Below, piece after piece: positions 1 to 64,000 of a stretch of 64,000 nucleotides of DNA. The DNA comes from Mobula hypostoma. Its lineage: Eukaryota. The first letter of the stretch is position 1. Every line of letters begins with the position of its first letter. A model generated the notes under the pieces. It searched no databases, had not been told where the DNA came from, and saw nothing but the letters and a program-made list of their open reading frames with translations. The stretch lies in assembly GCF_963921235.1 (NCBI RefSeq), contig NC_086097.1, forward strand, positions 148,616,001-148,680,000, given 5' to 3'. Both the position numbers and the translations under genes were made by a program.

Positions 1-37
1 GTTTAGCATGTTCTGAACTAATGTTCTGAGTTGAGTA

Positions 38-1893
38 TATTTCAATGCAAGTATTGTGGGAAAGGCAAATGAGCTTAGAGCATGGATCAATACATGGAAT
101 TATGACACTGTAGTCAATAGTGAGAGGTGGTTGCAGGAGAGAAAGGACAGGCCGCTCAATGTTTGGGGTTCCAGTGTTTTAGACATGGTAGACTGGGAGT
201 AAAAAGGGATGATGGCATTAGTAGTGTCATAGAGCCTTAGAAAACTACACCACAGAAACAAGCCCTTCGGCCCATCTAGTAATGTCATGGCAGTGCTCAG
301 ACAGGACATATTGAAGAGCTCGTCTCCTGAGGTGATATGGGTGGAACTGAGGAATAAGAAAGGGATGACCATGCTAATATGATTATATTACAGACCACCC
401 AACAGAGAGCAGGATTTAGAGGAGAAAATTTGTAGAGAGATCACAGACTTTTGGAAGATACATAAGATTCTAATAGTAGGTGATTTTAAATTTCCACATA
501 TTGATTGGGACTCCCACACCGTAAAAAAGCTGGATAAGGTCGAGTTTATTAAATATGTTCAGGAAGGTTTCCTTAAACAATATATAGAGGTCCTGACTAG
601 AGAGAGTTTCCCTATTAAGGAATGAGATAGTGCAGGTGACAGAAGTTTTTGACAGTTCTGTTGTTTATGTAAGGCTCTAAGAGTAAAATGGGAAATTTTA
701 GGCCTGTGAGCTTGACATCAGTAGTAGGTAAGTTATTGGAAGATATTCAAAGGGACTGGATATATGAGTATTTGGATAGACAGGGATTGATTAGGAATAG
801 TCAGCATGGCTTTGTGTGTTGTAAGCCAAGTCTAAGCAATCTTATAGAGCTTTTTATGAAAGTTACCAGGAAAGTGGATGAAGGCAAGGCAGTGGATATT
901 ATCAAAGTGGACTTCAGTAAAGCCTTTGACAAGACCCTGCTTAGAAGATTGGTCAAGAAAGTTCTCTCGTATGAGACAGTAAATTGGATTAGACCTTGCT
1001 TTGTGGGAGAAGCCAGAGTGTGGTAGTTGATGGTGCCTCTCTGACTAGAGGCTTGTGACTAGTGGTGTGCCACAGGAACTGGTGTTGGGTTCATTGTTGT
1101 TTGTCATCTATATCAATGATCTGGATGATAGTATGGTAAATTGAATCAACAAATTTGCGGACAACACCAAGACTGGGAGTGTGGTGGACAATGAGGAGTG
1201 TACCAATTTTGTCCCTGCCTATCCTTTTGCTTTTAAAATATCTGTAGAAGCCCTTGGGGTTCTCCTTCCACCTTGTCTGTTGGAACAACCTCATGCCTTC
1301 CTTTAGCCCTCCTGATTTCCTTCTATCAATGCTTGCAGTGGGATCTGGACTAGCTGTAAAAATGGGCTGAAAAATAGCAGAGGGACATGTGAGGTGTTGC
1401 ACTTTGGGAGGACAAATCAAGGTAGGCCTGACATAGTGAGTGGTAAGGCACTACAGAATGCCATGTAACAGAGGAATCTGCAAACGCAGATCTAAAATTT
1501 CTAGGAAGTGGTTGATGATTTTGCTTTTGGCTCATTGGTCTTTATGGAAATATTCAGTACAGGAGAGGGGTATTATGTTGAAGTTTTATAAAACATTGAT
1601 GAAACCTAACTTGGAGTATTGTTGCTAAAAGTTCAAATTTCAAAGTAAATTTATTATCAAAGGATGTATGTTTCACTATATACAGCCCTAAGATTTATTT
1701 ATTGCAGGAAGTATATCAAAGATATATCAAACATTGAAAGCGATTTTTACAAAAATATTACCAGGACTTGAGGATCTGAGTTATAGGGAAAGGTTGAATA
1801 GGTTAGAACATTATTTACTAGAGTGTAGGAGAATGAAAGGAGATTTGATAGAGGTATATTAAATTACAACGGGTATAGATAGGGTAAATGCAA
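38..1893 (+). mobile_element. Decayed CR1 LINE ORF2 relic (APE endonuclease to RT C-terminus) with internal deletions and a short inverted piece (~1200-1340)
   Basis: ORF 688-1026 reads GNFRPVSLTSVVGKLLE...QHGF...DFSKAFDK; upstream GDFKFPHIDW-like APE motif; many stops and frameshifts. Confidence 0.85.
1628..1710 (-). mobile_element. Rex1/Babar-type 3' tail fragment inserted in CR1
   Basis: aaagttcaaatttcaaagtaaatttattatcaaag is the reverse complement of the tail ending the Rex1 copies at ~20080-20106 and ~58615-58640. Confidence 0.6.
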
Positions 1894-1898
1894 AAAAG

Positions 1899-4470
1899 CC
1901 TCTCATCATCTTATACACCTCTATCAGGTTACCTCTCATCCTCTGTCGCTCCAAGGAGAAAAGGCCAAGTTCACTCAACCTATTCTCATAAGGCATGCTC
2001 CCCAATCCAGGCAACATCCTTGTAAATCTCCTCTGCACCTTTTCTATGGTTTCCACATCCTTCCTGTAGCGAGGTGACCAGAACTGAGCACAGTACTCCA
2101 AGCGGGGTCTGACCAGGGTCCTATATAGCTGCAACATTACCTCTCAGCTCCTAAGCTCAATCCCACGATGAAGGCCAATACACCATACGCCTTCTTAACC
2201 ACAGAGTCAACCTGCGCAGCTGCTTTGAGTGTCCTATGGACTCGGACCCCAAGATCCCTCTGATCCTCTACACTGCCAAGAGTCTTACCATTAATACTAT
2301 ATTCTGTCATCATATTTGACCTACCAAAATGAACCACCTCACACTTATCTGGGTTGAACTCCTTCTGCCACTTCTCAGCCCAGTTTTGCATCCTATCAGT
2401 GTTCCGCTGTAAAATCTGTCAGCCCTCCACACTATCCACAACACCTCTAATCTTTGTGTCATCAGCAAACTTACTAATCTATCCCTCCACTTCCTCATCC
2501 AGGTCATTTATAAAAATCACGAAGAGTAAGGGTCCCAGAACAGATTCCTGAGGCACACCACTGGTCACCGACCTCCATGCAGAATATGACTCATCTACAA
2601 CCACTCTTTGCCTTCTGTGGGCAAGCCAGATCTGGATCCACAAAGCAACGTCCCCTTGGATCCCATGCCTCCTTACTTTCTCAATAAGCCTTGCATGGGG
2701 TACCTTATCAAATGCCTTGCTGAAATCTATATACACTACATCTACTGCTCTTCCTTCATCAATGTGTTTAGTCACATCCTCAAAAAATTCAATCAGGCTC
2801 GTTAAGGCATGACCTGCCTTTGACAAAGCCATGCTGACTATTCCTAATCATATTATTCCTCTCCAAATGTTCATAAATCCTGCCTCTCAGGATCTTCTCC
2901 ATCAACTTACCAACCACTGAGCTAAGACTCACCGGTCTATAATTTCCTCGGCTATCTCTACTCCCTTTCTTGAATAAAGGAACAACATCTGCAACCCTCC
3001 AATCCTCTGGAACCTCTCCAGTCCCCATTGATGATGCAAAGATCATCGCCAGAGGCTCAGTAATCTCCTCCCTCGCCTCCCACAGTAGCCTGGGGTACAT
3101 CTCATCCGGTCCCGGTGACTTATCCAACTTGATACTTTCCAAAAGCTCTAGCACATCCTCTTTCTTAATATCTACATTCTCAAGCTTTTCAGTCTGCTGC
3201 AAATCATCACTACAATCACCAAGATCCTTTTCCATAGCGAATACTGAAGTAAAGTATTCATTAAGTACCTCTGTTATTTCCTCCGGTTCCATACACACTT
3301 TCCCTCTGTCACACTTGATAGGTTCTATTCTTTGACATCTTATCCTCTTGCTCTTCACATACTTGTAGAATGCCTTGGGGTTTTCTTTAATCTTGCCCGC
3401 CAAGCCCTTTTCATGGCCCCTTCTGGCTCTCCTAATTTCCTTCTTAAGCTCCTTCCTATTAGCCTTATAATCTTCTAGATCTCTAACATTACCTAGCTCG
3501 CTGAACCTTTTGTAAGCTTTTCTTTTCTTCTTGACTAGATTTATTACAGCCTTTGTACACCACGGTTCCTGTACCCTACCATAACTTCCCTGTCTCATTG
3601 GAATGTACCTATGCAGAACTCCACATAAACATCCACTGAACATTTGACACATTTCTTCCGTACTTTTCCCTGAGAACATCTGTTTCCAATCTAAGCTTCC
3701 AATATCCTGCCTGATAGCCTCATAATTCCCCTTACTCCAACTAAACACTTTCCTAACTTGTCTTTTCCTATATCTCTCCAATGCTGTTGTAAAGGAGATA
3801 GAATTATGATCACTATCTCCAAAATGCTCTCCCACTAAGAGATCTGACACCTGACCAGGTTCATTTCCCAATACCAAATCAAGTACAGCCTCTCCTCTTG
3901 TTGGCTTATCTACATATTGTGTCAAGAAACCTTCCTGAACACACCTAACAAACTCCACCCCATCTAAACCCCTTGCTCTAGGGAGATGATAATCGATATT
4001 TGGGAAATTAAAATCTCCCATCACGACAACTCTGTTATTATTACACCTTTCCAGGATCTGTTTCCCTATCTGCTCCTCAATATCTCTGTTACTATTGGGC
4101 GGCCTATAAAAAACACCCAGTAAAGTTATTGATCCCTTCCTATTCCTAACCTCCACCCACAGAGACTCCGTTGACAATCCCTCCATGACAATAAAAGAGG
4201 ACTACGTGTCTTCATAATCTAATGACGTTCATCTTTTCTGCAGCTGTGACACTATCTCTGATCAACAGGGCCACGCCCCCACCTCTTTTGCCTCCCTCCC
4301 TGTCCTTTCTGAAACATCTAAAACCCAGCACTTGAAGTAACCATTCCTCTCCCTGAGCTATCCAAGTCTCTGTAATGGCCACCACATCATATCTCCAAGT
4401 ACTGATCCACGCTTTAAGCTCATCCACTTTGGACACAACACACCTTGAGTTAAATTAGACACATCTCAAA
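1899..4470 (-). pseudogene. CR1 ORF2 (APE endonuclease plus reverse transcriptase), disrupted by frameshifts and a 32-bp insertion
   Basis: [62 protein letters not shown] motifs across successive frames. Confidence 0.92.
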
Positions 4471-4603
4471 CCTTTGGTCTGAGCGCGTCCCTTCTCTATC
4501 ACCTGCTTATCCTCCCTCTCGCACTGTCTACTAGCTTTCTCTATTTGTGAGCCAACCACCTCTTCCCCAGTCTCTTCAGTTCGGTTCCCACCCCCCAAAA
4601 ATT

Positions 4604-5520
4604 CTAGTTTAAACTCTCCCCAGCAGCCTTAGCAAACTTCCCCACCAGGATATTGGTCCCCCTGGGAGTCAACTGCAACCCGTCCTTTTTGTACAGGTCA
4701 CACCTGCCCGAAAAGAGGTCCCAATGATCCAGAAATCTGAATCCCTGCCCTCTGCTCCATCCCTCAGCCACGCATTTATCCTCCACCTCATTCTATTCCT
4801 ATTCTCACTGTCGCGTGGTACAGGCAGTAATCCTGAGATTACTACCTTTACGGTCCTGCTTCTCAACTTCCTTCCCAACTCCCTGTAGTCTTTTTTCAGG
4901 ACCTCTTCCCTTTTCCTACCAATATGTACCATGACCTCTGGCTGTTCTCCCTCCCACTGCAGGATATCTTGGACGCGATCTGAAACATCCCAGACCCTGG
5001 CACCTGGGAGGCAAACTACCATCCGAGTTTCTTTCCCGTGTCCACAGATTCGCCTGTCTGACCCCCTAACTATAGAGTCCCCTATCATTACTGTCTTCCT
5101 CTTCCTTTCCCTACCCTTCTCAGCCACAGGGCCAGACTCTGTGCCAGAGGCATGGCCACTGTTGCTTCCTCGAGGTAAGCTGTCAGCCCCAACAGTACTC
5201 AACCAGTACTTATTGTCAAGGGGTGCAGCCACAGGGGTACTCTCTACTACCTGACTCTTGCCCTTCCCCCTCCTGACTGTGACCCACTTGTCTGTCTTCC
5301 GTGGCCCCGGTGTGACCATCTTCCTGTAACTCCTTTCTATCCCCTCCTCGCTCTCCCTGACCAGGCGAAGGTCATTGAGCTGCTTCTTCAGTTCCCTAAC
5401 TCGGTCCCTTAGGAGCTGCAGCTTGAAACACCTGGTGCAGATATGGCCGTTCGAGAGGCTGGGAGACTCCAGGACCTCCCACATCTGACACCGGGCACAC
5501 AACACTGGCCTCACACACAT
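4604..5520 (-). pseudogene. CR1 ORF1: N-terminal Cys motif and coiled coil plus SGNH/GDSL esterase-like domain, frameshifted
   Basis: CARC...CTRC, LQLLRDRVRELKKQLNDL, IGDSIVRG, VCLPGA, VHIG; the C-terminal YKKDGLQL lies in another frame (4604-4786). Confidence 0.85.
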
Positions 5521-6399
5521 ACTTCCTCCTCTCTGCAAATAACACAGGTAAACCTACCACACCTCGCCTCGTTACCGCCTAGGCCCATTGAGCCAAAGCC
5601 CTATCATTCAGCTGCCTCTCACTCTGCTACCCGCTCCTAACGCTGCCTGCTGGATATGGCGGTCTACTTTTTAAACCTTACACTGTCTACAGGCTAACGT
5701 TATGCGCCTGCGCAGTCTCACCTCTCTTTTACCCTGAGTGGTAAAAAACTGCCTTACCTCCGGAAATCAGCCGTTCACTCGCAGCCTTCTTGCTCTGCAC
5801 CAAATCTGTGTGAAAAACTAACACCAAAGCAAATATGAAACACACATGAACTACAGCACCAAAGCAAACAGAGCTAAGGTTGTCAGCTTTGAGCTGCAGC
5901 TGAATTTGACTCATGGTTAATTTTAGAATTATTCTCGAGCCAAGGTAGAAAGAAATTTAAAAAAATATACTCTTGGATCAGTTGAATACATTGTAGATTG
6001 CCAATAAAATGGAAAGTCACATGCTGGGATTTGATTCCCAGGGGCCCCTCACCTCAATGTGCCTTGTTCATCAGCAAATTCATCTCTTTGTCTGCCCTCC
6101 CACTCTGACCTCGCAAGAATGTGTTCAATGCCGACAGTGATAAATAAACTTCCTTAAGTAGTCCATCGAGGGGGGAGTCTTTCCATGTTTTATTTATTTT
6201 CTCGAGCTATATTTTCCTCTTTGATGCATCTCTGTGAGTGAGTAGTCTTTCTAATCCATATTTTATGCTGCTTACTTGACGAGCCCTCTACAGAAAGTTC
6301 AAAGCAATGGCGAGTGTCTTCCATTTCAGTCCTCGTATACTCTCCATTCAAATGAAGGGAGAAAGAGTGACAGCTGTGGAGGGAAGGAAGTGTAAAAAG

Positions 6400-6675
6400 G
6401 AGTTATTGAGTCATCGAGTTATACAGCATGGAAACATGCCCTTCAGTCGAACTGTTCCATGTTCCAACTTCTACTTGAGCTGGCACTCCAACAGCCCATA
6501 TTTTTCTAAATCCTTCCTATCCATGTACTTTATCTGTCTAAATGTTTTTTAAAATTAGTAATTATATTACCTTTATCACATCCCCTGGAACGTCATTGCA
6601 TATACCTATCATCTGCTCTGAAAAGCTTTCCTGTCAAGTCCCCTTTTGAATCTTTACCCTCTTACCTTAAGCCCG
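6400..6675 (-). mobile_element. Old CR1 3' end relic
   Basis: Resembles the minus-strand CR1 3'UTR seen in other copies in the window (acagcatggaaac...ccttc...ccatgtac...cttaccttaa). Confidence 0.5.
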
Positions 6676-6991
6676 TGATAGTAGTACTTACATCAGGCTG
6701 CTGTTTACTGACTACAGCTCAGTGTTCAACACAATCATACACTCAGTTCGAATCAACAAGCTCAAAAACCTGGGCCTCGGAAACTCCCTCCGCAACTGGA
6801 TCCTTGAAATTCTCACTGGGAGACCACAGTCCGTGCAGATGAGAAATGACAACTCGTCCTCGCTGACAATTAATACTCATTAAGCCAGATAGATCAGCTG
6901 GTTGAGTGGTGTCATAGCAGCAAACTTGCACTCAATGTCAGTAAGACCAAGGAATTGATTGTGGACTTCAGGAAGGGGAAGTCGAGGGAAC

Positions 6992-7873
6992 TGTTAAAGG
7001 CTGAAGGAGATCTGTGTTTTTTTTTTGTGAGAATGATGTAATGGTCTTTTGGAGGTCACCTGATGTGATTTTCCCACCGATGTGAGGTCACATGATAACA
7101 TGTGACCCATAACAATAGAAAGGTCGACCCAGGTGACACAAGGGTTTTTTTTAGTTTGTAGATTTCCAGGTAGAACGTGTTGTGTCTCCGTTTCTGTTGC
7201 GTGTTTATTTTTGTGACGCAGTTTCATGTTTAAAACGGAGTATTGCGTTCTATAGAAAAATACCATATTATTGGACTGGAAATGTTTGCTAGATGTGTTG
7301 ATTTACCCAATTCCAACAGTAGAAGGGAGAGTGAAGAATTTATCGAAGTACAGAATCGAAGGATTGAGAGAAGTTGGCATTGTTTGGTACTTTAATAAAG
7401 GATCAACCTTACTGAGTCTTCGTTGGAGGAGTATGACCTGCATCGAGATAACTCTTGCCAAAAAGAGCAAGGAGTTCATGCAAAAAGGTGCTCTCTCTCT
7501 CTAAAGGAATTTAAGGTCAGTTGATTATTTTCGGCATCGTGAATCTTGTGGACAGAACCAGCAGGAAAGTTGCATCTATGAAGAGATCCTTCTCCAGAGA
7601 AGTCTCTCCCAATTGAACGTGTAAATCTGTTGGACTTTCGAAGTTATCACTTTAAGAACTATATCTGACTGTATCGCTTTAAGAACTGTTTTCGCCTTTA
7701 ACACTTTAAGAACCAGAGCCGAGCGGCGAGTTGGTGAATGGCTGCATGTCTGTTAATTTCCGGTTAAAGTTTTCGTTTTTTTTTCCCTTATCGTTTATCC
7801 GTGTTTAATAAATGTTTGGTTGTTTTTATATAACCTGTCTCGATTGATATTCATTGTTGCCAGTTACGTTACA
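6992..7873 (+). mobile_element. Solo LTR, probably Gypsy/Ty3-like
   Basis: Starts TGTTAA and ends GTTACA; 4-bp direct repeat GAAC at 6988-6991 and 7874-7877; AATAAA at 7807; cleanly interrupts a Rex1 RT. Confidence 0.8.
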
Positions 7874-7934
7874 GAACACACATACCCAGTCCTTATCAAG
7901 GAATCAGAAGTGGAAAGGGTAGGCAGTTTCTATT

Positions 7935-10186
7935 TTCAAGCAGTTTGAGAAGGAGAAACTAAATTCCAATGTGTCAGTATTTCAGTGGAATAAAGGAAAT
8001 TACAATGGCATGAGAGGGGAACTAGCTAAGGTTGACTTGAAAGGGACACTAGCAGGAAGGACAGCAGATCAGCAATGGCTAGAGTTTCTGCAAAAAATGA
8101 GGGAAGTACAAGACAGATATATTCCAAATAAGAAGAAATTCTCAAAGGGAAGAAGGATACTACCGTGGTTGACAAGTGAAGACAGAGCCAAAGTAAAAGC
8201 AAAACAAAGGGCATACAAGACAGCCAAAGCTAGTGGCAAGATAGAGGATTGGAAAGCTTTTAAAAACTTGCAGAAGGAAACTAAGAAGGTCATTAGGAAG
8301 GAAAAGATGGATTATGAAAGGAAGCTGGCAACAAATATCAAAGAAGATACTGAAAGCTTTTTTAAGCATATAAAGGGTAAAAGAGAGTTGAGGGTAGATA
8401 TAGTACCAATAGAAAATGACGCTGGAGATATTGTAATGGGAGATGCAGAGAAGTCAGAGGAACTGAATGCATATTTTGCATCAGTCTTCACAGTGGAAGA
8501 TGTCTACAGTATGCTGGACACTCAAGAGTGTCAGGGAAGTGAAGTACGTGCAGTGAAAATTACGACTGAGAAGGTGCTCAGGAAGCTTAATGGTCCGAGG
8601 GTGGATAAATTTCCTGGAGCTGATGGAATGCACCCTCAGGTTCTGAAGGGAGTAGCTGGAGAGATTGCGGAGGCATTAGCAATGATCTTTCAAGAATCAA
8701 TAGATTCTGGCATTGTACTGGATGACTGGAAAATTGCAAATGTTACTTCGCTATTTAAGAAGGGTGGGAGGCAGCGGAAAGGAAACTATAGACCTGTTAG
8801 CCTGACATCAGTGGTTGGAAAGTTGTTGAAATCGATAGGTAGGGATGAGATTATGGAGTACTTTGAGGCACATGACAAGATCGGCCAAAGCCAGCATGGT
8901 TTCCTGAAAGGAAAATCCTGCCTGGCTAACCTACTGCAATTTTTTGAAAAAAATCACAAGCAGAGTAGACAAAGGAGATGCAGTAGATGTGGTGTACTTG
9001 GATTTTCAGAAGGCCTTTGACAAGGTGCCGCACAGGAGGCTGTTTAGCAAGATAAAAGCCCATGGAATTACTGGGAAGTTACTAGCATGGGTGGAGCATT
9101 GGTTGATCAGCAGAAAGCAAAGAGTGGGAATAAAGGGATCCTATTCTGGCTGGCTGCTGGTTACCAGTGGAGTTCCACAGGGGTCAGTGTTGGGACTGCT
9201 GCTTTTTACCATGTAGGTCAATGATTTGGACTATGAGATTAATGGATTTGTGACTAAATTTGCTGAAGATACAAAGATAGGTGGAGGATCAGGTAGTGTT
9301 GAGGAAACAGAGAGCCTGCAGAGAGACTTAGATAGTTTAAGGGAATGGGCAAAGAAGTGACAAATGAAATACTATGTTGGAAAGTGTATGGTTATGCACT
9401 TCGGTGGAAGAAATAAATAGGCAGACTATTATTTAGATGGAAAGAGAATTCAAAATGCAGAGACGAAAAGTCCTTGGAAGTCCTTGTGCAGGATACCCTA
9501 AAGGTTAACTTCCAGGTTGAGTCGGTTGTGAAGAAGGCGAATGCAATGTTGGCATTCATTTCTGGAGGTATAGAATATAAGAGCAGGGATGTGATGTTGA
9601 GGCTCTATAAGGCACTTGTGAGACCACACTTCGAGTATTGTGTGCAGTTTTGGGCTCCTTATTTTAGAAGGGATATACTGATATTTGAAAGGGTTCAGAG
9701 AAGATTGATGAGAATGATTCCAGGAATGAAAGGGTTTCCATATGAGGAACGTCTGGCAGCTCTTGGGCTGTATTCCCTTGAGTTCAGGTGAATGAGGGGG
9801 GATCTCATAGAAACATTCTGAATGTTAAAAGGCCTGAACAAATTAGATATGGTAAAGTTATTTCCCATGGTAGGGGCATTTAGGACGAAAGGGCACAACT
9901 TCAAGATTGAAGGATGTCCATTTAGAACAGAGATGCGGAGAAATTACATTAGTCAGAGCGTGGTATATCTGTGGAATATGTTTCCATGAGCGGCTGTGGA
10001 GGCCAAGTCACTGGGTGCATTTAAGGCAGAGATAGATAGGTTCTTGATTAGCCAGGGCACCAAAGGGTATGGGGAGAAGGCAGGGATGACTGAAAGAATT
10101 GGATCAGCCATGAATGAATGGTGGAGCAGACTCAATGGGATGAGTGGCCTACTTTCTGCTCCTATATCTTATGGTCTTATGGTCTT
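7935..10186 (+). mobile_element. 5'-truncated CR1 LINE (RT region plus 3'UTR)
   Basis: ORFs 7971-9020, 8944-9216 and 9474-9791 carry CR1 RT motifs; ends in a (TATGGTCT)n tail. Confidence 0.92.
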
Positions 10187-10613
10187 GGGTAGTCAGTAGT
10201 GGCTCCACATGTCACTACTACAGGGTGTGACGACCCTACCTTATACGAGTCCCGGGCTCAGCTGGCTCCGGCTGACAGTACCCGGTATGGGCCCCTATCC
10301 AGGATTACGGATCCCACTACCTTGTGGGTACCTTCGGGAGAAGAGAAGGCTAAGGAGTAAACCCTACACAAATCCGGAGTGGAGCCCCTAAGGTGGTTGG
10401 ATGGTGTATCACATCACCTCCCTGCAGCTTCTGCAGCCAAGCTGATGCCAAATGTACTGCTTCGCATTCCTTTGAACCACATCCGCGAGGCCGAGAGGGG
10501 GATCTCGATGTCTGGGCAGCCCAGGATCTCCATATTCATCGCCCAGGTGTGCGCCCCAGAGAAAAACCAGGCGCGTCCATTGTCTACTTAGACAGACGGA
10601 GCCATTAATTAAA
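10187..10613 (+). mobile_element. Short non-autonomous retroelement, possibly RTE-derived, with a candidate HDV-like ribozyme head
   Basis: GC-rich 427-bp insert flanked by TTATGGTCTT (10177-10186 and 10614-10623), ending ATTAATTAAA; family assignment tentative. Confidence 0.55.
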
Positions 10614-11269
10614 TTATGGTCTTAACTTTCTGGGTATGAGCATTTCTGAGGTTCTATCCTGGGCCCAACATATTAATGCAATTACAAAGAATGCATGACA
10701 GCAGATCTATTTCATTAACAGTTTGAGGAGAATTGGTTTGTCACCAAAGACACCTGCAAACTTCAACAGATGTACTGTGGAGAACATTCTAACTGATTAC
10801 ATCACTATCTGGTATGGAGGGGCTACTGGATGGGAATGGAAAAAGCCGCAGAATGCTGTAACCTTAGCCAGTTCCATCATGGGCACTAGCCTCCTGAGCA
10901 ACAAGAACACCTTCAAAAGGCATTGCCTCAAAAAGGTGTCACCCATCATTAAGAACCCCCATTACCCTGGACATTACCTCTTCTCATTGCTACCATCAAG
11001 GAGGAGGTACGGGAACCTGAAGACTCGGAGTCAACATTCCAGGAACAGCTTCTTCCCCTCCACTATCGGATTTCTGAATGGACACTGAACTCATCAATGC
11101 TACCACAGTATTTATCCCACTTTTTTTGTGCTGCTTATTTAATTTTTTATACACATTTCTTATTGTAATTTATAATTTTTATAATTATGCATTGCAATGT
11201 AGAGCTGCTGCAAAACAACAAATTTCACAGCATATGCCAGTGATATTAAACCTGATCCTGATTCTGATA

Positions 11270-11860
11270 GTTATAGACTCCCCTACCCCGGGAAATGACT
11301 GTGACCACTTACCTTCTCTGAGCCCCTCATGATTTTATAGATGCCCTATGAGGTCACTTTTTAACCTCTTAAACTCAAGGGAAAACAACCCCAGCTTATG
11401 CAGCCTCTCCTTATAACTTAGGATTTCCAGTGCCAGTAACGTGTTTGTGAATCTTTTCTCACCCTTGCCATAATAATGACTTTGTCCCTATACCTGGGAA
11501 AAAAGAACTGCACATAATTCTCCAATGTTTCACATACCATGACTTTCCAACTCTTCCACTCTGTGCCCTGACTGATGAAGGCAAGCATGCCAGCGTCTTC
11601 TTTATCAGCTTGCTACCTGTATCACCACCTACAGGGATCTGTGTACCAGTATCCTCGGGTTTCTTTTCTACAACTCTGCCATGACTGTGTAAGTCCTGTC
11701 CTGGTTTACCTTCCCAAAATGTAACACATCATACTTATCAGAGTTAAATTCTATCTGACATTCCTTAGTCCACTTTCCCAGTTGATCTAAATCCTATTGC
11801 AGTCTTAGATAACTTCCTTCACTGCTAACTATACTAACAATTTTATTGTCATCCACAAAA
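11270..11860 (-). mobile_element. Old CR1 RT 3' relic
   Basis: Degenerate match to the minus-strand CR1 ORF2 C-terminus seen at 1900-2500. Confidence 0.65.
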
Positions 11861-12801
11861 TTATGAAACACCTTTTCTGCTATCATATGAAATGTGCTCT
11901 ATGTGCCATGTGCTGTGACTGTTGGTACTGTGTTTTGCACCTTGGCCCCAGGGGAACACTGCTTCATTGGGGTGTGTTTTTGTGTATGGTTAAATGACAA
12001 TTAAACTCAAACTTGAATTTGAATCTTCATTCTTATCCTATTTACTGAAGAACGTAAAAATCTGAAACAAGGAAGTAAATGCTCAAAGCACCAACTTTTT
12101 ATGATGTAGTAAAATATGTATTTCATTGGACTATAATCAACAAAAAGGTGATAAGAAGCCAGTCATTCAGTGATGGAATGTGAGAAGAGAATAAAATGTG
12201 CAGTAGCCAGCGTTTATTGTCCATCCTAAGAGGCTCTTGAGAAGATGCTGGTGAGCCTTGCTCTTGGTGCATTGCATTCCCCATAATGAATACATTTGCA
12301 CAATTCAGTGAAACCAAGGAAAGGATTGCAAGATATGCTCACAAATTTGAAATGACTACATATGCTCAAGCTAGAGTATTTGGAGATAATTTTGTTCTTA
12401 TGCACCTTCTCCCCTTGTCCTTCTATTGGATTTAACAGACTATTAAATAAAGCTCAGGTCCTGTTATAAATACCACACTTCTGTTAGAACTGTCACGACA
12501 ATTGGACACAATGTAGCCAGGAAGGATACTGAATGGCTCTGGCTCAGAAAATAATTGATGTGATCACATCAGTATGTTGATTGACTGACCGTGGGGTTGC
12601 TCTTTGATCTCCCAACTTACCAGTTCATAAAACCTAGCACTTGGTCATTTGATACCATTCCCACTAAACTCTGCCCACTCTTCAATCCTTTGAAACGTCC
12701 TTCCACATTTCAAAGAATTTATAATAAAAGAATGAAAAGAAGAACAGAATAAGAATGATAATTTATGGAATTTTGCATGATCCAGGAACTGGGAAATGAA
12801 T

Positions 12802-13025
12802 AGCAACACACATCAAAGTTGCTGATGAACACAGCAGGTCAGGCAGCATCTGTAGGAAGAGGTACAGATGACGTTTCAGGCCGAAACCCTTCGTTAATCC
12901 TAACCTTACTATTAAACCCGCCGATAAGGGGGTTGCTGTTGTAGTCTGGCGTATTCTACTGCTGCGTTCACCAGCAACTTTGATGTGTGTTGCTTGAATT
13001 TCCAGCATCTGCAGAATTCCTGTTG
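12802..13025 (+). mobile_element. Miniature Penelope-like element: inverted pLTR end, 60-bp ORF remnant, pLTR end
   Basis: Ends match the termini of 23353-25807; middle encodes NLTIKPADKGVAVVVWR (PLE DKG motif); TSD ACTGGGAAAYGAAT at 12788-12801 and 13026-13039. Confidence 0.85.
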
Positions 13026-13059
13026 ACTGGGAAACGAATGAAGCATTTTCTGAAACTGA

Positions 13060-13470
13060 TTGAGGATTCAAGCTGTTTAATGTCACCTCCAGTACAAAAG
13101 TGTAAGGGAGAATGAAATAATTGTTACTCTGGCTCCAGTGTAGCACAAAAAAACACAATAAGATAAAGAACACAATAATATTAAAGTGATGCTAGGCACA
13201 AGAGTGTCTTCACATAAGGTGACTGACAGGAAATTAGGAAGTAGCTGTGGTTGGGGTGTGGGGATGTTGATCAGGTTTCTGCTTAGGGAAATTAACTGCT
13301 TTTGAGTTGGGGGGGGTGCGGTCCTGGCATGGATACTGAGTAGCCTCCTCCCTGATGGGAATGGGACAAACAGTCCAGGAGCAAGTCGGGTGGGATATTT
13401 CATGACATTACTGGCTCTTTTCTGGCACTTTTCTCTATGTATGTCGTTAATGGTAGGTATGCTGGTGCCA
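13060..13470 (-). mobile_element. Rex1/Babar 3' fragment
   Basis: ORF 13083-13403 MKYPTRLAPGLFVPFPSGRRLLSIHART resembles the Rex1 C-terminal ...PSGRR... motif. Confidence 0.7.
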
Positions 13471-13599
13471 GTGATAAGACAACTTAACTATTAATGAGAT
13501 AATAAACAGATACTCTGTAAATATGTTGAAAGTACAGTGTCCACTGTTCTTGTTTCATGGAAGCTTTTATAACTCTGAAAGAGCAACAAGTTCTTTCAC

Positions 13600-13995
13600 T
13601 TTACACCGCACGCTGTCGGAGCAGTGTTGCCAGGATAATCAAGGACACGACCCACCCAGCCAACACACTTTTCGTCCCTCTTCCCTCCGGGAGAAGGCTC
13701 AGGAGCTTGAAGACTCGTACAGCCAGATTTGGGAACAGCTTCTTTCCAACTGTGATAAGACTGCTGAATGGAACCTGACCCGGATCTGGGCCGTACCCTC
13801 CAAATATCCGGACCTGCCTCTCGGTTTTTTTGCACTACCTTACTTTCCCTTTTCTATTTTCTAGTTACGATTTATAATTTAAAATTTTACTACTTACTAT
13901 CGATTTGTACTCCAGGGAGCACGAAGCGCAGGATCAAATATCGCTGTGATGATTGTACGCTCTAGTATCAATTGTTTGGCGACAATAAAATAAAG
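13600..13995 (+). mobile_element. Rex1/Babar 3' fragment (same subfamily as 59772-60320)
   Basis: IIKDTTHPANTLFVPLPSGRRLRSLKTRTARFGNSFFPTVIRLLN plus a 3'UTR nearly identical to 59880-60300. Confidence 0.85.
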
Positions 13996-14139
13996 TTCAT
14001 CATTTCATCTGATGCGTGGAATCAGAATCAGAATCAGGTTGGTTACCACTGTCTTATATGTCACGTTTTTCTTTGTTTTCCAGCAGTGCAAAGACCAACT
14101 TGCTATAAATTACAAAATAAAGAAATCCTGACATCCCAG

Positions 14140-14470
14140 CACTTCAAAGTTCAAAATTCAAAGCAAATGTATTATTAAAGTACAGATATTTCACCATATA
14201 CAACCCTGAGATTCATCTTCTTCAGGGTGTACTCAATAAATCTAGATAATAATAAATATAACAGAATCAATGAAAGACTGCATCAACTTGGATAGTCCAC
14301 CAGTCTGCAAAAGCCAACAAACTGTGCAAATACAAAAAGAAAGAAATAACAAAAATAAATAAGTAAGCAATAAATATTGAGAACATGAGAAGAACATGAG
14401 ATGAAGAGCCCTTGAAAATGAGTCCATTAATTGTGGGAACATTTCAATGATGAGGCAAGTGAAGCTGAGT
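14140..14470 (-). mobile_element. Rex1/Babar 3'UTR fragment
   Basis: (ttcaaag)n tail and UTR homologous to 19800-20106 and 58330-58640. Confidence 0.7.
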
Positions 14471-14479
14471 GAAGGTATC

Positions 14480-15200
14480 TCATGGTTCATCCATAGCTTT
14501 GTATTTGGGAAGACTTTGAATGATTTTGGGGGAACACACTCATCCACAACTGTTTTAATAAAGTGTAATTACCACGAGTAATCATTCAGGTCCAGAGATG
14601 ATTCTTTGAACTTGACCCAGTCCACCAATCTGAAGCAATCCCACAGCTGCTCCTCTGCCTCCTCCGAACTACCTCTTCGTTGTCCTAATCTCTGGAGATT
14701 TTCTCTGTATCCTCTGCCTGTATGCAGATAGGAGAAAGGCAGCCAAACCATCTGACTCACAGTCTGGGCATGGAACTGTAGGCATTCCTTATCTTAGTAT
14801 AACAGGATTCTAGCATGTTGAGACGTCTCAATAAAATCCAAATTTGCTTGCATTCTTATACTACTCAGTTAAGTAGTTTTGTTTTGCAGCTTTTGCAGGC
14901 TTTCCACACAGGTACACAGAGAAATGGAACCATCGTAAGGATCTTATGGCAATGATTACCTGTTATCATATTTCATTCCTGATTATGGTGCCATGGAATA
15001 AATTGGGTATTTTACAACATAGGTTTTACACTGATGGTAATTGGGCAGGGTTTTCTTCAAACAAGCCTGGCTGAAGTCTCTTGAATCTGATTTGAAACAC
15101 ATTGCGATGGACTGTTTCTTCTCTGGAAGCGGCGTCATGCAGTTTCTCAATCGCCTGATTAACTTCCTCAGTTCTCCACTGGAATGCCAAATTGGATGAA
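14480..15200 (-). mobile_element. Decayed Rex1/Babar endonuclease-linker fragment interrupted by a ~190-bp insert
   Basis: EAEEQLWDCFRLVDW, CYTKIRNAY and KKTLPNYHQ on the minus strand parallel 60880-61270 ([16 protein letters not shown]). Confidence 0.65.
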
Positions 15201-15514
15201 ATAAAGACAGCTTCTCTCCACAAACTTCTGATTTTACAAGCTCAAGTTTATTACTGGTGAATTTAACAAGCTGTAGTAAAGTTCCTGCTGTAGTTGATGT
15301 CCGCTATTCTTTCAAGAAATGCAATCAAGATTTCTCCTCACCTTCGCCCTCATTTCTTTTTTTAAATCCATGAAGTTTTGTAACCAAACTTATTATCAAT
15401 GGAAGCAAGTATCTTATTTTTCATTATATTGAAGTCCTTCTGAATATGAACTATCAGTGGTAAATCTTGCTATTAAAAAGGTGACATTCCAAAGTTCTCT
15501 AACTTTTCAATGCA

Positions 15515-15760
15515 TGGTATTGTAGCACTTAGCTTACCACAATTATTGCCCTAGCAACATGGATTCAATTTCTTCACTTTGTAAGGCATTTGTACATTCT
15601 GCCTGTGACCGCATAGGATTCCTCCAGGTATCCTGGTTTCCTCACACCTTCCAAAGATTTACGGGTTTGTAGGTGAACTAGTCACATGGGTATAACTGGG
15701 AAGCACAGTTCACTGGGCTGGAAGGTCCTGTTACTGTGCTGTATCTCTAATTAAGAAATA
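15515..15760 (+). mobile_element. V-SINE (HE1-like) relic
   Basis: B-box-like ggattcaattt then V-domain-like tttgtacattct...ggattcctccaggtatcctggtttcctcacaccttccaaaga; A-rich end. Confidence 0.65.
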
Positions 15761-16785
15761 AAATCCAATTTTGCTTACACTCTTATACCATTCTGGTAAA
15801 TAGTTCTGTTTTGCAGGCTCTTCCACAAAGATACACAGAGAAATGGAACAATCATAAGGATTTTATGGCAATGATTACCTGACATCATCTTTCATTCTTG
15901 ATTATGGTGCCATGAAATAAATTGGGTATTTTATAACATTATAGAAGGTTAAGTTGGTGTATCGTGTATACTTTCACTTGTTTCAGATTTCCAGTTCTGC
16001 AGTTTTGGTCTTTGGTTATGGTTACATGTTACAGTCAGCGATGTTATTGTAGGAAAGGAAAGAAGTTATAACAGCAAATGGAGAAGCTTTTTTTTCTGAC
16101 CCAAACATATTTGAGTATTCTTCAATCATAGAAAGGAAGAGAGAGGGCCAATCGAGGGTTATTTTCTGGCATTTCTCTCCCATGAAAACTTAATAGACTC
16201 AAAATAAATTATCTGTATATGATAACCTGTTTAAGATAAACAAACTCGGGCCAATATTTAAAAAGCACACTGAGGGAAAGACCTAATACAAGTGCATAAA
16301 ATGTTTGGGCAAGGAAAGTGCCCGTCGGAAATTGCATGGCATCCCGTGGAGCACAAGGCAGAAAGAGAACAGAATTTATGAGTGAAACAAGAGAAAAATT
16401 GTGAGTCAGGAGAAACAAAAAAAATTGCAAAAATTGACAGTTGAAAGCAATTTAGGAACCAAAAAAGTAAAACGTTCAAAGAAAATGAGAACCATAAAAT
16501 GCTTACAAAGCAATATAAAGATCAACATATTCAGTTTATTCTCTGCATGATTCTGAGGCAGATTCACTGATGGTCTACTTTTATCTAAAATGTTCCTTTA
16601 GAAGGAAAGCCATATTTGTCTTTGTGACTTTGCACATGACACTGAGCCTAGAGTTTGCTTACACTCACTCTCACGTGCACTCTTGCTTGCTCTTATTTTC
16701 AAGAAAATTCAGAAGTTACTAAATTGCTTGGGATGAGGGCTGCTTTCGTGCTTATTGAGCCAGCTGCACGGCTCATTGTGGTGTA

Positions 16786-16826
16786 TTTATGAAGAGCTGT
16801 CATGGATGTGACAGGGTGATGAATTG
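16786..16826. promoter_or_regulatory. Candidate enhancer core: Hox TTTATGA, two Meis sites and a Pbx-Hox TGATNNATKR motif
   Basis: TTTATGA 16786, CTGTCA 16797, TGACAG 16809 and TGATGAATTG 16817 within 41 bp of non-repetitive DNA. Confidence 0.4.
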
Positions 16827-17469
16827 GCCTGTGTGTTTCCTCGGCGCTGTGACTGACTGCTGCATCAGGACCCAGAGGTTCCACAATCCACAATCTATTT
16901 CCCCACAAATAAATGCCTGATCCTCACAGGAATCTCGCACTTTCAGAACATGAGGTCAAAAAATATAGTTAATCCTGAATGCCTAAGGAAAGGATATGTT
17001 TTCCAACCCCCCCCCCCCCCCCAACTAAAAAGCAAACTTAAAGTGCTGGTTCAGAATATCAAAGCCGCAATTGTGAATTGTAGTTGAATTATGGAAAATG
17101 CTTACTGCTAGGACAGCATTACTTTGGGGCAACATTGTGATATTTTGTGAAGGGAAAGGGTGAAAAATTGCTTCTTCTAAATTCATTTCATGGACTTTTC
17201 GAATGGAAGCAACTGCCCTCAATAAGATCATCCCTCGCAACCTTTACTCACTGATAAGTCAGTGCAGAAAATTAGCATTACTTTCCCTTTTTATACAGTT
17301 TTAGGAAAGTTTAAAGTCATCTCAAACTCATGTTCTTCCCAGAAGTTTCATTGTGTTGAAGACGAGAGGGGATGATAACATTCTATGGATTAAGATTGTA
17401 CAGAGTATAGCATTGAATAGCTAGCCACGTACAAATTATAGAAATAATTAGTGTTTAGATAATTTGTTT

Positions 17470-17780
17470 CTCAGCCTTAAACATCACAAAATACTTTGCA
17501 GCTAAGTTAGTACTTTTGAAACATAATCACCAGGTGAAAGAAGAGAATGCTGTAACAAAATTTGCCAAGATCATAATTATATGTATTGCCCTGAGATCTG
17601 AAGGGGTCCACTTAAGTGATTTGGCTGAGTAATGTTGGCAAAGAGACTGAAGCCAACTCCTCTGATCTTTTCAATGAATTTGATGGGAGTTTTCCATCCA
17701 CATGCAATAGAAGACAATCTAATAATGCAATTAAAAACAGCATCTCTATGTATATCACTCACTGAAGCACTCTTAGCAAA
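17470..17780 (-). mobile_element. Highly decayed Deu-domain SINE-like relic
   Basis: Weak similarity to 32830-33150 (tttgcagc...agtacttttgaa...atcac). Confidence 0.35.
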
Positions 17781-19039
17781 GTAAAACACTCCAACATACT
17801 TTTCCAGAGCTATTGTAAAATAAAATCTGCCAGTAAATGCCTAACAATATTCCAGCAATTTGGTCCTAGAGGTAGGTGCTGAACAGTTTCTTAAAGATAG
17901 AATTGGAGGATTAGAGGATTAGAAAGAGAATTAATTAAAGGGCACAATCCCTGTAGTATTGGAGCAATGGATGTCCAGGATTAGAATAGTGAATTCTAGA
18001 AGAAACAAAGCTATGGATGAGACTTTTAGCAGATTAGCTAAGGCTAAAACTAAGAATGATGTTGGCCTTGAGTTGTGTTGTAATTTTTGGAGTGGGACTT
18101 GATCCTAAAACCAGAAATGTATGCACTGAACCAAGTTCACTTATTTTATGCATTATTTAGTATCTGGTCAGGTATTCTCAATGAAGACAGGGGCACATTG
18201 GAAAATCAGCTCTAAAGTTTAATGTATTAAATTTACTGGTCAGGAAATCAGACTTGATAGGGTTAAGAATATCCAAACCATTAAGGGATCATTTCGCATC
18301 AAACTGGGGAATCAGAACTTCTCTTGGACTTTCAATGTGCCTTGTTTTGATTGTCAAAAGTTTACATGTGACAAGCTGACTTTAATTTTTGGGTTCTCCT
18401 ATATAGCTCCGACTGAAATTGGAAAGCAGATACATCCCGATGGAGGGTCTCACCTTGAAGCTTTAACCATCCCTTTGTCTCCACAGGTACCCACTGAGTT
18501 CTTCCAGCAGCTTATCTTTTGTTCCAGATTCCAGCACTGTCTCGAGCCTCCAGATCAGTTATGATGTCCATCCCGAAAGAAAATAATCCATCTAGAAGAC
18601 ATCCTAAATATTACTCATCTGTTAATATATATTGTGCAGTATCAGAAATGAGTTAATACATTGAAATTACTTTCCTTTATCTGTCAATTTAATCAAGATG
18701 ATACCTGTTTCAAAATGATTAGTAGCCTGGTCAAAATATGAAACCGGAATTTGAGGCATTCGCGGAAGGGTTCTGGCTGATACTTGAGCCATTTCAATAG
18801 AACAGTACAACTCATATAATGTCATTGTTTGTGGGACAACCTTGGGTTGTAATTTAGCTGTTTTCCTTTCCTACTTACAACTTCAAGGAGTGCTTCATTG
18901 GCTAGTAGGTACCCTAAGACTTGCAGTTATAGTGTTAGCAACATAAATAAATGCAACATAGATTTTATATTCTGTTTTTAAAGTTTCATTGCATAATTTT
19001 AACCCAAGAATCTCTCAATGAAACATTCTGTAACAAAAC

Positions 19040-20200
19040 AGAGACATAAGAGAGGCTGAAGATTCTGGAAATCTGGAGCAACACACGACATGCTGGAGGA
19101 ATTCAGCAGGTCATGCAACATCTGTGGAGAGAAATGTCTAGACAATGTTTCAGGCTGAATCAAAGGTGGTAATGTATCAGCATATGGGAGGAAGATTGAA
19201 AATCTGTCTGAGTGGTGCCACAACAACGACCTCTTACTCAATATCAGCAAGACCAAGGGGATTATTTTTGTCTTCAGGAGGAGAAAACTAGAGGTCCCTG
19301 AGCCAGTCCTCATCAGATGATCAGAGGTGCAGAGGGTCAGCATCTTTCAATTCCTCGGTTTTATCTATTCAGAGGACCTGTTCTGGGCCCAGCATGTAAG
19401 TGCAATTACAAAGAAAGTATGACAGCACCTCTACTTCCTTAGGAGTTTACGAAGATTCAGCATGATGTCTAAAACTTTGATAAACTTTGATATATGTGTG
19501 GTTGAAAGTATATTGACTGACTGCATCACAGCCTGGTATAGAAACACCCATGCTCTTGAATGAAAAATCCTACAAAGGATAGTGGATACAGCCTAGTCCA
19601 TCACAGGTAAATCCTTCCCACCAATGAACACATCTACAGGGAGCACTGTCCCAGGAAAACAACATCAGGGATCCCTACCACCCAGGTCATTCTCTCTTCT
19701 TATTACTGCCATCAGGAAGAAGGTACAGGAGCCTCAGGACTCACACCACCAGGTTTAGAACCAGTCACTAACCCTCAACCATCAGGCTTTTGAACCAAAG
19801 GGGATAACTTCACTAAACTGCACTTGCGCCATCACTGAAATGTTCCCACAACCCATGTAGTCACTTTCAAGGACTCTTCATCTCATGTTTTCAATATTTA
19901 TAGATTATTAATTTATTAAAATTTCTTTTTTATATTTGTATAGTTTATTGTTTTTTGAACACTGGTTGTGCACCCATTTAGCACTGTTTTTCAATGATGC
20001 TATTATGGTTATTAGATTTATTGAGTATGCCCACAAGAAAATGAATCTCAGGGTTGCATCTATTGACATATATGTACTTTGATAATAAATTTACTTTGAA
20101 CTTTGAGACCCTTCATCAGGACTGAGAAGGAACAGGGCTAAAGCTGGAATAAAAAGGCTGGGGGAATGAGAGGAGCAGGAGCAGAGTCTGGCAAGTAATG
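19040..20200 (-). mobile_element. Penelope-like pLTR fragment whose hammerhead motif is split by a Rex1 insertion
   Basis: tgctggaggaattcagcagg...gtttcaggctga | gacccttcatcaggactg; the two halves rejoin into the pLTR/hammerhead motif. Confidence 0.75.
19159..20106 (+). mobile_element. 5'-truncated Rex1/Babar LINE
   Basis: AYGRKIENLSEWCHNNDLLLNISKTK...LLLPSGRRYRSLRTHTTRF; ends ttactttgaactttga. Confidence 0.85.
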
Positions 20201-20235
20201 TGTGAGGCTGGAGACCAGCAGAGAGTCAATCACCC

Positions 20236-20384
20236 AGTTGTGCTCCTGGCAGATGGGATGGTGAAGCCTTGTTAATTATAGTTGATTTGTCTGACAAAGG
20301 TAGAAATAGAAGTTGTGCTCCTGGCAAACGTTGCAATGAAGCCTTGTTAATTGCAGTTGATTTGTTTGGCAAAGATATAAATAG
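20236..20384. repeat. Two-copy diverged tandem duplication, ~74-bp unit
   Basis: agttgtgctcctggca...gaagccttgttaatt...gttgatttgt...aaataga occurs twice in succession. Confidence 0.85.
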
Positions 20385-21229
20385 AAGGAGGTGAATGAGG
20401 ACCGAGGAGAGAGAAAAATTACAGTGCTGCAACTGTGAGGTACAGATAACAGCAATAGCTGTAAATTGGAAATTAAAGAAAATACTGATAATACCCAATA
20501 AATCAGGGAGCATCTGTGTAGAGGGACAAAAACAGAGCTACTATTACAGCTTGGCGTTCTTTCATCAGAACCAGCCATTGAGTTCAAAATATATTCAACA
20601 ATTTCAAGTTATCAGCATTTTCTTTTTATATGTTTCAAGCACACTGGATTCCTTTGGTAACTTAAGGTAACGGTTCTGTTCCCATTTACACTTACTTGGA
20701 AACTGATCTTTGTTTCATGTCTAATCACTACTCTCTTCCACTTTTCATCTTTTGTCATTTAATTTTCCCTGTCATGGACATTACAGTAGACCTTTATTAG
20801 TCTCTCCAATTTTACTCAGCTTCTTGCATTTTAAACCTGGAGCATTTTAAGTTGCTGAAGCTATTTAGTGTGCAAAGTGATATCTGTGGAGAGGGAAACA
20901 GAAATAATGATCATCAACTTGATTCAGATGTGCCTGGACCTACTGAGCATTTTCAGCAACTTCGCTTTTTATCTTACTTTTTAAAAATTTGTTTTTCTTT
21001 GAATTTCCCCAGTCAAAAATGTTAACTTGTTTTCTTCCTCTAAGGATGTGATGAGTATTTCCAACATTTCCTATTCTGATTTTGGTGCACTGAAGTAAAA
21101 CTAATTTTCCATAAATCCTATACACAACATCACTTATTCATAATCATGTTCACAACTCTGTCAGCAATTTCTATGCATTTGCACACATGTACAGATTAAT
21201 TCTGTATTTGATGTGGTACCACAGTATTA

Positions 21230-23250
21230 CTGGAGAAAAAGGTAAACTTCTGGAAGAAACTAATAGGTCAAGAAACATTAGTTGTGGCAGTGGTAGGTTG
21301 ACACTTCAGTTTGAGATTCTGCGTCAGGACTGAGAGAGTGAAGGAAAGATAACCAGTGTACAGAGGTGAAAGGGAGGGATGAGGTAGAAACTGCTGGGTG
21401 ATGGATGAAATCATTAAGGGAAGCATGATGGGCAGGTGGAACTAGGTGGAGTGGAGATAGGAAAGGTGAACCAAAGTGGTGTGATCCCATTGGAACAGGC
21501 AGAAGTGGCAAAGAATAATGTGCTGAAAGCAGGGTGAAAGGTGAAGACTAAGGAAACTTTATCTCTGCACTAATGGGGTAGAGGGGCAAAAGCTGAGAGA
21601 AGATGTGTAGCAAATGAAGGAAAGGTGTGTGAGGGTTCCATCATCTCAGCATGTTTCCCAAAGAACATGGGAACTTCAGAAGTTCTCGAGTGGCAAGCCT
21701 CATCTGGAGAACAGGTGGAAAGGAGACAGAGAAATTGAAGATGGGGAAAAGCTTTCTTGACGAGAAGAGGTGTAGACTTATAGCAAATAGCAGTTATAGT
21801 TTGTCTCCTGAAGTAGAGTCACAGAGATATAAAGTACCACAACACGGAAGCAGGCCCTTCAGTCCATCTAGTGAATGCTGAACTGCCTAGTCCCATCGAC
21901 CCACACCTGGACTATAACCTTCCATACCCCTCCTATCCATGTACCTCTCCAAACTTCTCTTAAATGTTGCAATCGAACCCACATCCACCACTTTCGAGCA
22001 CAACTCATTCCACACTCAATCCATTCTCTTGAATGAAGTTCATCCTCAGGTTCACCTTAAATATTTAACTTTTCATCTTTAACCTATGACCTCTAGTTCT
22101 AGTCTTATCCAACCATAGTGGAAAAAAGCCTTCTTACTTTTACCTTGTGAACACTCCTCATAATTTTGTATACCTCTAAAAAATCTCCCCTCATTTTCGT
22201 CTGCTCCCGGGAACAAAGTCCTAACCGATTCAACCTTTCTCTAAAACTCAATTCCTCAGTTCCTCATGTCCCGGCAACATCCTTGTAAATTTTCTCTGTA
22301 CTCTTTCAATCTTATTGATAACTTTTCTGCAGGCAAGTGATCAAAACTGCACACAATACTCCAAATTTGGCCTCACCACGATTTAGACATAGGAACATAG
22401 AACATAGAAAACCTATAGCTCAATACAGGCCCTTTGGCCCATGATGTCATGCCAAAAATGTACTTATTTTAGAAATTACCTAGGGTTACCCATAGCCCTC
22501 TATTTTTCTAAGCTCCATGTACCTATCCAACAGTCTCTTAAAAGACCCTATCCGCCTCCACAACCGTCGCCGGCAGCCCATTCCAAGTACTCACCACCCT
22601 CTGCGTAGAAACTTGCCCCTGACATCTCCTCTGTACCTACTTCCAAGCACCTCAAAACTGTGCCCTCTCGTGTTAGCCATTTCAGCCCTGAGAAAAAGCC
22701 TCTGACTATCCACATGATCAATGCCTCTCATCAACTTCAGCATAACATCTCTTGATTTATGAAGACCAATGTGCCAAAAGCTGTCTTTATAATTTACCTG
22801 TGAATCAACTTTCAAGGAATTATGGATCTGTATTCCCAGATCCCTTTTTTTCTACAAGGATGGAGACAGAATGATCCAGAAAAGAAAAAGATGTTTCAGA
22901 AAGAGATATATCAGAAATAGCCAAGAAGCATTTGAGGGCAAGGTGGAGATTGATGGCTAAGGTGAAGAATTTGATGTGTTCTACACGAGTGCAGGTATGC
23001 AGGAAACAGCACCAATGCAATCACTAAGGTGGCAGGGAAAGAATTAGGAAGGGGGTTCAAGAATTGGGGACCTGTTGAGAAACAAGACTCTTCTACAAAG
23101 CAAACAGAAAGATATGTGTACCTGAGACCCACATGCTAGTCTCCATGGCTACACCATTGATTTACAAACAGTGAGAGGAATCAGAAGAGTAGCTGCTGAA
23201 AATAAAACCATAGTATGTCAGGTGAGAGTGTTGATAGAGGAGAACTGGTG
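21230..23250 (-). mobile_element. Old Penelope-like element (pLTR plus RT relic) interrupted by nested CR1s
   Basis: Decayed hammerhead-type motif ~21297-21332; RT relic at 22853-23200 (DCIGA..., IKFFTLAINLHLALK) parallels 24200-24480. Confidence 0.65.
21830..22850 (-). mobile_element. CR1 3' fragment containing a younger CR1 3' end (~22385-22732)
   Basis: CR1 ORF2 C-terminus and 3'UTR; the inner copy has an (AGAACAT)n tail and encodes MRGIDHVDSQRLFLRAEMANTRGHS. Confidence 0.8.
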
Positions 23251-23413
23251 GGTTTTGTTACTAGGTTATGTTACTGAACTGATCTTGCAAAGAAAAAAAT
23301 CAAAACTTTGTTTATCAACTGGAAGACTTAAATTTAGTTAACTTAATTAAATCAACATACATCAAAGTTGCTGGTGAACGCAGCAGGCCAAGCAGCATCT
23401 ATAGGAAGAGGCG

Positions 23414-23451
23414 CAGTCGACGTTTCAGGCCGAGACCCTTCGTCAGGACTA
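23414..23451 (-). ncRNA. Minimal type I hammerhead ribozyme motif (inverted arm copy)
   Basis: Exact reverse complement of 25675-25712. Confidence 0.85.
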
Positions 23452-24033
23452 ACTGAAGGAAGAGTGAGTAAGGGATTTGAAAACTGGAGGGGGAGGGGGA
23501 GATGCAAAATGATAGGAGAAGACAGGAGGGGGAGGGATAGAGCCGAGAGCTGGACAGGTGATAGGCAAAAGGGGATACGAGAGGATCATGGGACAGGAGG
23601 TCCGGGAAGAAAGACGGGGGGGGTGACCCAGAGGATGGGCAAGAGGTATATTCAGAGGGACAGAGGGAGAAAAAGGAGAGTGAGAGAAAGAATGTGTGCA
23701 TAAAAATGAGTAACAGATGGGGTACGAGGGGGAGGTGGGGCCTAGCGGAAGTTAGAGAAGTCGATGTTCATGCCATCAGGTTGGAGGCTACCCAGACGGA
23801 ATATAAGGTGTTGTTCCTCCAACCTGAGTGTGGCTTCATCTTTACAGTAGAGGAGGCCGTGGATAGACATGTCAGAATGGGAATGGGATGTGGAATTAAA
23901 ATGTGTGGCCACTGGGAGATCCTGCTTTCTCTGGCGGACAGAGCGTAGATGTTCAGCAAAGCGGTCTCCCAGTATGCGTCGGGTCTCACCAATATATAAA
24001 AGGCCACATCGGGAGCACCGGACGCAGTATATC

Positions 24034-25382
24034 TTCTTATATACTTCCATCCCCCATCAGGAAGGTCTCAAAGCTCTACGCTTCTTTTTGGATTCCAGAC
24101 CTAATCAGTTCCCCTCTACCACCACTCTGCTCCGTCTAGCGGAATTAGTCCTTACTCTTAATAATTTCTCCTTTTGCTCCTCCCATTTCCTCCAAACTAA
24201 AGGTGTAGCTATGGGCACCCGTATGGGTCCTAGCTATGCCTGCCTTTTTGTTGGGTTTGTGGAACAATCTATGTTCCGTGCCTATTCTGGTATCTGTCCC
24301 CCACTTTTCCTTCGCTATATCGACGACTGCATTGGCGCTGCTTCCTGCACGCATGCAGAACTCGTTGACTTTATTAACTTTGCCTCCAACTTTCACCCTG
24401 CCCTCAAGTTTACCTGGTCCATTTCCGACACCTCCCTCCCCTTTCTAGATCTTTCTGTCTCTGTCTCTGGAGACAGCTTATCCACTGATGTCTACTATAA
24501 GCCTACTGACTCTCACAGCTATCTGGACTATTCCTCTTCTCACCCTGTCTCTTGCAAAAATGCCATCCCCTTCTCGCAATTCCTCCGTCTCCGCCACATC
24601 TGCTCTCAGGATGAGGCTTTTCATTCTAGGACGAGGGAGATGTCTTCATTTTTTAAAGAAAGGGGCTTCCCTTCCTCCACTATCAACTCTGCTCTTAAAC
24701 GCATCTCCTCCATTTCACGTACATCTGCTCTCACTCCATCCTCCCACCACCCCACTAGGAATAGGGATCCCCTGGTCCTCACCTACCACCCCACCAGCCT
24801 CCGGGTCCAACATATTATTCTCCGTAACTTCCACCACCTCCAACGGGATCCCACCACTAAGCACATCTTTCCCTCCCCCCCTCTCTCTGCATTCCGCAGG
24901 GATCGCTCCCTACACAACTCCCTTGTCCATTCGTCCCCCCATCCCTCCCCACTGATCTCCCTCCTGGCACTTATCCGTGTAAGCGGAACAAGTGCTATAC
25001 ATGCCCTTACACTTCCTCCCTTACCACCATTCAGGGCCCCAAACAGTCCTTCCAGGTGAGGCATCACTTCACCTGTGAGTCGACTGGGGTGATATACTGT
25101 GTCCGGTGCTCCCGATGTGGCCTTTTATATATTGGTGAGACCCGACGCATACTGGGAGACCGCTTTGCTGAACATCTACGCTCTGTCCGCCAGAGAAAGC
25201 AGGATCTCCCAGTGGCCACACATTTTAATTCCACATCCCATTCCCATTCTGACATGTCTATCCACGGCCTCCTCTACTGTAAAGATGAAGCCACACTCAG
25301 GTTGGAGGAACAACACCTTATATTCCGTCTGGGTAGCCTCCAACCTGATGGCATGAACATCGACTTCTCTAACTTCCGCTAG
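24034..25382 (+). pseudogene. PLE polyprotein fragment: RT, thumb, Cys linker, GIY-YIG endonuclease; 5'-truncated with one frameshift near 24935-24945
   Basis: LYTSIPH, QTKGVAMG, RYIDD, LPFLDL, YYKPT, SSHP; then YPCKRNKCYTC and VIYCVRCSRCGLLYIGETRR...RFAEH...VATHF...EQHLIFRL...GMN to TAG. Confidence 0.92.
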
Positions 25383-25674
25383 GCCCCACCTCCCCCTCGT
25401 ACCCCATCTCTTACTCATTTTTATGCACACATTCTTTCTCTCACTCTCCTTTTTCTCCCTCTGTCCCTCTGAATATACCTCTTGCCCATCCTCTGGGTCA
25501 CACCCCCCCCGTCTTTCTTCCCGGACCTCCTGTCCCATGATCCTCTCGTATCCCCTTTTGCCTATCACCTGTCCAGCTCTCGGCTCTATCCCTCCCCCTC
25601 CTGTCTTCTCCTATCATTTTGCATCTCCCCCTCCCCCTCCAGTTTTCAAATCCCTTACTCACTCTTCCTTCAGT

Positions 25675-25712
25675 TAGTCCTGACGAAGGGTCTCGGCCTG
25701 AAACGTCGACTG
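25675..25712 (+). ncRNA. Minimal type I hammerhead ribozyme motif in the PLE pLTR
   Basis: UAGUC-CUGACGA-AGGgucucggCCU-GAAA-CGUC-GACUG: stem I UAGUC/GACUG, core CUGANGA and GAAA, loopless palindromic stem III ACGU, predicted cleavage after C25707. Confidence 0.85.
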
Positions 25713-26009
25713 CGCCTCTTCCTATAGATGCTGCTTGGCCTGCTGCGTTCACCAGCAACTTTGATGTATGTTGCTTGAATTTCCAGCATCTGCAGAATTC
25801 CTGTTGTTTAACTTAATTAAATGTTAGCATTGTAATGACAAAACTTCAGCTTGTTCCTTAGGAGGTCTGCTATGCTTAGCAGATCTTGTTTATATCTGAA
25901 ACCCAAAATGTACAGTGCAGTTGACATACAAGTGTCCCAAAATGAATATTGAATAATTAATTATATTACAACTATTAAGAATATTAATAATAATATCCAA
26001 TGACCAATC

Positions 26010-26240
26010 CTTCAGGTTGGCGGTGAATCTGTGGAATTCATTGCCATGGACGGTTGTGAAGACAAAATCATTGGGCATAATTAAAGCGGAGGTTGATAGA
26101 TTCTTGTTTAATCAAGGCATCAAAGGTGATGGGGAGAAGAGTGGGATTGAGAGGGATATTAAATTACCCATGATGGAATGGCAGTGCAGACTCAGTAATT
26201 TGAATGGACTGCTTCTGCTCCTATGTCTTATGGTCTTATG
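26010..26240 (+). mobile_element. CR1 3' end
   Basis: VNLWNSLP...KAEVDRFL; cttatggtcttatgg tail. Confidence 0.8.
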
Positions 26241-26689
26241 GCCTGCACAGGCCTTGGTTTTGGACCAAACAGAGGCATGCTCTCACCACATAACGTCCTA
26301 TTTACTAACAGCTGAAGATTTGGCAGAAGAAATGGCTAAGTCATGAAGGTAATGTTAGGTGAGACCTCTGATAGCTGGCACGAGAACAAACTTGAAGGAA
26401 AGATCTTGACCTCATTTTCATTACCTACCTCTTGTGGATGCAGTCTTCCTTAACACGGAGGATGAAAGCTGTAATTCTTAGACACCAATCACTTTAGTGA
26501 AGAAAATTGCGACCAAAGTTCTCTAAAGCAGTGCCCTAGGTGTAGCTTTATCCAACTCAGCTTCATCAATAATCATTCCACTATCATAAATGAGCACACT
26601 TGCTGATGGTTGCAAACTGTTCAATTGCTTCAAGATGCAAGGGAGCCAGATGAGTTTTTATAACAATCCAATATTTTCACAGATACCAA

Positions 26690-26885
26690 TGCACACAAAA
26701 TGCTGAAAGAATTCAGCAAATTATGCAGCATCCATAGGGCAAAACGAACAGTCAATATTTTGTGCCGAGACCCTTCATCAGGACTGAAAATGAAGGCCCC
26801 TTCCATTCATTTTTCTCCTTAGATGCTGCCTGACTTCCAGTATTTCATGTGTGTGATAATCTGCATCTGCAGTCTCTCGTGTCAT
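26690..26885. mobile_element. Older miniature PLE-derived element (two inverted pLTR ends)
   Basis: cacacaaaatgctg...gcagcatc...gagacccttcatcaggactg then gatgctgcctgac...tgtgtgtg...gcatctgcag; possible decayed TSD cacag(a/c)tacca at 26678 and 26893. Confidence 0.65.
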
Positions 26886-27127
26886 TTTATTGCACAGCTA
26901 CCATTCATTTTGTTAACTGAATTTGCATTGTCATCAGCTGGGGTGAAATATAAAATTATGCTGCCAGATAAATAGCCCAAGCCTCTCAAAGTACAATATC
27001 ACAAACACAATGCTACTCTACCCTAGTATAATGCATAGCATACCTCAATCTCATGACAGGTTGGTGACTGATAAATAAATTAATGACTGTCTATATCATC
27101 CAGGTTGCTTATTTAAGATGATAAATC

Positions 27128-28965
27128 CATAAGATATAGGAAGGGAGTTTGGCAACATGGACCATTGAGTCTGTTCCGCCATTCCATCATGGCTGACTTA
27201 TTAGCCTCTCAACCCCATTCTCCTGTTTTCTTCCTGTAACCTTTGAAGCCCTGACTAACCAAAAATCTATCAACTTCCACTTTAAGTATACTCAATGATT
27301 TGGCCTCCACAGCTGTCCATGGTAGTCAATTCCACAGTTCAACACGCTCTACCTAAAGAAGTTTCTTCTCATCTCTGTTCTAAATAGAAGTCTTTTCTTT
27401 TCTGAGAATGTTCCCCTGGTTGTAGACTCATTCACTGTAGGAAACATCCTCACCACATCCATTCTGTCTAGGCCTTTCAATAGACAATAGGTTTCATTGA
27501 GATCCCCCTCATTCTTCTAAACTCCAGTGAGTACAGGGTCAGAGCCATCAAACACTCCTCATACATTAACTATTCCATCCTCAAAATCATTCTCATGAAC
27601 CTCCTCTGGACCCTCACCAATCCCTGTACATCTTTTCTTAGATAAGGGGTCCAAAACTGCTCTCAATACTCCAAATGTGATCTGACAGTGTCTTATAAAG
27701 CATCAACATCATATCATTGGTCTTATATTCTAGTCCTTTCGAAATGAATGCTAACATTAGATTTGCCTTCCTTACCACTGACTCAAACTGCAAGTTAAAC
27801 TTTTATGGGAATTCTGCACAAGGACTCCCAAGTCCCTTTGTATCTCTGATTTTTGCCTTTTTCTCTGTTTAGAAAATAGTCTGCACCTTTATTCCTTCCA
27901 CTAAAGTGCATGACCATACCCTTCCATAAACTATACTCATCTGCCACTTTTTTGCCCATTCTCCCAGTCTGCCTAAGTCCTTTTGCAGAGTCCCTGCTTC
28001 CTAAACATTGCCTGTCCCTCCACCAATCTTTGTATCATCTGAAAACTTGGCCACAAAGTCATCAATTCTATTATCCAAATTGTTGACATATATCGTGAAA
28101 AGAAGCGTTCCCAAAATTGATCTCTATGGAACACCACTTGTCATGTGCAGCCAAACCAGAATAGGCCCCCTTTTTATGATTCTGCCTCCTGTCGGTCAGT
28201 CAATCTTCTATCCATGTTAGTCCCTTTCCTGTAATACCATGGGCTCATATCTTGTGAAGCAGCCTCATATGTGGCACCTTGTCAAAAGCCTTCTGAAAAT
28301 CTAAATGAACAAAACCCATTGACTCTCCTTTGTCTATCCTGCCTGTCATTTCCTCAAATAAATTTCAATAGATTTGTCAGGCAAGATTTCTCGTTAAGGA
28401 AACCAGTAGACTTTGGCCTACTTTATCATGTGCCTCCAAGTACCCCACAACTTCATCCTTAATAATGGACTCCAAAATTTTCCCAACCACTGAAGTCAGG
28501 CAAACAGGCCTATAATTTCCCTTCTTCTATCTCCCTCTCTTCTTAAACAGTGGAGTGGCAATTGTAATTTTCCAGTCCTCTGGAACCATTCGAGAATCTA
28601 GTGATTCTTGAAAGATCACTGCTAATGTCTCCACAATCTCTTCAGCTACCTCTTTCAGAACCCTGGGATGTAGTCCATCTGCCCCAGGTGATGTATCTGC
28701 CTCAGGTGACATATCTGTCTCAGGTGACTTATCTACATCAGGTGACATATCTACCTCAGGTGACTTATCCACCCCAGGTGACATATCTACCTCAGGTGAT
28801 TTATCTACCTCAGGTGATGTATCTACCTCAGGTGACTTATGTACCTTCAGTCCTTACAGCTTCCTAAGCACCTTCTCGTTATTAATAGCAACTACACTCA
28901 CTTTTCCCCCTGACATCTTCAAATTTCTGGCTTACTGCTGGTGTCTTCCACAGTGAAGACCATTG
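27128..28965 (-). mobile_element. 5'-truncated CR1 LINE
   Basis: ccataagatatagg tail; DGLHPRVLKEVAEEIVE...VPEDWK...PLFKK in ORF 28527-28784. Confidence 0.88.
28685..28846. repeat. Minisatellite, 9 x 18 bp (CAGGTGACWTATCTACCT) inside CR1 ORF2
   Basis: Nine consecutive CAGGTGA-initiated 18-mers; minus strand reads VDKSPE/VDMSPD/TDMSPE. Confidence 0.92.
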
Positions 28966-31900
28966 TAAAAGTCAGTACTGGACACAAAAGTATATTTATA
29001 TAACTAAAGTTCATCCACATTAGCTTTTGAGTTAACAATTTGTATTTCAGTGTTTGGGAGACATGTTAAGAATTAAGAAGGTAAAGTCTTAACAAATAGC
29101 AACATTAGGCTTTGTCATTTTAATTATAAATTCTGTAGAGGTCTAAACTGTTTATTTCTAATTACAGTCTACAAAGTGCCTTCCGATATTCTGCTGCATT
29201 AAGCTTGCTACATAAATGTAAATCATTACTCTTATTCTTATTTAAAGGGAGGAACATTATAAAAATACACAGATTACATTTTGTATTAAATCTAGTATGT
29301 TGTTAGAATTGACAAGCGAAGAACTGCAAATGCTGGAATTCTGAAATAAAAATAAATATAATTTTTAGGATGGCCAAGAGGTCAGGCAGCATATGTGGAA
29401 AGAGAAACAGACTAACATTTTAAATTAATTACCCTTTAAAGCTGGTGCCTGGCCTCTTCAATACAGCTAGAGTTTTTATGCTCAGTTGGATGCCTTACTA
29501 ACTACATCACATTTCACAGGGTTGGACTGATGGCAGTCCATTGGATGATGGTAGAATCAGGCTTACCATCAAGGGGTCCAACAAGATGATATGCCATTCA
29601 TGATATAGGATCACGCAGGAAGAACTGCCGTAGTGTTCAGGTTACCAAATGCTACCCATGCCTGAGGGATTGGATTCCAGGACTATCTAAAGGGAAGAAA
29701 AGTTGGGGTGAATTGGGGGGCAGGGAAAGGATTTAAGAAAAAAACCTAAACCAGAATGATACTGTTGGGCTCAATCTTGGCCTACACTCCTCCCTGTGCA
29801 GAGAAAGTTTCTCAGGTTAACCTTTTTTTCCACAAAGTTAAAACCTAGAGAGTCAGCAGGATTAGGTTTTTTAAGATTTTTTTTCAACTGTTCTCACAGA
29901 TCTCAGCACTGGGAGACTGTCAGCCTGTGAAATCCGTCCTTAATGCGGTGTAAGATTGGATTCCTACTGCCCCATGACACCAAATGTGCAATTTGCACAA
30001 TATTCTGAAATATAAGTCTGAAATCTCTGAACTTGATATATTGCCTGTGCTTTCGCCAGCAAACCGTTTCGATCCCCCCGTGTCTTTTGATTTCCATTGA
30101 AATACATTGAATATTTCAGACTTTTTTAACCGATTATATATACTTTTCAAAAATATCCAGAGTCTTCACTCTGTCAGATCATGTGGGAAGTCCTTCATGC
30201 AAGAAAACCTTTGTCCTGTCACTTTAGAAATATTAGGTTCATATAATAGTGTGGTTTATCAGATAAGATTGGACACTTCTTTAGAGAGTTAAGTTTGGCA
30301 AAGGGCATAATTTTTTCATCAGTTTTTGTGTTGTGAGGAAGGGTTATGCTAGTCAAAATACGGGTTGTTTGTATAAGGGAAGTTAAATACTGTACATCTG
30401 ATATGAATTGTCTGTAATACACCACAAGTTAAAAGTGCCATTCAGACTAATTGCAATAACAGTATGTTATGAATCTTTGATTTCTCTATGGCTTTAACAA
30501 GGTCAACCATTAATCACAATCCCTTCCTTATTGTCCGTTGCCTCCTTGTGGTTTCATTATTGCCAGCATGGCAAGACTTCTCTCCTCAGGTTTCATTACA
30601 CTCTCCCACTTATATTTCTACTGTTTAACCCACTAGAAAACCTACATGTTAGTCTAGCTCTTTGTTTTCTGGAAAACTGGTCAAATTCAAGACAATTCTG
30701 CATTAACTCAGTATTCTGCATGAATTTGGATTGGGCTCAAATACTATATCAGAACCAAATACAAAACTGCCTACTTGTGCCACCAAATATCACCTGTGTC
30801 CCTTTAACCTTTGTACTAGCTGTGGCAATTACTTTCACTCTGCTGTTCTCAGTTGAGTTACCTTTATCACCCACTTAAAATCCATGAATGTGAAAATCCA
30901 ACTCAAGCAATTTACATGATACATATCCTTTCAAATTCCTCTCCACTCTTGCCCAATAATCTTGCTGATTTACATAAGCTCTCACCAAAATACATCACTA
31001 TTCTTAAGGCCTTTTGTAGCTATACAACACCAATCTACAATACTTTTTAACAGGCAACCCCAATCTTCCAGCTATGGCCTATTCTGTCTTCTAATCTTGC
31101 CTCTTCAGCCTTGTATCCAGGAAAGCCAGAAAGATGTTTTATCACTGTTTCCTAATTGTAGTTGAACATATTTAGTGGATGACTCACTTTTGGGAGAGTG
31201 TTTCTTTGGAGCAAAGGAGGTACGTATTGGAAAGATCTGAGGAAAGATATTAGGCCTCACCCAGGGGTACAAAGGAGTGAGGGGTAAAGGTCATTAGGAC
31301 ATGTTGACCAGGAGAAATTTCATAGTCTGAGAAAACATCAGATTAAGCACATTATAAGTGTCATAACAGTGAAGTGTGGGGAACAATCATCAACAGGAAA
31401 GAATTGGACTGGGGAAACTATTCATCACTTTCTAACCCATTAGTAGTATAAAAAAACACTAACTTCTTCATCCAAAGGAGTTCGCCTGTATTTGGTTGCA
31501 CGGTTTCCCATAGTCTGGAAAACACTTTTAATCTGAGGTAAATATAAAATGGAATTACAATCTGAGATATTCAGATTTACTAAAACAATTAAGGAAGAGA
31601 TCCTCTTCCTGGAAGCAGACTAGAAGAACATTCCTCCCCCAATCTTAACACCACTCCCTTTTCATATTGGATAAAGTAAAACCAAAGTACTTTTTTACAT
31701 TTTATCATGTTACCTGACCTAACCCAGCCACTCTTAAGAATTAAATTTTCTTCCCATACTCCAGAGAACAATTGGTCAATATCTGGAAGGGATTGCATTA
31801 ATTCAATCGAATGCAAATCCTTCAAGACCTTTAAGAGATATTTTCACTCAAGCTTTTGGCAATTCTTCCTCAGAACTCTTTAGTTTGGTATGCGTTTTTT

Positions 31901-32829
31901 GAATTACTTCTCTTTGAAATATTTTCTTGTGATGTAGTTGAAGACGACACAACACTAAACTATATTCCAGCCAGTGCAGCTGTATTTAAATTGTCTACCT
32001 TTCTTGCCAGTACAATAAGGTTGGTTAATTTTGAAAAGGCTAAACATATTATGCTGGTGCAGTAGGAAATAAGGCATTTGAAACTCTTAAGATGGGTTGA
32101 TTTCCTATACATAATTGCAGCTGTGAGATTAAAGACTTGTCGATGTTGAATATTTTAGCACTTTGGTGCAAGCACACTTAGAAAAAATGTTTCCCAATCG
32201 TTGAACCACTGCACAGCGGAAGAGGTTTGCTCTAACCTGACCTGCAGCCACTAAAAGGATGCTGAATCGGGGAAAAAATCAAATAGGAGCTAACCCAATC
32301 AGTAGGTCAAAGATGTTTAAAAAATGTTCGTTGCTTGGCAATGTTATGTACATTACTTTTATTAATAGACTCATATTCAAATCAAAATTTGTTTCATTGC
32401 TGTCACAGAGTAAAGAATAATGTAATAAAATGAATTTCATTAGCTAAGCTCCTTTATGGGTCTGAGGGGATCATCTTTCACATTGATGTATTATTTTTAA
32501 ACTCCCCTGGTGTTTAAAACACCTGCCTCGTGCAGATATAACAGCAAAAGGATACATCTTTAGAGCTAGCAACATCTTTCAGGAAAGAATAATTTTATGT
32601 CCCTAACCGATTACTAGGTAGTAATTTCATCAAGGGGTTCAGGCGACATCATAATTGAAGAGGTTTCTAACTGCCATCTAAATCCAGAGGTGGGATTACT
32701 GTCAGGGAATTATTCCCAGCTATCTGACTTTTTTCCCAGGATGCATGGTAGTGCCTTTCACTCTGTTCCACTTTGCTGAGGGCTATATTGTCAAGATTAA
32801 GTGCTTGAAATTCCACTGTCAGAGATAGC

Positions 32830-33150
32830 AAAAGACTTGCATTTATATAGTGCCTTGTATGATTTCAGGACACTTCAAAGTAGTTTAGCAGCCAATAAAG
32901 TACTTCCAAAATTTAATCACTGTACCACTACAGGAAAGCAGCTGCTAATTTACACACTACAAACTCTGACAAACAGCAATGACCAGATAATATGTTAAGT
33001 TACATCGATTGAAGAGTAAATTTTGATCCAGTATGCCACAGATGACTCCTGTATCCTTTTTCAAAATAGTTATATGGAGTTTCCTGGTACAGCTGTCATC
33101 CTTGGTTAAAGTTTCATCCAACATTCCTGCACTGAATTGCTAAACCTAGG
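32830..33150 (-). mobile_element. Deu-domain SINE relic (SacSINE1/AmnSINE1-like)
   Basis: acttgcatttatatagtgcctt...cagccaataaagtactt...caaacagcaatgaccagataat...tcaaaatagt resembles the reverse Deu-SINE consensus as recalled. Confidence 0.55.
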
Positions 33151-33714
33151 TATTTGCACAAGGAAGTTTCTAGAGTTTCTCTCAGATGCAAGGTTCTTCC
33201 GAAGAGTAGGAGCTTACTTGCAGTTGCAACTTCCAAATTCCAGCACCATGGTTTGGGTGGGAAAGAAAAATACATCTGTTTGCAAAGGCAAATACATTTC
33301 TAAAATCTTTAATGAAATAAAACATTATATTTGCCTATGTGAACTCTTGATTTCATAATGTACAAACATATGTCAATGAAAATGAATAACTATCACATGG
33401 GAAGATATAATTCTTAATCATTTTTTATTGAGTTGCAAGACTGAAAGAGGACTGAATTCCCTGTTTGATGATATACTATAGCTAAATCATGAATAGTTAC
33501 ACACAGCTTTGAAAGTTTGCAGATCTGGTAATAGAAGAATACAGTCTTGCATTATAGTGACAATACTTTCTTTTCTGTTCCTAAAGAGATTTCTTGTTGA
33601 CTGCTATATTCAAGGGTATCAATTCCTATTCTGTATCTCATCCAAATGGACACTATGAATGCAGATCCTTGCTCTGAGTGATGCTAAACTCTATTCTTAT
33701 GTGGATAGCATTTG

Positions 33715-34025
33715 AGAGCAGAAATCCTCATGCTGGCAATATTGATCAGGGTTCAATTCCCACCACTGTTTTTAAGGAATTTATACATTTTCACCATGAC
33801 CATGTGGGTTTCCTGTTGGTGTTTAGGTTTCTTTCCACATCCCAAAGACACAAGAGTTAGGGTTGGTAAGTTGTGGGCATACTATGTTGGCACCAGAAGG
33901 ATGGGAAACACATGAGGGCTGCCCCCAGCACATCCTTGTTATTATTAAAATGTTTAAATCATTAAAATGATGAATTTCACTGTATGTTTTCTTGTATGTG
34001 TGACAAATAAAACTTATCTAATCTT
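33715..34025 (+). mobile_element. V-SINE relic
   Basis: gggttcaattccc B-box; catgtgggtttcc...ggtttctttccacatcccaaaga V-domain; gtgacaaataaa tail. Confidence 0.65.
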
Positions 34026-35559
34026 TGGAAGCTAATTAAATTCTATTTTTCATGAATATGACCTTGGTTCTCTGCTTTGCCATCTTGCCTGCTCTTCAAC
34101 TTTTCTCACTGTTGAACACATCATTGACTAGTTAGCTATTTCATCTCTTAATTGTCCAATCACAGTTAGTCATAACTAGTATCTCACCCCTAAGTCATTA
34201 CTCTGAATCCAACATTTAATGGTTAGAGTCTTTAATAGGTGGATCAATAGAAGCAGAAAATAAAGGAGCTAACACAGAAGACAAAAGTGGATAATTGTAT
34301 GCAACTGCACAGGTGAATGAATAATACCAGAACAAATACTCTGTTGTGTCACTGACTGGTAGAAGAGCACAATTACAGAATGAAATTTGAAAAAGCAATG
34401 TGTGCATATGGAAATTAGAACAAAAATATTTGATTTTATGTATACAAGTCTTAGATAATTATTTTCTGTTCTCCATTTAATCTGAAGATGGCATCTGGTC
34501 TTAATTTCTTATGAGCAGTGTGGAAGGTAAGTAATGAACCAACTTATTAAAAATCTTTATTATATAACATTACATTCATATTTAGAAGAGAATCTGCCAT
34601 GTAAGAGTAAATATGGTCCTGGCCAGCGGGGATACTGGCCTTATTTGTCATTTCAGCTCTTCAGCTAGTGATGCAGAGAAACTGCTACGCTTCCATTCAC
34701 TACATATTTAGTTTACAAAGTTTTGCTGTTTTATTATAAATCACCAAAGTATGAAAATAAGTGCCAGCTTTAAAATGGGTTCTCAGTTAAATCTGCAAGC
34801 CACAGTTTAATTTTGCCACAGCCTCTAACACTGCAGTAAAGAAGATTTAGCACTCCATGCACATGTGCAATGCTGAAGGAGCCTAACTGCAGTAATGGCA
34901 CAAACCACATGCAACAACCAGCTGATTTCCCAAAAGCTCAGTTGGCATAACATCTGGTTTATAACCAATCCATTCAGGTCAAGAAGTTGTGAGAACTGAT
35001 ACCTGCAATCTTCAGGATTAGTTAACATTAGCTGGGGTGAGACTGCCCGTATAACTGACTCAAGAACACCTGATTTAAAGGATAGGATAATTAGATGGAA
35101 ATTCCTTAATCCTAATTATTGGGATTACTGTGGGAACAAGCATAGGATTTTGAGTAAATGTAGGACTGAGAGCATTTGGACAATTTCCCACCAGGGAATA
35201 CCACCAATCTCTATTCACTGATTAACTTGCAACAAAATAGGAACAGGAGTAGGCTACCTGATCTCAAAAGCCTGCTCCACTATTCAGTGCAATCATGATT
35301 AATCTGCCCCAGGCCTCAACTCCCCTTCTGTGCCAGTTCCCTATAGTTCTCAATGCCCAAGCTTTCTGAAATTTATTTGGCTTCTTCATTAAAGAACTCA
35401 AGTGATCTGAAGGAAGTTGTATTTTTCTTTGACTTTTTGGCCTTGATGGTATTTGCTATTATGTATTTCTGGACACCCATTATCAAACTAGTTAGTTGTA
35501 GGGCAACACTAACACCAAGTTTTGGCACTGTGCTATCTGCTATTTAGCAAAGCAATGCT

Positions 35560-38158
35560 ACGTCTATGACAAATGTCTATGTACTCTGAGGAGATACAAT
35601 GGAGGGGTCAGATACTGAGTCCATTTGGTTAGAACTCAGGAATAGGAAGGGTACAATCACACTGATGGGCTTGTACTGTGGACCCCCCCCCAATAGCCAC
35701 TGGGACACTGACAAACAGATATGCAACCAGATTAAGGAAATGTGTAAAAATAATAGGGTTGTTGCCCTGGGAGATTTCAACTTCCCTAATATAAACTGGG
35801 ATTTTCTTAGTGCAGGAGGTTTAGATGGCACAGAATTTGTGAAGTGTATCCAGGAAGGGTTCTTAAATCAATAAGTGGACAGTCCAATGATAGGAGGGGC
35901 TGTCCTGGCCCTCGTGTTGGATAATGAGCCTGGTCAGGTGACAGATCTTTCAGTCAGTGAACAGTTAGGGAACAGTGACCACAACTCCTTAATTTTTAAG
36001 ATAGCTTTAGATAAGTATAGGTTTGGTCCTTCTGGAAGAGTTTTAAATTGGAGTAGGGCAAATTATGGATGCATTAGGCAGGAACTAAGAAGCATTAATT
36101 GGAAGCACTATTTTTCTGGCGAGTCCACATCAGACATGTGGAGGGTGCTTAAAGATCAATTATACAGAGTGCTGGAAAGGTACATTCTTGTTCAAAGAAA
36201 GGACAGGTATGGAAAGATAAGAGAACCTTGGATGTACAGCAATATGATGAATTTAGTCAAGATGAAAAAGGAAAAATATGTAAAGCTTCAGGTCAAACCT
36301 ATAAAGCACAGGAGGACTACAAAGAAGCCAGAAAAGAACTAAAGAAGGGAATGAAGAAAGCCAGGAGGGGCATGACAAGTCCTTGGCAAGTAAGATCAAA
36401 GTGAATCCCAAGGCATTCTACACATACATCAAGAGTAAAAGGATAACTTGGGAGAGGGTGGTGGCACACAAGGATAAATGGGGAAACATTTGCTTGGATA
36501 CAGAGAATGTGGGTGAGGTACTTAATGAGTACTTTGCTTCAGTACTTACCAAGGAAAAGGATATGGAAGACCAGGAGATCAGTACCTAGTGTATAAATAT
36601 GGTAGGGCATTTAGTGGTCAAGCAGGAGGAAGTGTTGGGCCTCCTAATGAGTATTAAGGTGGATAAGTCCCCAAGGCCTGATGTGATTTACCCCAGCTTA
36701 TTGAAGGTGGCAAGAGACGAGATTGCTGGGCCCCTGACCAGTATCTCTATATCCACTTTAGCCACAAGTGAGTAGCTAATATTGTACCTCTGTTTAAGAA
36801 TGAAACAAGGGAAAATCCTGGGAACTATAGACTGGTGAGTCTCATCAGTTGTAGGGAAATTCCTGAAGAAAATCCTTATGGACCGGTGACCTAATTAAGG
36901 AGGGCAAACATGGCTTTGCGGGTGGCAGGTCGTGCCTTACAAAATTGCCTGAGTTTTTTGACAAGGTGACAGGAGAGATTGACGAGAGTAGGGCAGTGGA
37001 TGTTGTCAACATGGATTTTAGTGAGGCATTTGACAAAGTCCCTCATGGGAAGCTAATCCAGAAGGTTAATGTTCATGGGATCTGGGGCAAATTGGCTGTT
37101 TGGATACAGAACTGGCTTGCACATAGAAGACAGAGGGTAGCTGTTGAAGGGACTTATTTGAGCCGGTGGTCTGTAATTAGTGGAGTTCCACACAGATCTG
37201 TGCTGTGCTCTCTGCTGTGTAATGCACATAAATGACCTGGATGAAAATATAAATGGATGGGTTAGTAAAATTGCTGATGATACCAAGACTGGTGGAGTTG
37301 TGGATATTGCAGAAGACTGACAAAGAATACAGCACAAAATAGATCAGTTGCTGATCTGGACTGAGAAGTGCAGATGGACTTTAACCTAGATAAATGCGAG
37401 GCAAATGCACAGAGACAGTGCACTTTTAAGGGCAAGGTCCTTAACAGTGTTGCTGAGCAGAGAGATCTTGGGATCCAAGTTCACAGCTCCTTGAACGTAG
37501 CCACAATAAAGCAGTTAAGAAGGTTTTTGGAATGCTTGCTTTTATTAGCCAGAGCACTGAGTTCAAAAGTCAGGAGGTTATGTTGCAACTTTATAAAACA
37601 GGTTAAGCCACATCTGGAATATTGCATACAGTTCTGGTCACCCCACTATAGGAAGGATGTTGAAGCTTTGGAGAGGCTGCAGAAGAGGTTCACCAGGATA
37701 CTGCCTGGTTTAGAGGGCATGTGTTATCATGAACATTTGGATAAACTTGAGTTATTTCCTCTAGAGTGTCGGAGGCTGAGGGGAAATCTGATAGAGGTTT
37801 ACTAGATTATGAGACGCATAGATAGAGTGGACAGAGAATATCTGTTTCCCAGAGTTGAATTGTCTAATACCAGAGGACATGCATTGAAGGTGAGAGGAAG
37901 AAGGTTCAAGGGAGATGTGAGGGATAAGTTTTTCACTCATAGAGTCATGGACGTCTGGAACGTACTACCTGGTATGGTGGTGGAGGCAAACATATTAGAG
38001 GCACATGGATGTAAGGAAGATGGAGGGATATGGACATGGTGTAGGTAGGAGGGATTTGTGTTTGGGTGTTTTGATTTGCTTTTTAGCTGGTTCAGCACAA
38101 CACTGAGCACTAAAACGTCTGTTCCTGAGCTGTAATCTTCTATGTTCTGTATTCTATG
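35560..38158 (+). mobile_element. Decayed CR1 ORF2 (APE-RT) with 3'UTR
   Basis: ESIWLELRNRKG, GDFNFP, SDHN, NPKAFY, DFSEAFDKVPH, PHLEYCIQFWSPHY, TRGHALK; tctatgttct tail. Confidence 0.92.
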
Positions 38159-39029
38159 ACATCACTTTCATGACAGCAGAAAGGGTCATATTTAAATTGT
38201 AGGATCCGGGTTCTGATGTTACTGCATGCATACTCTGTTAGTCAATAATTTCTCATTTTTATTCCACATTTCTAACATTCCAGCTTTTCCTTTACTTTCC
38301 TTACAGCACAATTGGGAAACTGTTGGCTTTCATTTTTAACAAATGCTAGGAACATGGATTTTTTAAGAAAACAACACATTTCAAGAAGGGTAAAGGTAAT
38401 ATAAACTACTGTGGGTGTTCAACGCAAAAGCTCAAAGATAATTTTCTACATGGGCTTTCCTCCAAACTACATTGAAACCCTGCCACAAGACTGTTTCTGT
38501 TCTGGGCAGGAACCATCATTGAAAAATTTGAGAAAGGAAAGTATAGTCTTGGCAAAGTGCAGTTGGAGATAATTTCTGATGGATGAGGGACTCTCATTAA
38601 ATAAAAAGTTTAATCTATTCTTGAGGTTATTGTATAATATAGGAAGAAAGAATTTATTGGCCCATTATGACTGTAGTGCCTTTGGAATATCTATCCATTC
38701 ATTTCTGTTTCCCTCTACTCAAACATTTTCAAAATCCCTTTTAAGGGAGTTCTAATTGGACCTCTTACCAATTCATTCCCCTTTAGTTCTTAGCAAAGTT
38801 TATCAAATCTGTGCCCTGTAGTTGCTGACTCATTCACTGTCATTGGAATAGATTGGCAATCCCCATTTTTCATGTATATAGGAACTTCTATCATTTGATG
38901 TAGCGAGGTTACATCCTTGGCAAAGGACTGGTAAAACTCATCCATCTTGGCCAGAAGTAGAGTCACATATGAGTAAGACAATAGTTTTCCCTTTTTTGGA
39001 CTATTTCATGGTCACCTTTTACTGATAAG

Positions 39030-39430
39030 GGTTAACTTCACCTTATCTGAAATGCTTGGGGGCAGAAGTGTTTCAGATTTCAGATTTTGGAATATATTAT
39101 GAGGTAGCTTGGTATTGCCATCATTTCCGACTCTGAATTTATGTGCTACCAGTAAGCATTCTTTGGCTCACACTTGTTCATCACACATAAGTACTAAACA
39201 GTAAAATTATTTTATACTAATAATATAGTGAAAATATAAAGTGTGGAGGGTTTCAAAAGCAGCACAGCAGCATCAGGAGAATAGCTGAATCAGCCGTTGA
39301 ACAACAACATACATTGGCAGGCTTTCAGTCTCCACCTACAAATCTGTGTTTTCATTAGAAGGTTACAGTACACTCTATTTGTATTTTTTTTTTAGGTTTT
39401 ATGTAAGGTATAAAAACAATTAGCACTGTA
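39030..39430. mobile_element. Possible Tigger/pogo-like DNA transposon relic
   Basis: cttatctgaaatgcttgggggcagaagtgtttcagatttcagattttggaata resembles Tigger4/MER46-type subterminal sequence; no TIR pair confirmed. Confidence 0.35.
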
Positions 39431-39877
39431 GATTTGTTTTGGTGTTAGATTTTCATCAGTGACGACCTTTGCAAACTCATCAATGAATTTCTGTGCTGCT
39501 TTGTGAATTCAAATTCTCAGTCAGTTTTGAATATGTATTCCTGGGATTATTAGTCCAGACTGCTTAAATACTCTGCGATTAACAGAAGGCATAAACTGGT
39601 TTGAACATACTTCTTTCGTATGTGACTGTCAGTTCTTTGACCTGATGCTCACTTTGCACCCATAGTACCAGACAAAAGATAACAAACTTTCCTATTCTAT
39701 CAGCAAAACAACTGCAAATTCAAGTATTATGAAACATTTCAAAAAGTGATTACAGTACATGCATTTATGTTTGAAGCAATATTCAAGGTGCTGAACAGTA
39801 ATTTCTTCATGACAGAATATTTAAGAGGAAATATCATAAGTCAAATTCATAATGATCTAGATAATTAATATCACCTG

Positions 39878-42800
39878 ACCATAAGAAATAGGGGCGGAAT
39901 TAGGCATATGGCCCTTCAAGTTTGCTCCATCATTTCATCATGGCTGATCCAATTTTCTTCTCAGTCCCAATCTCCTGCCTTCCTCCTACATCCCTTCATG
40001 TCCTGACCAGTCAAGAATTTATCAACCTCTGCCTTAAATCTACATAAAGCCTTGGCCTCCACAGCTGTCTGTGGCAATGAATTCCACAGATTCACCACTC
40101 TCTGGCTAAAGAAATTCCTCCTCATCGCTGTTCTAAAAGGATGCCCCTCTGTTCTGAGGCTTTATCCTCTGGTCTTAAACTCTCCCACCATAGGAAATAT
40201 CCTCCCACATCTACTTTATCAAAGCCTTTCACCATTCAATAGGTTTCAATGAGGTCACCCCTCGTTCTTCTGAATTCCAGTGAATTCTTGCTTGGAGCCA
40301 TCAAACACTCTTCATATGACAAGACATTAAATTCTGTAAACATTTTTGTGAACCTCCTTTGGACCCATTCCAGTTTCAGTACATCCTTTCTAAGATAAGG
40401 GGCCAAAATCTGCTCACAACACTCCAGGCGAGGCTTCACCAGTGCTTTAAAAAGTCTCAACATTACCTCCTTGCTTTTACACTCTAGTCTTCTTGAACTG
40501 AATGCTAACATTGTATTTGCCTTCCTCACCACAGAACTCAAATTAAGTTAGGGAATCCTGCACAAGTACCCATTACACCTCAGATTTTTGTATTTCCTCT
40601 CCATTTAGAAAATAGTCAACCCTTTCTACCAAAGTGCGTGACTATACACCTCCCAACACTGCCACTTCTTTGCCCATTCTCCTAATCTGTCTAAGTCCTT
40701 CTGTATCCTCTCTATTTTCTCTAAACTATCTGCTCCTCCACCTATCTTTGTATTAATCTGCAAAGTTTGCAACAAAGCCATCAATTCCATCATCCAAATC
40801 ATTGTCATATAACTTTAAAAAATAGGTCCTTGTGGAAAACCACTTAGTCACGGGCAGCCAACCAGAAAAGGCCCCTTTTATTCACACTCTTTGCCTCCTG
40901 CCAGTCAGCCACTGCTTTATCTACGTAAAACCATAGGCTTGTAGCTTGTTAAGCAGCCTTGTGTGTGGCACCTTATCAATGGTCTTCTGAAAATACAAAT
41001 ACACAACATCAACCATTTCTTCTTTCTCTATATTGCTTGTTATTTCTTCAAACAATTCCAACCGAATGGTCAGGCAGATTTTCTCTTGAGGAGACCATGC
41101 TGACTATGGCCTGTTTTATTATGTTGCACCAAGTATTCCAAAACCACATCCTTAACAATCAACTCTAACGTCTTCCCACCACTGAGGTCAGACTAACTGG
41201 CTTATAATTTCCTTTCTTCTGCCTCTCTTCCTTCTTGAAAAGTGGAGTGAAATTTGCAAATTTCCAGTCCTCTGGAACTATTACAGAATCTAGTGATTCT
41301 TGAAAGATCATTACTAGTGCCTCCACAATCTCTTCAACCATTTCCTTCAGAACTTTGGGGTGTACATCATCTGGTCTAGGTGTCTTATCAACCTTCAGAC
41401 CTTTCAGTTTTCCAAAAACCTTCTCTCTAGTAATGGTAACTTCACAAACTTCATGCCCTCTGACACTTGGAACTTCCATCATACTGCTAGTATCTTCACA
41501 GTGAAAACTGATGCAAAATACTTATTCAGTTCATTGGCCATTTCCTTGTCACCCCCATTACTACCTCTCCAGCATCATTTTCCAGTGGTCCGATATTCAC
41601 TCACCTCTCTTTTACACTTTATGTATCTGAAGAATCTTTTGGTATCCCCTTTAATATTATTTGCTAGCTTACTTTCATATTCCATCTTTACCTTCTTAAT
41701 TTCTTCTTTAGTTGCCTTCTGTTGATTTTTAAAAGCTTTCCCGTCCTCTAACTTCTCACTAATTTTCCTCTATTTTATGCCCTCTCTTTAGCTTTTAAAA
41801 ACAAGAGAAAATCTGCAGATGCTGGAAATCAAAGGAACACACACAAAATGCTGGAGGAACTCAGCAGGCTGGGTAGCATCTATGGAAAAGTGTCAGGGCC
41901 TAAACCCTTCATTTGGACTGAAATAAAAAAGATGAGGATTCAGAGTAAGAAGATGGGAGGAAGGGAGGAAGAAACACAGGGTGTGAAACTGGGTGGGGAG
42001 AGGGGTGAAGTAAAGACCTGGGAAGTTGATTGGTGAAAGAGATACAGGGATGGAGGAGGGGGAAAATGATAGGAGAGGCCAGAAGGCCATGAAAAAAAGA
42101 AAAGTGGGAGGAGCACCAAAAGGAGGTGATGGGCAGTTAAGGAGAGAGAGGAAATTGGAATGGCAAATGATGAAGGAGAACTATGGGGCATTACCTTTAG
42201 ATTTTATGTTGGCTTTGACTTCTCTTATTAGCCACAGTTGTGTCATCTTGCCTTTAAAATACTTCTTCCTCTTTGGGACGTATATCTCCTATGCCTTCCG
42301 AATTGCTTCCAGAAATTCCAGCCGTTGCTGCTCTGCCATCATCCCTGCCAGTGTTCTTTTCCAATCAACTCTGGCCAACTCCTCTCTCATGCCTCTGTAA
42401 TTCCCTTTACTCCACTGTAATACTGACACATCTGACTATCACGATCACCTACCCCTAAGGATTCTTTTACCTTAAGCTTTCTAATCAATTCCTGTTCATT
42501 GCACAACACCCAGTACAGAATAAGTGGACTAATACAGAATCTAGTGGACTCAGTCATAAGCTGCTCTAAAAAGCCATCTCAGAGGCATTCTAGAAAATCC
42601 CCCTCTTGAAATCCCACACCAACCTGATTTTCCCAATCTACCTGCATATTGAAATCCCCCATGACTGTTGTAACATTGTCCTTTTGACATGCATTTTCTA
42701 TCTCCTGTTGTAATTTGTAGTCCACCTCCTCACTACTGTTTGGTGGTCTGTATATAACTCCCATCAGCGTCTTTTTACCCTTGCAGTTCCATAGCTCTAT

Positions 42801-43020
42801 CCACAATAATTCAACACCTTCGGGCCCTATGTCACCTTTCCTAATAATTAAATTTCATTTTTTACCAACAGAGCAATGCAACCCACCTGCCTTCCTGCCT
42901 GTCCTTTCAATACAATATATATCCTTGGACATTAAGCTCTCAGCTATAATCTTCTTTCAGCCATGATTCAGACATGCCAATCTATAACTGTGCTGCAAGT
43001 TCATCTAGCTTGATCCATAT
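39878..43020 (-). mobile_element. Decayed CR1 ORF2 with 3'UTR
   Basis: WIELWNCKGKKTLMGVIYRPP...GDFN, YKPVSLTSVVG, KPRLECCEQILAPY; gaccataag tail. Confidence 0.9.
41798..42194 (-). mobile_element. Solo Penelope-like pLTR inserted in CR1
   Basis: Homologous to 25380-25807 in reverse; TSD CTTTAG(C/A)TTTTA at 41786-41797 and 42195-42206; hammerhead motif decayed. Confidence 0.85.
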
Positions 43021-43344
43021 AACACTTAATACTTTTTGAAATCATTTCTCCCTCTGAGACATCAACCCATTTGATTTATATTGACAAAGCAACCATTAAA
43101 ATACTTCCTATTTAGCATAATAACCAGAATTTTGCTGCAATCATATCGTGACTCTAAACATGGTCACAATTGTGACACTTGTTGGACAACAAATTCTACA
43201 CAAGTAATATCAAAAGTGGAAGTTCAGAGCTGGTGTATAATTTACCTTGCTCTTTCACAACAGCCCTTTACTGGAATATTTACCAATAACTACATGAAAG
43301 GGCAAGAATGTCATGCACTTATCCACCTGTACCTGCCATTGTGT

Positions 43345-44275
43345 TCGATGATACAAAGATAGGTAGAGGAGCGGGTAGTGTGGAGGAATCAGGGAGCCTG
43401 CAGAGAGACCTAGATAGTTTACGGAATGGGCAAAGAAGTGGCAAATAAAATACAATGTTGGAAAGTGTATGGTCATGCACTTTGGTGGAAGAAATAAATG
43501 GGCAGACTATTATTTAGATGGGGAGAAAATCCAAAATGCAGAGATGCAAAGGGACTTGGGAGTCCTTATGCAAGATACCCTAGGGGTTGACCTCCAGATT
43601 GAGTCAGTGGTGAAGAAGGCGAATGCAATGTTAGCATTCATTTCTAGAGGTATAAATCATAAGAGCAATGATGTAATGTTGAGGCTCTATAAGGCACTCG
43701 TGAGACAACACTTAGAGTATTGTGTGCAGTTTTGGGCTCCTTATTTTAGAAAGGATATACTGACATTGGAGAGGGTTCAGAGAAGATTCATGTGAATGAT
43801 TCCAGGAATGAAAGGGTTACCATATGAGGAACATCTGGCAGCTCTTGGACTGTATTCCTTGGAGTTCAGGAAAATGAGGGAGGATCTCATAGAAACATTC
43901 CAAATGTTAAAAGACCTGAACAGATTAGATATGGCAAAGTTATTTCCCATGATAGGGGATTCTAGGACAAGAGGGAACAACTTCAGGATTGAAGGATGTC
44001 CCTTTAGAACAGAGATGCAGAGAAATTACATTAGTCATAGGGTGGTAAATCTGTGGAATTTGTTGCCACGAGCGGCTGTGGAGGCCAAGTCATTGGATGT
44101 ATTTAAGGCAGAGACAGATAGGTTCCTGATTAGCTGGGACATCAAAGGGAATGGGGTGAAAGCAGGGGAGTGGGGATGACTGGAAGAATTGGATTAGCCC
44201 ATGATTGAATGGTGGAGCAGAGTCGATGGGCCGAATGGCCTACTTCTGCCCCTATATCTTATGGTCTTATGGTCT
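43345..44275 (+). mobile_element. 5'-truncated CR1 (same subfamily as 7935-10186)
   Basis: ORFs 43469-43795 and 43796-44179; (TATGGTCT)n tail. Confidence 0.9.
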
Positions 44276-44382
44276 AAAAGGTTAGCAGAATTCCATTAAT
44301 GTATGTGAATTTTTTGTAGTTTGATATATTAAGACTGCTTCCAAAATACCTCTATTGCACTGAAAATTAATACCCGCAACTA

Positions 44383-45290
44383 TTGGTATTGGTATATTAT
44401 TGTCACGTGTACCAAGACTCAATGGAAAACTTGCTTGCATTCTGTTCGTACAGGTCAAATCATTACACTATTAATTGAGGCAGAATGACGTAAAACAATA
44501 ATAATGCAGAATAAAGTGTAAAAGGTGCCAAAAAGTGCAATGAAGGTAAATGATAAAGTACAAGATCATAATGAGTTAGACTGTGAGGTCAAGAGTCCAT
44601 CTTATAGTCCAGGAGGTCCATTCAAGAGACTGATAACGTGGGTAGAAGCTGTTCTTGAGCCTGTTGGGCATGCTTTCAGACTTTTGTATCTTCCGCCCGA
44701 TGGGAGAGGAGAGAAGAGAGAAAGTCTGGGGTGGGTGGGGTCTTTGATTACGCTGGCTGCTTTACTGAGGAAATGAGAAGTATAGACAGAAGCTCAATAG
44801 GTCAGGCAGAATCCACATGTCCAAAGAAGGGAGACCGGTTCTCATGATATACTGAGCTGTGTCCACAACTCTGCAGGTTCTTGTGATCCTGTGCAGAGCA
44901 AATGCCATGCCAAGCCATTATGCATCTAGACAGATTGTTTTCTATGCTGCATCTATAAAAACTGATGGGAGTCAATGGGGACATGCCAAATTTCTTCAGC
45001 CTACTGAGACAGTACAGGTGTTGGTGTGCTTTCTTGGCTATGTATCAATATTCCTGGAGTAAGACAGGCTATTGATGATATTCACACCAAGGAACTTGAA
45101 TCTCTCAACCTCAACACCATTGATGTAGACAGGAGCATGTGCACCACACCCTTTTTAAATCAATGACCAACTTTTTTGTTTTGTTGACATTCAGGGAAAT
45201 ATTGTTGTCATAACACCATGTCACTAAGCTCTCTGTCTCCTTCCCGTACTCTAACTCATCACTATTTGCGATGTGGCTCACTGTGGAGAC
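44383..45290 (-). mobile_element. Rex1/Babar 3' fragment
   Basis: [39 protein letters not shown]; (attggt)n tail. Confidence 0.8.
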
Positions 45291-45299
45291 TATTGTTGG

Positions 45300-45430
45300 A
45301 GATAAAAGAGACTCCAGTTGCTGGAAAACTGGAACAATACACAAAGGAGCTGGAGTAACGCAGCGGGTCAGGCAGTATCTACAAAGAGAAAGGGCAGTTA
45401 ATTTTTTCAGTAAAAACCCTTCATCAGGAC
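45300..45430 (-). mobile_element. Decayed PLE pLTR end
   Basis: gctggagtaacgcagcgggtcaggcagtatct...aacccttcatcaggact. Confidence 0.6.
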
Positions 45431-46239
45431 TTACTTTATTAATCTTATTAATCTGATTATTATTAATTGTTAATAGATATTTTTAAGTTTCTCTCCTTTG
45501 AGCATCATCATTAAAACTGCCTCCCCCATGATCCATGCTATCAGAGAAATGGGAAGTAGTTCATGTTTTTCAGGTCTCACCAAGAACATTATTGCTGGTG
45601 GGCAATGTGATGTAAAAGGCACAGGTTAGTAGAGGACATTTTCCTTGCCAATGTTTAGTCTAAGATCTATAATATTCTCTTATACATATGTTTCATTGAA
45701 GGCATTGCGGGTTGCTTGAAGTTCAGCTTTTGAATTTATGCAAATGTAAGCATTACTTACATAATGCATCTCAACTAATGAGATTTGAGTAGCTTTGTTC
45801 TGGCATATAAATTGCTGGAGGTTAACAACTTCACATTAATTCTTAGGATTAGTTTCACTCAGAATGTATGTAAAAGTCAGCTGTGAAGTCTCATTTGCTA
45901 CATTTGGGAAGAGGAGAGCATTCAGAGATGTTACATTCGAGATCAAATTCAAGAGAGGAGACAAGTATAACTGTGGTAAGTACAGAAGGGTACTACAGAA
46001 AAAGTCATCACTAGGTCATTCTACATCATTCTTACCCAAGCTCAATTGCTGCTTCACCTCACTGAGATATTCAGAGGCACAATAAGCATGATCTTCACCA
46101 CATAACAACTCCATGAAATGTGCAGAGAGCAGCACCAACACCTCATGTTGCAATTTTTAATCTTACCAAAACCTTTGTTTCCATTAACCAAGACTGACTC
46201 TTTACAACCAATAGCTCAGAGAAACTTACTTCCATCTTA

Positions 46240-46490
46240 TAAGACTATAAGACACAGGAGCAGACTTAGGCTGCTGGGCCCATCAAGTCTGCTCTGCCGT
46301 TTAATCATGGTTGATTTATGTATTTCCCCTTAAACCCATTCTCCTGCCTTTTCCCTGTAACTTTTGATGTCCTTACTAATCAAGAACCTATCAAACTCTG
46401 CTTTAATATGCTCAATGACTTGGCTCCCACAGCTGCCTGTGCCAATAAATTCGACAGACTCATCACCATTTGACAAAACAAATTCCTCCA
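46240..46490 (-). mobile_element. CR1 3'UTR fragment
   Basis: ataagactataagac tail followed by CR1 3'UTR sequence. Confidence 0.7.
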
Positions 46491-46623
46491 TGACAACATT
46501 TAAGCTGTGACATTAACAAAATAACAATTTTCAGTGAGGACTTGTTTCAACTAAGTAGGCATGTTTGCACCAACACTTTTCGCAATCTTTCTAACTTTAG
46601 TGTTGCATCTCATGCCCAAAATA

Positions 46624-47153
46624 TGAGGGGTGATTGATAAATTTGTGGCCTAAGATAGAAGGAGTCAATTTTAGAAAACCTAGCACATTTATTTTTCAAC
46701 ATAGTCCCCTCCTACATTTACACACTTCGTCCAGCGGTCTTGGAGCATACGGATCCCTTCTTTGTAGAAGTCAGCATCTTGGACCTCCAGAAAGTGGTCC
46801 ACAGCAGGGGTGATTGATAAGTTCATGGCCTAAGGTAGAAGGAGATGAGTTATTTATTTCAAGCTTTCTGCATTATCACTCAAAGAGATGAACTGCATGT
46901 GCATGTAACGAGAGCTGTATAACTCATCTCCTTCTACCTTAGGCCATGCCACGAACTTACCAATCACCCCTGCTGTGGACCACTTTCTGAAGGTCCAAGA
47001 CGCCGACTTCTACAAAGAAGGGATCTGTATGCTCCATGACCGCTGGACTAAGTGTGTAAATGTAGGAGGGGACTATGCTGAAAAATAAATGTGCTAGGTT
47101 TTCTAAAGTTGACTCCTTCTACCTTAGGCCATGAACTTATCAATCACCCCTCG
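46624..47153. mobile_element. Mariner-derived palindromic non-autonomous element (MITE)
   Basis: TA|TGAGGGG...CCCCTCG|TA; ~230-bp inverted arms; 46981-47088 encodes HFLKVQDADFYKEGICMLHDRWTKCVNVGGDYAEK*, a mariner transposase C-terminus. Confidence 0.9.
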
Positions 47154-47257
47154 TAGAATTTCAATGGGATCTGGCCTATTCCTGATTATTGTAACTTCTT
47201 AATTACAAATATGGCCTTCTTAACTTCTTGTCAGTCAGGAATGACAAGAAGTTCGCT

Positions 47258-47370
47258 TTGTTCAAAGATCTCGTAAATTGTGACTCTGCTTTTGGCCCAG
47301 TTTGCTTTGAGATAAAATGCAGGGTATTTGTGCCAAAAGCAGAGTCACAATTTACGAGATCCTTGAACAA
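47258..47370. repeat. 39-bp inverted repeat with one mismatch and a 35-nt spacer
   Basis: ttgttcaaagatctcgtaaattgtgactctgcttttggc / gccaaaagcagagtcacaatttacgagatccttgaacaa. Confidence 0.9.
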
Positions 47371-48634
47371 CTCCTTCCATGAGTGTTGACTTGTCACCCA
47401 TCCCTGATGAGTTTGTTGCCATTCCTGGCTTTCTTTAAAGAATGACCTAAGGTATTAAGGGCTTAGAAAAGGAATTTAAAACACTGGACAAACTGTAACA
47501 TGTAATGGCAGTTGGTGAGTTGCTGAGAATCCTGTGCTGTCTTCATCTGTTCTATAGATCCAAGATATTCTGCCTTCACACTCTACAAAGCTGCTTTTCC
47601 CCCCTTGAAAGGCAGATACACTGTCCAATCCAGGAACAACTTATACTTGTGGTTAATTAACTTCTCAGTCAGTACCATCAAGTTAGTCCTGATTCTTCTT
47701 GGTAAAGAAGCCAGGAGTTTCATAACAAGTGTCAGTTATGAAAGTCTTCAGGGCAGCCAAAAAGTTGTGGACACTTTGCAGCTGCTATATGTTATGAGTC
47801 AGAAGGTTACCCTGCAGCCACTTCAGAGATACATCTAAACAGATTATAAATATACAATATCTGATGCTGCAACTTTCAGGCAGTGGTTCATCACTCCGGG
47901 TGAAAAGATTTCTCCTCACCTCACTGCTAATCTGACCAATTATTTAAATCTGTACCCTCTTGTCTCACCATGGTTATTGACTTTTCATGGAAATACGAAT
48001 TTCTTATCCTTTATTTTTGCATAATTATGTACCTCTCAGTGAATGGGTGGAGGTGGCAGCAGAAAGAAAGTCATGCAATCAGAGAAAATCACTTTCCATC
48101 AGATTATCTGAAGAGCTGCATTTGAATAACATCAAATCTCTGTCCAGCCTTGGGAGATGCACAGCACCCTCATATTTTACTATGAAAACCAACAATGCAA
48201 CTTTTCCATAGTCCTGTGAACTGTGTGGGGTGAACTTTGTTTTAGAAAGCGAAGGCACTCAACTTTCAGCTTTCAGGCCGGCAGACAAGATTTTTTTTCA
48301 TTTTTTTAATAAATCCCTTTTCGATAATTAAGAAATTAACTGGATTTAATGCCTGCACTTAATGCGCATTTTAGCATAGTGATACTTCATCCTCTAAGAA
48401 AAATAAGGTCTAAATCAAATTACTGCAGCACTATTATGAGATGCTTGTTTCTGGTCAGCAAAAAGAGCACTGAAACCTTACTTCTTATATTTTCTTCCAA
48501 AATAAAAGGAGATTATTCAGCCTGTTGAGTCTATACTGTCTCTTGGAGTATTTCCCATCAGTTCTATCGCCCTTATAACAAATAAGTTGTTATTTCCGTG
48601 TATTTACATATTCCCTCTCATACTCACAACTCCC

Positions 48635-49574
48635 TGTAATGAGCTCTTCGGTCTCGCACATGGAGCTGCAGAGTTCAGACTCTAAGGCTTTTACAGCACT
48701 AACAAGACTTGTTAATTGTTTAGAGTTCCTCGTTTTTTTTCATTTTGCTTTTTATTTAAACTTGTTAAGTTTATTTTGATAAGCTCGGGGATTCCATGGT
48801 ACTTGTATTATTTAACTATTATTTAACCAGATTCCTGATTAGCACCAGTTGCAGTGTCCAGGTTTTGAGAATGAAACACCGCGCAGTGTCTCTTGCCCAG
48901 GCCACCGATGTTCTATTGGAATTGTTATGAATACCTGTAAACTCTGGTCATCGACACTACATTCAAGGCTTTTTCCAGATCTAACTGTCCCCAGATCTCA
49001 AGATTCTCAAGGTCATCAAGTTTTTCCAATTTTCTCATGGCCTTCCATGTTTTAGAGGTTTATCCAATCTTCACCCTGTCCTGAGGTTCCTAAGCCTCTC
49101 TCAAGGTTCTTAAGTCTCTCTTGAGTTTCTTGACTTCTCAAGTCTCCCCGGGCTGTCAAGTGCTGTCCATAGAGATGGGAGTACTCTACTGAGCTCTGGG
49201 CTTGTGCGGGGAGCTGGACAGCATTGGGCTCCGATGTTTTTACAGTACTTGAACTGGTTAATTGTTCTTTAGCAAGAGCTGTTAATTGTTTACAGTTCCT
49301 TGTGTTTTTTCTCACGAAACCCACTCTTTGTAATGTGGCGTACTGGTGATTTCTTTTTTAACTAGTTAATTTATTTTGATCCCGCTCCGGGATTCTGTGG
49401 TATTTGTATTACTTAAGCGGATGCTTAAATAACTAGGGCTCTAGTTTTAAGAATGTTACATCTCGAGCTGTCACACGGCTGAACCACTGATGTTCTGCTG
49501 GAATTGTTATGAATAACTTCTGGCTGGTGGCCCCACATTGGAATCTGTCTTTCCTCCGCACTTGGGTTCTGACA
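48635..49574. repeat. LTR-like segment with two diverged ~300-bp internal direct repeats
   Basis: TGTAAT...TGACA ends; 48641-48933 parallels 49191-49515 (tgttaattgtttaSagttcct; ggaattgttatgaata); no clean TSD. Confidence 0.45.
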
Positions 49575-49619
49575 TTGCCAGCACAGACTCCCACCTGGAT
49601 TTTGTGCTACCCACCTAGA

Positions 49620-49812
49620 CTAGGAGCAATTTACAACTGTCAATTAACTTATTAGCATACCTTGGGATGTTATCAGAATTTGGAACACCTGAGGGAAACC
49701 CACATAGTCATGTGGAGAGCGTGCACACTCCATACAGCCAGACCTTCTGGCAGGACTGAGACCAGTTGCTGCAGATACAAGGCAGCAGCATTAATTGCTG
49801 CACCATTGTGCT
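49620..49812 (-). mobile_element. V-SINE relic
   Basis: ggaacacctgagggaaacccacatagtcatgtggagagcgtgcacactcc is the reversed V-domain. Confidence 0.6.
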
Positions 49813-50278
49813 ACCTGTTATTCCACTGCTAACCATGTAAGTTATCAGTAAATTTCTATTCCACAAATAAGTGCTCATGAGACAAATGTAGTATTGAAAT
49901 GAGTCCATGGAAGTTGCACATTTGATTCTTAGTCTGCTATAGTTAGTTGGTCAAAATAGCCTGAGTGTTGCTTGTTAATTAGGGTGAGTGAAGTGGTAAA
50001 ACATGCTCAAACATCTCACTACTTGATATAATTTAACTTTCTGCCTCCCATTTCTTCATTAGATCTCCATAGCATTGTTGCTGGTACTAAACTACACTCT
50101 GATCTGGACTAACACATTATATGACTTTATAAATGATTATTTATTCTTCCTCAAACAGCATTTTGAAGTCTTTGTTCTTTTAAGAATGCCACACCAATAA
50201 CAAGCCTCCTTGCAGGTCTTTCCTTTTGCAATCTTCTTAATTCAGCTGTTATTTATTCCAAAACAAATACTCCAAATT

Positions 50279-50774
50279 CAGTACTGAGCAAAAGTCTTTG
50301 GCACATATATATATACTGTAACTAGGGTGCTTAAGACTTTTGCACAATACTGTAGTAATTTTATGTATTGCACTGTATTGCTGCCTTATAATGAACAAAT
50401 TTCATGGCATTTGAGTAATGATAAACCTGCTTCTGATATGGGTCTCTATTATGGACTGAGAGTGGAAAAAGGGCAGGAAGAAGGGAATCATGGTTGGGAA
50501 AAGGGGAAAGGAGAGAGGAGGGATTGGAAAGCACCAGAGAGACATTCTATAATGATCAATAAACCAACTGTATCCCCCTGCCCCCCGCCCCCAGAACTCC
50601 ACTCTGCCACCTGTCCCACACCCCCTCCTGTGGCGCTATACTCTTGCTACTCCCAAAATCCTTTGCTCCTGCCAGATTTACAAACTCGTTCTCCACTCCA
50701 TGTTGACAAATACAATACAGTGCACAGTGTTAGGCATCATAGCTATATATACAGACTGTATGTGCACAGTACTG
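50279..50774. mobile_element. Tc1-like non-autonomous element with a small inverted TIR pair at each end
   Basis: CAGTACTGAGCAAAAGTCTTTGGCAC ... GTGCTTAAGACTTTTGCACAATACTG on the left; decayed pair ending GTGCACAGTACTG|TA on the right. Confidence 0.65.
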
Positions 50775-51469
50775 TAGATCTTAGGGCCCTCTTTAAAACG
50801 TGGTCTCCTGCAACAAGTTTGAAAAAAATCCCCACTTCCTTCTTCTCCCTATCTCTCTTAGCATCACCGTGAAAGTAGCATTTCATAGAACGTTTACCAA
50901 TAGCATTTTAGACAGAATTATATCTAAGGAAAGATTTTTACCAAATTAATGAAAAATCAATCCAACCTCAAAACTCCACTAATGTGTGTAATGTATTAGT
51001 TAGAGTTAGATGCTACAAAATTCAATACTTTGGACAAAATGCTCACTTGGCAGCATGCCATTTATATATTATTCATCCTTCAGGTTAGTCTAAAATAAGG
51101 ATTTTAACCCTTTATGTCTTTGAAAGGTTCACAGCATTCTGGGAAAGACACAATTGCAATAAAGAAAGTGCAAGGAAGTTTGCAAAATTTTTGCCAGGAC
51201 TGAAAATTTTGGCAATGAAGAGAAGTTGGATGGGCTGAACAGGAAGGGATTGTCTTCCATGGAACAGCAAAGGTTGAGGGAAGATTTATTGATAGAATAA
51301 ATAGCAGCATTAACAGGAAAGGGTTAAAAAAGAACATGAACTTAAAGTAGTTGGTAAAAGTAACAGAGGGGTTTGACGAATATGCTTTTCAGCCAGAGAT
51401 TGGTAATGGAGTTCGCAGCCTGAATCAGCCACAAAGGTAGGAATCTTCATCACATTTAAAACATAAATA

Positions 51470-53865
51470 AGACCAGAAGACATAAGAGCAGAATTAAGCC
51501 ATTCAGTCTGCTCTGCCATTCCATCATGGATGCCACTCAACTCCATATACCTGCTTTCTTGCCATATCCTTTGATACCGACCAGGAAATGATCAACTTCT
51601 GCCATAAATATATGTACAGACTTGGCCTCCACCACAATCTGTGGCAGAGCACTCCACAGATTCGCTACTCTCTGGCTAAAAATGTCCTCCTTACCTCTGT
51701 TGTAAAGGACTGCCCCTCAATTTTGAGGCTGTGCCTTCTAGTTCTGGATAACCCCACCGTAGGAAATATCCTCTCCACATCCACCCAATCTAGTCATTTC
51801 AACATTCGGTAGATTTCAATGAGATTGGCCCACATTCTTCTAAATTCCAGTGAGTACAGTCCCAAAGCTGCCAAATGCTCCTTGTATGTTAACCTGTTCA
51901 TTCCCAAAAATCATCCCCGTGAACCTCCTCTAGACTCCCTCCATTGACAACACATCCTGTCTCAAATATGTGCCCAAAATGGTTGACAATACTCCAAGTG
52001 CAACCTGATTCATGTCTTATAAAAGCTCAACATTATCTCCTTGCCTTTATATTCTACTCCCATTGAAATAAATGCAAAGATTGCATTTGCCTTCCTTACC
52101 ACAGACTCAACCTGTAAATTAACCTTCTGGGAGTCTTGCACGAGGTCTCCCAAGACCCTTTGCACCTCTAATGTTTGAACCTTCTCCCCATTTAGATAAT
52201 AGTCCACAGTGTTGTTCCTTTTACCAAGATGCATTATCATACATTTCCTAACACTGCATTCCATCTTTCACTTTTTGTCTATTCTTCCAAATTATCGCAT
52301 CGCTTTCTTAGCAATACCTACCCCTACACTAATCTTTGCATCATCCGCAAACTTGTCCACAAAGCCATCATTCCATTATTTACACAGAATGCTGGGGGAA
52401 CACAGCAGGCTAGGCAGCATCTGGGAAGAGAGTACAGTCGAGCAACACACACAAAATGCTGGAGGAAAACAACAGGCCAGGCAACATCTAGGAAAAGAGT
52501 ACAGTCGACCTTAAAGAACCGGCAATTGAAAGTGTGGATCCGGAGGAGGATAAAGAAGCATACCATTCCATTATAGGCGGCGGAGAGAGAATTCCAGATT
52601 TGTGGAAGTGACTGGGAAAGGGACACCATGTACCTCTTCATGGTGGAAAGCATGGCACGTGGAACGTGGTGGGAGAAGAAGGGGGAGAAGCAGTCAATTG
52701 AATGTGAGTTCCTGGGGTCCTCAGAGGGTTCAAATTGAGCAGCTTGAAAACAAATCTGGAAGCAATGTGGCATTAGCTGGCATGAAGACATGTTTCCAGA
52801 AAGGATACATGGTTGTAGGAGTGGGTCTGGGTAAGCACGTGGTCAAAGAGTCAGAGAGCAGCGGGGATCATAGAGAGGGAGCAGTGAGGGGGGTTTCACT
52901 GAACTCCCGTTCAAGGGATGATTTAAACTTCAGGGTAGGCATCCCCGGAAGGGGCTTCACAGTGTCATAATCTGATCACAAACAAGAGAAAATCTGCAGT
53001 TGCTGGAAAGCTTGCAGCGTTGACTGTACTCTTCCTAGATGCTGCCTGGCCTGCTGAGTTTCTCCAGCATTTCATGTGTGTTGCTCAGATTTCCAGCATC
53101 TGCAGATTTTCTCTTGATTGTAGTTCCATTATCTAAATCATTGACAACAATTTGAAAAGCAGCAGTCCCAATACTAACCCCTGAGGAACACCACTAATCA
53201 CTGGCAGCCAACCAGAAAAGGCCCCCTTTATTCCTACTCCCTGCCTCCTGCCTGTCAGCTATTCTGCTATCCATGCCAGTATCTTTCCAGTAACGTCATA
53301 GGATTTTATCTTGTTAAGCAGCCTCATGTGTGGCACCTTATCAAACGCGTTCTGAAAATCCAAGTAAATGACATCCACTGCCTTTTCTTTGTCCACCCTG
53401 CTTGTTACTTCTTCGAAGAATTCTAGCAGATTTGTCAAGTGAGGTTTCCCTTTACATAAACCATGTTCTTTGACTTATTTTATCATTAGTCTCCAAGTAC
53501 CTCGAAACCTCATCCTTAGTAATAGACTCAAACATTTTCCCAATCACTGAGGTTAGGCTAACTGGCCTATAATTTCCTTTCTTTTGCCTTCCTCCCTTCT
53601 TAAAGAGTGGAGTGACATTTGCAATCTTCTAGTCCTCTGGGACCACGCCAGAATCAAGTGATTCTTAAAAGATCATGACCAATGCATCCGTTATCTCTTC
53701 AGCAACCTCTCTCAGGACTCTGGGATGTAGTCCATCTGGCCCAGGTGACTTAACCACCTCAAGACTTCTGAGTGTGCTGAGCACTTTTTCCATTGTAATA
53801 GCAATGGCACTCACTCTTGCTCCCTGACACTCACAGACCTCTGGCACACTGCTAGTGTCTTTCAC
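51470..53865 (-). mobile_element. 5'-truncated CR1 interrupted by a PLE
   Basis: KSPGPDGLHPRVLREVAEEI, KCMIMHLGKRN; gaccagaagacataag tail. Confidence 0.88.
52383..53123 (-). mobile_element. Rearranged PLE insertion: two tandem pLTR ends, a 5'UTR/N-terminal ORF segment, and an inverted pLTR end
   Basis: Two units ending agagtacagtcg(ac); 52511-52975 abuts the pLTR tail; TSD TTCCATTATYTA at 52371-52382 and 53124-53135. Confidence 0.8.
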
Positions 53866-54060
53866 TAAATGAATGACTACTTAACGAACTGAGACTTGGA
53901 GGCCTGGTCGAAGGGGGTGAGGGCACGGGGAGATTACTACCTGATGCAGGAAGTGCAATGTAGCTTTTTTAGACCTACATGGACATAATGAATTAATAAA
54001 CTCCCTGTGTCCCCCAAATTTTCTCTCATTCAAAGATTTAGTAGCTCAATGGTTCAACTT

Positions 54061-55255
54061 AGAACATAGAACATAGAATGGTACAGCACAGTACAGGCCC
54101 TTTCGCCCACAATGTTGTGCCGACCCTCAAACCCTGCCTCCCATATAAGCCCCCACCTTAAATTCCCCCATATACCTGTCTAGTAGTCTCTTAAACTTCA
54201 CCAGTGTATCTGACTCCACCACTGACTCAGGCAGTGCATTCCACGCATCAACCACTCTCTGAGTAAAAAGACCTTCCTCTAATATCCCCCTTGAACTTCC
54301 CACCCCTTACCTTAAAGCCATATCCTCTTGTATTGAGCAGCGGTGCCCTGGGGAAGAGGTGCTGGCTATCCACTCTATCTATTCCTCTTATTATCTTGTA
54401 CACCTCTAACATGTCTCCTCTCATCCTCCTCTCCAAAGAGTAAAGCCCTAGCTCCCTTAATCTCTGATCATAATGCATACTCTCTAAACCAGGCAGCATC
54501 CCGGTAAATCTCCTCTGTACCCTTTCCAATGCTTCCACATCCTTCCTATAGTGAGGTGACCAGAACTGGACACAGTACTCCAAGTGTGGCCTAACCAGAG
54601 TTTTCTAGAGCTGCATCATTACATTGTGACTCTTAAACTCTATCCCTCGACTTATGAAAGCTAACACACCATAAGCTTTCTTAACTACCCTATCCACCTG
54701 TGAGGCAACTTTCAGAGATCTGTGGACATGTACCCCGAGATCCCTCTGCTCCTCCACACTACCAAGTATCCTGCCATTTACTTTGTACTCTGCCTTAGAG
54801 TTTGTCCATCCAAAGTGTACCACCTCACACTTCTCCAGGTTGAACTCCATCTGCCACTTCTCAGCCCACTCCTGCATCCTATCAATGTCTCTCTGCAATC
54901 TTTGACAATCCTCTACACTATCTACAACACCACCAACCTTTGTGTCGTCTGCAAACTTGCCAACCCACCCTTCTACCCCAACATCCAGGTCGTTAATAAA
55001 AATCACGAAAAGTAGAGGTCCCAGAACAGATCCTTGTGGGACACCACTAGTCACAATCCTCCAATCTGAATGTAATCCCTCCACCACCACCCTCTGCCTT
55101 CTGCAGGCAAGCCAATTCTGAATCCACCTGGCCAAACTTCCCTGGATCCCATGCCTTCTAACTTTCTGAATAAGCCTACCGTGTGGAAGCTTGTCAAATG
55201 CCTTACTAAAATCCATATAGATCACATCCACTGCACTACCCTCATCTAAATGCCT
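54061..55255 (-). mobile_element. Young 5'-truncated CR1
   Basis: ORF 54605-55231 with [25 protein letters not shown]; (AGAACAT)n tail. Confidence 0.93.
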
Positions 55256-55430
55256 TGTTGTGAAAAATTATACTTGTTCTTGAAGACTATTATCAAATGT
55301 CTAGGCCTGTATAAGTATAAGCATTGAGTATAAAACGAAAGAGGTTACACTAAATCTTTGCATCCATCTAAGTATAATAACCAATTTGGACACTACTTTT
55401 GCGAAAAGGCATGAAGATCTTGGAGAATAC

Positions 55431-56064
55431 ATCTGAGATGTCCTCCTTCTTCTAAGAACAGGGGTTCCCTCCCTCGACTATTGATGATGCCTCACCCACA
55501 TCTCCTCTCTTTCCTGAACATCTGCGCTCACCCCATCTTCCCACCAGAAGCAGAACTTCCCGGTGCCCAAACATTTTAATTCCCATTCCCATTCCAATAT
55601 GTTGGTCTTGTGCCAAGGTGAGGTCACGCTCTGGGTGGAGGAGCAACAGCTTACATTCTGTCTAAGTAGCCTCCAATCTGGTGGCATGAATATTGATTTC
55701 TACTTCAGGTAAAAAAAAAATTCCCTCTCCCTCCCCCCTTTCACTATACTCAACTTTGGCCTTGTACCTCTTCTCACCTGCCTATCGCTCCCTCCCTGGG
55801 TCTCCTCTCCTTCCCTTTCTCCTATCGTCCACTCTCCTCTCCTAACAGATTTCTTCTTCTCCAGCCGTTTACCTTTCCCACCCACTTGGTTTCACTTATT
55901 ACCTTCCAGTTAGTCATCCCATCCCCCCGACCATTTTATTTTGCTCTTTCCCCTGTCCTTTTCAGTCCTGAAGAAGGGTCTTGAGCCAAAACGTCGACTG
56001 TTTATTCATTTCCATAGATGCTGCATGATCTGTTGAATTCCTCCAGCATGTTGTGCATGTTGCT
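55431..56064 (+). mobile_element. PLE 3' fragment (GIY-YIG end plus pLTR) inserted in an old CR1 relic (~55270-56400)
   Basis: Homologous to 24640-24750 and 25195-25773; TSD TTGGAGAATAC at 55420-55430 and 56065-56075; hammerhead motif 55963-56000 with GAAA mutated to AAAA. Confidence 0.85.
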
Positions 56065-56414
56065 TTGGAGAATACTGTAGATAATTAGAAGAAACTTCCC
56101 AGGGTTGAAGATTACTCTTACATGGCTAGAGCAAAGAAACTGAAACTCTTCACATCAGCGAAGGCTGAGAAAAGATTTGACAGAAGAATTCAAATTCTTG
56201 ACTGATTTAGATAAAATAAAGAAGAATTGTTTTCATTGGCAAGGAGATGTTAACCAGAGGAGATAAATTGATAGGCAAAGGAATCAGAGGCATGTGAGGA
56301 TAAGCTTCCTTTGTAATTTCAAATACATTGATTGTTAGAAGGAGGGGAACAGACTTAATAATGTCTTTAAAAGGGGGAAATAGATCTATGCCTGAATGAG
56401 AATAAATGCAGGGA

Positions 56415-57355
56415 AAACATCTCCGCAGGATCCCACCACCAAGCACATCATTCCCTCACCCCTCCCAACGTTTCACTTTCTGCAGGGATCGCTCTCTACA
56501 CTACTACGTTGTCCATTCATTCCTCCCTACAGATCCCCTTCCTGGAACTTATCCTTGCAAGTGGAATAAGTGCTCCTATGCCTCCTCGTCACTGCCATTC
56601 AGGGCCCCAAACAGTCCTTCCACACTTCACCTCTGATTCTTTTGGGGTCATTTACTGCACCTGGTGTTCCTGGTGTGGCCTCCTGTATATTCTTGAGAAC
56701 CAACATGGATTAGAAGACCTCTTTGCTGAGCATCTAGGCTCCGTTCACCAGAAATGCGGGATCTCATTTTAATTCTACTTCCCATTCCTATTCTGACATG
56801 TCAGTCCTTTGTCTCCTCTACTGCAGTAATGAGGCCATTCTCGGGTTGGCCTTATATTCTGGGTAGCCTCCAACCTGATAGCATGAACATTGATTTCTTG
56901 AACTTCTGATAATTGCACCCCCCTTCACCATTCCCCATTCCCCATTCCTATTTTCTGCTCTCACTTTATCTCCTTACCTGCCCATCACCTCCCTCTGGTG
57001 CTCCTCCCACCCCCCCTACCTTTCTTCCATGGCTTTCTGTCTTCTCCTATCAGATTCTCCCTTCTCCAGCCCGTTATCTTTTCACCAATTGACATCCGAG
57101 CTCTTTCCTTCACCCCTCTCCTCTCTCAGTTTCACCTATCACCTACTACCTTATACTTCTTCCTTCCCCCACCCCCCCCCAACCACCTTCTTATCTTGAT
57201 TTCTCATCTTTTTCCCTCAGTCTTAATGAAGGATTTCGGCCCAAAATGTTGACTGGGCCCTTTTCAATAGTTGCAGCTGGCCTGCTAAGCTCATCCAGCA
57301 TTTTGTGTGTGTTGCTTGGATTTGCAGCATCTTCAGATTTTCCCCTTGCTTGTGT
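56415..57355 (+). mobile_element. Decayed PLE 3' fragment (linker, GIY-YIG, pLTR)
   Basis: GTYPCKWNKC, GVIYCTWCSWCGLLYILE...FAEHL; decayed hammerhead motif ~57218-57255. Confidence 0.85.
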
Positions 57356-57629
57356 TTCCTTTTCAAAATGGTTTTTTCACATTAAATAAACCAAATGACT
57401 TTATACTGTGATACTAAATTACAATCTTAGAATATGAAATAAAAATAATTTGCCAGCCTTAACAACATGCACAAATCTATAAATGAAATAAAAGAACATA
57501 AGAACTAGAAGCAGAGGTAGCCAGTCACCCTCTCATCTCTGCTCCACATTCAGTGAGAACATGGCTGATTCTTTACCTTCAGCACAGGTGCATCACAAGC
57601 CTGCATGCCTAGCCCCATGCTCTACTTAC

Positions 57630-58640
57630 TTCACAATTATGACTGTGTGACTAATGTCATACTCAAGTTTGCTAATGACACCACTGTCAATGGGAATCAA
57701 AGGTGGGGATGAATCAGCATACAGGAGGGAGATTGAAAATCTGGATGACAATAACCTCTCACTCGATGCCAGCAAGACCAAGGAGCTGATTATTGACTTC
57801 AGGAGAAGGAAACCAGAGATCCATGAGCTAGTTTCCATTGGGGGATCAGAGGTGGAGAGGCATAGCAACTTAGCAAATCCCTCGGAGTTATTATTGCAGA
57901 GAACCTGTCCTGGGCCCAGCATGTAAATACAATTACAAAGAAAGCACGGCAGCCCCTCTACTCACTTATGAGTTTGCCAAGATTCAGCATGACAAGTAAA
58001 ACTTTGACAAACTTCTATAAATGTGAAGTGGAGAGTATATTGATTGGTTGTATTACTGCCTGGTATGGAACCACCAATGCCCTTGAACAGAAAATCCTAC
58101 AGAAGTAGTGGGTATGGCCCAGTCCCTCATGGGTAAAGCCTCCCCCACCAGTGAGCACATCTACATGAAACACTGTCACAGGAAAGCAGCATCCGTCATC
58201 AGGGACCCCCACCAAGGAAGAGCTGCTCTCTTCTTACTGCTGCCATCAGGAAGAAGGTACAGGAGCCTCAGGACTCACACCACCAAGTTCAGGAACAGTT
58301 ACTACCCCTTAACCATCAAGCTCTTGAACCAAAGGGTCCATCACTTGCCCCAACATCGAACTTTTCCCACAACCTATGGACTCACTTTCATGGACTCTTC
58401 ATTTCATGTTCTCAATATTTATTGCTTATTTATTTATTATCATTATTTCTTCCTCTTTGTATTTGCATGGTTTGTTCTCATCTGCACTCTGGTTGAATGT
58501 CTAAATTGTGTGGTCTTTCACTGATTCTTTTACATTTATTATTCAATAAATTTATTGAGTATGCCCACTAGAAAATGAGTCTCAGGGTTATAAATGGTGA
58601 CGTATATGTATTTTGCTAATAAATTTACTTTGAACTTTGA
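57630..58640 (+). mobile_element. 5'-truncated Rex1/Babar LINE
   Basis: DESAYRREIENL, SKTKELIIDFRR, LLLPSGRRYRSLRTHTTKFRNSYYP; tactttgaactttga tail. Confidence 0.88.
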
Positions 58641-58943
58641 TACCACCTTCCTGCACAAACCCCACATTGCAGCATCTAACTCACCAACTAACACCTGAAA
58701 AATTTGAATTACATAGTCTCATACCTGTTTAGCATGTCCAGCAGTATTATACTTTATTTGCATTCATTTTATGAAAGTCTTAATAATTAACTATGACACT
58801 GAAGATTTGTTCCTATATCTGACTACTGAAAGTGTGGAATAAGAATTACTCATTGTCAGTTTTATTTGATTAGGTTTTTCTGTTTTTCACCGCTGGCTGA
58901 TATGGACGGCTTCCCATCCAATATTTAACAAATATTTTTCACT

Positions 58944-59170
58944 TCAAAGTTCAAAGCTCAAAGTAAGTTTATTATTAAAGTACATATATGTCAACATATA
59001 CAACCCTGTGATTCATTTTCTTGCAGGCATACTCAATAAATGAATAAAAGAATTATAGTCATAATATAATGAATGGAAGACAGCACCAACGTGGGCATTC
59101 AACCAGTGTGCAAAAGACACCAAACTGAGCAAATACAAAAAGAAAGAAATAATAATAATAACAATAATAA
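58944..59170 (-). mobile_element. Rex1/Babar 3'UTR fragment
   Basis: Reverse-complement homolog of 58430-58640. Confidence 0.75.
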
Positions 59171-59171
59171 A

Positions 59172-60875
59172 ATAAGACCATAAGACCATAAAATATTGGA
59201 CCAGAATTAGGCCACTTGGCCCATCGAGTCTGCTCCAGCATTTCATCATGATTGATCCAGTTTTCTTTCACTCCCAATCTCCTTCTTTCTCCCCCAAATC
59301 CCTTCATACCCTGACCAAACAAGAATCTATCTACCGCTGCCTTAAATATACATAAAGACTTGGCTTCCACAATTGCCTGTAGCAAAGAATTCACTATTCT
59401 CTGGCTAAAGAAACTCCTCCTCACCTCCATTCTAAAAGGATACTTCTCTATTCTGAGGCTCTGTCCTCTGGTATTAGATACTTCCACCATAGGAAACATC
59501 TTCCCTATATCCATCCTATCATGGCCTTTCACCATTTGATAGATTGCAATTAGGTCACCCCTCATTCTTCTGAATCCCAGAGAACACAGACCCAGAGCCA
59601 TCAAACACTCTTCAAATTCTCGACAAGCCGTTCAATCCTGGAATCATTTTCCTAACCCTCCTTTGAACTTTCTCCAGTCTCAGCACATCCTTTCTAAGAT
59701 AAGGAGCCCAAAACTGCTCACAATACTCCAGGTGAGGCCTCACCTGTGCTTTATAAACTCTCAACTTCACATACCATACTTGGTATGGAAGTTGTCCTGT
59801 CCAAGACCAAAAGAAGCTGCAGAAGATCATGAACACGGCGCAGCATATCACAGAAACCAATCTTCCGTCCATGGACTCACTTTATACTGCATGCTGTCGG
59901 AGCAGTGCTGCCAGGATAATCAAGGACACGACCCACCCAGCCAACACATTTTTCGTCCCTCTTCCCTCCAGGAGAAGGTTCAGGAGCTTGAATACTCATA
60001 CGGACAGATTTGGGAACAGCTTCTTTCCAACCGTGATAAGACTGCTGAATGGATCCTGACCCGATCTGGGCCGTACCCTCCAAATATCCGGACCTGCCTC
60101 TCGGGTTTTTTTGCACTACGTTACTTCCCCTTTTCTATTTTCAATTTATGATTTATAATTTACATTTTTAATATTTACTAATTTTAACTATTTTTAATAA
60201 TTTTTAATATTTAATAATTGTAATCCAGGGAGTGTGAAGCGCAGAATCAAATATCGCTGTGATGATTGTAAGTTCTAGTACCAATTGTTTGGCGACAATA
60301 AAGTATATAAAGTATAAAGTATACTTGCTTTTATATTTTGATCCTCTTGAAACGAATGCTAACATCACATTTTTCTTCCTCACCACAGATTCAACCTGAA
60401 AATGAACCTTTAGGAAATCCTGCAAAAGGATTTCCAATTCCCTTTGCACATCATATTTTTGTATTTTCTTTCCATTTAGAAAATAGCCAATCCTTTCATT
60501 TCTTTTACCAAAGTGCATTCCCATATACTTTCGACACTGTATTCCATCTGCCACTTCTTTGCCCATTTTCCTAATCTGCCTAAGTCCTTCTGTAGCCTTG
60601 CTATTTCTTCAAAACTACCTTCCACTCTACCTACCTTCCTATCATCTGCAAACTTTGCAACAAAGCCATCAATTCTATCATCCAAATCATTGTCATATAA
60701 TGTAAAAATGATTGGTCTCAGCACAGACCCCTGTGGAACACCACTGGTCATGAACAGCCAACCAGATAAGTCTCCCTTTATTTCCACTTTTTGCCTCCTG
60801 CCAATCAGCCACTACTTTATACATGCTAAGATCTTTCCTGTATTGTCGTATGCTTAGAGCTTGTTAAGAAGCATC
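59172..60875 (-). mobile_element. CR1 3' fragment interrupted by Rex1
   Basis: [27 protein letters not shown]; taagaccataagaccata tail. Confidence 0.88.
59772..60320 (+). mobile_element. Rex1/Babar 3' fragment nested in CR1
   Basis: IIKDTTHPANTFFVPLPSRRRFRSL; gacaataaagtatataaagtataaagt tail. Confidence 0.88.
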
Positions 60876-63230
60876 ATGCGTGCTCCCCAGATTCCATCAG
60901 AACGTGGACTTTGCAATGAGGGGGGAGAATGCGTTGGATCTTGTTTACACAAACACTCCCGACGCGTACCGGGTGGAGTCCTGCCCCCACCTCCGTTACT
61001 CAGACCACAGCTCTGTTATGCTAATCCCAGCATACAGACCGCTCGTCAGGCGCTCCAGACCAGTTCAGAAGCAGGTGAAAACCTGGCCAGCAGGAGGCAT
61101 CTCTGCTCTCCAAGACTGCTTTGACACACTGACTGGCACATGTTCAGGGAGGCTGCAACCGATGGCGACTCTACGAGCTTAGAGGAGAACACGGCATCAG
61201 TGACTAGCTACATCAGCAGGTGCATCGATGACGTCACCGTGGCCAAGACCATCACTACACGCGCTAACTAGAACCCATGGATGACCGCGGAGGTGTGTGC
61301 GCTGCTGAGGAGCCATGACTCCACCTTCAGAGCAGGTGACAAGGCAGCCCTAACAACAGCGAGGGCCAAGCTGTCCCGAGCCATCAGAGAGGCAAAGTGT
61401 GCACATGCCCAGTGAATCCACAGCCACCTCCAGAACAGCGGAGACACACGGCGCATGTGGAAGGGCATTCAGGACATCACCAACTACAGGAAAACAAAAC
61501 CTTACTGTGCAGGTGATGCCTCCCTCCCAGATGCGCTGAACAACTTCTATGCTTGGTTTGAGGCAGATAATGACATGGCGGCAAGGAAGACCTCCCCTCC
61601 TCCAAATGACCAGGTGCCATGTCCTTCCATGGCCGATATGAGGAGAACCCTGTGCAGGGTTAACCCACAGAAGACTGCTGGACCAGACAATATTCCTGGC
61701 AGAGTGCTTAGAGGATGTGCAAACCAGCTAGCAGATATTCTCATTGACATCTTCAACATCTCCCTGAGCAGCGCCGTCATTCCTACGTGCTTCAAGGCGG
61801 CCACCATCGTCCCCGTGCTGAAGAAGTCTTCAGTGTCTTGCCTCAATGATTACCATCCCATTGCACTCACATCCATCGTCATGAAGTGTTTCGAGAGGCT
61901 TGTCATGAGGCACATCAAGACCCTGCTGCCCCCCTCACTGGACCCCCTGCAGTTCGCGTACCGTCCTAACCGTTCAACAGACGCCATTGCCATCACTCTC
62001 CAGCTGGCCCTAACCCGCCTAGACAAAAAAGACGCATACGTTCGAATGCTGTTCATAGACTTCAGTTCAGCATTCAACACAATCATTCCTCAGAAACTGA
62101 TTGGAAAGCTGAGCCTACAGGGTCTGAACACCTTCCTCTGCAACTGGATCCTAGACTTCCTAACTGGGAGACCTCAGTCTGTCTGGATTGGAAGCAGCAT
62201 CTCCAACACCATCACACTGAGCACGGGGGCCCCCCAGGGCTGTGTGCCCAGTCCACTGCTGTTCACTCTGCTGACCCACGACTGTGCTGCAACACACAGC
62301 TCAAAGTACATCATCAAGTTCACCGATGACACGACCGTGGTGGGTCTCATCAGCAAGAACAAAGAGTCAGCATACAGAGAGGAGGTGCAGCAACTAACAG
62401 ATTGGTGCAGAGCCAACAACCTGTCTCTGAATGTAAACAAAACTAAAGAGAAGTTTGTTGACCTCAGGAGGACACAGAGTGACCACTCTCCGCTGAACAT
62501 CGACGACTCCTCCGTAGAGATCGTTAAGAGCACCAAATTTCTTGGTGTTCACTTGGCAGAGAATCTCACCTGGTCCCTCAACACTAGCTCCACAGCAAAG
62601 AAAGCCCAGCAGCGACTCTACTTTCTGCGAAGGCTGAGAAAAGTCCATCTCCCACCCCCCATCCTCACCACATTCTACAGAGGTTGTACTGAGAACATCC
62701 TGAGCAGCTGCATCACGGCCTGGTTCGGAAAATGTACCATCTCGGATCGCAAGACCCTGCAGCGGATAGTGAGGTCAGCTGAGAAGATCATCGGGGTCTC
62801 TCTTCCCGCCATCACAGACATTTACACCACACGCTGCATCCGTAAATCAAACAGCATTATGAAGGACCCCACGCACCCCTCATACAAACTCTTCTCCCTC
62901 CTGCCATCTGGAAAAAGGCACCAAAGCATTTGGGCTGTCACGACCAGACTATGTAACAGTTTCTTCCCCCAAGCCATCAGACTCCTCAATACCCAGAGCC
63001 TGGACTGACACCAACCTACTGCCCTCTACTGTGACTATTGTCTTGTTTATTATTTATTATTATTTATTGTAGTGCCTGCACAGTTTTGTGCATTTTATGC
63101 AGTCCTGGATAGGTCTGTAGTCTAGTGTAGTTTTTGTGTTTTTTCTTACGTAGTTCAATGTAGTTTTTGTATTGTTTCATGCACCATGGTCCAGTTGTGG
63201 TTGAAATGACAATAAAAGTGACCTGACTGG
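60876..63230 (+). mobile_element. Young 5'-truncated Rex1/Babar LINE
   Basis: APE C-terminus ([10 protein letters not shown]...SDH) with stops and frameshifts, long RT ORF, tgacaataaaagtgacctgac tail. Confidence 0.93.
61455..63008 (+). CDS. Open reverse transcriptase portion of the Rex1/Babar ORF (517 aa; upstream part broken, probably non-functional)
   Basis: [60 protein letters not shown]. Confidence 0.85.
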
Positions 63231-64000
63231 GAGATGCAGTGGATGTTGTATATTTGGATTTTCAGAAGGCGTTTAACAAGGTGCCACACATGAGGCTACT
63301 TAACAAGATAAGAGCCCATGGAATTACGGGAAAGTTACATACGTGGATAGAGTGTTGGCTGATTGGCAGGAAACAGAGAGTGGGAATAAAGGGATCCTAT
63401 TCTGGTTGGCTGCCGGTTACCAGTGGTGTTCCACAGGGATCAGTGTTGGGGCCGCTTCTTTTTACATTGTACATCAACGATCTGGATTATGGAATAGATG
63501 GCTTTGTGGCTAAGTTTGCTGACGATACGAAGATAGGTGGAGGGGCCGGTAGTGCTGAGGAAACGGAGAGTCTGCAGAGAGACTTGGATAGATTGGAAGA
63601 ATGGGCAGAGAAGTGGCAAATGAAGTACAATGTTGGAAAGTGTATGGTTATGCACTTTGGCAGAAATAATAAACGGGCAGACTATTATTTAAATGGGGAA
63701 AGAATTCAAAGTTCGGAGATGCAACGGGACTTGGGAGTCCTCGTACAGGATTCTCTTAAAGTTAACCTCCAGGTTGAGTCAGTAGTGAAGAAGGCGAATG
63801 CAATGTTGGCATTCATTTCTAGAGGAATAGAGTATAGGAGCAGGGATGTGATGTTGAGGCTCTATAAGGCGCTGGTGAGACTTCACTTGGAGTACTGTGG
63901 GCAGTTTTGGTCTCCTTATTTAAGAAAGGATGTGCTGACGTTGGAGAGGGTACAGAGTAGATTCACGAGAATGATTCCGGTAATGAGAGGGTTAACATAT
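63231..64000 (+). mobile_element. CR1 RT fragment running off the window end
   Basis: VDVVYLDFQKAFNKVPH, GVPQGSVLGP, KFADDTK, LEYCGQFWSPY. Confidence 0.92.

What the first reader, a model, noticed from the sequence alone, without database searches (positions are those of the whole stretch)
12802..57355. Dense family of hammerhead-derived pLTR copies behaving like a SINE or retrozyme-like system
Seen: the same motif (cagtc ctgaNga agggtctcggccY gaaa cgtc gactg followed by gatgctgcctg...ccagca) recurs intact or decayed near 12870, 18440, 19145/20110, 21310, 23430, 25690, 26770, 41900, 45420, 52440/52505, 53020, 55980 and 57235. Several copies are short, non-coding and have their own 11-14 bp TSDs. 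Inference: a non-autonomous ribozyme-bearing family mobilised by PLE RT/GIY-YIG, at roughly one copy per 5 kb here. If typical of the genome, that is a very large hammerhead load inside host introns.
Basis: partly seen in the sequence, partly recalled or inferred. Interest (0 to 1): 0.72.

Follow-up and report, generated by a model that had tools for sequence, protein, structure and literature searches.

The report
Truncated Penelope retrotransposon ends with hammerheads
The repeated motif is the known minimal hammerhead-ribozyme motif at the end of a very abundant Penelope-like jumping gene of a cartilaginous fish, and the short copies here look like ordinary truncated or folded-back leftovers of that gene, not a separate family of small mobile ribozymes.

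Summary
The motif is real: all 15 listed positions are recovered, but they collapse into 11 insertions. They are ends of a Neptune-like Penelope-like element (RT, CX4CXXC linker, GIY-YIG). The SINE/retrozyme reading is not supported. Six of 11 insertions carry ORF sequence, including two of the short TSD-flanked ones. Lengths run from 114 to 2455 bp, 3' ends fall into two classes (with or without a ~33-bp tail) and 5' ends differ. Four insertions are fold-backs. Non-coding copies are no closer to each other (65%) than to ORF-bearing ones (64%). No tandem ribozyme array exists. A strict hammerhead core survives in 1 of 11 insertions, the young ORF-bearing one, on opposite strands. One apparent 11-bp TSD is false. 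No host exon was found, so 'in introns' is unverified. This anatomy is described for Penelope-like elements (PMC8557442, PMC3846280, PMC11167929), as are min-hammerheads scattered by the thousand (PMC4209133). The scan noted the same family repeatedly elsewhere in this genome. What remains of interest is the very high copy number and one arm that starts at the predicted cleavage site.

The parts
12802..13025 (.). I1: 224-bp fold-back insertion. Minus-strand pLTR end without tail (12802-12897, core damaged), plus-strand PLE ORF piece (about 12896-12956, NLTIKPADKGVAVVVW), plus-strand tail end (12959-13025). TSD 14 bp at 12788-12801 / 13026-13039.
   Evidence: (15 of 16 aa identical to shark PLE protein P0002, E 1.8e-11)
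18432..18545 (+). I2: old, decayed pLTR end; core lost; no TSD found
19040..20200 (-). I3: pLTR end split inside helix II of the hammerhead by a nested ~940-bp repeat (19160-20102); 5' boundary approximate; no TSD above chance
21228..23161 (-). I4: old 5'-truncated PLE with RT remnants (23161-22847, 21776-21483), a nested CR1-like piece of ~1 kb, and a decayed pLTR; core lost
23353..25807 (.). I5: young 2455-bp insertion. Inverted arm 23353-24033 (EN C-terminus + pLTR, no tail); direct 5'-truncated RT, linker and GIY-YIG (24034-25382, one frameshift near 24934), pLTR and ~33-bp tail. Perfect 15-bp TSD at 23338-23352 / 25808-25822.
   Evidence: PF01541 E 1.1e-4; arms differ by 2 substitutions and one 2-nt indel in 683
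25675..25712 (+). Minimal type-I hammerhead motif, strict core; C3 at 25680, predicted cleavage after 25707; helix III reduced to the palindrome ACGU; U at position 11.1
23414..23451 (-). Identical hammerhead motif in the inverted arm of I5
26689..26892 (.). I6: 204-bp non-coding fold-back; minus arm with hammerhead (G12 changed to A) and no tail, plus arm with tail; marginal 11-bp TSD
41798..42194 (-). I8: 397-bp solo pLTR plus tail inside a CR1; core mutated and partly deleted; 12-bp TSD confirmed by the empty site in the paralogue at 8125-8284
45300..45434 (-). I9: pLTR end with tail; both core boxes present but helix II/III and cleavage triplet context broken; no TSD
52380..53123 (.). I10/11: one ~740-bp insertion inside a CR1. 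Plus-strand tail arm (53010-53118), minus-strand tail piece running into ~460 bp of the N-terminal PLE ORF (to ~52515), then two tandem pLTR ends (52512-52440, 52439-52382). 9-bp TSD at 53132-53124 / 52379-52371. No hammerhead core.
   Evidence: flanks collinear with 6 CR1 paralogues; N-terminal profile E 5e-5; reversed control best 4.3
55431..56064 (+). I12: 634-bp copy with RT and EN remnants joined by an internal deletion, pLTR without tail, G12 changed to A; 11-bp TSD at 55420 / 56065
56418..57352 (+). I13: 935-bp 5'-truncated copy with linker and EN remnants, pLTR and tail; core lost; no TSD

Best explanation
The copies are insertion products, of several ages, of an autonomous endonuclease-bearing Penelope-like element (Neptune-like) in a cartilaginous-fish genome. 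Shown here: fixed 3' ends in two classes ~33 bp apart, variable 5' ends, fold-back arms with both 3' ends facing outward, ORF pieces inside short copies, 9-15-bp AT-rich TSDs, and decayed hammerhead cores. Inferred from published work on an anole PLE: the element's protein nicks both strands of AT-rich DNA and starts reverse transcription at one of two internal sites just past the hammerhead (tail / no tail). Synthesis usually stops early or jumps along the full-length RNA, so most products keep only the terminal 60-400 bases. The hammerhead lies 65-100 bases from the start sites and is copied as a passenger. It needs a partner copy or the element's protein to cleave, is not needed after insertion, and decays, often by CpG transitions.
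For: ORF sequence in 6 of 11 insertions. Lengths 114-2455 bp with different 5' ends. Two 3'-end classes in the alignment; a loose-end pile at the tail end 25809 in 623 contigs with a mixed AT-rich flank. 4 of 11 insertions are fold-backs and 3 of the 4 have the tail on one end only, as described in PMC8557442 and PMC3846280. Mean identity non-coding vs non-coding 0.65 (14 pairs), vs ORF-bearing 0.64 (58 pairs); the nearest neighbour of 5 of 6 non-coding arms is an ORF-bearing arm. Strict core in 1 of 11 insertions; G12 reads A in I6, I12 and I13. In contigs, the ORF end continues into divergent pLTRs (729 + 667 loose ends at 25376/25377), and no begin/end pile and no joint with more than 2 contigs was listed.
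Against: Only 11 insertions were examined and no genome was held. Five insertions have no detectable ORF sequence, and I8 is a clean solo pLTR that starts about at the ORF stop. Four arms (I1 left, I2, I6 left, I9) begin within ~15 nt of the 5' edge of the hammerhead, and 609 contigs have loose ends at 25676; their consensus looks like older pyrimidine-rich pLTR, but agreement is low (0.39), so real 5' ends may be mixed in. The contig tables were cut (2325 joints and 7325 loose ends not shown; DNA runs undercounted), so a minor non-autonomous subfamily could be hidden. Old copies are too decayed (50-70% identity) for subfamily structure to show well.
Confidence: 0.85

Rival explanations
1. A dedicated non-autonomous, SINE-like pLTR family is transcribed on its own and mobilised in trans by the PLE protein.
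For: 5 of 11 insertions lack ORF sequence; I8 is a TSD-flanked solo pLTR. Non-autonomous PLE derivatives and trans-mobilisation by pLTRs are described (PMC8557442, PMC3846280 passages).
Against: The two non-coding TSD-flanked copies differ in length and structure (204-bp fold-back, 397-bp solo) and are 70% alike. No common 5' end, no clade, no tRNA/5S/7SL head among Rfam hits. Short copies I1 and I10/11 hold N-terminal ORF sequence that only a full-length RNA supplies.
Confidence: 0.08
2. Part of the short arms were copied from RNA already cut by the hammerhead, or from RNA on which RT stalls at the hammerhead fold, so 5' ends pile up at the ribozyme. This is an addition to the best explanation, not a replacement.
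For: In I10/11 one arm starts at 52439, exactly at the predicted cleavage site (2-nt microhomology allows -2 to 0). The 67-bp tandem unit runs from that site to the tail-less 3' end. The other two arms start at about -3 to -6 and -4 to -8.
Against: All three arms belong to one insertion. Two of them reach upstream of the cut, which a cleaved RNA could not template. No begin/end pile was listed. For the anole element, cleavage is not needed for insertion and no RNA-seq reads began at the site (PMC11167929).
Confidence: 0.15
3. The copies are non-LTR retrozymes: tandem hammerhead monomers that self-cleave into circular RNAs.
For: Retrozymes are reported to derive from pLTRs and were found in one chondrichthyan genome (bioRxiv 10.64898/2026.07.22.740005). 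Single contigs show short go-back joints inside the pLTR (table 5c).
Against: No tandem array with hammerheads in the window; the only pLTR tandem is 67 bp x 1.9 and has no core. The motif is the minimal type, not the canonical retrozyme type (PMC7229834 passages). The only two strict cores are on opposite strands.
Confidence: 0.03

Closest known systems
Minimal hammerheads (min-HHR) in the pLTRs of metazoan Penelope-like elements (Cervera and De la Pena 2014, PMC4209133; parts 1-2 of 4 read)
   Same: Type-I topology, no real helix III, palindromic 15.2/16.2, extra base after position 9, location in the pLTR, mostly single dispersed copies tied to truncated PLEs.
   Different: That paper's main text reports about 4,000 (coelacanth) and 9,000 (Xenopus) motifs and names no shark or ray in the parts read; its supplements were not seen. 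Density here points to far more relics. The young copy has U, not C, at position 11.1.
Complex insertions of EN+ Penelope-like elements, Neptune/Nematis type (Craig et al. 2021, PMC8557442; Arkhipova et al. 2013, PMC3846280; passages read)
   Same: Strong 5' truncation, inverted 5'-truncated arm, optional 30-40-bp tail on one end, 8-10-bp TSDs there (9-15 here), solo pLTRs, internal deletions, CX2-5CXXC linker, two cysteines inside GIY-YIG.
   Different: No full-length or partial-tandem copy is in this window; clade not placed on a tree; very small fold-backs (204-224 bp) are common here.
PAc, Poseidon element of Anolis carolinensis (Frangieh et al. 2024, PMC11167929; parts 1-2 of 4 read)
   Same: Two RT start sites bounding the tail, nicking and extension of both strands, AT-rich targets, hammerhead close to the pLTR/ORF junction.
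   Different: PAc is Penelope/Poseidon clade, which lacks the linker motif found here; none of these activities was assayed for this element.
Animal non-LTR retrozymes (Cervera and De la Pena 2020, PMC7229834, passages and section 15; Li et al. 2026 bioRxiv 10.64898/2026.07.22.740005, parts 1-3 of 5)
   Same: Type-I hammerhead, pLTR ancestry proposed, high copy number (126,247 motifs in axolotl).
   Different: Retrozymes are tandem 150-450-bp non-coding monomers that each keep a ribozyme; here copies are dispersed, often carry ORF sequence and mostly lack an intact core.

Membership tests
EN+ Penelope-like element | [quoted passage not shown] | tested here: met
   PF01541 at E 1.1e-4; GVIYCVRCSRCGLLYIGET in the translation; RT part 68-70% identical to shark proteins carrying RVT_1
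EN+ Penelope-like element | pLTR with hammerhead motif and optional 30-40-bp tail | tested here: met
   Tail of ~33 bp present on 25774-25807, absent from the inverted arm; two 3'-end classes across copies
EN+ Penelope-like element | 5' truncation and inverted arms, with variable TSDs | tested here: met
   4 of 11 fold-backs; TSDs in 5 of 11 plus one marginal
EN+ Penelope-like element | Full-length ORF in partial tandem (active master copy) | not testable with these tools
   None in the window; no genome held
Neptune (or Nematis) clade | CX2-5CXXC linker between RT and EN | tested here: met
   CKRNKCYTC in 24861-25379; motif definition from PMC8557442
Neptune (or Nematis) clade | Placement by RT phylogeny with named references | not tested
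   No labelled reference PLE proteins were fetched
min-HHR of metazoan PLEs | Core boxes CUGANGA and GAAA, NUH triplet, helices I and II, palindromic minimal helix III | tested here: met
   Met in I5 only (2 of 15 core windows); hammerhead-constrained fold -7.0 kcal/mol vs MFE -11.0; Rfam has no hit for it
min-HHR of metazoan PLEs | Conserved G10.1-C11.1 pair | tested here: not met
   I5 has U at 11.1 (G-U or shifted A-U pair); older copies I6, I12, I13 have C there but lost G12
min-HHR of metazoan PLEs | Self-cleavage as a dimer or with protein help | not testable with these tools
   Needs an in vitro assay
SINE-like non-autonomous family | Shared 5' end and unit length | tested here: not met
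   114-2455 bp, different starts; no begin/end pile listed (tables cut)
SINE-like non-autonomous family | Own sequence subfamily apart from the autonomous element | tested here: not met
   Identity 0.65 within vs 0.64 to ORF-bearing copies; small sample, old copies
SINE-like non-autonomous family | No coding sequence | tested here: not met
   ORF remnants in 6 of 11 insertions
Non-LTR retrozyme | Tandem monomers each with a complete hammerhead | tested here: not met
   Tandem Repeats Finder: only 67 bp x 1.9 without core
Non-LTR retrozyme | Monomer-length linear and circular RNAs | not testable with these tools
   Only assembled contigs of runs guessed to be RNA were available

The most novel reading that the evidence does not exclude
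The hammerhead acts during this element's life cycle in vivo and leaves a genomic mark: some arms start at its cleavage site (as the arm at 52439 does) because cut RNA, or RNA folded at the ribozyme, ends the reverse-transcription run. With perhaps hundreds of thousands of copies, this genome would let the 5' junctions be counted and the open question of what PLE min-hammerheads do be tested directly.
Probability: 0.15. Interest if true: 0.55.

Novelty: new member of a known kind. Interest (0 to 1): 0.2.

Why it matters
As it stands this is an ordinary but very successful Penelope-like family, and its hammerheads are mostly dead passengers. It has value as a resource. Extrapolating one insertion per 5.8 kb to a 2-4 Gb genome gives roughly 0.3-0.7 million relics (one window only; the size range is that given for batoids in bioRxiv 10.64898/2026.10.27.761883, and the host is not identified beyond cartilaginous fish). 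That many copies would allow statistical tests of the two-start-site, both-strand insertion model and of whether ribozyme cleavage shapes insertions. Two recent shark/ray genome preprints searched by keyword do not mention Penelope in their main text, so the family may be under-described there.

Tried and rejected
Whole genome: none held, so no genome-wide count, core fraction or intron strand test. Rfam: no hammerhead hit at E up to 1. Host gene: 276 of 333 stop-free frames of 45 aa or more in non-self-repeated sequence were scanned against Pfam; hits were retroelement domains and one sub-threshold RDM match. A splice-site heuristic with recalled frequencies gave no convincing exon. Short exons could be missed. 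RNA: no RNA holder listed; two runs guessed to be RNA had contigs over the element, which says nothing on strand, ends or cleavage. Summed contig depth (1-9 million inside the element against 8-17 in the flank) is not a copy number and cannot rank parts of the element, so it is not used as a test; only the number of contigs laid (343,277 and 203,786) is taken as a sign of high copy number. Extra copies from public collections: 0 matches in three collections; 119 loci from a shorter pattern matched only the motif itself and are mostly GC-rich, so treated as chance. The 11-bp repeat 52574/52379 was rejected as a TSD because its upstream copy lies inside PLE ORF sequence and that junction matches no CR1 paralogue. 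Monomer folding z-scores are unremarkable (-1.24 for the intact motif). Literature searches for Penelope or hammerheads in sharks and rays listed no paper devoted to this family; this does not show absence from Repbase or supplements.
Full report
Observation. The repeat is real. Reading the flanks shows that the sites belong to 11 insertions. 19145 and 20110 are two halves of one copy split by a nested ~940-bp repeat. 23430 and 25690 are the two arms of one insertion. 52440, 52505 and 53020 lie in one ~740-bp insertion whose flanks join collinearly with six CR1 paralogues in the window. Density is one insertion per 5.8 kb, or one per 4.9 kb with two older remnants.

What the parent element is. 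The insertion at 23353-25807 holds a 5'-truncated reverse transcriptase, a CX4CXXC linker and a GIY-YIG endonuclease with two internal cysteines. Its closest named relatives are shark proteins (Chiloscyllium 70%, Stegostoma 68%), so the host is taken to be a cartilaginous fish. The linker motif marks Neptune and Nematis elements and is absent from Penelope/Poseidon (PMC8557442 passages); I did not place it on a tree. The insertion has an inverted 683-bp arm that differs from the direct copy by two substitutions and one 2-nt indel, a ~33-bp tail on one end only, and a perfect 15-bp AT-rich TSD. One contig from a second organism begins to match exactly at 25808, and its first 501 letters do not match the element. 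That fits an empty site and a recent insertion, but it is a single contig.

The hammerhead. At 25675-25712 and in the inverted arm the motif has both core boxes, a GUC triplet (cut predicted after 25707), helices I and II, and only the palindrome ACGU in place of helix III. This is the minimal hammerhead described in PLE pseudo-LTRs, which showed no cleavage as a monomer and weak cleavage as a dimer in the one tested case (PMC4209133). It has U rather than the conserved C at 11.1. A strict core is present in 2 of 15 core windows scored, both in this one insertion. The two are on opposite strands, so no transcript carries both in sense, and a read-through transcript could pair them into a long hairpin (inference). 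In three other copies G12 reads A, the change expected from CpG decay; others are truncated inside the core, split, partly deleted, or start after it.

Are the short copies a separate family? The evidence says no. (a) Six of 11 insertions carry ORF sequence. The 224-bp copy at 12802-13025 holds 16 codons of the RT N-terminal region, 15 of them identical to a shark PLE protein. The insertion at 52380-53123 holds ~460 bp of the N-terminal ORF (profile E 5e-5, control best 4.3). Both pieces lie far from the 3' end of the ORF and need a full-length template with jumps. (b) Lengths are 114, 135, 204, 224, 397, 634, ~740, 935 and 2455 bp, plus two copies enlarged by nested repeats. The 3' ends fall into two classes ~33 bp apart while 5' ends differ. 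(c) Four insertions are fold-backs with both element ends facing outward, three of them with the tail on one side only. This is the published PLE pattern (PMC8557442, PMC3846280) and fits two internal RT start sites with nicking and extension of both strands (PMC11167929). (d) Non-coding arms are 65% alike among themselves (14 pairs) and 64% alike to ORF-bearing arms (58 pairs); 5 of 6 have an ORF-bearing nearest neighbour. (e) Only two copies are both non-coding and TSD-flanked, and they differ in build: a 204-bp fold-back with a marginal TSD and a 397-bp solo pLTR.

TSDs. With both ends fixed independently, repeats score 15, 11, 11, 9, 9 and 8 in six insertions and 4-5 in three; random flank pairs reach 9 or more in 2 of 1500 and 8 or more in 19 of 1500. 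The two remaining insertions (I3, I4) showed none above chance. Two TSDs are backed by empty sites in CR1 paralogues. The 11-bp repeat at 52574/52379 is a coincidence inside ORF sequence.

Beyond the window. No genome was held. Laying public contigs on 24034-26020 gave 343,277 and 203,786 contigs from two DNA runs, so the family is very high-copy in two organisms; the tool states that depth is not a copy number. Loose ends pile at the tail end (623 contigs, mixed AT-rich flank) and where ORF and pLTR of other subfamilies diverge from this copy. No begin/end pile and no joint backed by more than two contigs was listed, but the tables were cut and the DNA runs undercounted, so a minor non-autonomous subfamily is not excluded. 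No RNA run was on record, so cleavage products and circles are untested. No tandem hammerhead array exists in the window, which fails the retrozyme definition. No host exon was found, so the intron claim and any strand bias against a host transcript are untested; orientations are 3 plus, 4 minus and 4 two-armed.

Mechanism. Shown: the anatomy above. Inferred from PAc: staggered nicks in AT-rich DNA, priming at one of two sites just past the hammerhead, early termination and template jumps, often with a second arm from the other nick. The hammerhead is over-represented because it lies 65-100 bases from the start sites, not because it forms its own element. Confidence 0.85.

What is left open. 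One arm starts at 52439, exactly at the predicted cut (2-nt ambiguity), and forms a 67-bp tandem unit from the cut to the tail-less end. Two sister arms start 3-8 bases upstream of the cut, which favours RT stalling at the fold or chance over a cleaved template. An earlier scan note (e1-7790562, not checked here) reports a separate 63-bp insertion starting at the same site. A genome-wide junction count would settle it.

Prior notes and verdict. The scan has reached the same reading in other windows of this genome and in two other genomes; I had stated my reading before looking, and these notes are not independent support. New member of a known kind; interest 0.2. Supplements of PMC4209133 were not opened and those of the bioRxiv retrozyme paper are closed; either may already list elasmobranch motifs.

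Noticed in passing
window 12802-13025: The two arms of this insertion differ in likeness to the young copy at 25673-25807 (right arm 99%, left arm 86%), although they cover partly different positions. They may come from two different template RNAs.
   Followed up: partly
   Followed up: partly
window 61416-63008 (+): 530-aa open frame with RVT_1 and ALKBH8_N matches, a well-preserved piece of another non-LTR retroelement; relatives of its 3' end recur in the window, including the insert that splits the copy at 19160-20102 (family label Rex1/L2-like is recalled, not tested).
   Followed up: no
window 2789-5553 (-): LINE with a 294-aa first ORF and an endonuclease-RT frame of 470 aa; CR1-like by recall. 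At least 44% of the window is self-repeated.
   Followed up: no
window 28677-28846: 18-bp tandem array, 9.4 copies, 85% matches, next to a LINE fragment.
   Followed up: no
window 46622-47155 and 47268-47359: 208-nt inverted repeat (93%) with a 118-nt spacer and a 92-nt near-perfect hairpin (sub-threshold Rfam mir-4796 match); possibly miniature DNA transposons.
   Followed up: no
window 25311-25809 (run X20): Single contigs of a run guessed to be RNA join the tail end or the pLTR end back to the end of the ORF (25809 to 25311, 25750 to 25320), as expected for partial tandems; a circle cannot be told from this.
   Followed up: no

Follow-up and report, generated by a model that had tools for sequence, protein, structure and literature searches.

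The 64,000-nucleotide stretch of Mobula hypostoma DNA analysed here (the window) very probably carries a recent, non-coding insertion of a Neptune-type Penelope-like element, with a standard minimal hammerhead and an origin in two primings of DNA synthesis, in which the ribozyme is likely inert at its present locus. Judged by its letters, the motif is a putative minimal type I hammerhead located in the pseudo-LTR of the element. The features of the insertion are given in Table 1.

Table 1. Features of the hammerhead motif and of the insertion that carries it (positions in the window; a dot marks features without strand)
Feature	Position	Strand	Details
Left target-site duplication	23338-23352	.	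AT-rich, 13-15 bp; identical 15-mer at 25808-25822
Inverted arm	23353-24033	-	25091-25773 in reverse complement; holds the C-terminal part of the endonuclease, the 3' UTR and the hammerhead; without tail
Second minimal hammerhead copy	23414-23451	-	In inverted arm; exact reverse complement of 25675-25712
Inversion junction	24026-24045	.	7-bp palindrome, 6-nt loop; from fold of 24018-24055
Direct copy	about 24034-25807	+	5'-truncated, frameshifted
Reverse transcriptase, 5'-truncated	24037-24945	+	Core and thumb; Pfam RVT_1 weak, E 0.03
Frameshift	about 24936-24948	+	After reverse transcriptase
Cys-rich linker C-x4-C-x2-C	24978-25004	+	Between reverse transcriptase and endonuclease; from translation
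GIY-YIG endonuclease, CCHH pattern	25086-25382	+	Open to stop; Pfam PF01541, 22.9 bits against cut-off 22.6
3' UTR, part of pseudo-LTR	25383-25674	+	Pyrimidine-rich, 80% C+T
Minimal type I hammerhead (putative)	25675-25712	+	38 nt; letters read and matched to published alignment
Stem I	25675-25679 with 25708-25712	+	5 bp: U.G, A-U, G-C, U-A, C-G
Hammerhead core C3-A9	25680-25686	+	Read from sequence
Stem II	25688-25691 with 25696-25699	+	Closing pair G10.1.U11.1; A25687 unpaired
Hammerhead core G12-A15.1	25700-25703	+	Read from sequence
Loopless ACGU palindrome	25703-25706	+	
Loopless C15.2/G16.2	25704-25705	+	U16.1 is 25706; C17 is 25707
Predicted cut site	after C25707	+	
Tail, direct copy only	25774-25807	+	34-36 nt extension past inverted-arm end (25773)
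Right target-site duplication	25808-25822	.	15 of 15 positions identical to left one

Motif positions follow the hammerhead numbering, which agrees with that of the hammerhead papers cited. The initial annotation had placed a 38-nt motif at 25675-25712 (+) and its exact inverse at 23414-23451 (-), with all core nucleotides and a 5-bp stem I, and reading the letters confirmed all of this. The motif contains CUGANGA, GAAA and UH in the type I order. The 15.2/16.2 step is palindromic and lacks a loop 3, of which a tiny one would be allowed (ACGU, 25703-25706), a short helix I of 5 bp closes the motif, and one base, A25687, is unpaired between positions 9 and 10.1. It lies in the pseudo-LTR, 293 nt past the stop codon of the endonuclease and approximately 60 nt before the tail. 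The earlier assignment to a minimal type I hammerhead in a Penelope-like pseudo-LTR is supported, as is the statement that ACGU, having no loop, needs a second copy to form stem III.

A short stem II had also been described, and it is present, but not in the register that starts at A25687. In the partition function, the register with A25687 unpaired has pair probabilities of 0.87-0.97 (about 0.96), versus 0.02 for A25687-U25699. The stem then consists of G.U, G-C, G-C and U.G with the loop CUCG. When nine copies from the window are aligned, G25688 pairs with column 11.1 in seven of the eight that have letters there (4 G.U, 3 G-C), and A25687 does so in four of eight. The closing pair 10.1/11.1 is G.U in the copies at 25675-25712 and 12.9 kb and G-C in three older window copies. 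These nine relics are decayed: 74% of the cells are paired, a level reached by 40 of 500 shuffles, and for the covariation score the figure is 207 of 500. In this set of nine decayed window relics, the stems show no covariation above shuffle level.

A descriptor made up of the core and a fully paired 5-bp stem I gave two matches in the window, compared with one in 60 simulated windows (64-kb first-order Markov sequences). In the motif list of the window, the copies at 25675-25712 and 23414-23451 are the only intact cores, and of the 18 matches that nhmmer found in the window with 25640-25810 as query, both arms included, these two alone have one. The two copies are not independent, since both lie inside one 681-nt inverted duplication; they are the product of one insertion event. 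Against Rfam, neither the entire window, at E<=1, nor 25600-25820, at E<=10, had a hammerhead match. The canonical Rfam hammerhead models expect a stem III. The folding energy of the motif is unremarkable, with a z of -1.24 and 22 of 200 shuffles that fold equally well. If the motif were a product of chance or of assembly, such a z and the missing Rfam match would fit; that origin is nevertheless extremely improbable in view of the descriptor control, the match to the published consensus, the target duplication, the asymmetry of the tail, the differences between the arms and the contig pieces, which number over 200,000 in each DNA run.

The insertion at 23338-25822 has a pseudo-LTR, a tail of 30-40 bp and a target duplication. 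Tails of this length are reported for Penelope-like elements (PMC8557442, PMC11167929), and an inverted 5' copy together with a tail at one end is their typical layout (PMC8557442, PMC3846280). Among up to 2000 randomly drawn pairs of stretches within the window, none shares 13 or more letters and the maximum is 11. The first two T of the left target duplication could, on the right side, be part of the element, hence the range of 13-15 bp. The inverted and direct arms are identical at 679 of 681 positions (2 substitutions), with one 2-nt indel in addition. The element had been called young, and in relative terms this holds, given that near-identity of the arms and the 15 of 15 identical positions in the target duplication. 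The inversion junction we infer to be a microhomology joint; palindromes at inverted junctions have been described in Penelope-like elements (PMC3846280). In one contig of run X5 that spans the right flank, the alignment breaks off precisely at 25808 and leaves 15 letters, the pattern expected of an empty site. The insertion is a recent one and may be missing from organism B. In the contig runs X1, X9 and X15 the right flank has little or no cover, which is uninformative on its own.

[quoted passage not shown] The reverse transcriptase starts just past the catalytic Asp of motif A. We found 210 longer reverse transcriptase homologs, the best named ones coming from Chiloscyllium punctatum with 68-70% identity, which points to a cartilaginous fish as the probable host; in homologs of 806 and 955 residues the alignment begins at residue 361 and 506, respectively, and the N-terminal 350-500 residues are missing from the direct copy. 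No working enzyme can be encoded by the direct copy. A Cys linker is present in 94 of the 94 homologs that show the searched endonuclease motif (among the 120 homologs listed). The pattern C-x(2-5)-C-x2-C defines Neptune and Nematis (PMC8557442), and the linker at 24978-25004 conforms to it and is thus common to Nematis. In vertebrates, Neptune and Poseidon are the only groups reported (bioRxiv 10.64898/2026.07.22.740005). We call the element Neptune-type, an assignment that is made from the Cys linker and the probable host group and not from a tree.

The same arrangement recurs, on a smaller scale, in a second insertion at 12788-13039: a 14-bp duplication with one mismatch, an inverted arm that reaches the equivalent of 25775 and a direct part that reaches 25806. 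It does not contain an intact hammerhead motif. Inverted 5' ends are usual in Penelope insertions, and this second insertion shows the same layout without the motif; the pair of hammerheads on opposite strands is therefore more readily explained as a side effect of the inverted 5' end that such insertions commonly have than as a device for regulation.

We suggest the following course of events. At an AT-rich site, the protein of the element would make nicks 13-15 bp apart in the two strands, and DNA synthesis would be primed twice, from start points approximately 35 nt apart close to the RNA's 3' end. One product would extend to approximately 24034 and the other to 25091, and the two would be joined at a short palindromic microhomology. 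The outcome would be two arms, of which the direct one has the tail and the inverted one lacks it, and each strand would carry one hammerhead. The arms end approximately 35 nt apart in two insertions, which matches the presence of two start sites in the green anole element PAc. For PAc both strands are nicked and extended, and the two start sites define the tail (PMC11167929). Both products cross the predicted cut site intact, so that the sense template, if used, would have been uncut or re-ligated.

The inverted arm could instead stem from fold-back self-priming on an antisense template, from which the sense hammerhead would then be absent. The 7-bp palindrome at the inversion junction fits this, and self-priming on an antisense template is the preferred explanation for such junction palindromes in PMC3846280. 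We regard it as rather unlikely here, since in two independent insertions the arms end at the same pair of points, approximately 35 nt from each other, in agreement with the two starts seen in vitro on sense RNA (PMC11167929), and since the unshared middle, 24034-25090, measures 1 kb and is not a tight hairpin. Five short copies were compared for a start at the cut site as a possible trace of cleavage: one has a joint at approximately 52441 that fits such a start (25706-25708, microhomology being present there), two others either begin slightly upstream, by a few bases, or have their start obscured by an inverted junction, and decay is too advanced in the remaining two.

In the isolated 38-mer, stem I has probabilities of 0.55-0.98. 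In contexts of 71, 209 and 429 nt, stems I and II reach at most 0.02, and the secondary structure is thus not favoured without help. The best fold of the monomer keeps stems I and II, pairs core positions 25682-25685 with 25704-25707 and forms a rod of -11.0 kcal/mol; the monomer is accordingly predicted to be an inactive rod in which the core GACG is paired with CGUC. Dimer energies, which leave out tertiary contacts, are -11.5 kcal/mol for the active type (intermolecular ACGU/ACGU with swapped stem I arms), whereas two rods together reach -22 and the most stable dimer -30.3. Minimal hammerhead monomers do not cut, and dimers cut weakly in vitro (PMC4209133).

The duplex of the sense and antisense 38-mers reaches -80.2 kcal/mol. 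In the fold of the read-through RNA 23340-25825, all 38 motif positions are paired to the antisense arm, on either strand. The arms point outward, and the antisense arm is therefore always transcribed first. It had been proposed that any transcript would contain the sense hammerhead and its antisense, and that cleavage would need an intermolecular dimer or be blocked by the fold-back. An RNA with both arms does lock the motif, but "any transcript" is too wide, as only read-through RNA holds both arms; an RNA initiated within the arms or in the part between them and transcribed outward has the sense motif without an antisense partner. Read-through RNA would bury the motif in a 680-bp duplex with the antisense arm, which comes first on either strand. 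In these models the locus at 23414-25712 is most likely inert as a ribozyme.

A role for the inverted pair at the locus itself has also been considered, in which the fold-back of a read-through RNA would turn the ribozyme off, or the family would be silenced through small RNAs derived from the 680-bp hairpin. The fold-back is energetically overwhelming, and a rotifer is reported to have antisense small RNAs that target Penelope families (PMC3846280). However, inverted 5' ends are a common product of insertion (PMC8557442, PMC3846280), the insertion is of recent date and may be lacking in organism B, and the 64 of 639 stop-free ORFs that were scanned gave no host exon and only retroelement-type matches. 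We consider such a role very unlikely.

Elsewhere than at this locus, two sense copies, from a tandem source transcript or joined by protein, could pair ACGU with ACGU, swap their stem I arms and cut slowly after C25707. By analogy with known systems, any action of the motif would take place in tandem source elements or in a protein complex and would be weak and helped by protein. In the anole PAc, hammerhead cleavage needs protein and is not required for insertion (PMC11167929).

The motif may also be kept for a role that does not involve cutting: it could bind protein, mark a point where reverse transcription stops or switches, or form a 3' splice site that overlaps stem I, as in Penelope of Drosophila virilis, or it may be a passenger. 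Catalytic mutants of the anole element have no effect on insertion in vitro and RNA ends were not detected at the cut site (PMC11167929), Naiad elements thrive without canonical hammerheads (PMC8557442), and by nearest-neighbour terms the active dimer is disfavoured by 10-19 kcal/mol. In addition, a pyrimidine tract and YAG precede the core here and in most of the older window copies. These points are set against a catalytic core that is intact as a whole, a block shared by the family that begins at the edge of stem I, and an anole motif that cuts with protein and responds to a C3/G8 swap (PMC11167929). The splice signal is unspecific, there being four YAG sites in a UTR of 80% pyrimidine, and the AG is explained by stem I pairing. 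All told, a purely non-cutting role is possible and yet doubtful. A 3' splice site overlapping stem I was set aside as unspecific, with four such sites in the UTR, and none of the 15 joints listed is a GT..AG skip that ends at stem I.

A further and quite improbable reading assigns the ribozyme a part in the insertion step. The loopless hammerhead would act as a sensor of two RNAs: a dimeric reverse transcriptase-endonuclease carrying two element RNAs would pair their ACGU palindromes in trans and would also prime both target strands at the two start points, and each monomer would be kept off by its own hairpin between the core and CGUC. It draws on a predicted protein dimer, the protein-dependent cleavage in the anole (PMC11167929), the monomer rod and one ambiguous joint. 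Inverted insertions would then be the genomic print of the complex, and copies that start at G25708, for which 52387-52441 is a candidate, would be prints of cut templates. If true, dimerisation of the ribozyme would be tied to insertion, which would explain why the motif needs a partner.

The window stretch, or part of it, is contained in 20 listed runs from 8 studies, 18 of them with half of the words or more. Four runs were used, all of which consist of contigs: X1 and X5 are DNA runs, and X9 and X15 are RNA runs by guess. The region 24900-26020 is covered by 237,020 (X1), 215,961 (X5), 17,400 (X9) and 8,549 (X15) contig pieces. In X1 and X5, depth adds up to millions over the element and stays under 65 on the flank past 25850, which is not a copy number. 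The family is a young, extremely abundant Neptune-type Penelope-like retrotransposon.

Among the loose ends listed, 468 contigs in X1 and 363 in X5 end at 25676, the 5' edge of stem I, and 374, in X5 only, end at 25712, its 3' edge. The loose ends listed also include 25376-77, the end of the reading frame, and the 3' end of the family at approximately 25809, with 492 (X1) and 419 (X5) contigs and mixed AT-rich flanks. So, on the basis of these contigs, related subfamilies appear to share sequence from the 5' edge of stem I, and some appear to diverge right past its 3' edge. None of the 40 differences listed falls in the motif, 25675-25712, and the adjacent positions 25713 and 25714 vary at 31-96%; all 40 reach at least 42% in some run (16 computed, 24 by eye). 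Depth is high throughout 25660-25811, through the tail, and the differences considered are the 40 listed, so that part of the signal for conservation of the motif may come from an overrepresentation of 3' ends rather than from selection on the ribozyme. Both arms carry letters that are rare among the contigs: at 25150 the other letter accounts for 99% in X1 and X5, and at 25643 for 99% and 90%. Rare letters common to both arms point to one source.

Metazoan minimal hammerheads (min-HHR) in Penelope-like pseudo-LTRs were described by Cervera and De la Pena in 2014 (PMC4209133). The present motif resembles them in being type I, with CUGANGA followed by one unpaired base, a short stem I, GAAA and no loop 3 (PMC4209133); an unpaired base between 9 and 10.1 is named in the same paper as a trait of the group (PMC4209133). 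We counted by hand in the 56 rows of the published alignment (supplement of PMC4209133). The loopless ACGU occurs in 29 of them, 13 with C17 as at 25707, and one of the 29 is Neptune. Opposite-strand hammerhead pairs 100-700 bp apart are described as well, and in Fig. S4A of the same paper the 5' end of a 5'-truncated element bears a second motif on the opposite strand (PMC4209133). The rarity that the initial annotation implied for both features is therefore not supported. The Acropora digitifera Neptune row has the same CUGACGAA, a 4-bp stem II, a 4-nt loop and CGUC (PMC4209133). G10.1-C11.1 is highly conserved in min-HHR but not universal (PMC4209133), and U11.1 of 25675-25712 departs from it, whereas older window copies keep C. 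G10.1.U11.1 closes stem II in 8 of the 56 rows, including the assayed Schistosoma family (PMC4209133), and to judge from these rows the G.U closing pair is an accepted variant. With two wobbles in four pairs, stem II is weak compared with the 7-8 bp of Schistosoma (PMC4209133). An origin of U11.1 by CpG decay of the copy at 25675-25712 was ruled out, as both arms and the independent insertion at 12788-13039 carry it; 25699 is also absent from the 40 differences listed. U11.1 looks like a trait of the subfamily.

Matches to the motif pattern elsewhere were few: six in viral contigs and 73 in prokaryote genomes, none of which was confirmed, and 15 in metagenomes, with one 33-nt blastn match and none that matched the element beyond the motif. 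Cartilaginous fish are absent from the 56 min-HHR rows (PMC4209133). In the literature searched, we found no paper on a Penelope hammerhead family of cartilaginous fish.

The element as a whole is similar to Neptune (PMC8557442, PMC3846280) in its reverse transcriptase, linker and C-terminal GIY-YIG with CCHH, as well as in the 5' truncation, inverted 5' copy, 30-40-bp tail and short target duplication. It differs in that the copy at 24034-25807 is frameshifted and without the N-terminal 350-500 residues, and in that its target is an AT-rich site, not a microsatellite. With Poseidon PAc of the green anole (Frangieh et al. 2024, PMC11167929), it has in common a pseudo-LTR hammerhead, an AT-rich target and two 3' end points that define the tail. 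PAc, however, belongs to the Penelope/Poseidon clade, which is described as lacking the Cys linker (PMC3846280), and its reading frame starts inside the hammerhead (PMC11167929), whereas the frame start is absent from the 24034-25807 copy. Animal non-LTR retrozymes (bioRxiv 10.64898/2026.07.22.740005) likewise carry a type I hammerhead from Penelope pseudo-LTRs and are reported in the one chondrichthyan sampled there. Retrozymes are direct tandem arrays of non-coding units with a complete hammerhead, whereas the locus at 23338-25822 contains reverse transcriptase and endonuclease sequence, its second copy is inverted and both copies flank coding sequence. The kind of motif found here is already published across animals, and the present locus adds to it a probable family of cartilaginous fish. 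Being young and abundant, this family offers test material in which 5' truncations, tandem joints and arm ends could show whether RNAs that have been cut ever serve as templates.

Several further pseudo-LTR copies are found in the window, in addition to the main Penelope-like element with its minimal type I hammerhead (see table). In the direct tandem, the upstream boundary of the tail is where the first piece stops. The second piece starts at the equivalent of positions 25706-25708 of the main element, adjoining the predicted cut site, with the joint blurred by microhomology. The two older 3' ends each carry a hammerhead relic in which the core position G12 is changed to A. Because these ends are only about 70% alike in sequence, they are possibly separate insertions rather than one tandem. 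The small insertion of the main element's subfamily has a partial hammerhead with U11.1, located in its inverted arm, as well as a short N-terminal piece of the reading frame (IKPADKG motif) and a 3' end with a tail.

Repeat features in the window and a hammerhead-like core in a metagenome contig
Feature	Position	Strand	Remark
LINE-type reverse transcriptase or endonuclease frames	673-1023, 2482-4201, 7923-9017, 36867-37232, 54608-55267, 60479-64000		
Small Penelope-like insertion, subfamily of the main element	12788-13039		between 14-bp duplications with 1 mismatch
Two short pseudo-LTR pieces, direct tandem	52387-52514	-	
Two short pseudo-LTR 3' ends arranged head to head	52980-53117		start inside the 3' half of the hammerhead
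Two older Penelope 3' ends, same orientation	55435-57341	+	about 1.25 kb apart
Core similar to the hammerhead	L007 118-145	-	contig from metagenome collection

The core in L007 has a G-C-rich stem II of 5 bp, the ACGU palindrome and an imperfect stem I; it may be another minimal hammerhead or a chance match.

No host exon was found among the window ORFs scanned (64 of the 639 stop-free ORFs). The last LINE-type frame region includes an additional match to ALKBH8_N (61416-63005). A tandem array of 18-nt units, with frames open on both strands (28659-28874), apparently lies inside a LINE-like fragment. The hairpin at 47268-47359, matching Rfam mir-4796 below threshold (score 34 bits, cut-off 90), is probably an inverted repeat.

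In the main hammerhead, a second palindrome, GUCGAC (25705-25710), overlaps ACGU and extends across the predicted cut site; dimers that compete with the ACGU pairing, and joints at microhomology, could form through it. A pyrimidine tract (25651-25677) has two YAG sites, which end within and just 5' of stem I; the tract and YAG sites cannot be told apart from the UTR background. This arrangement resembles that of Penelope from Drosophila virilis, whose intron ends at helix I.
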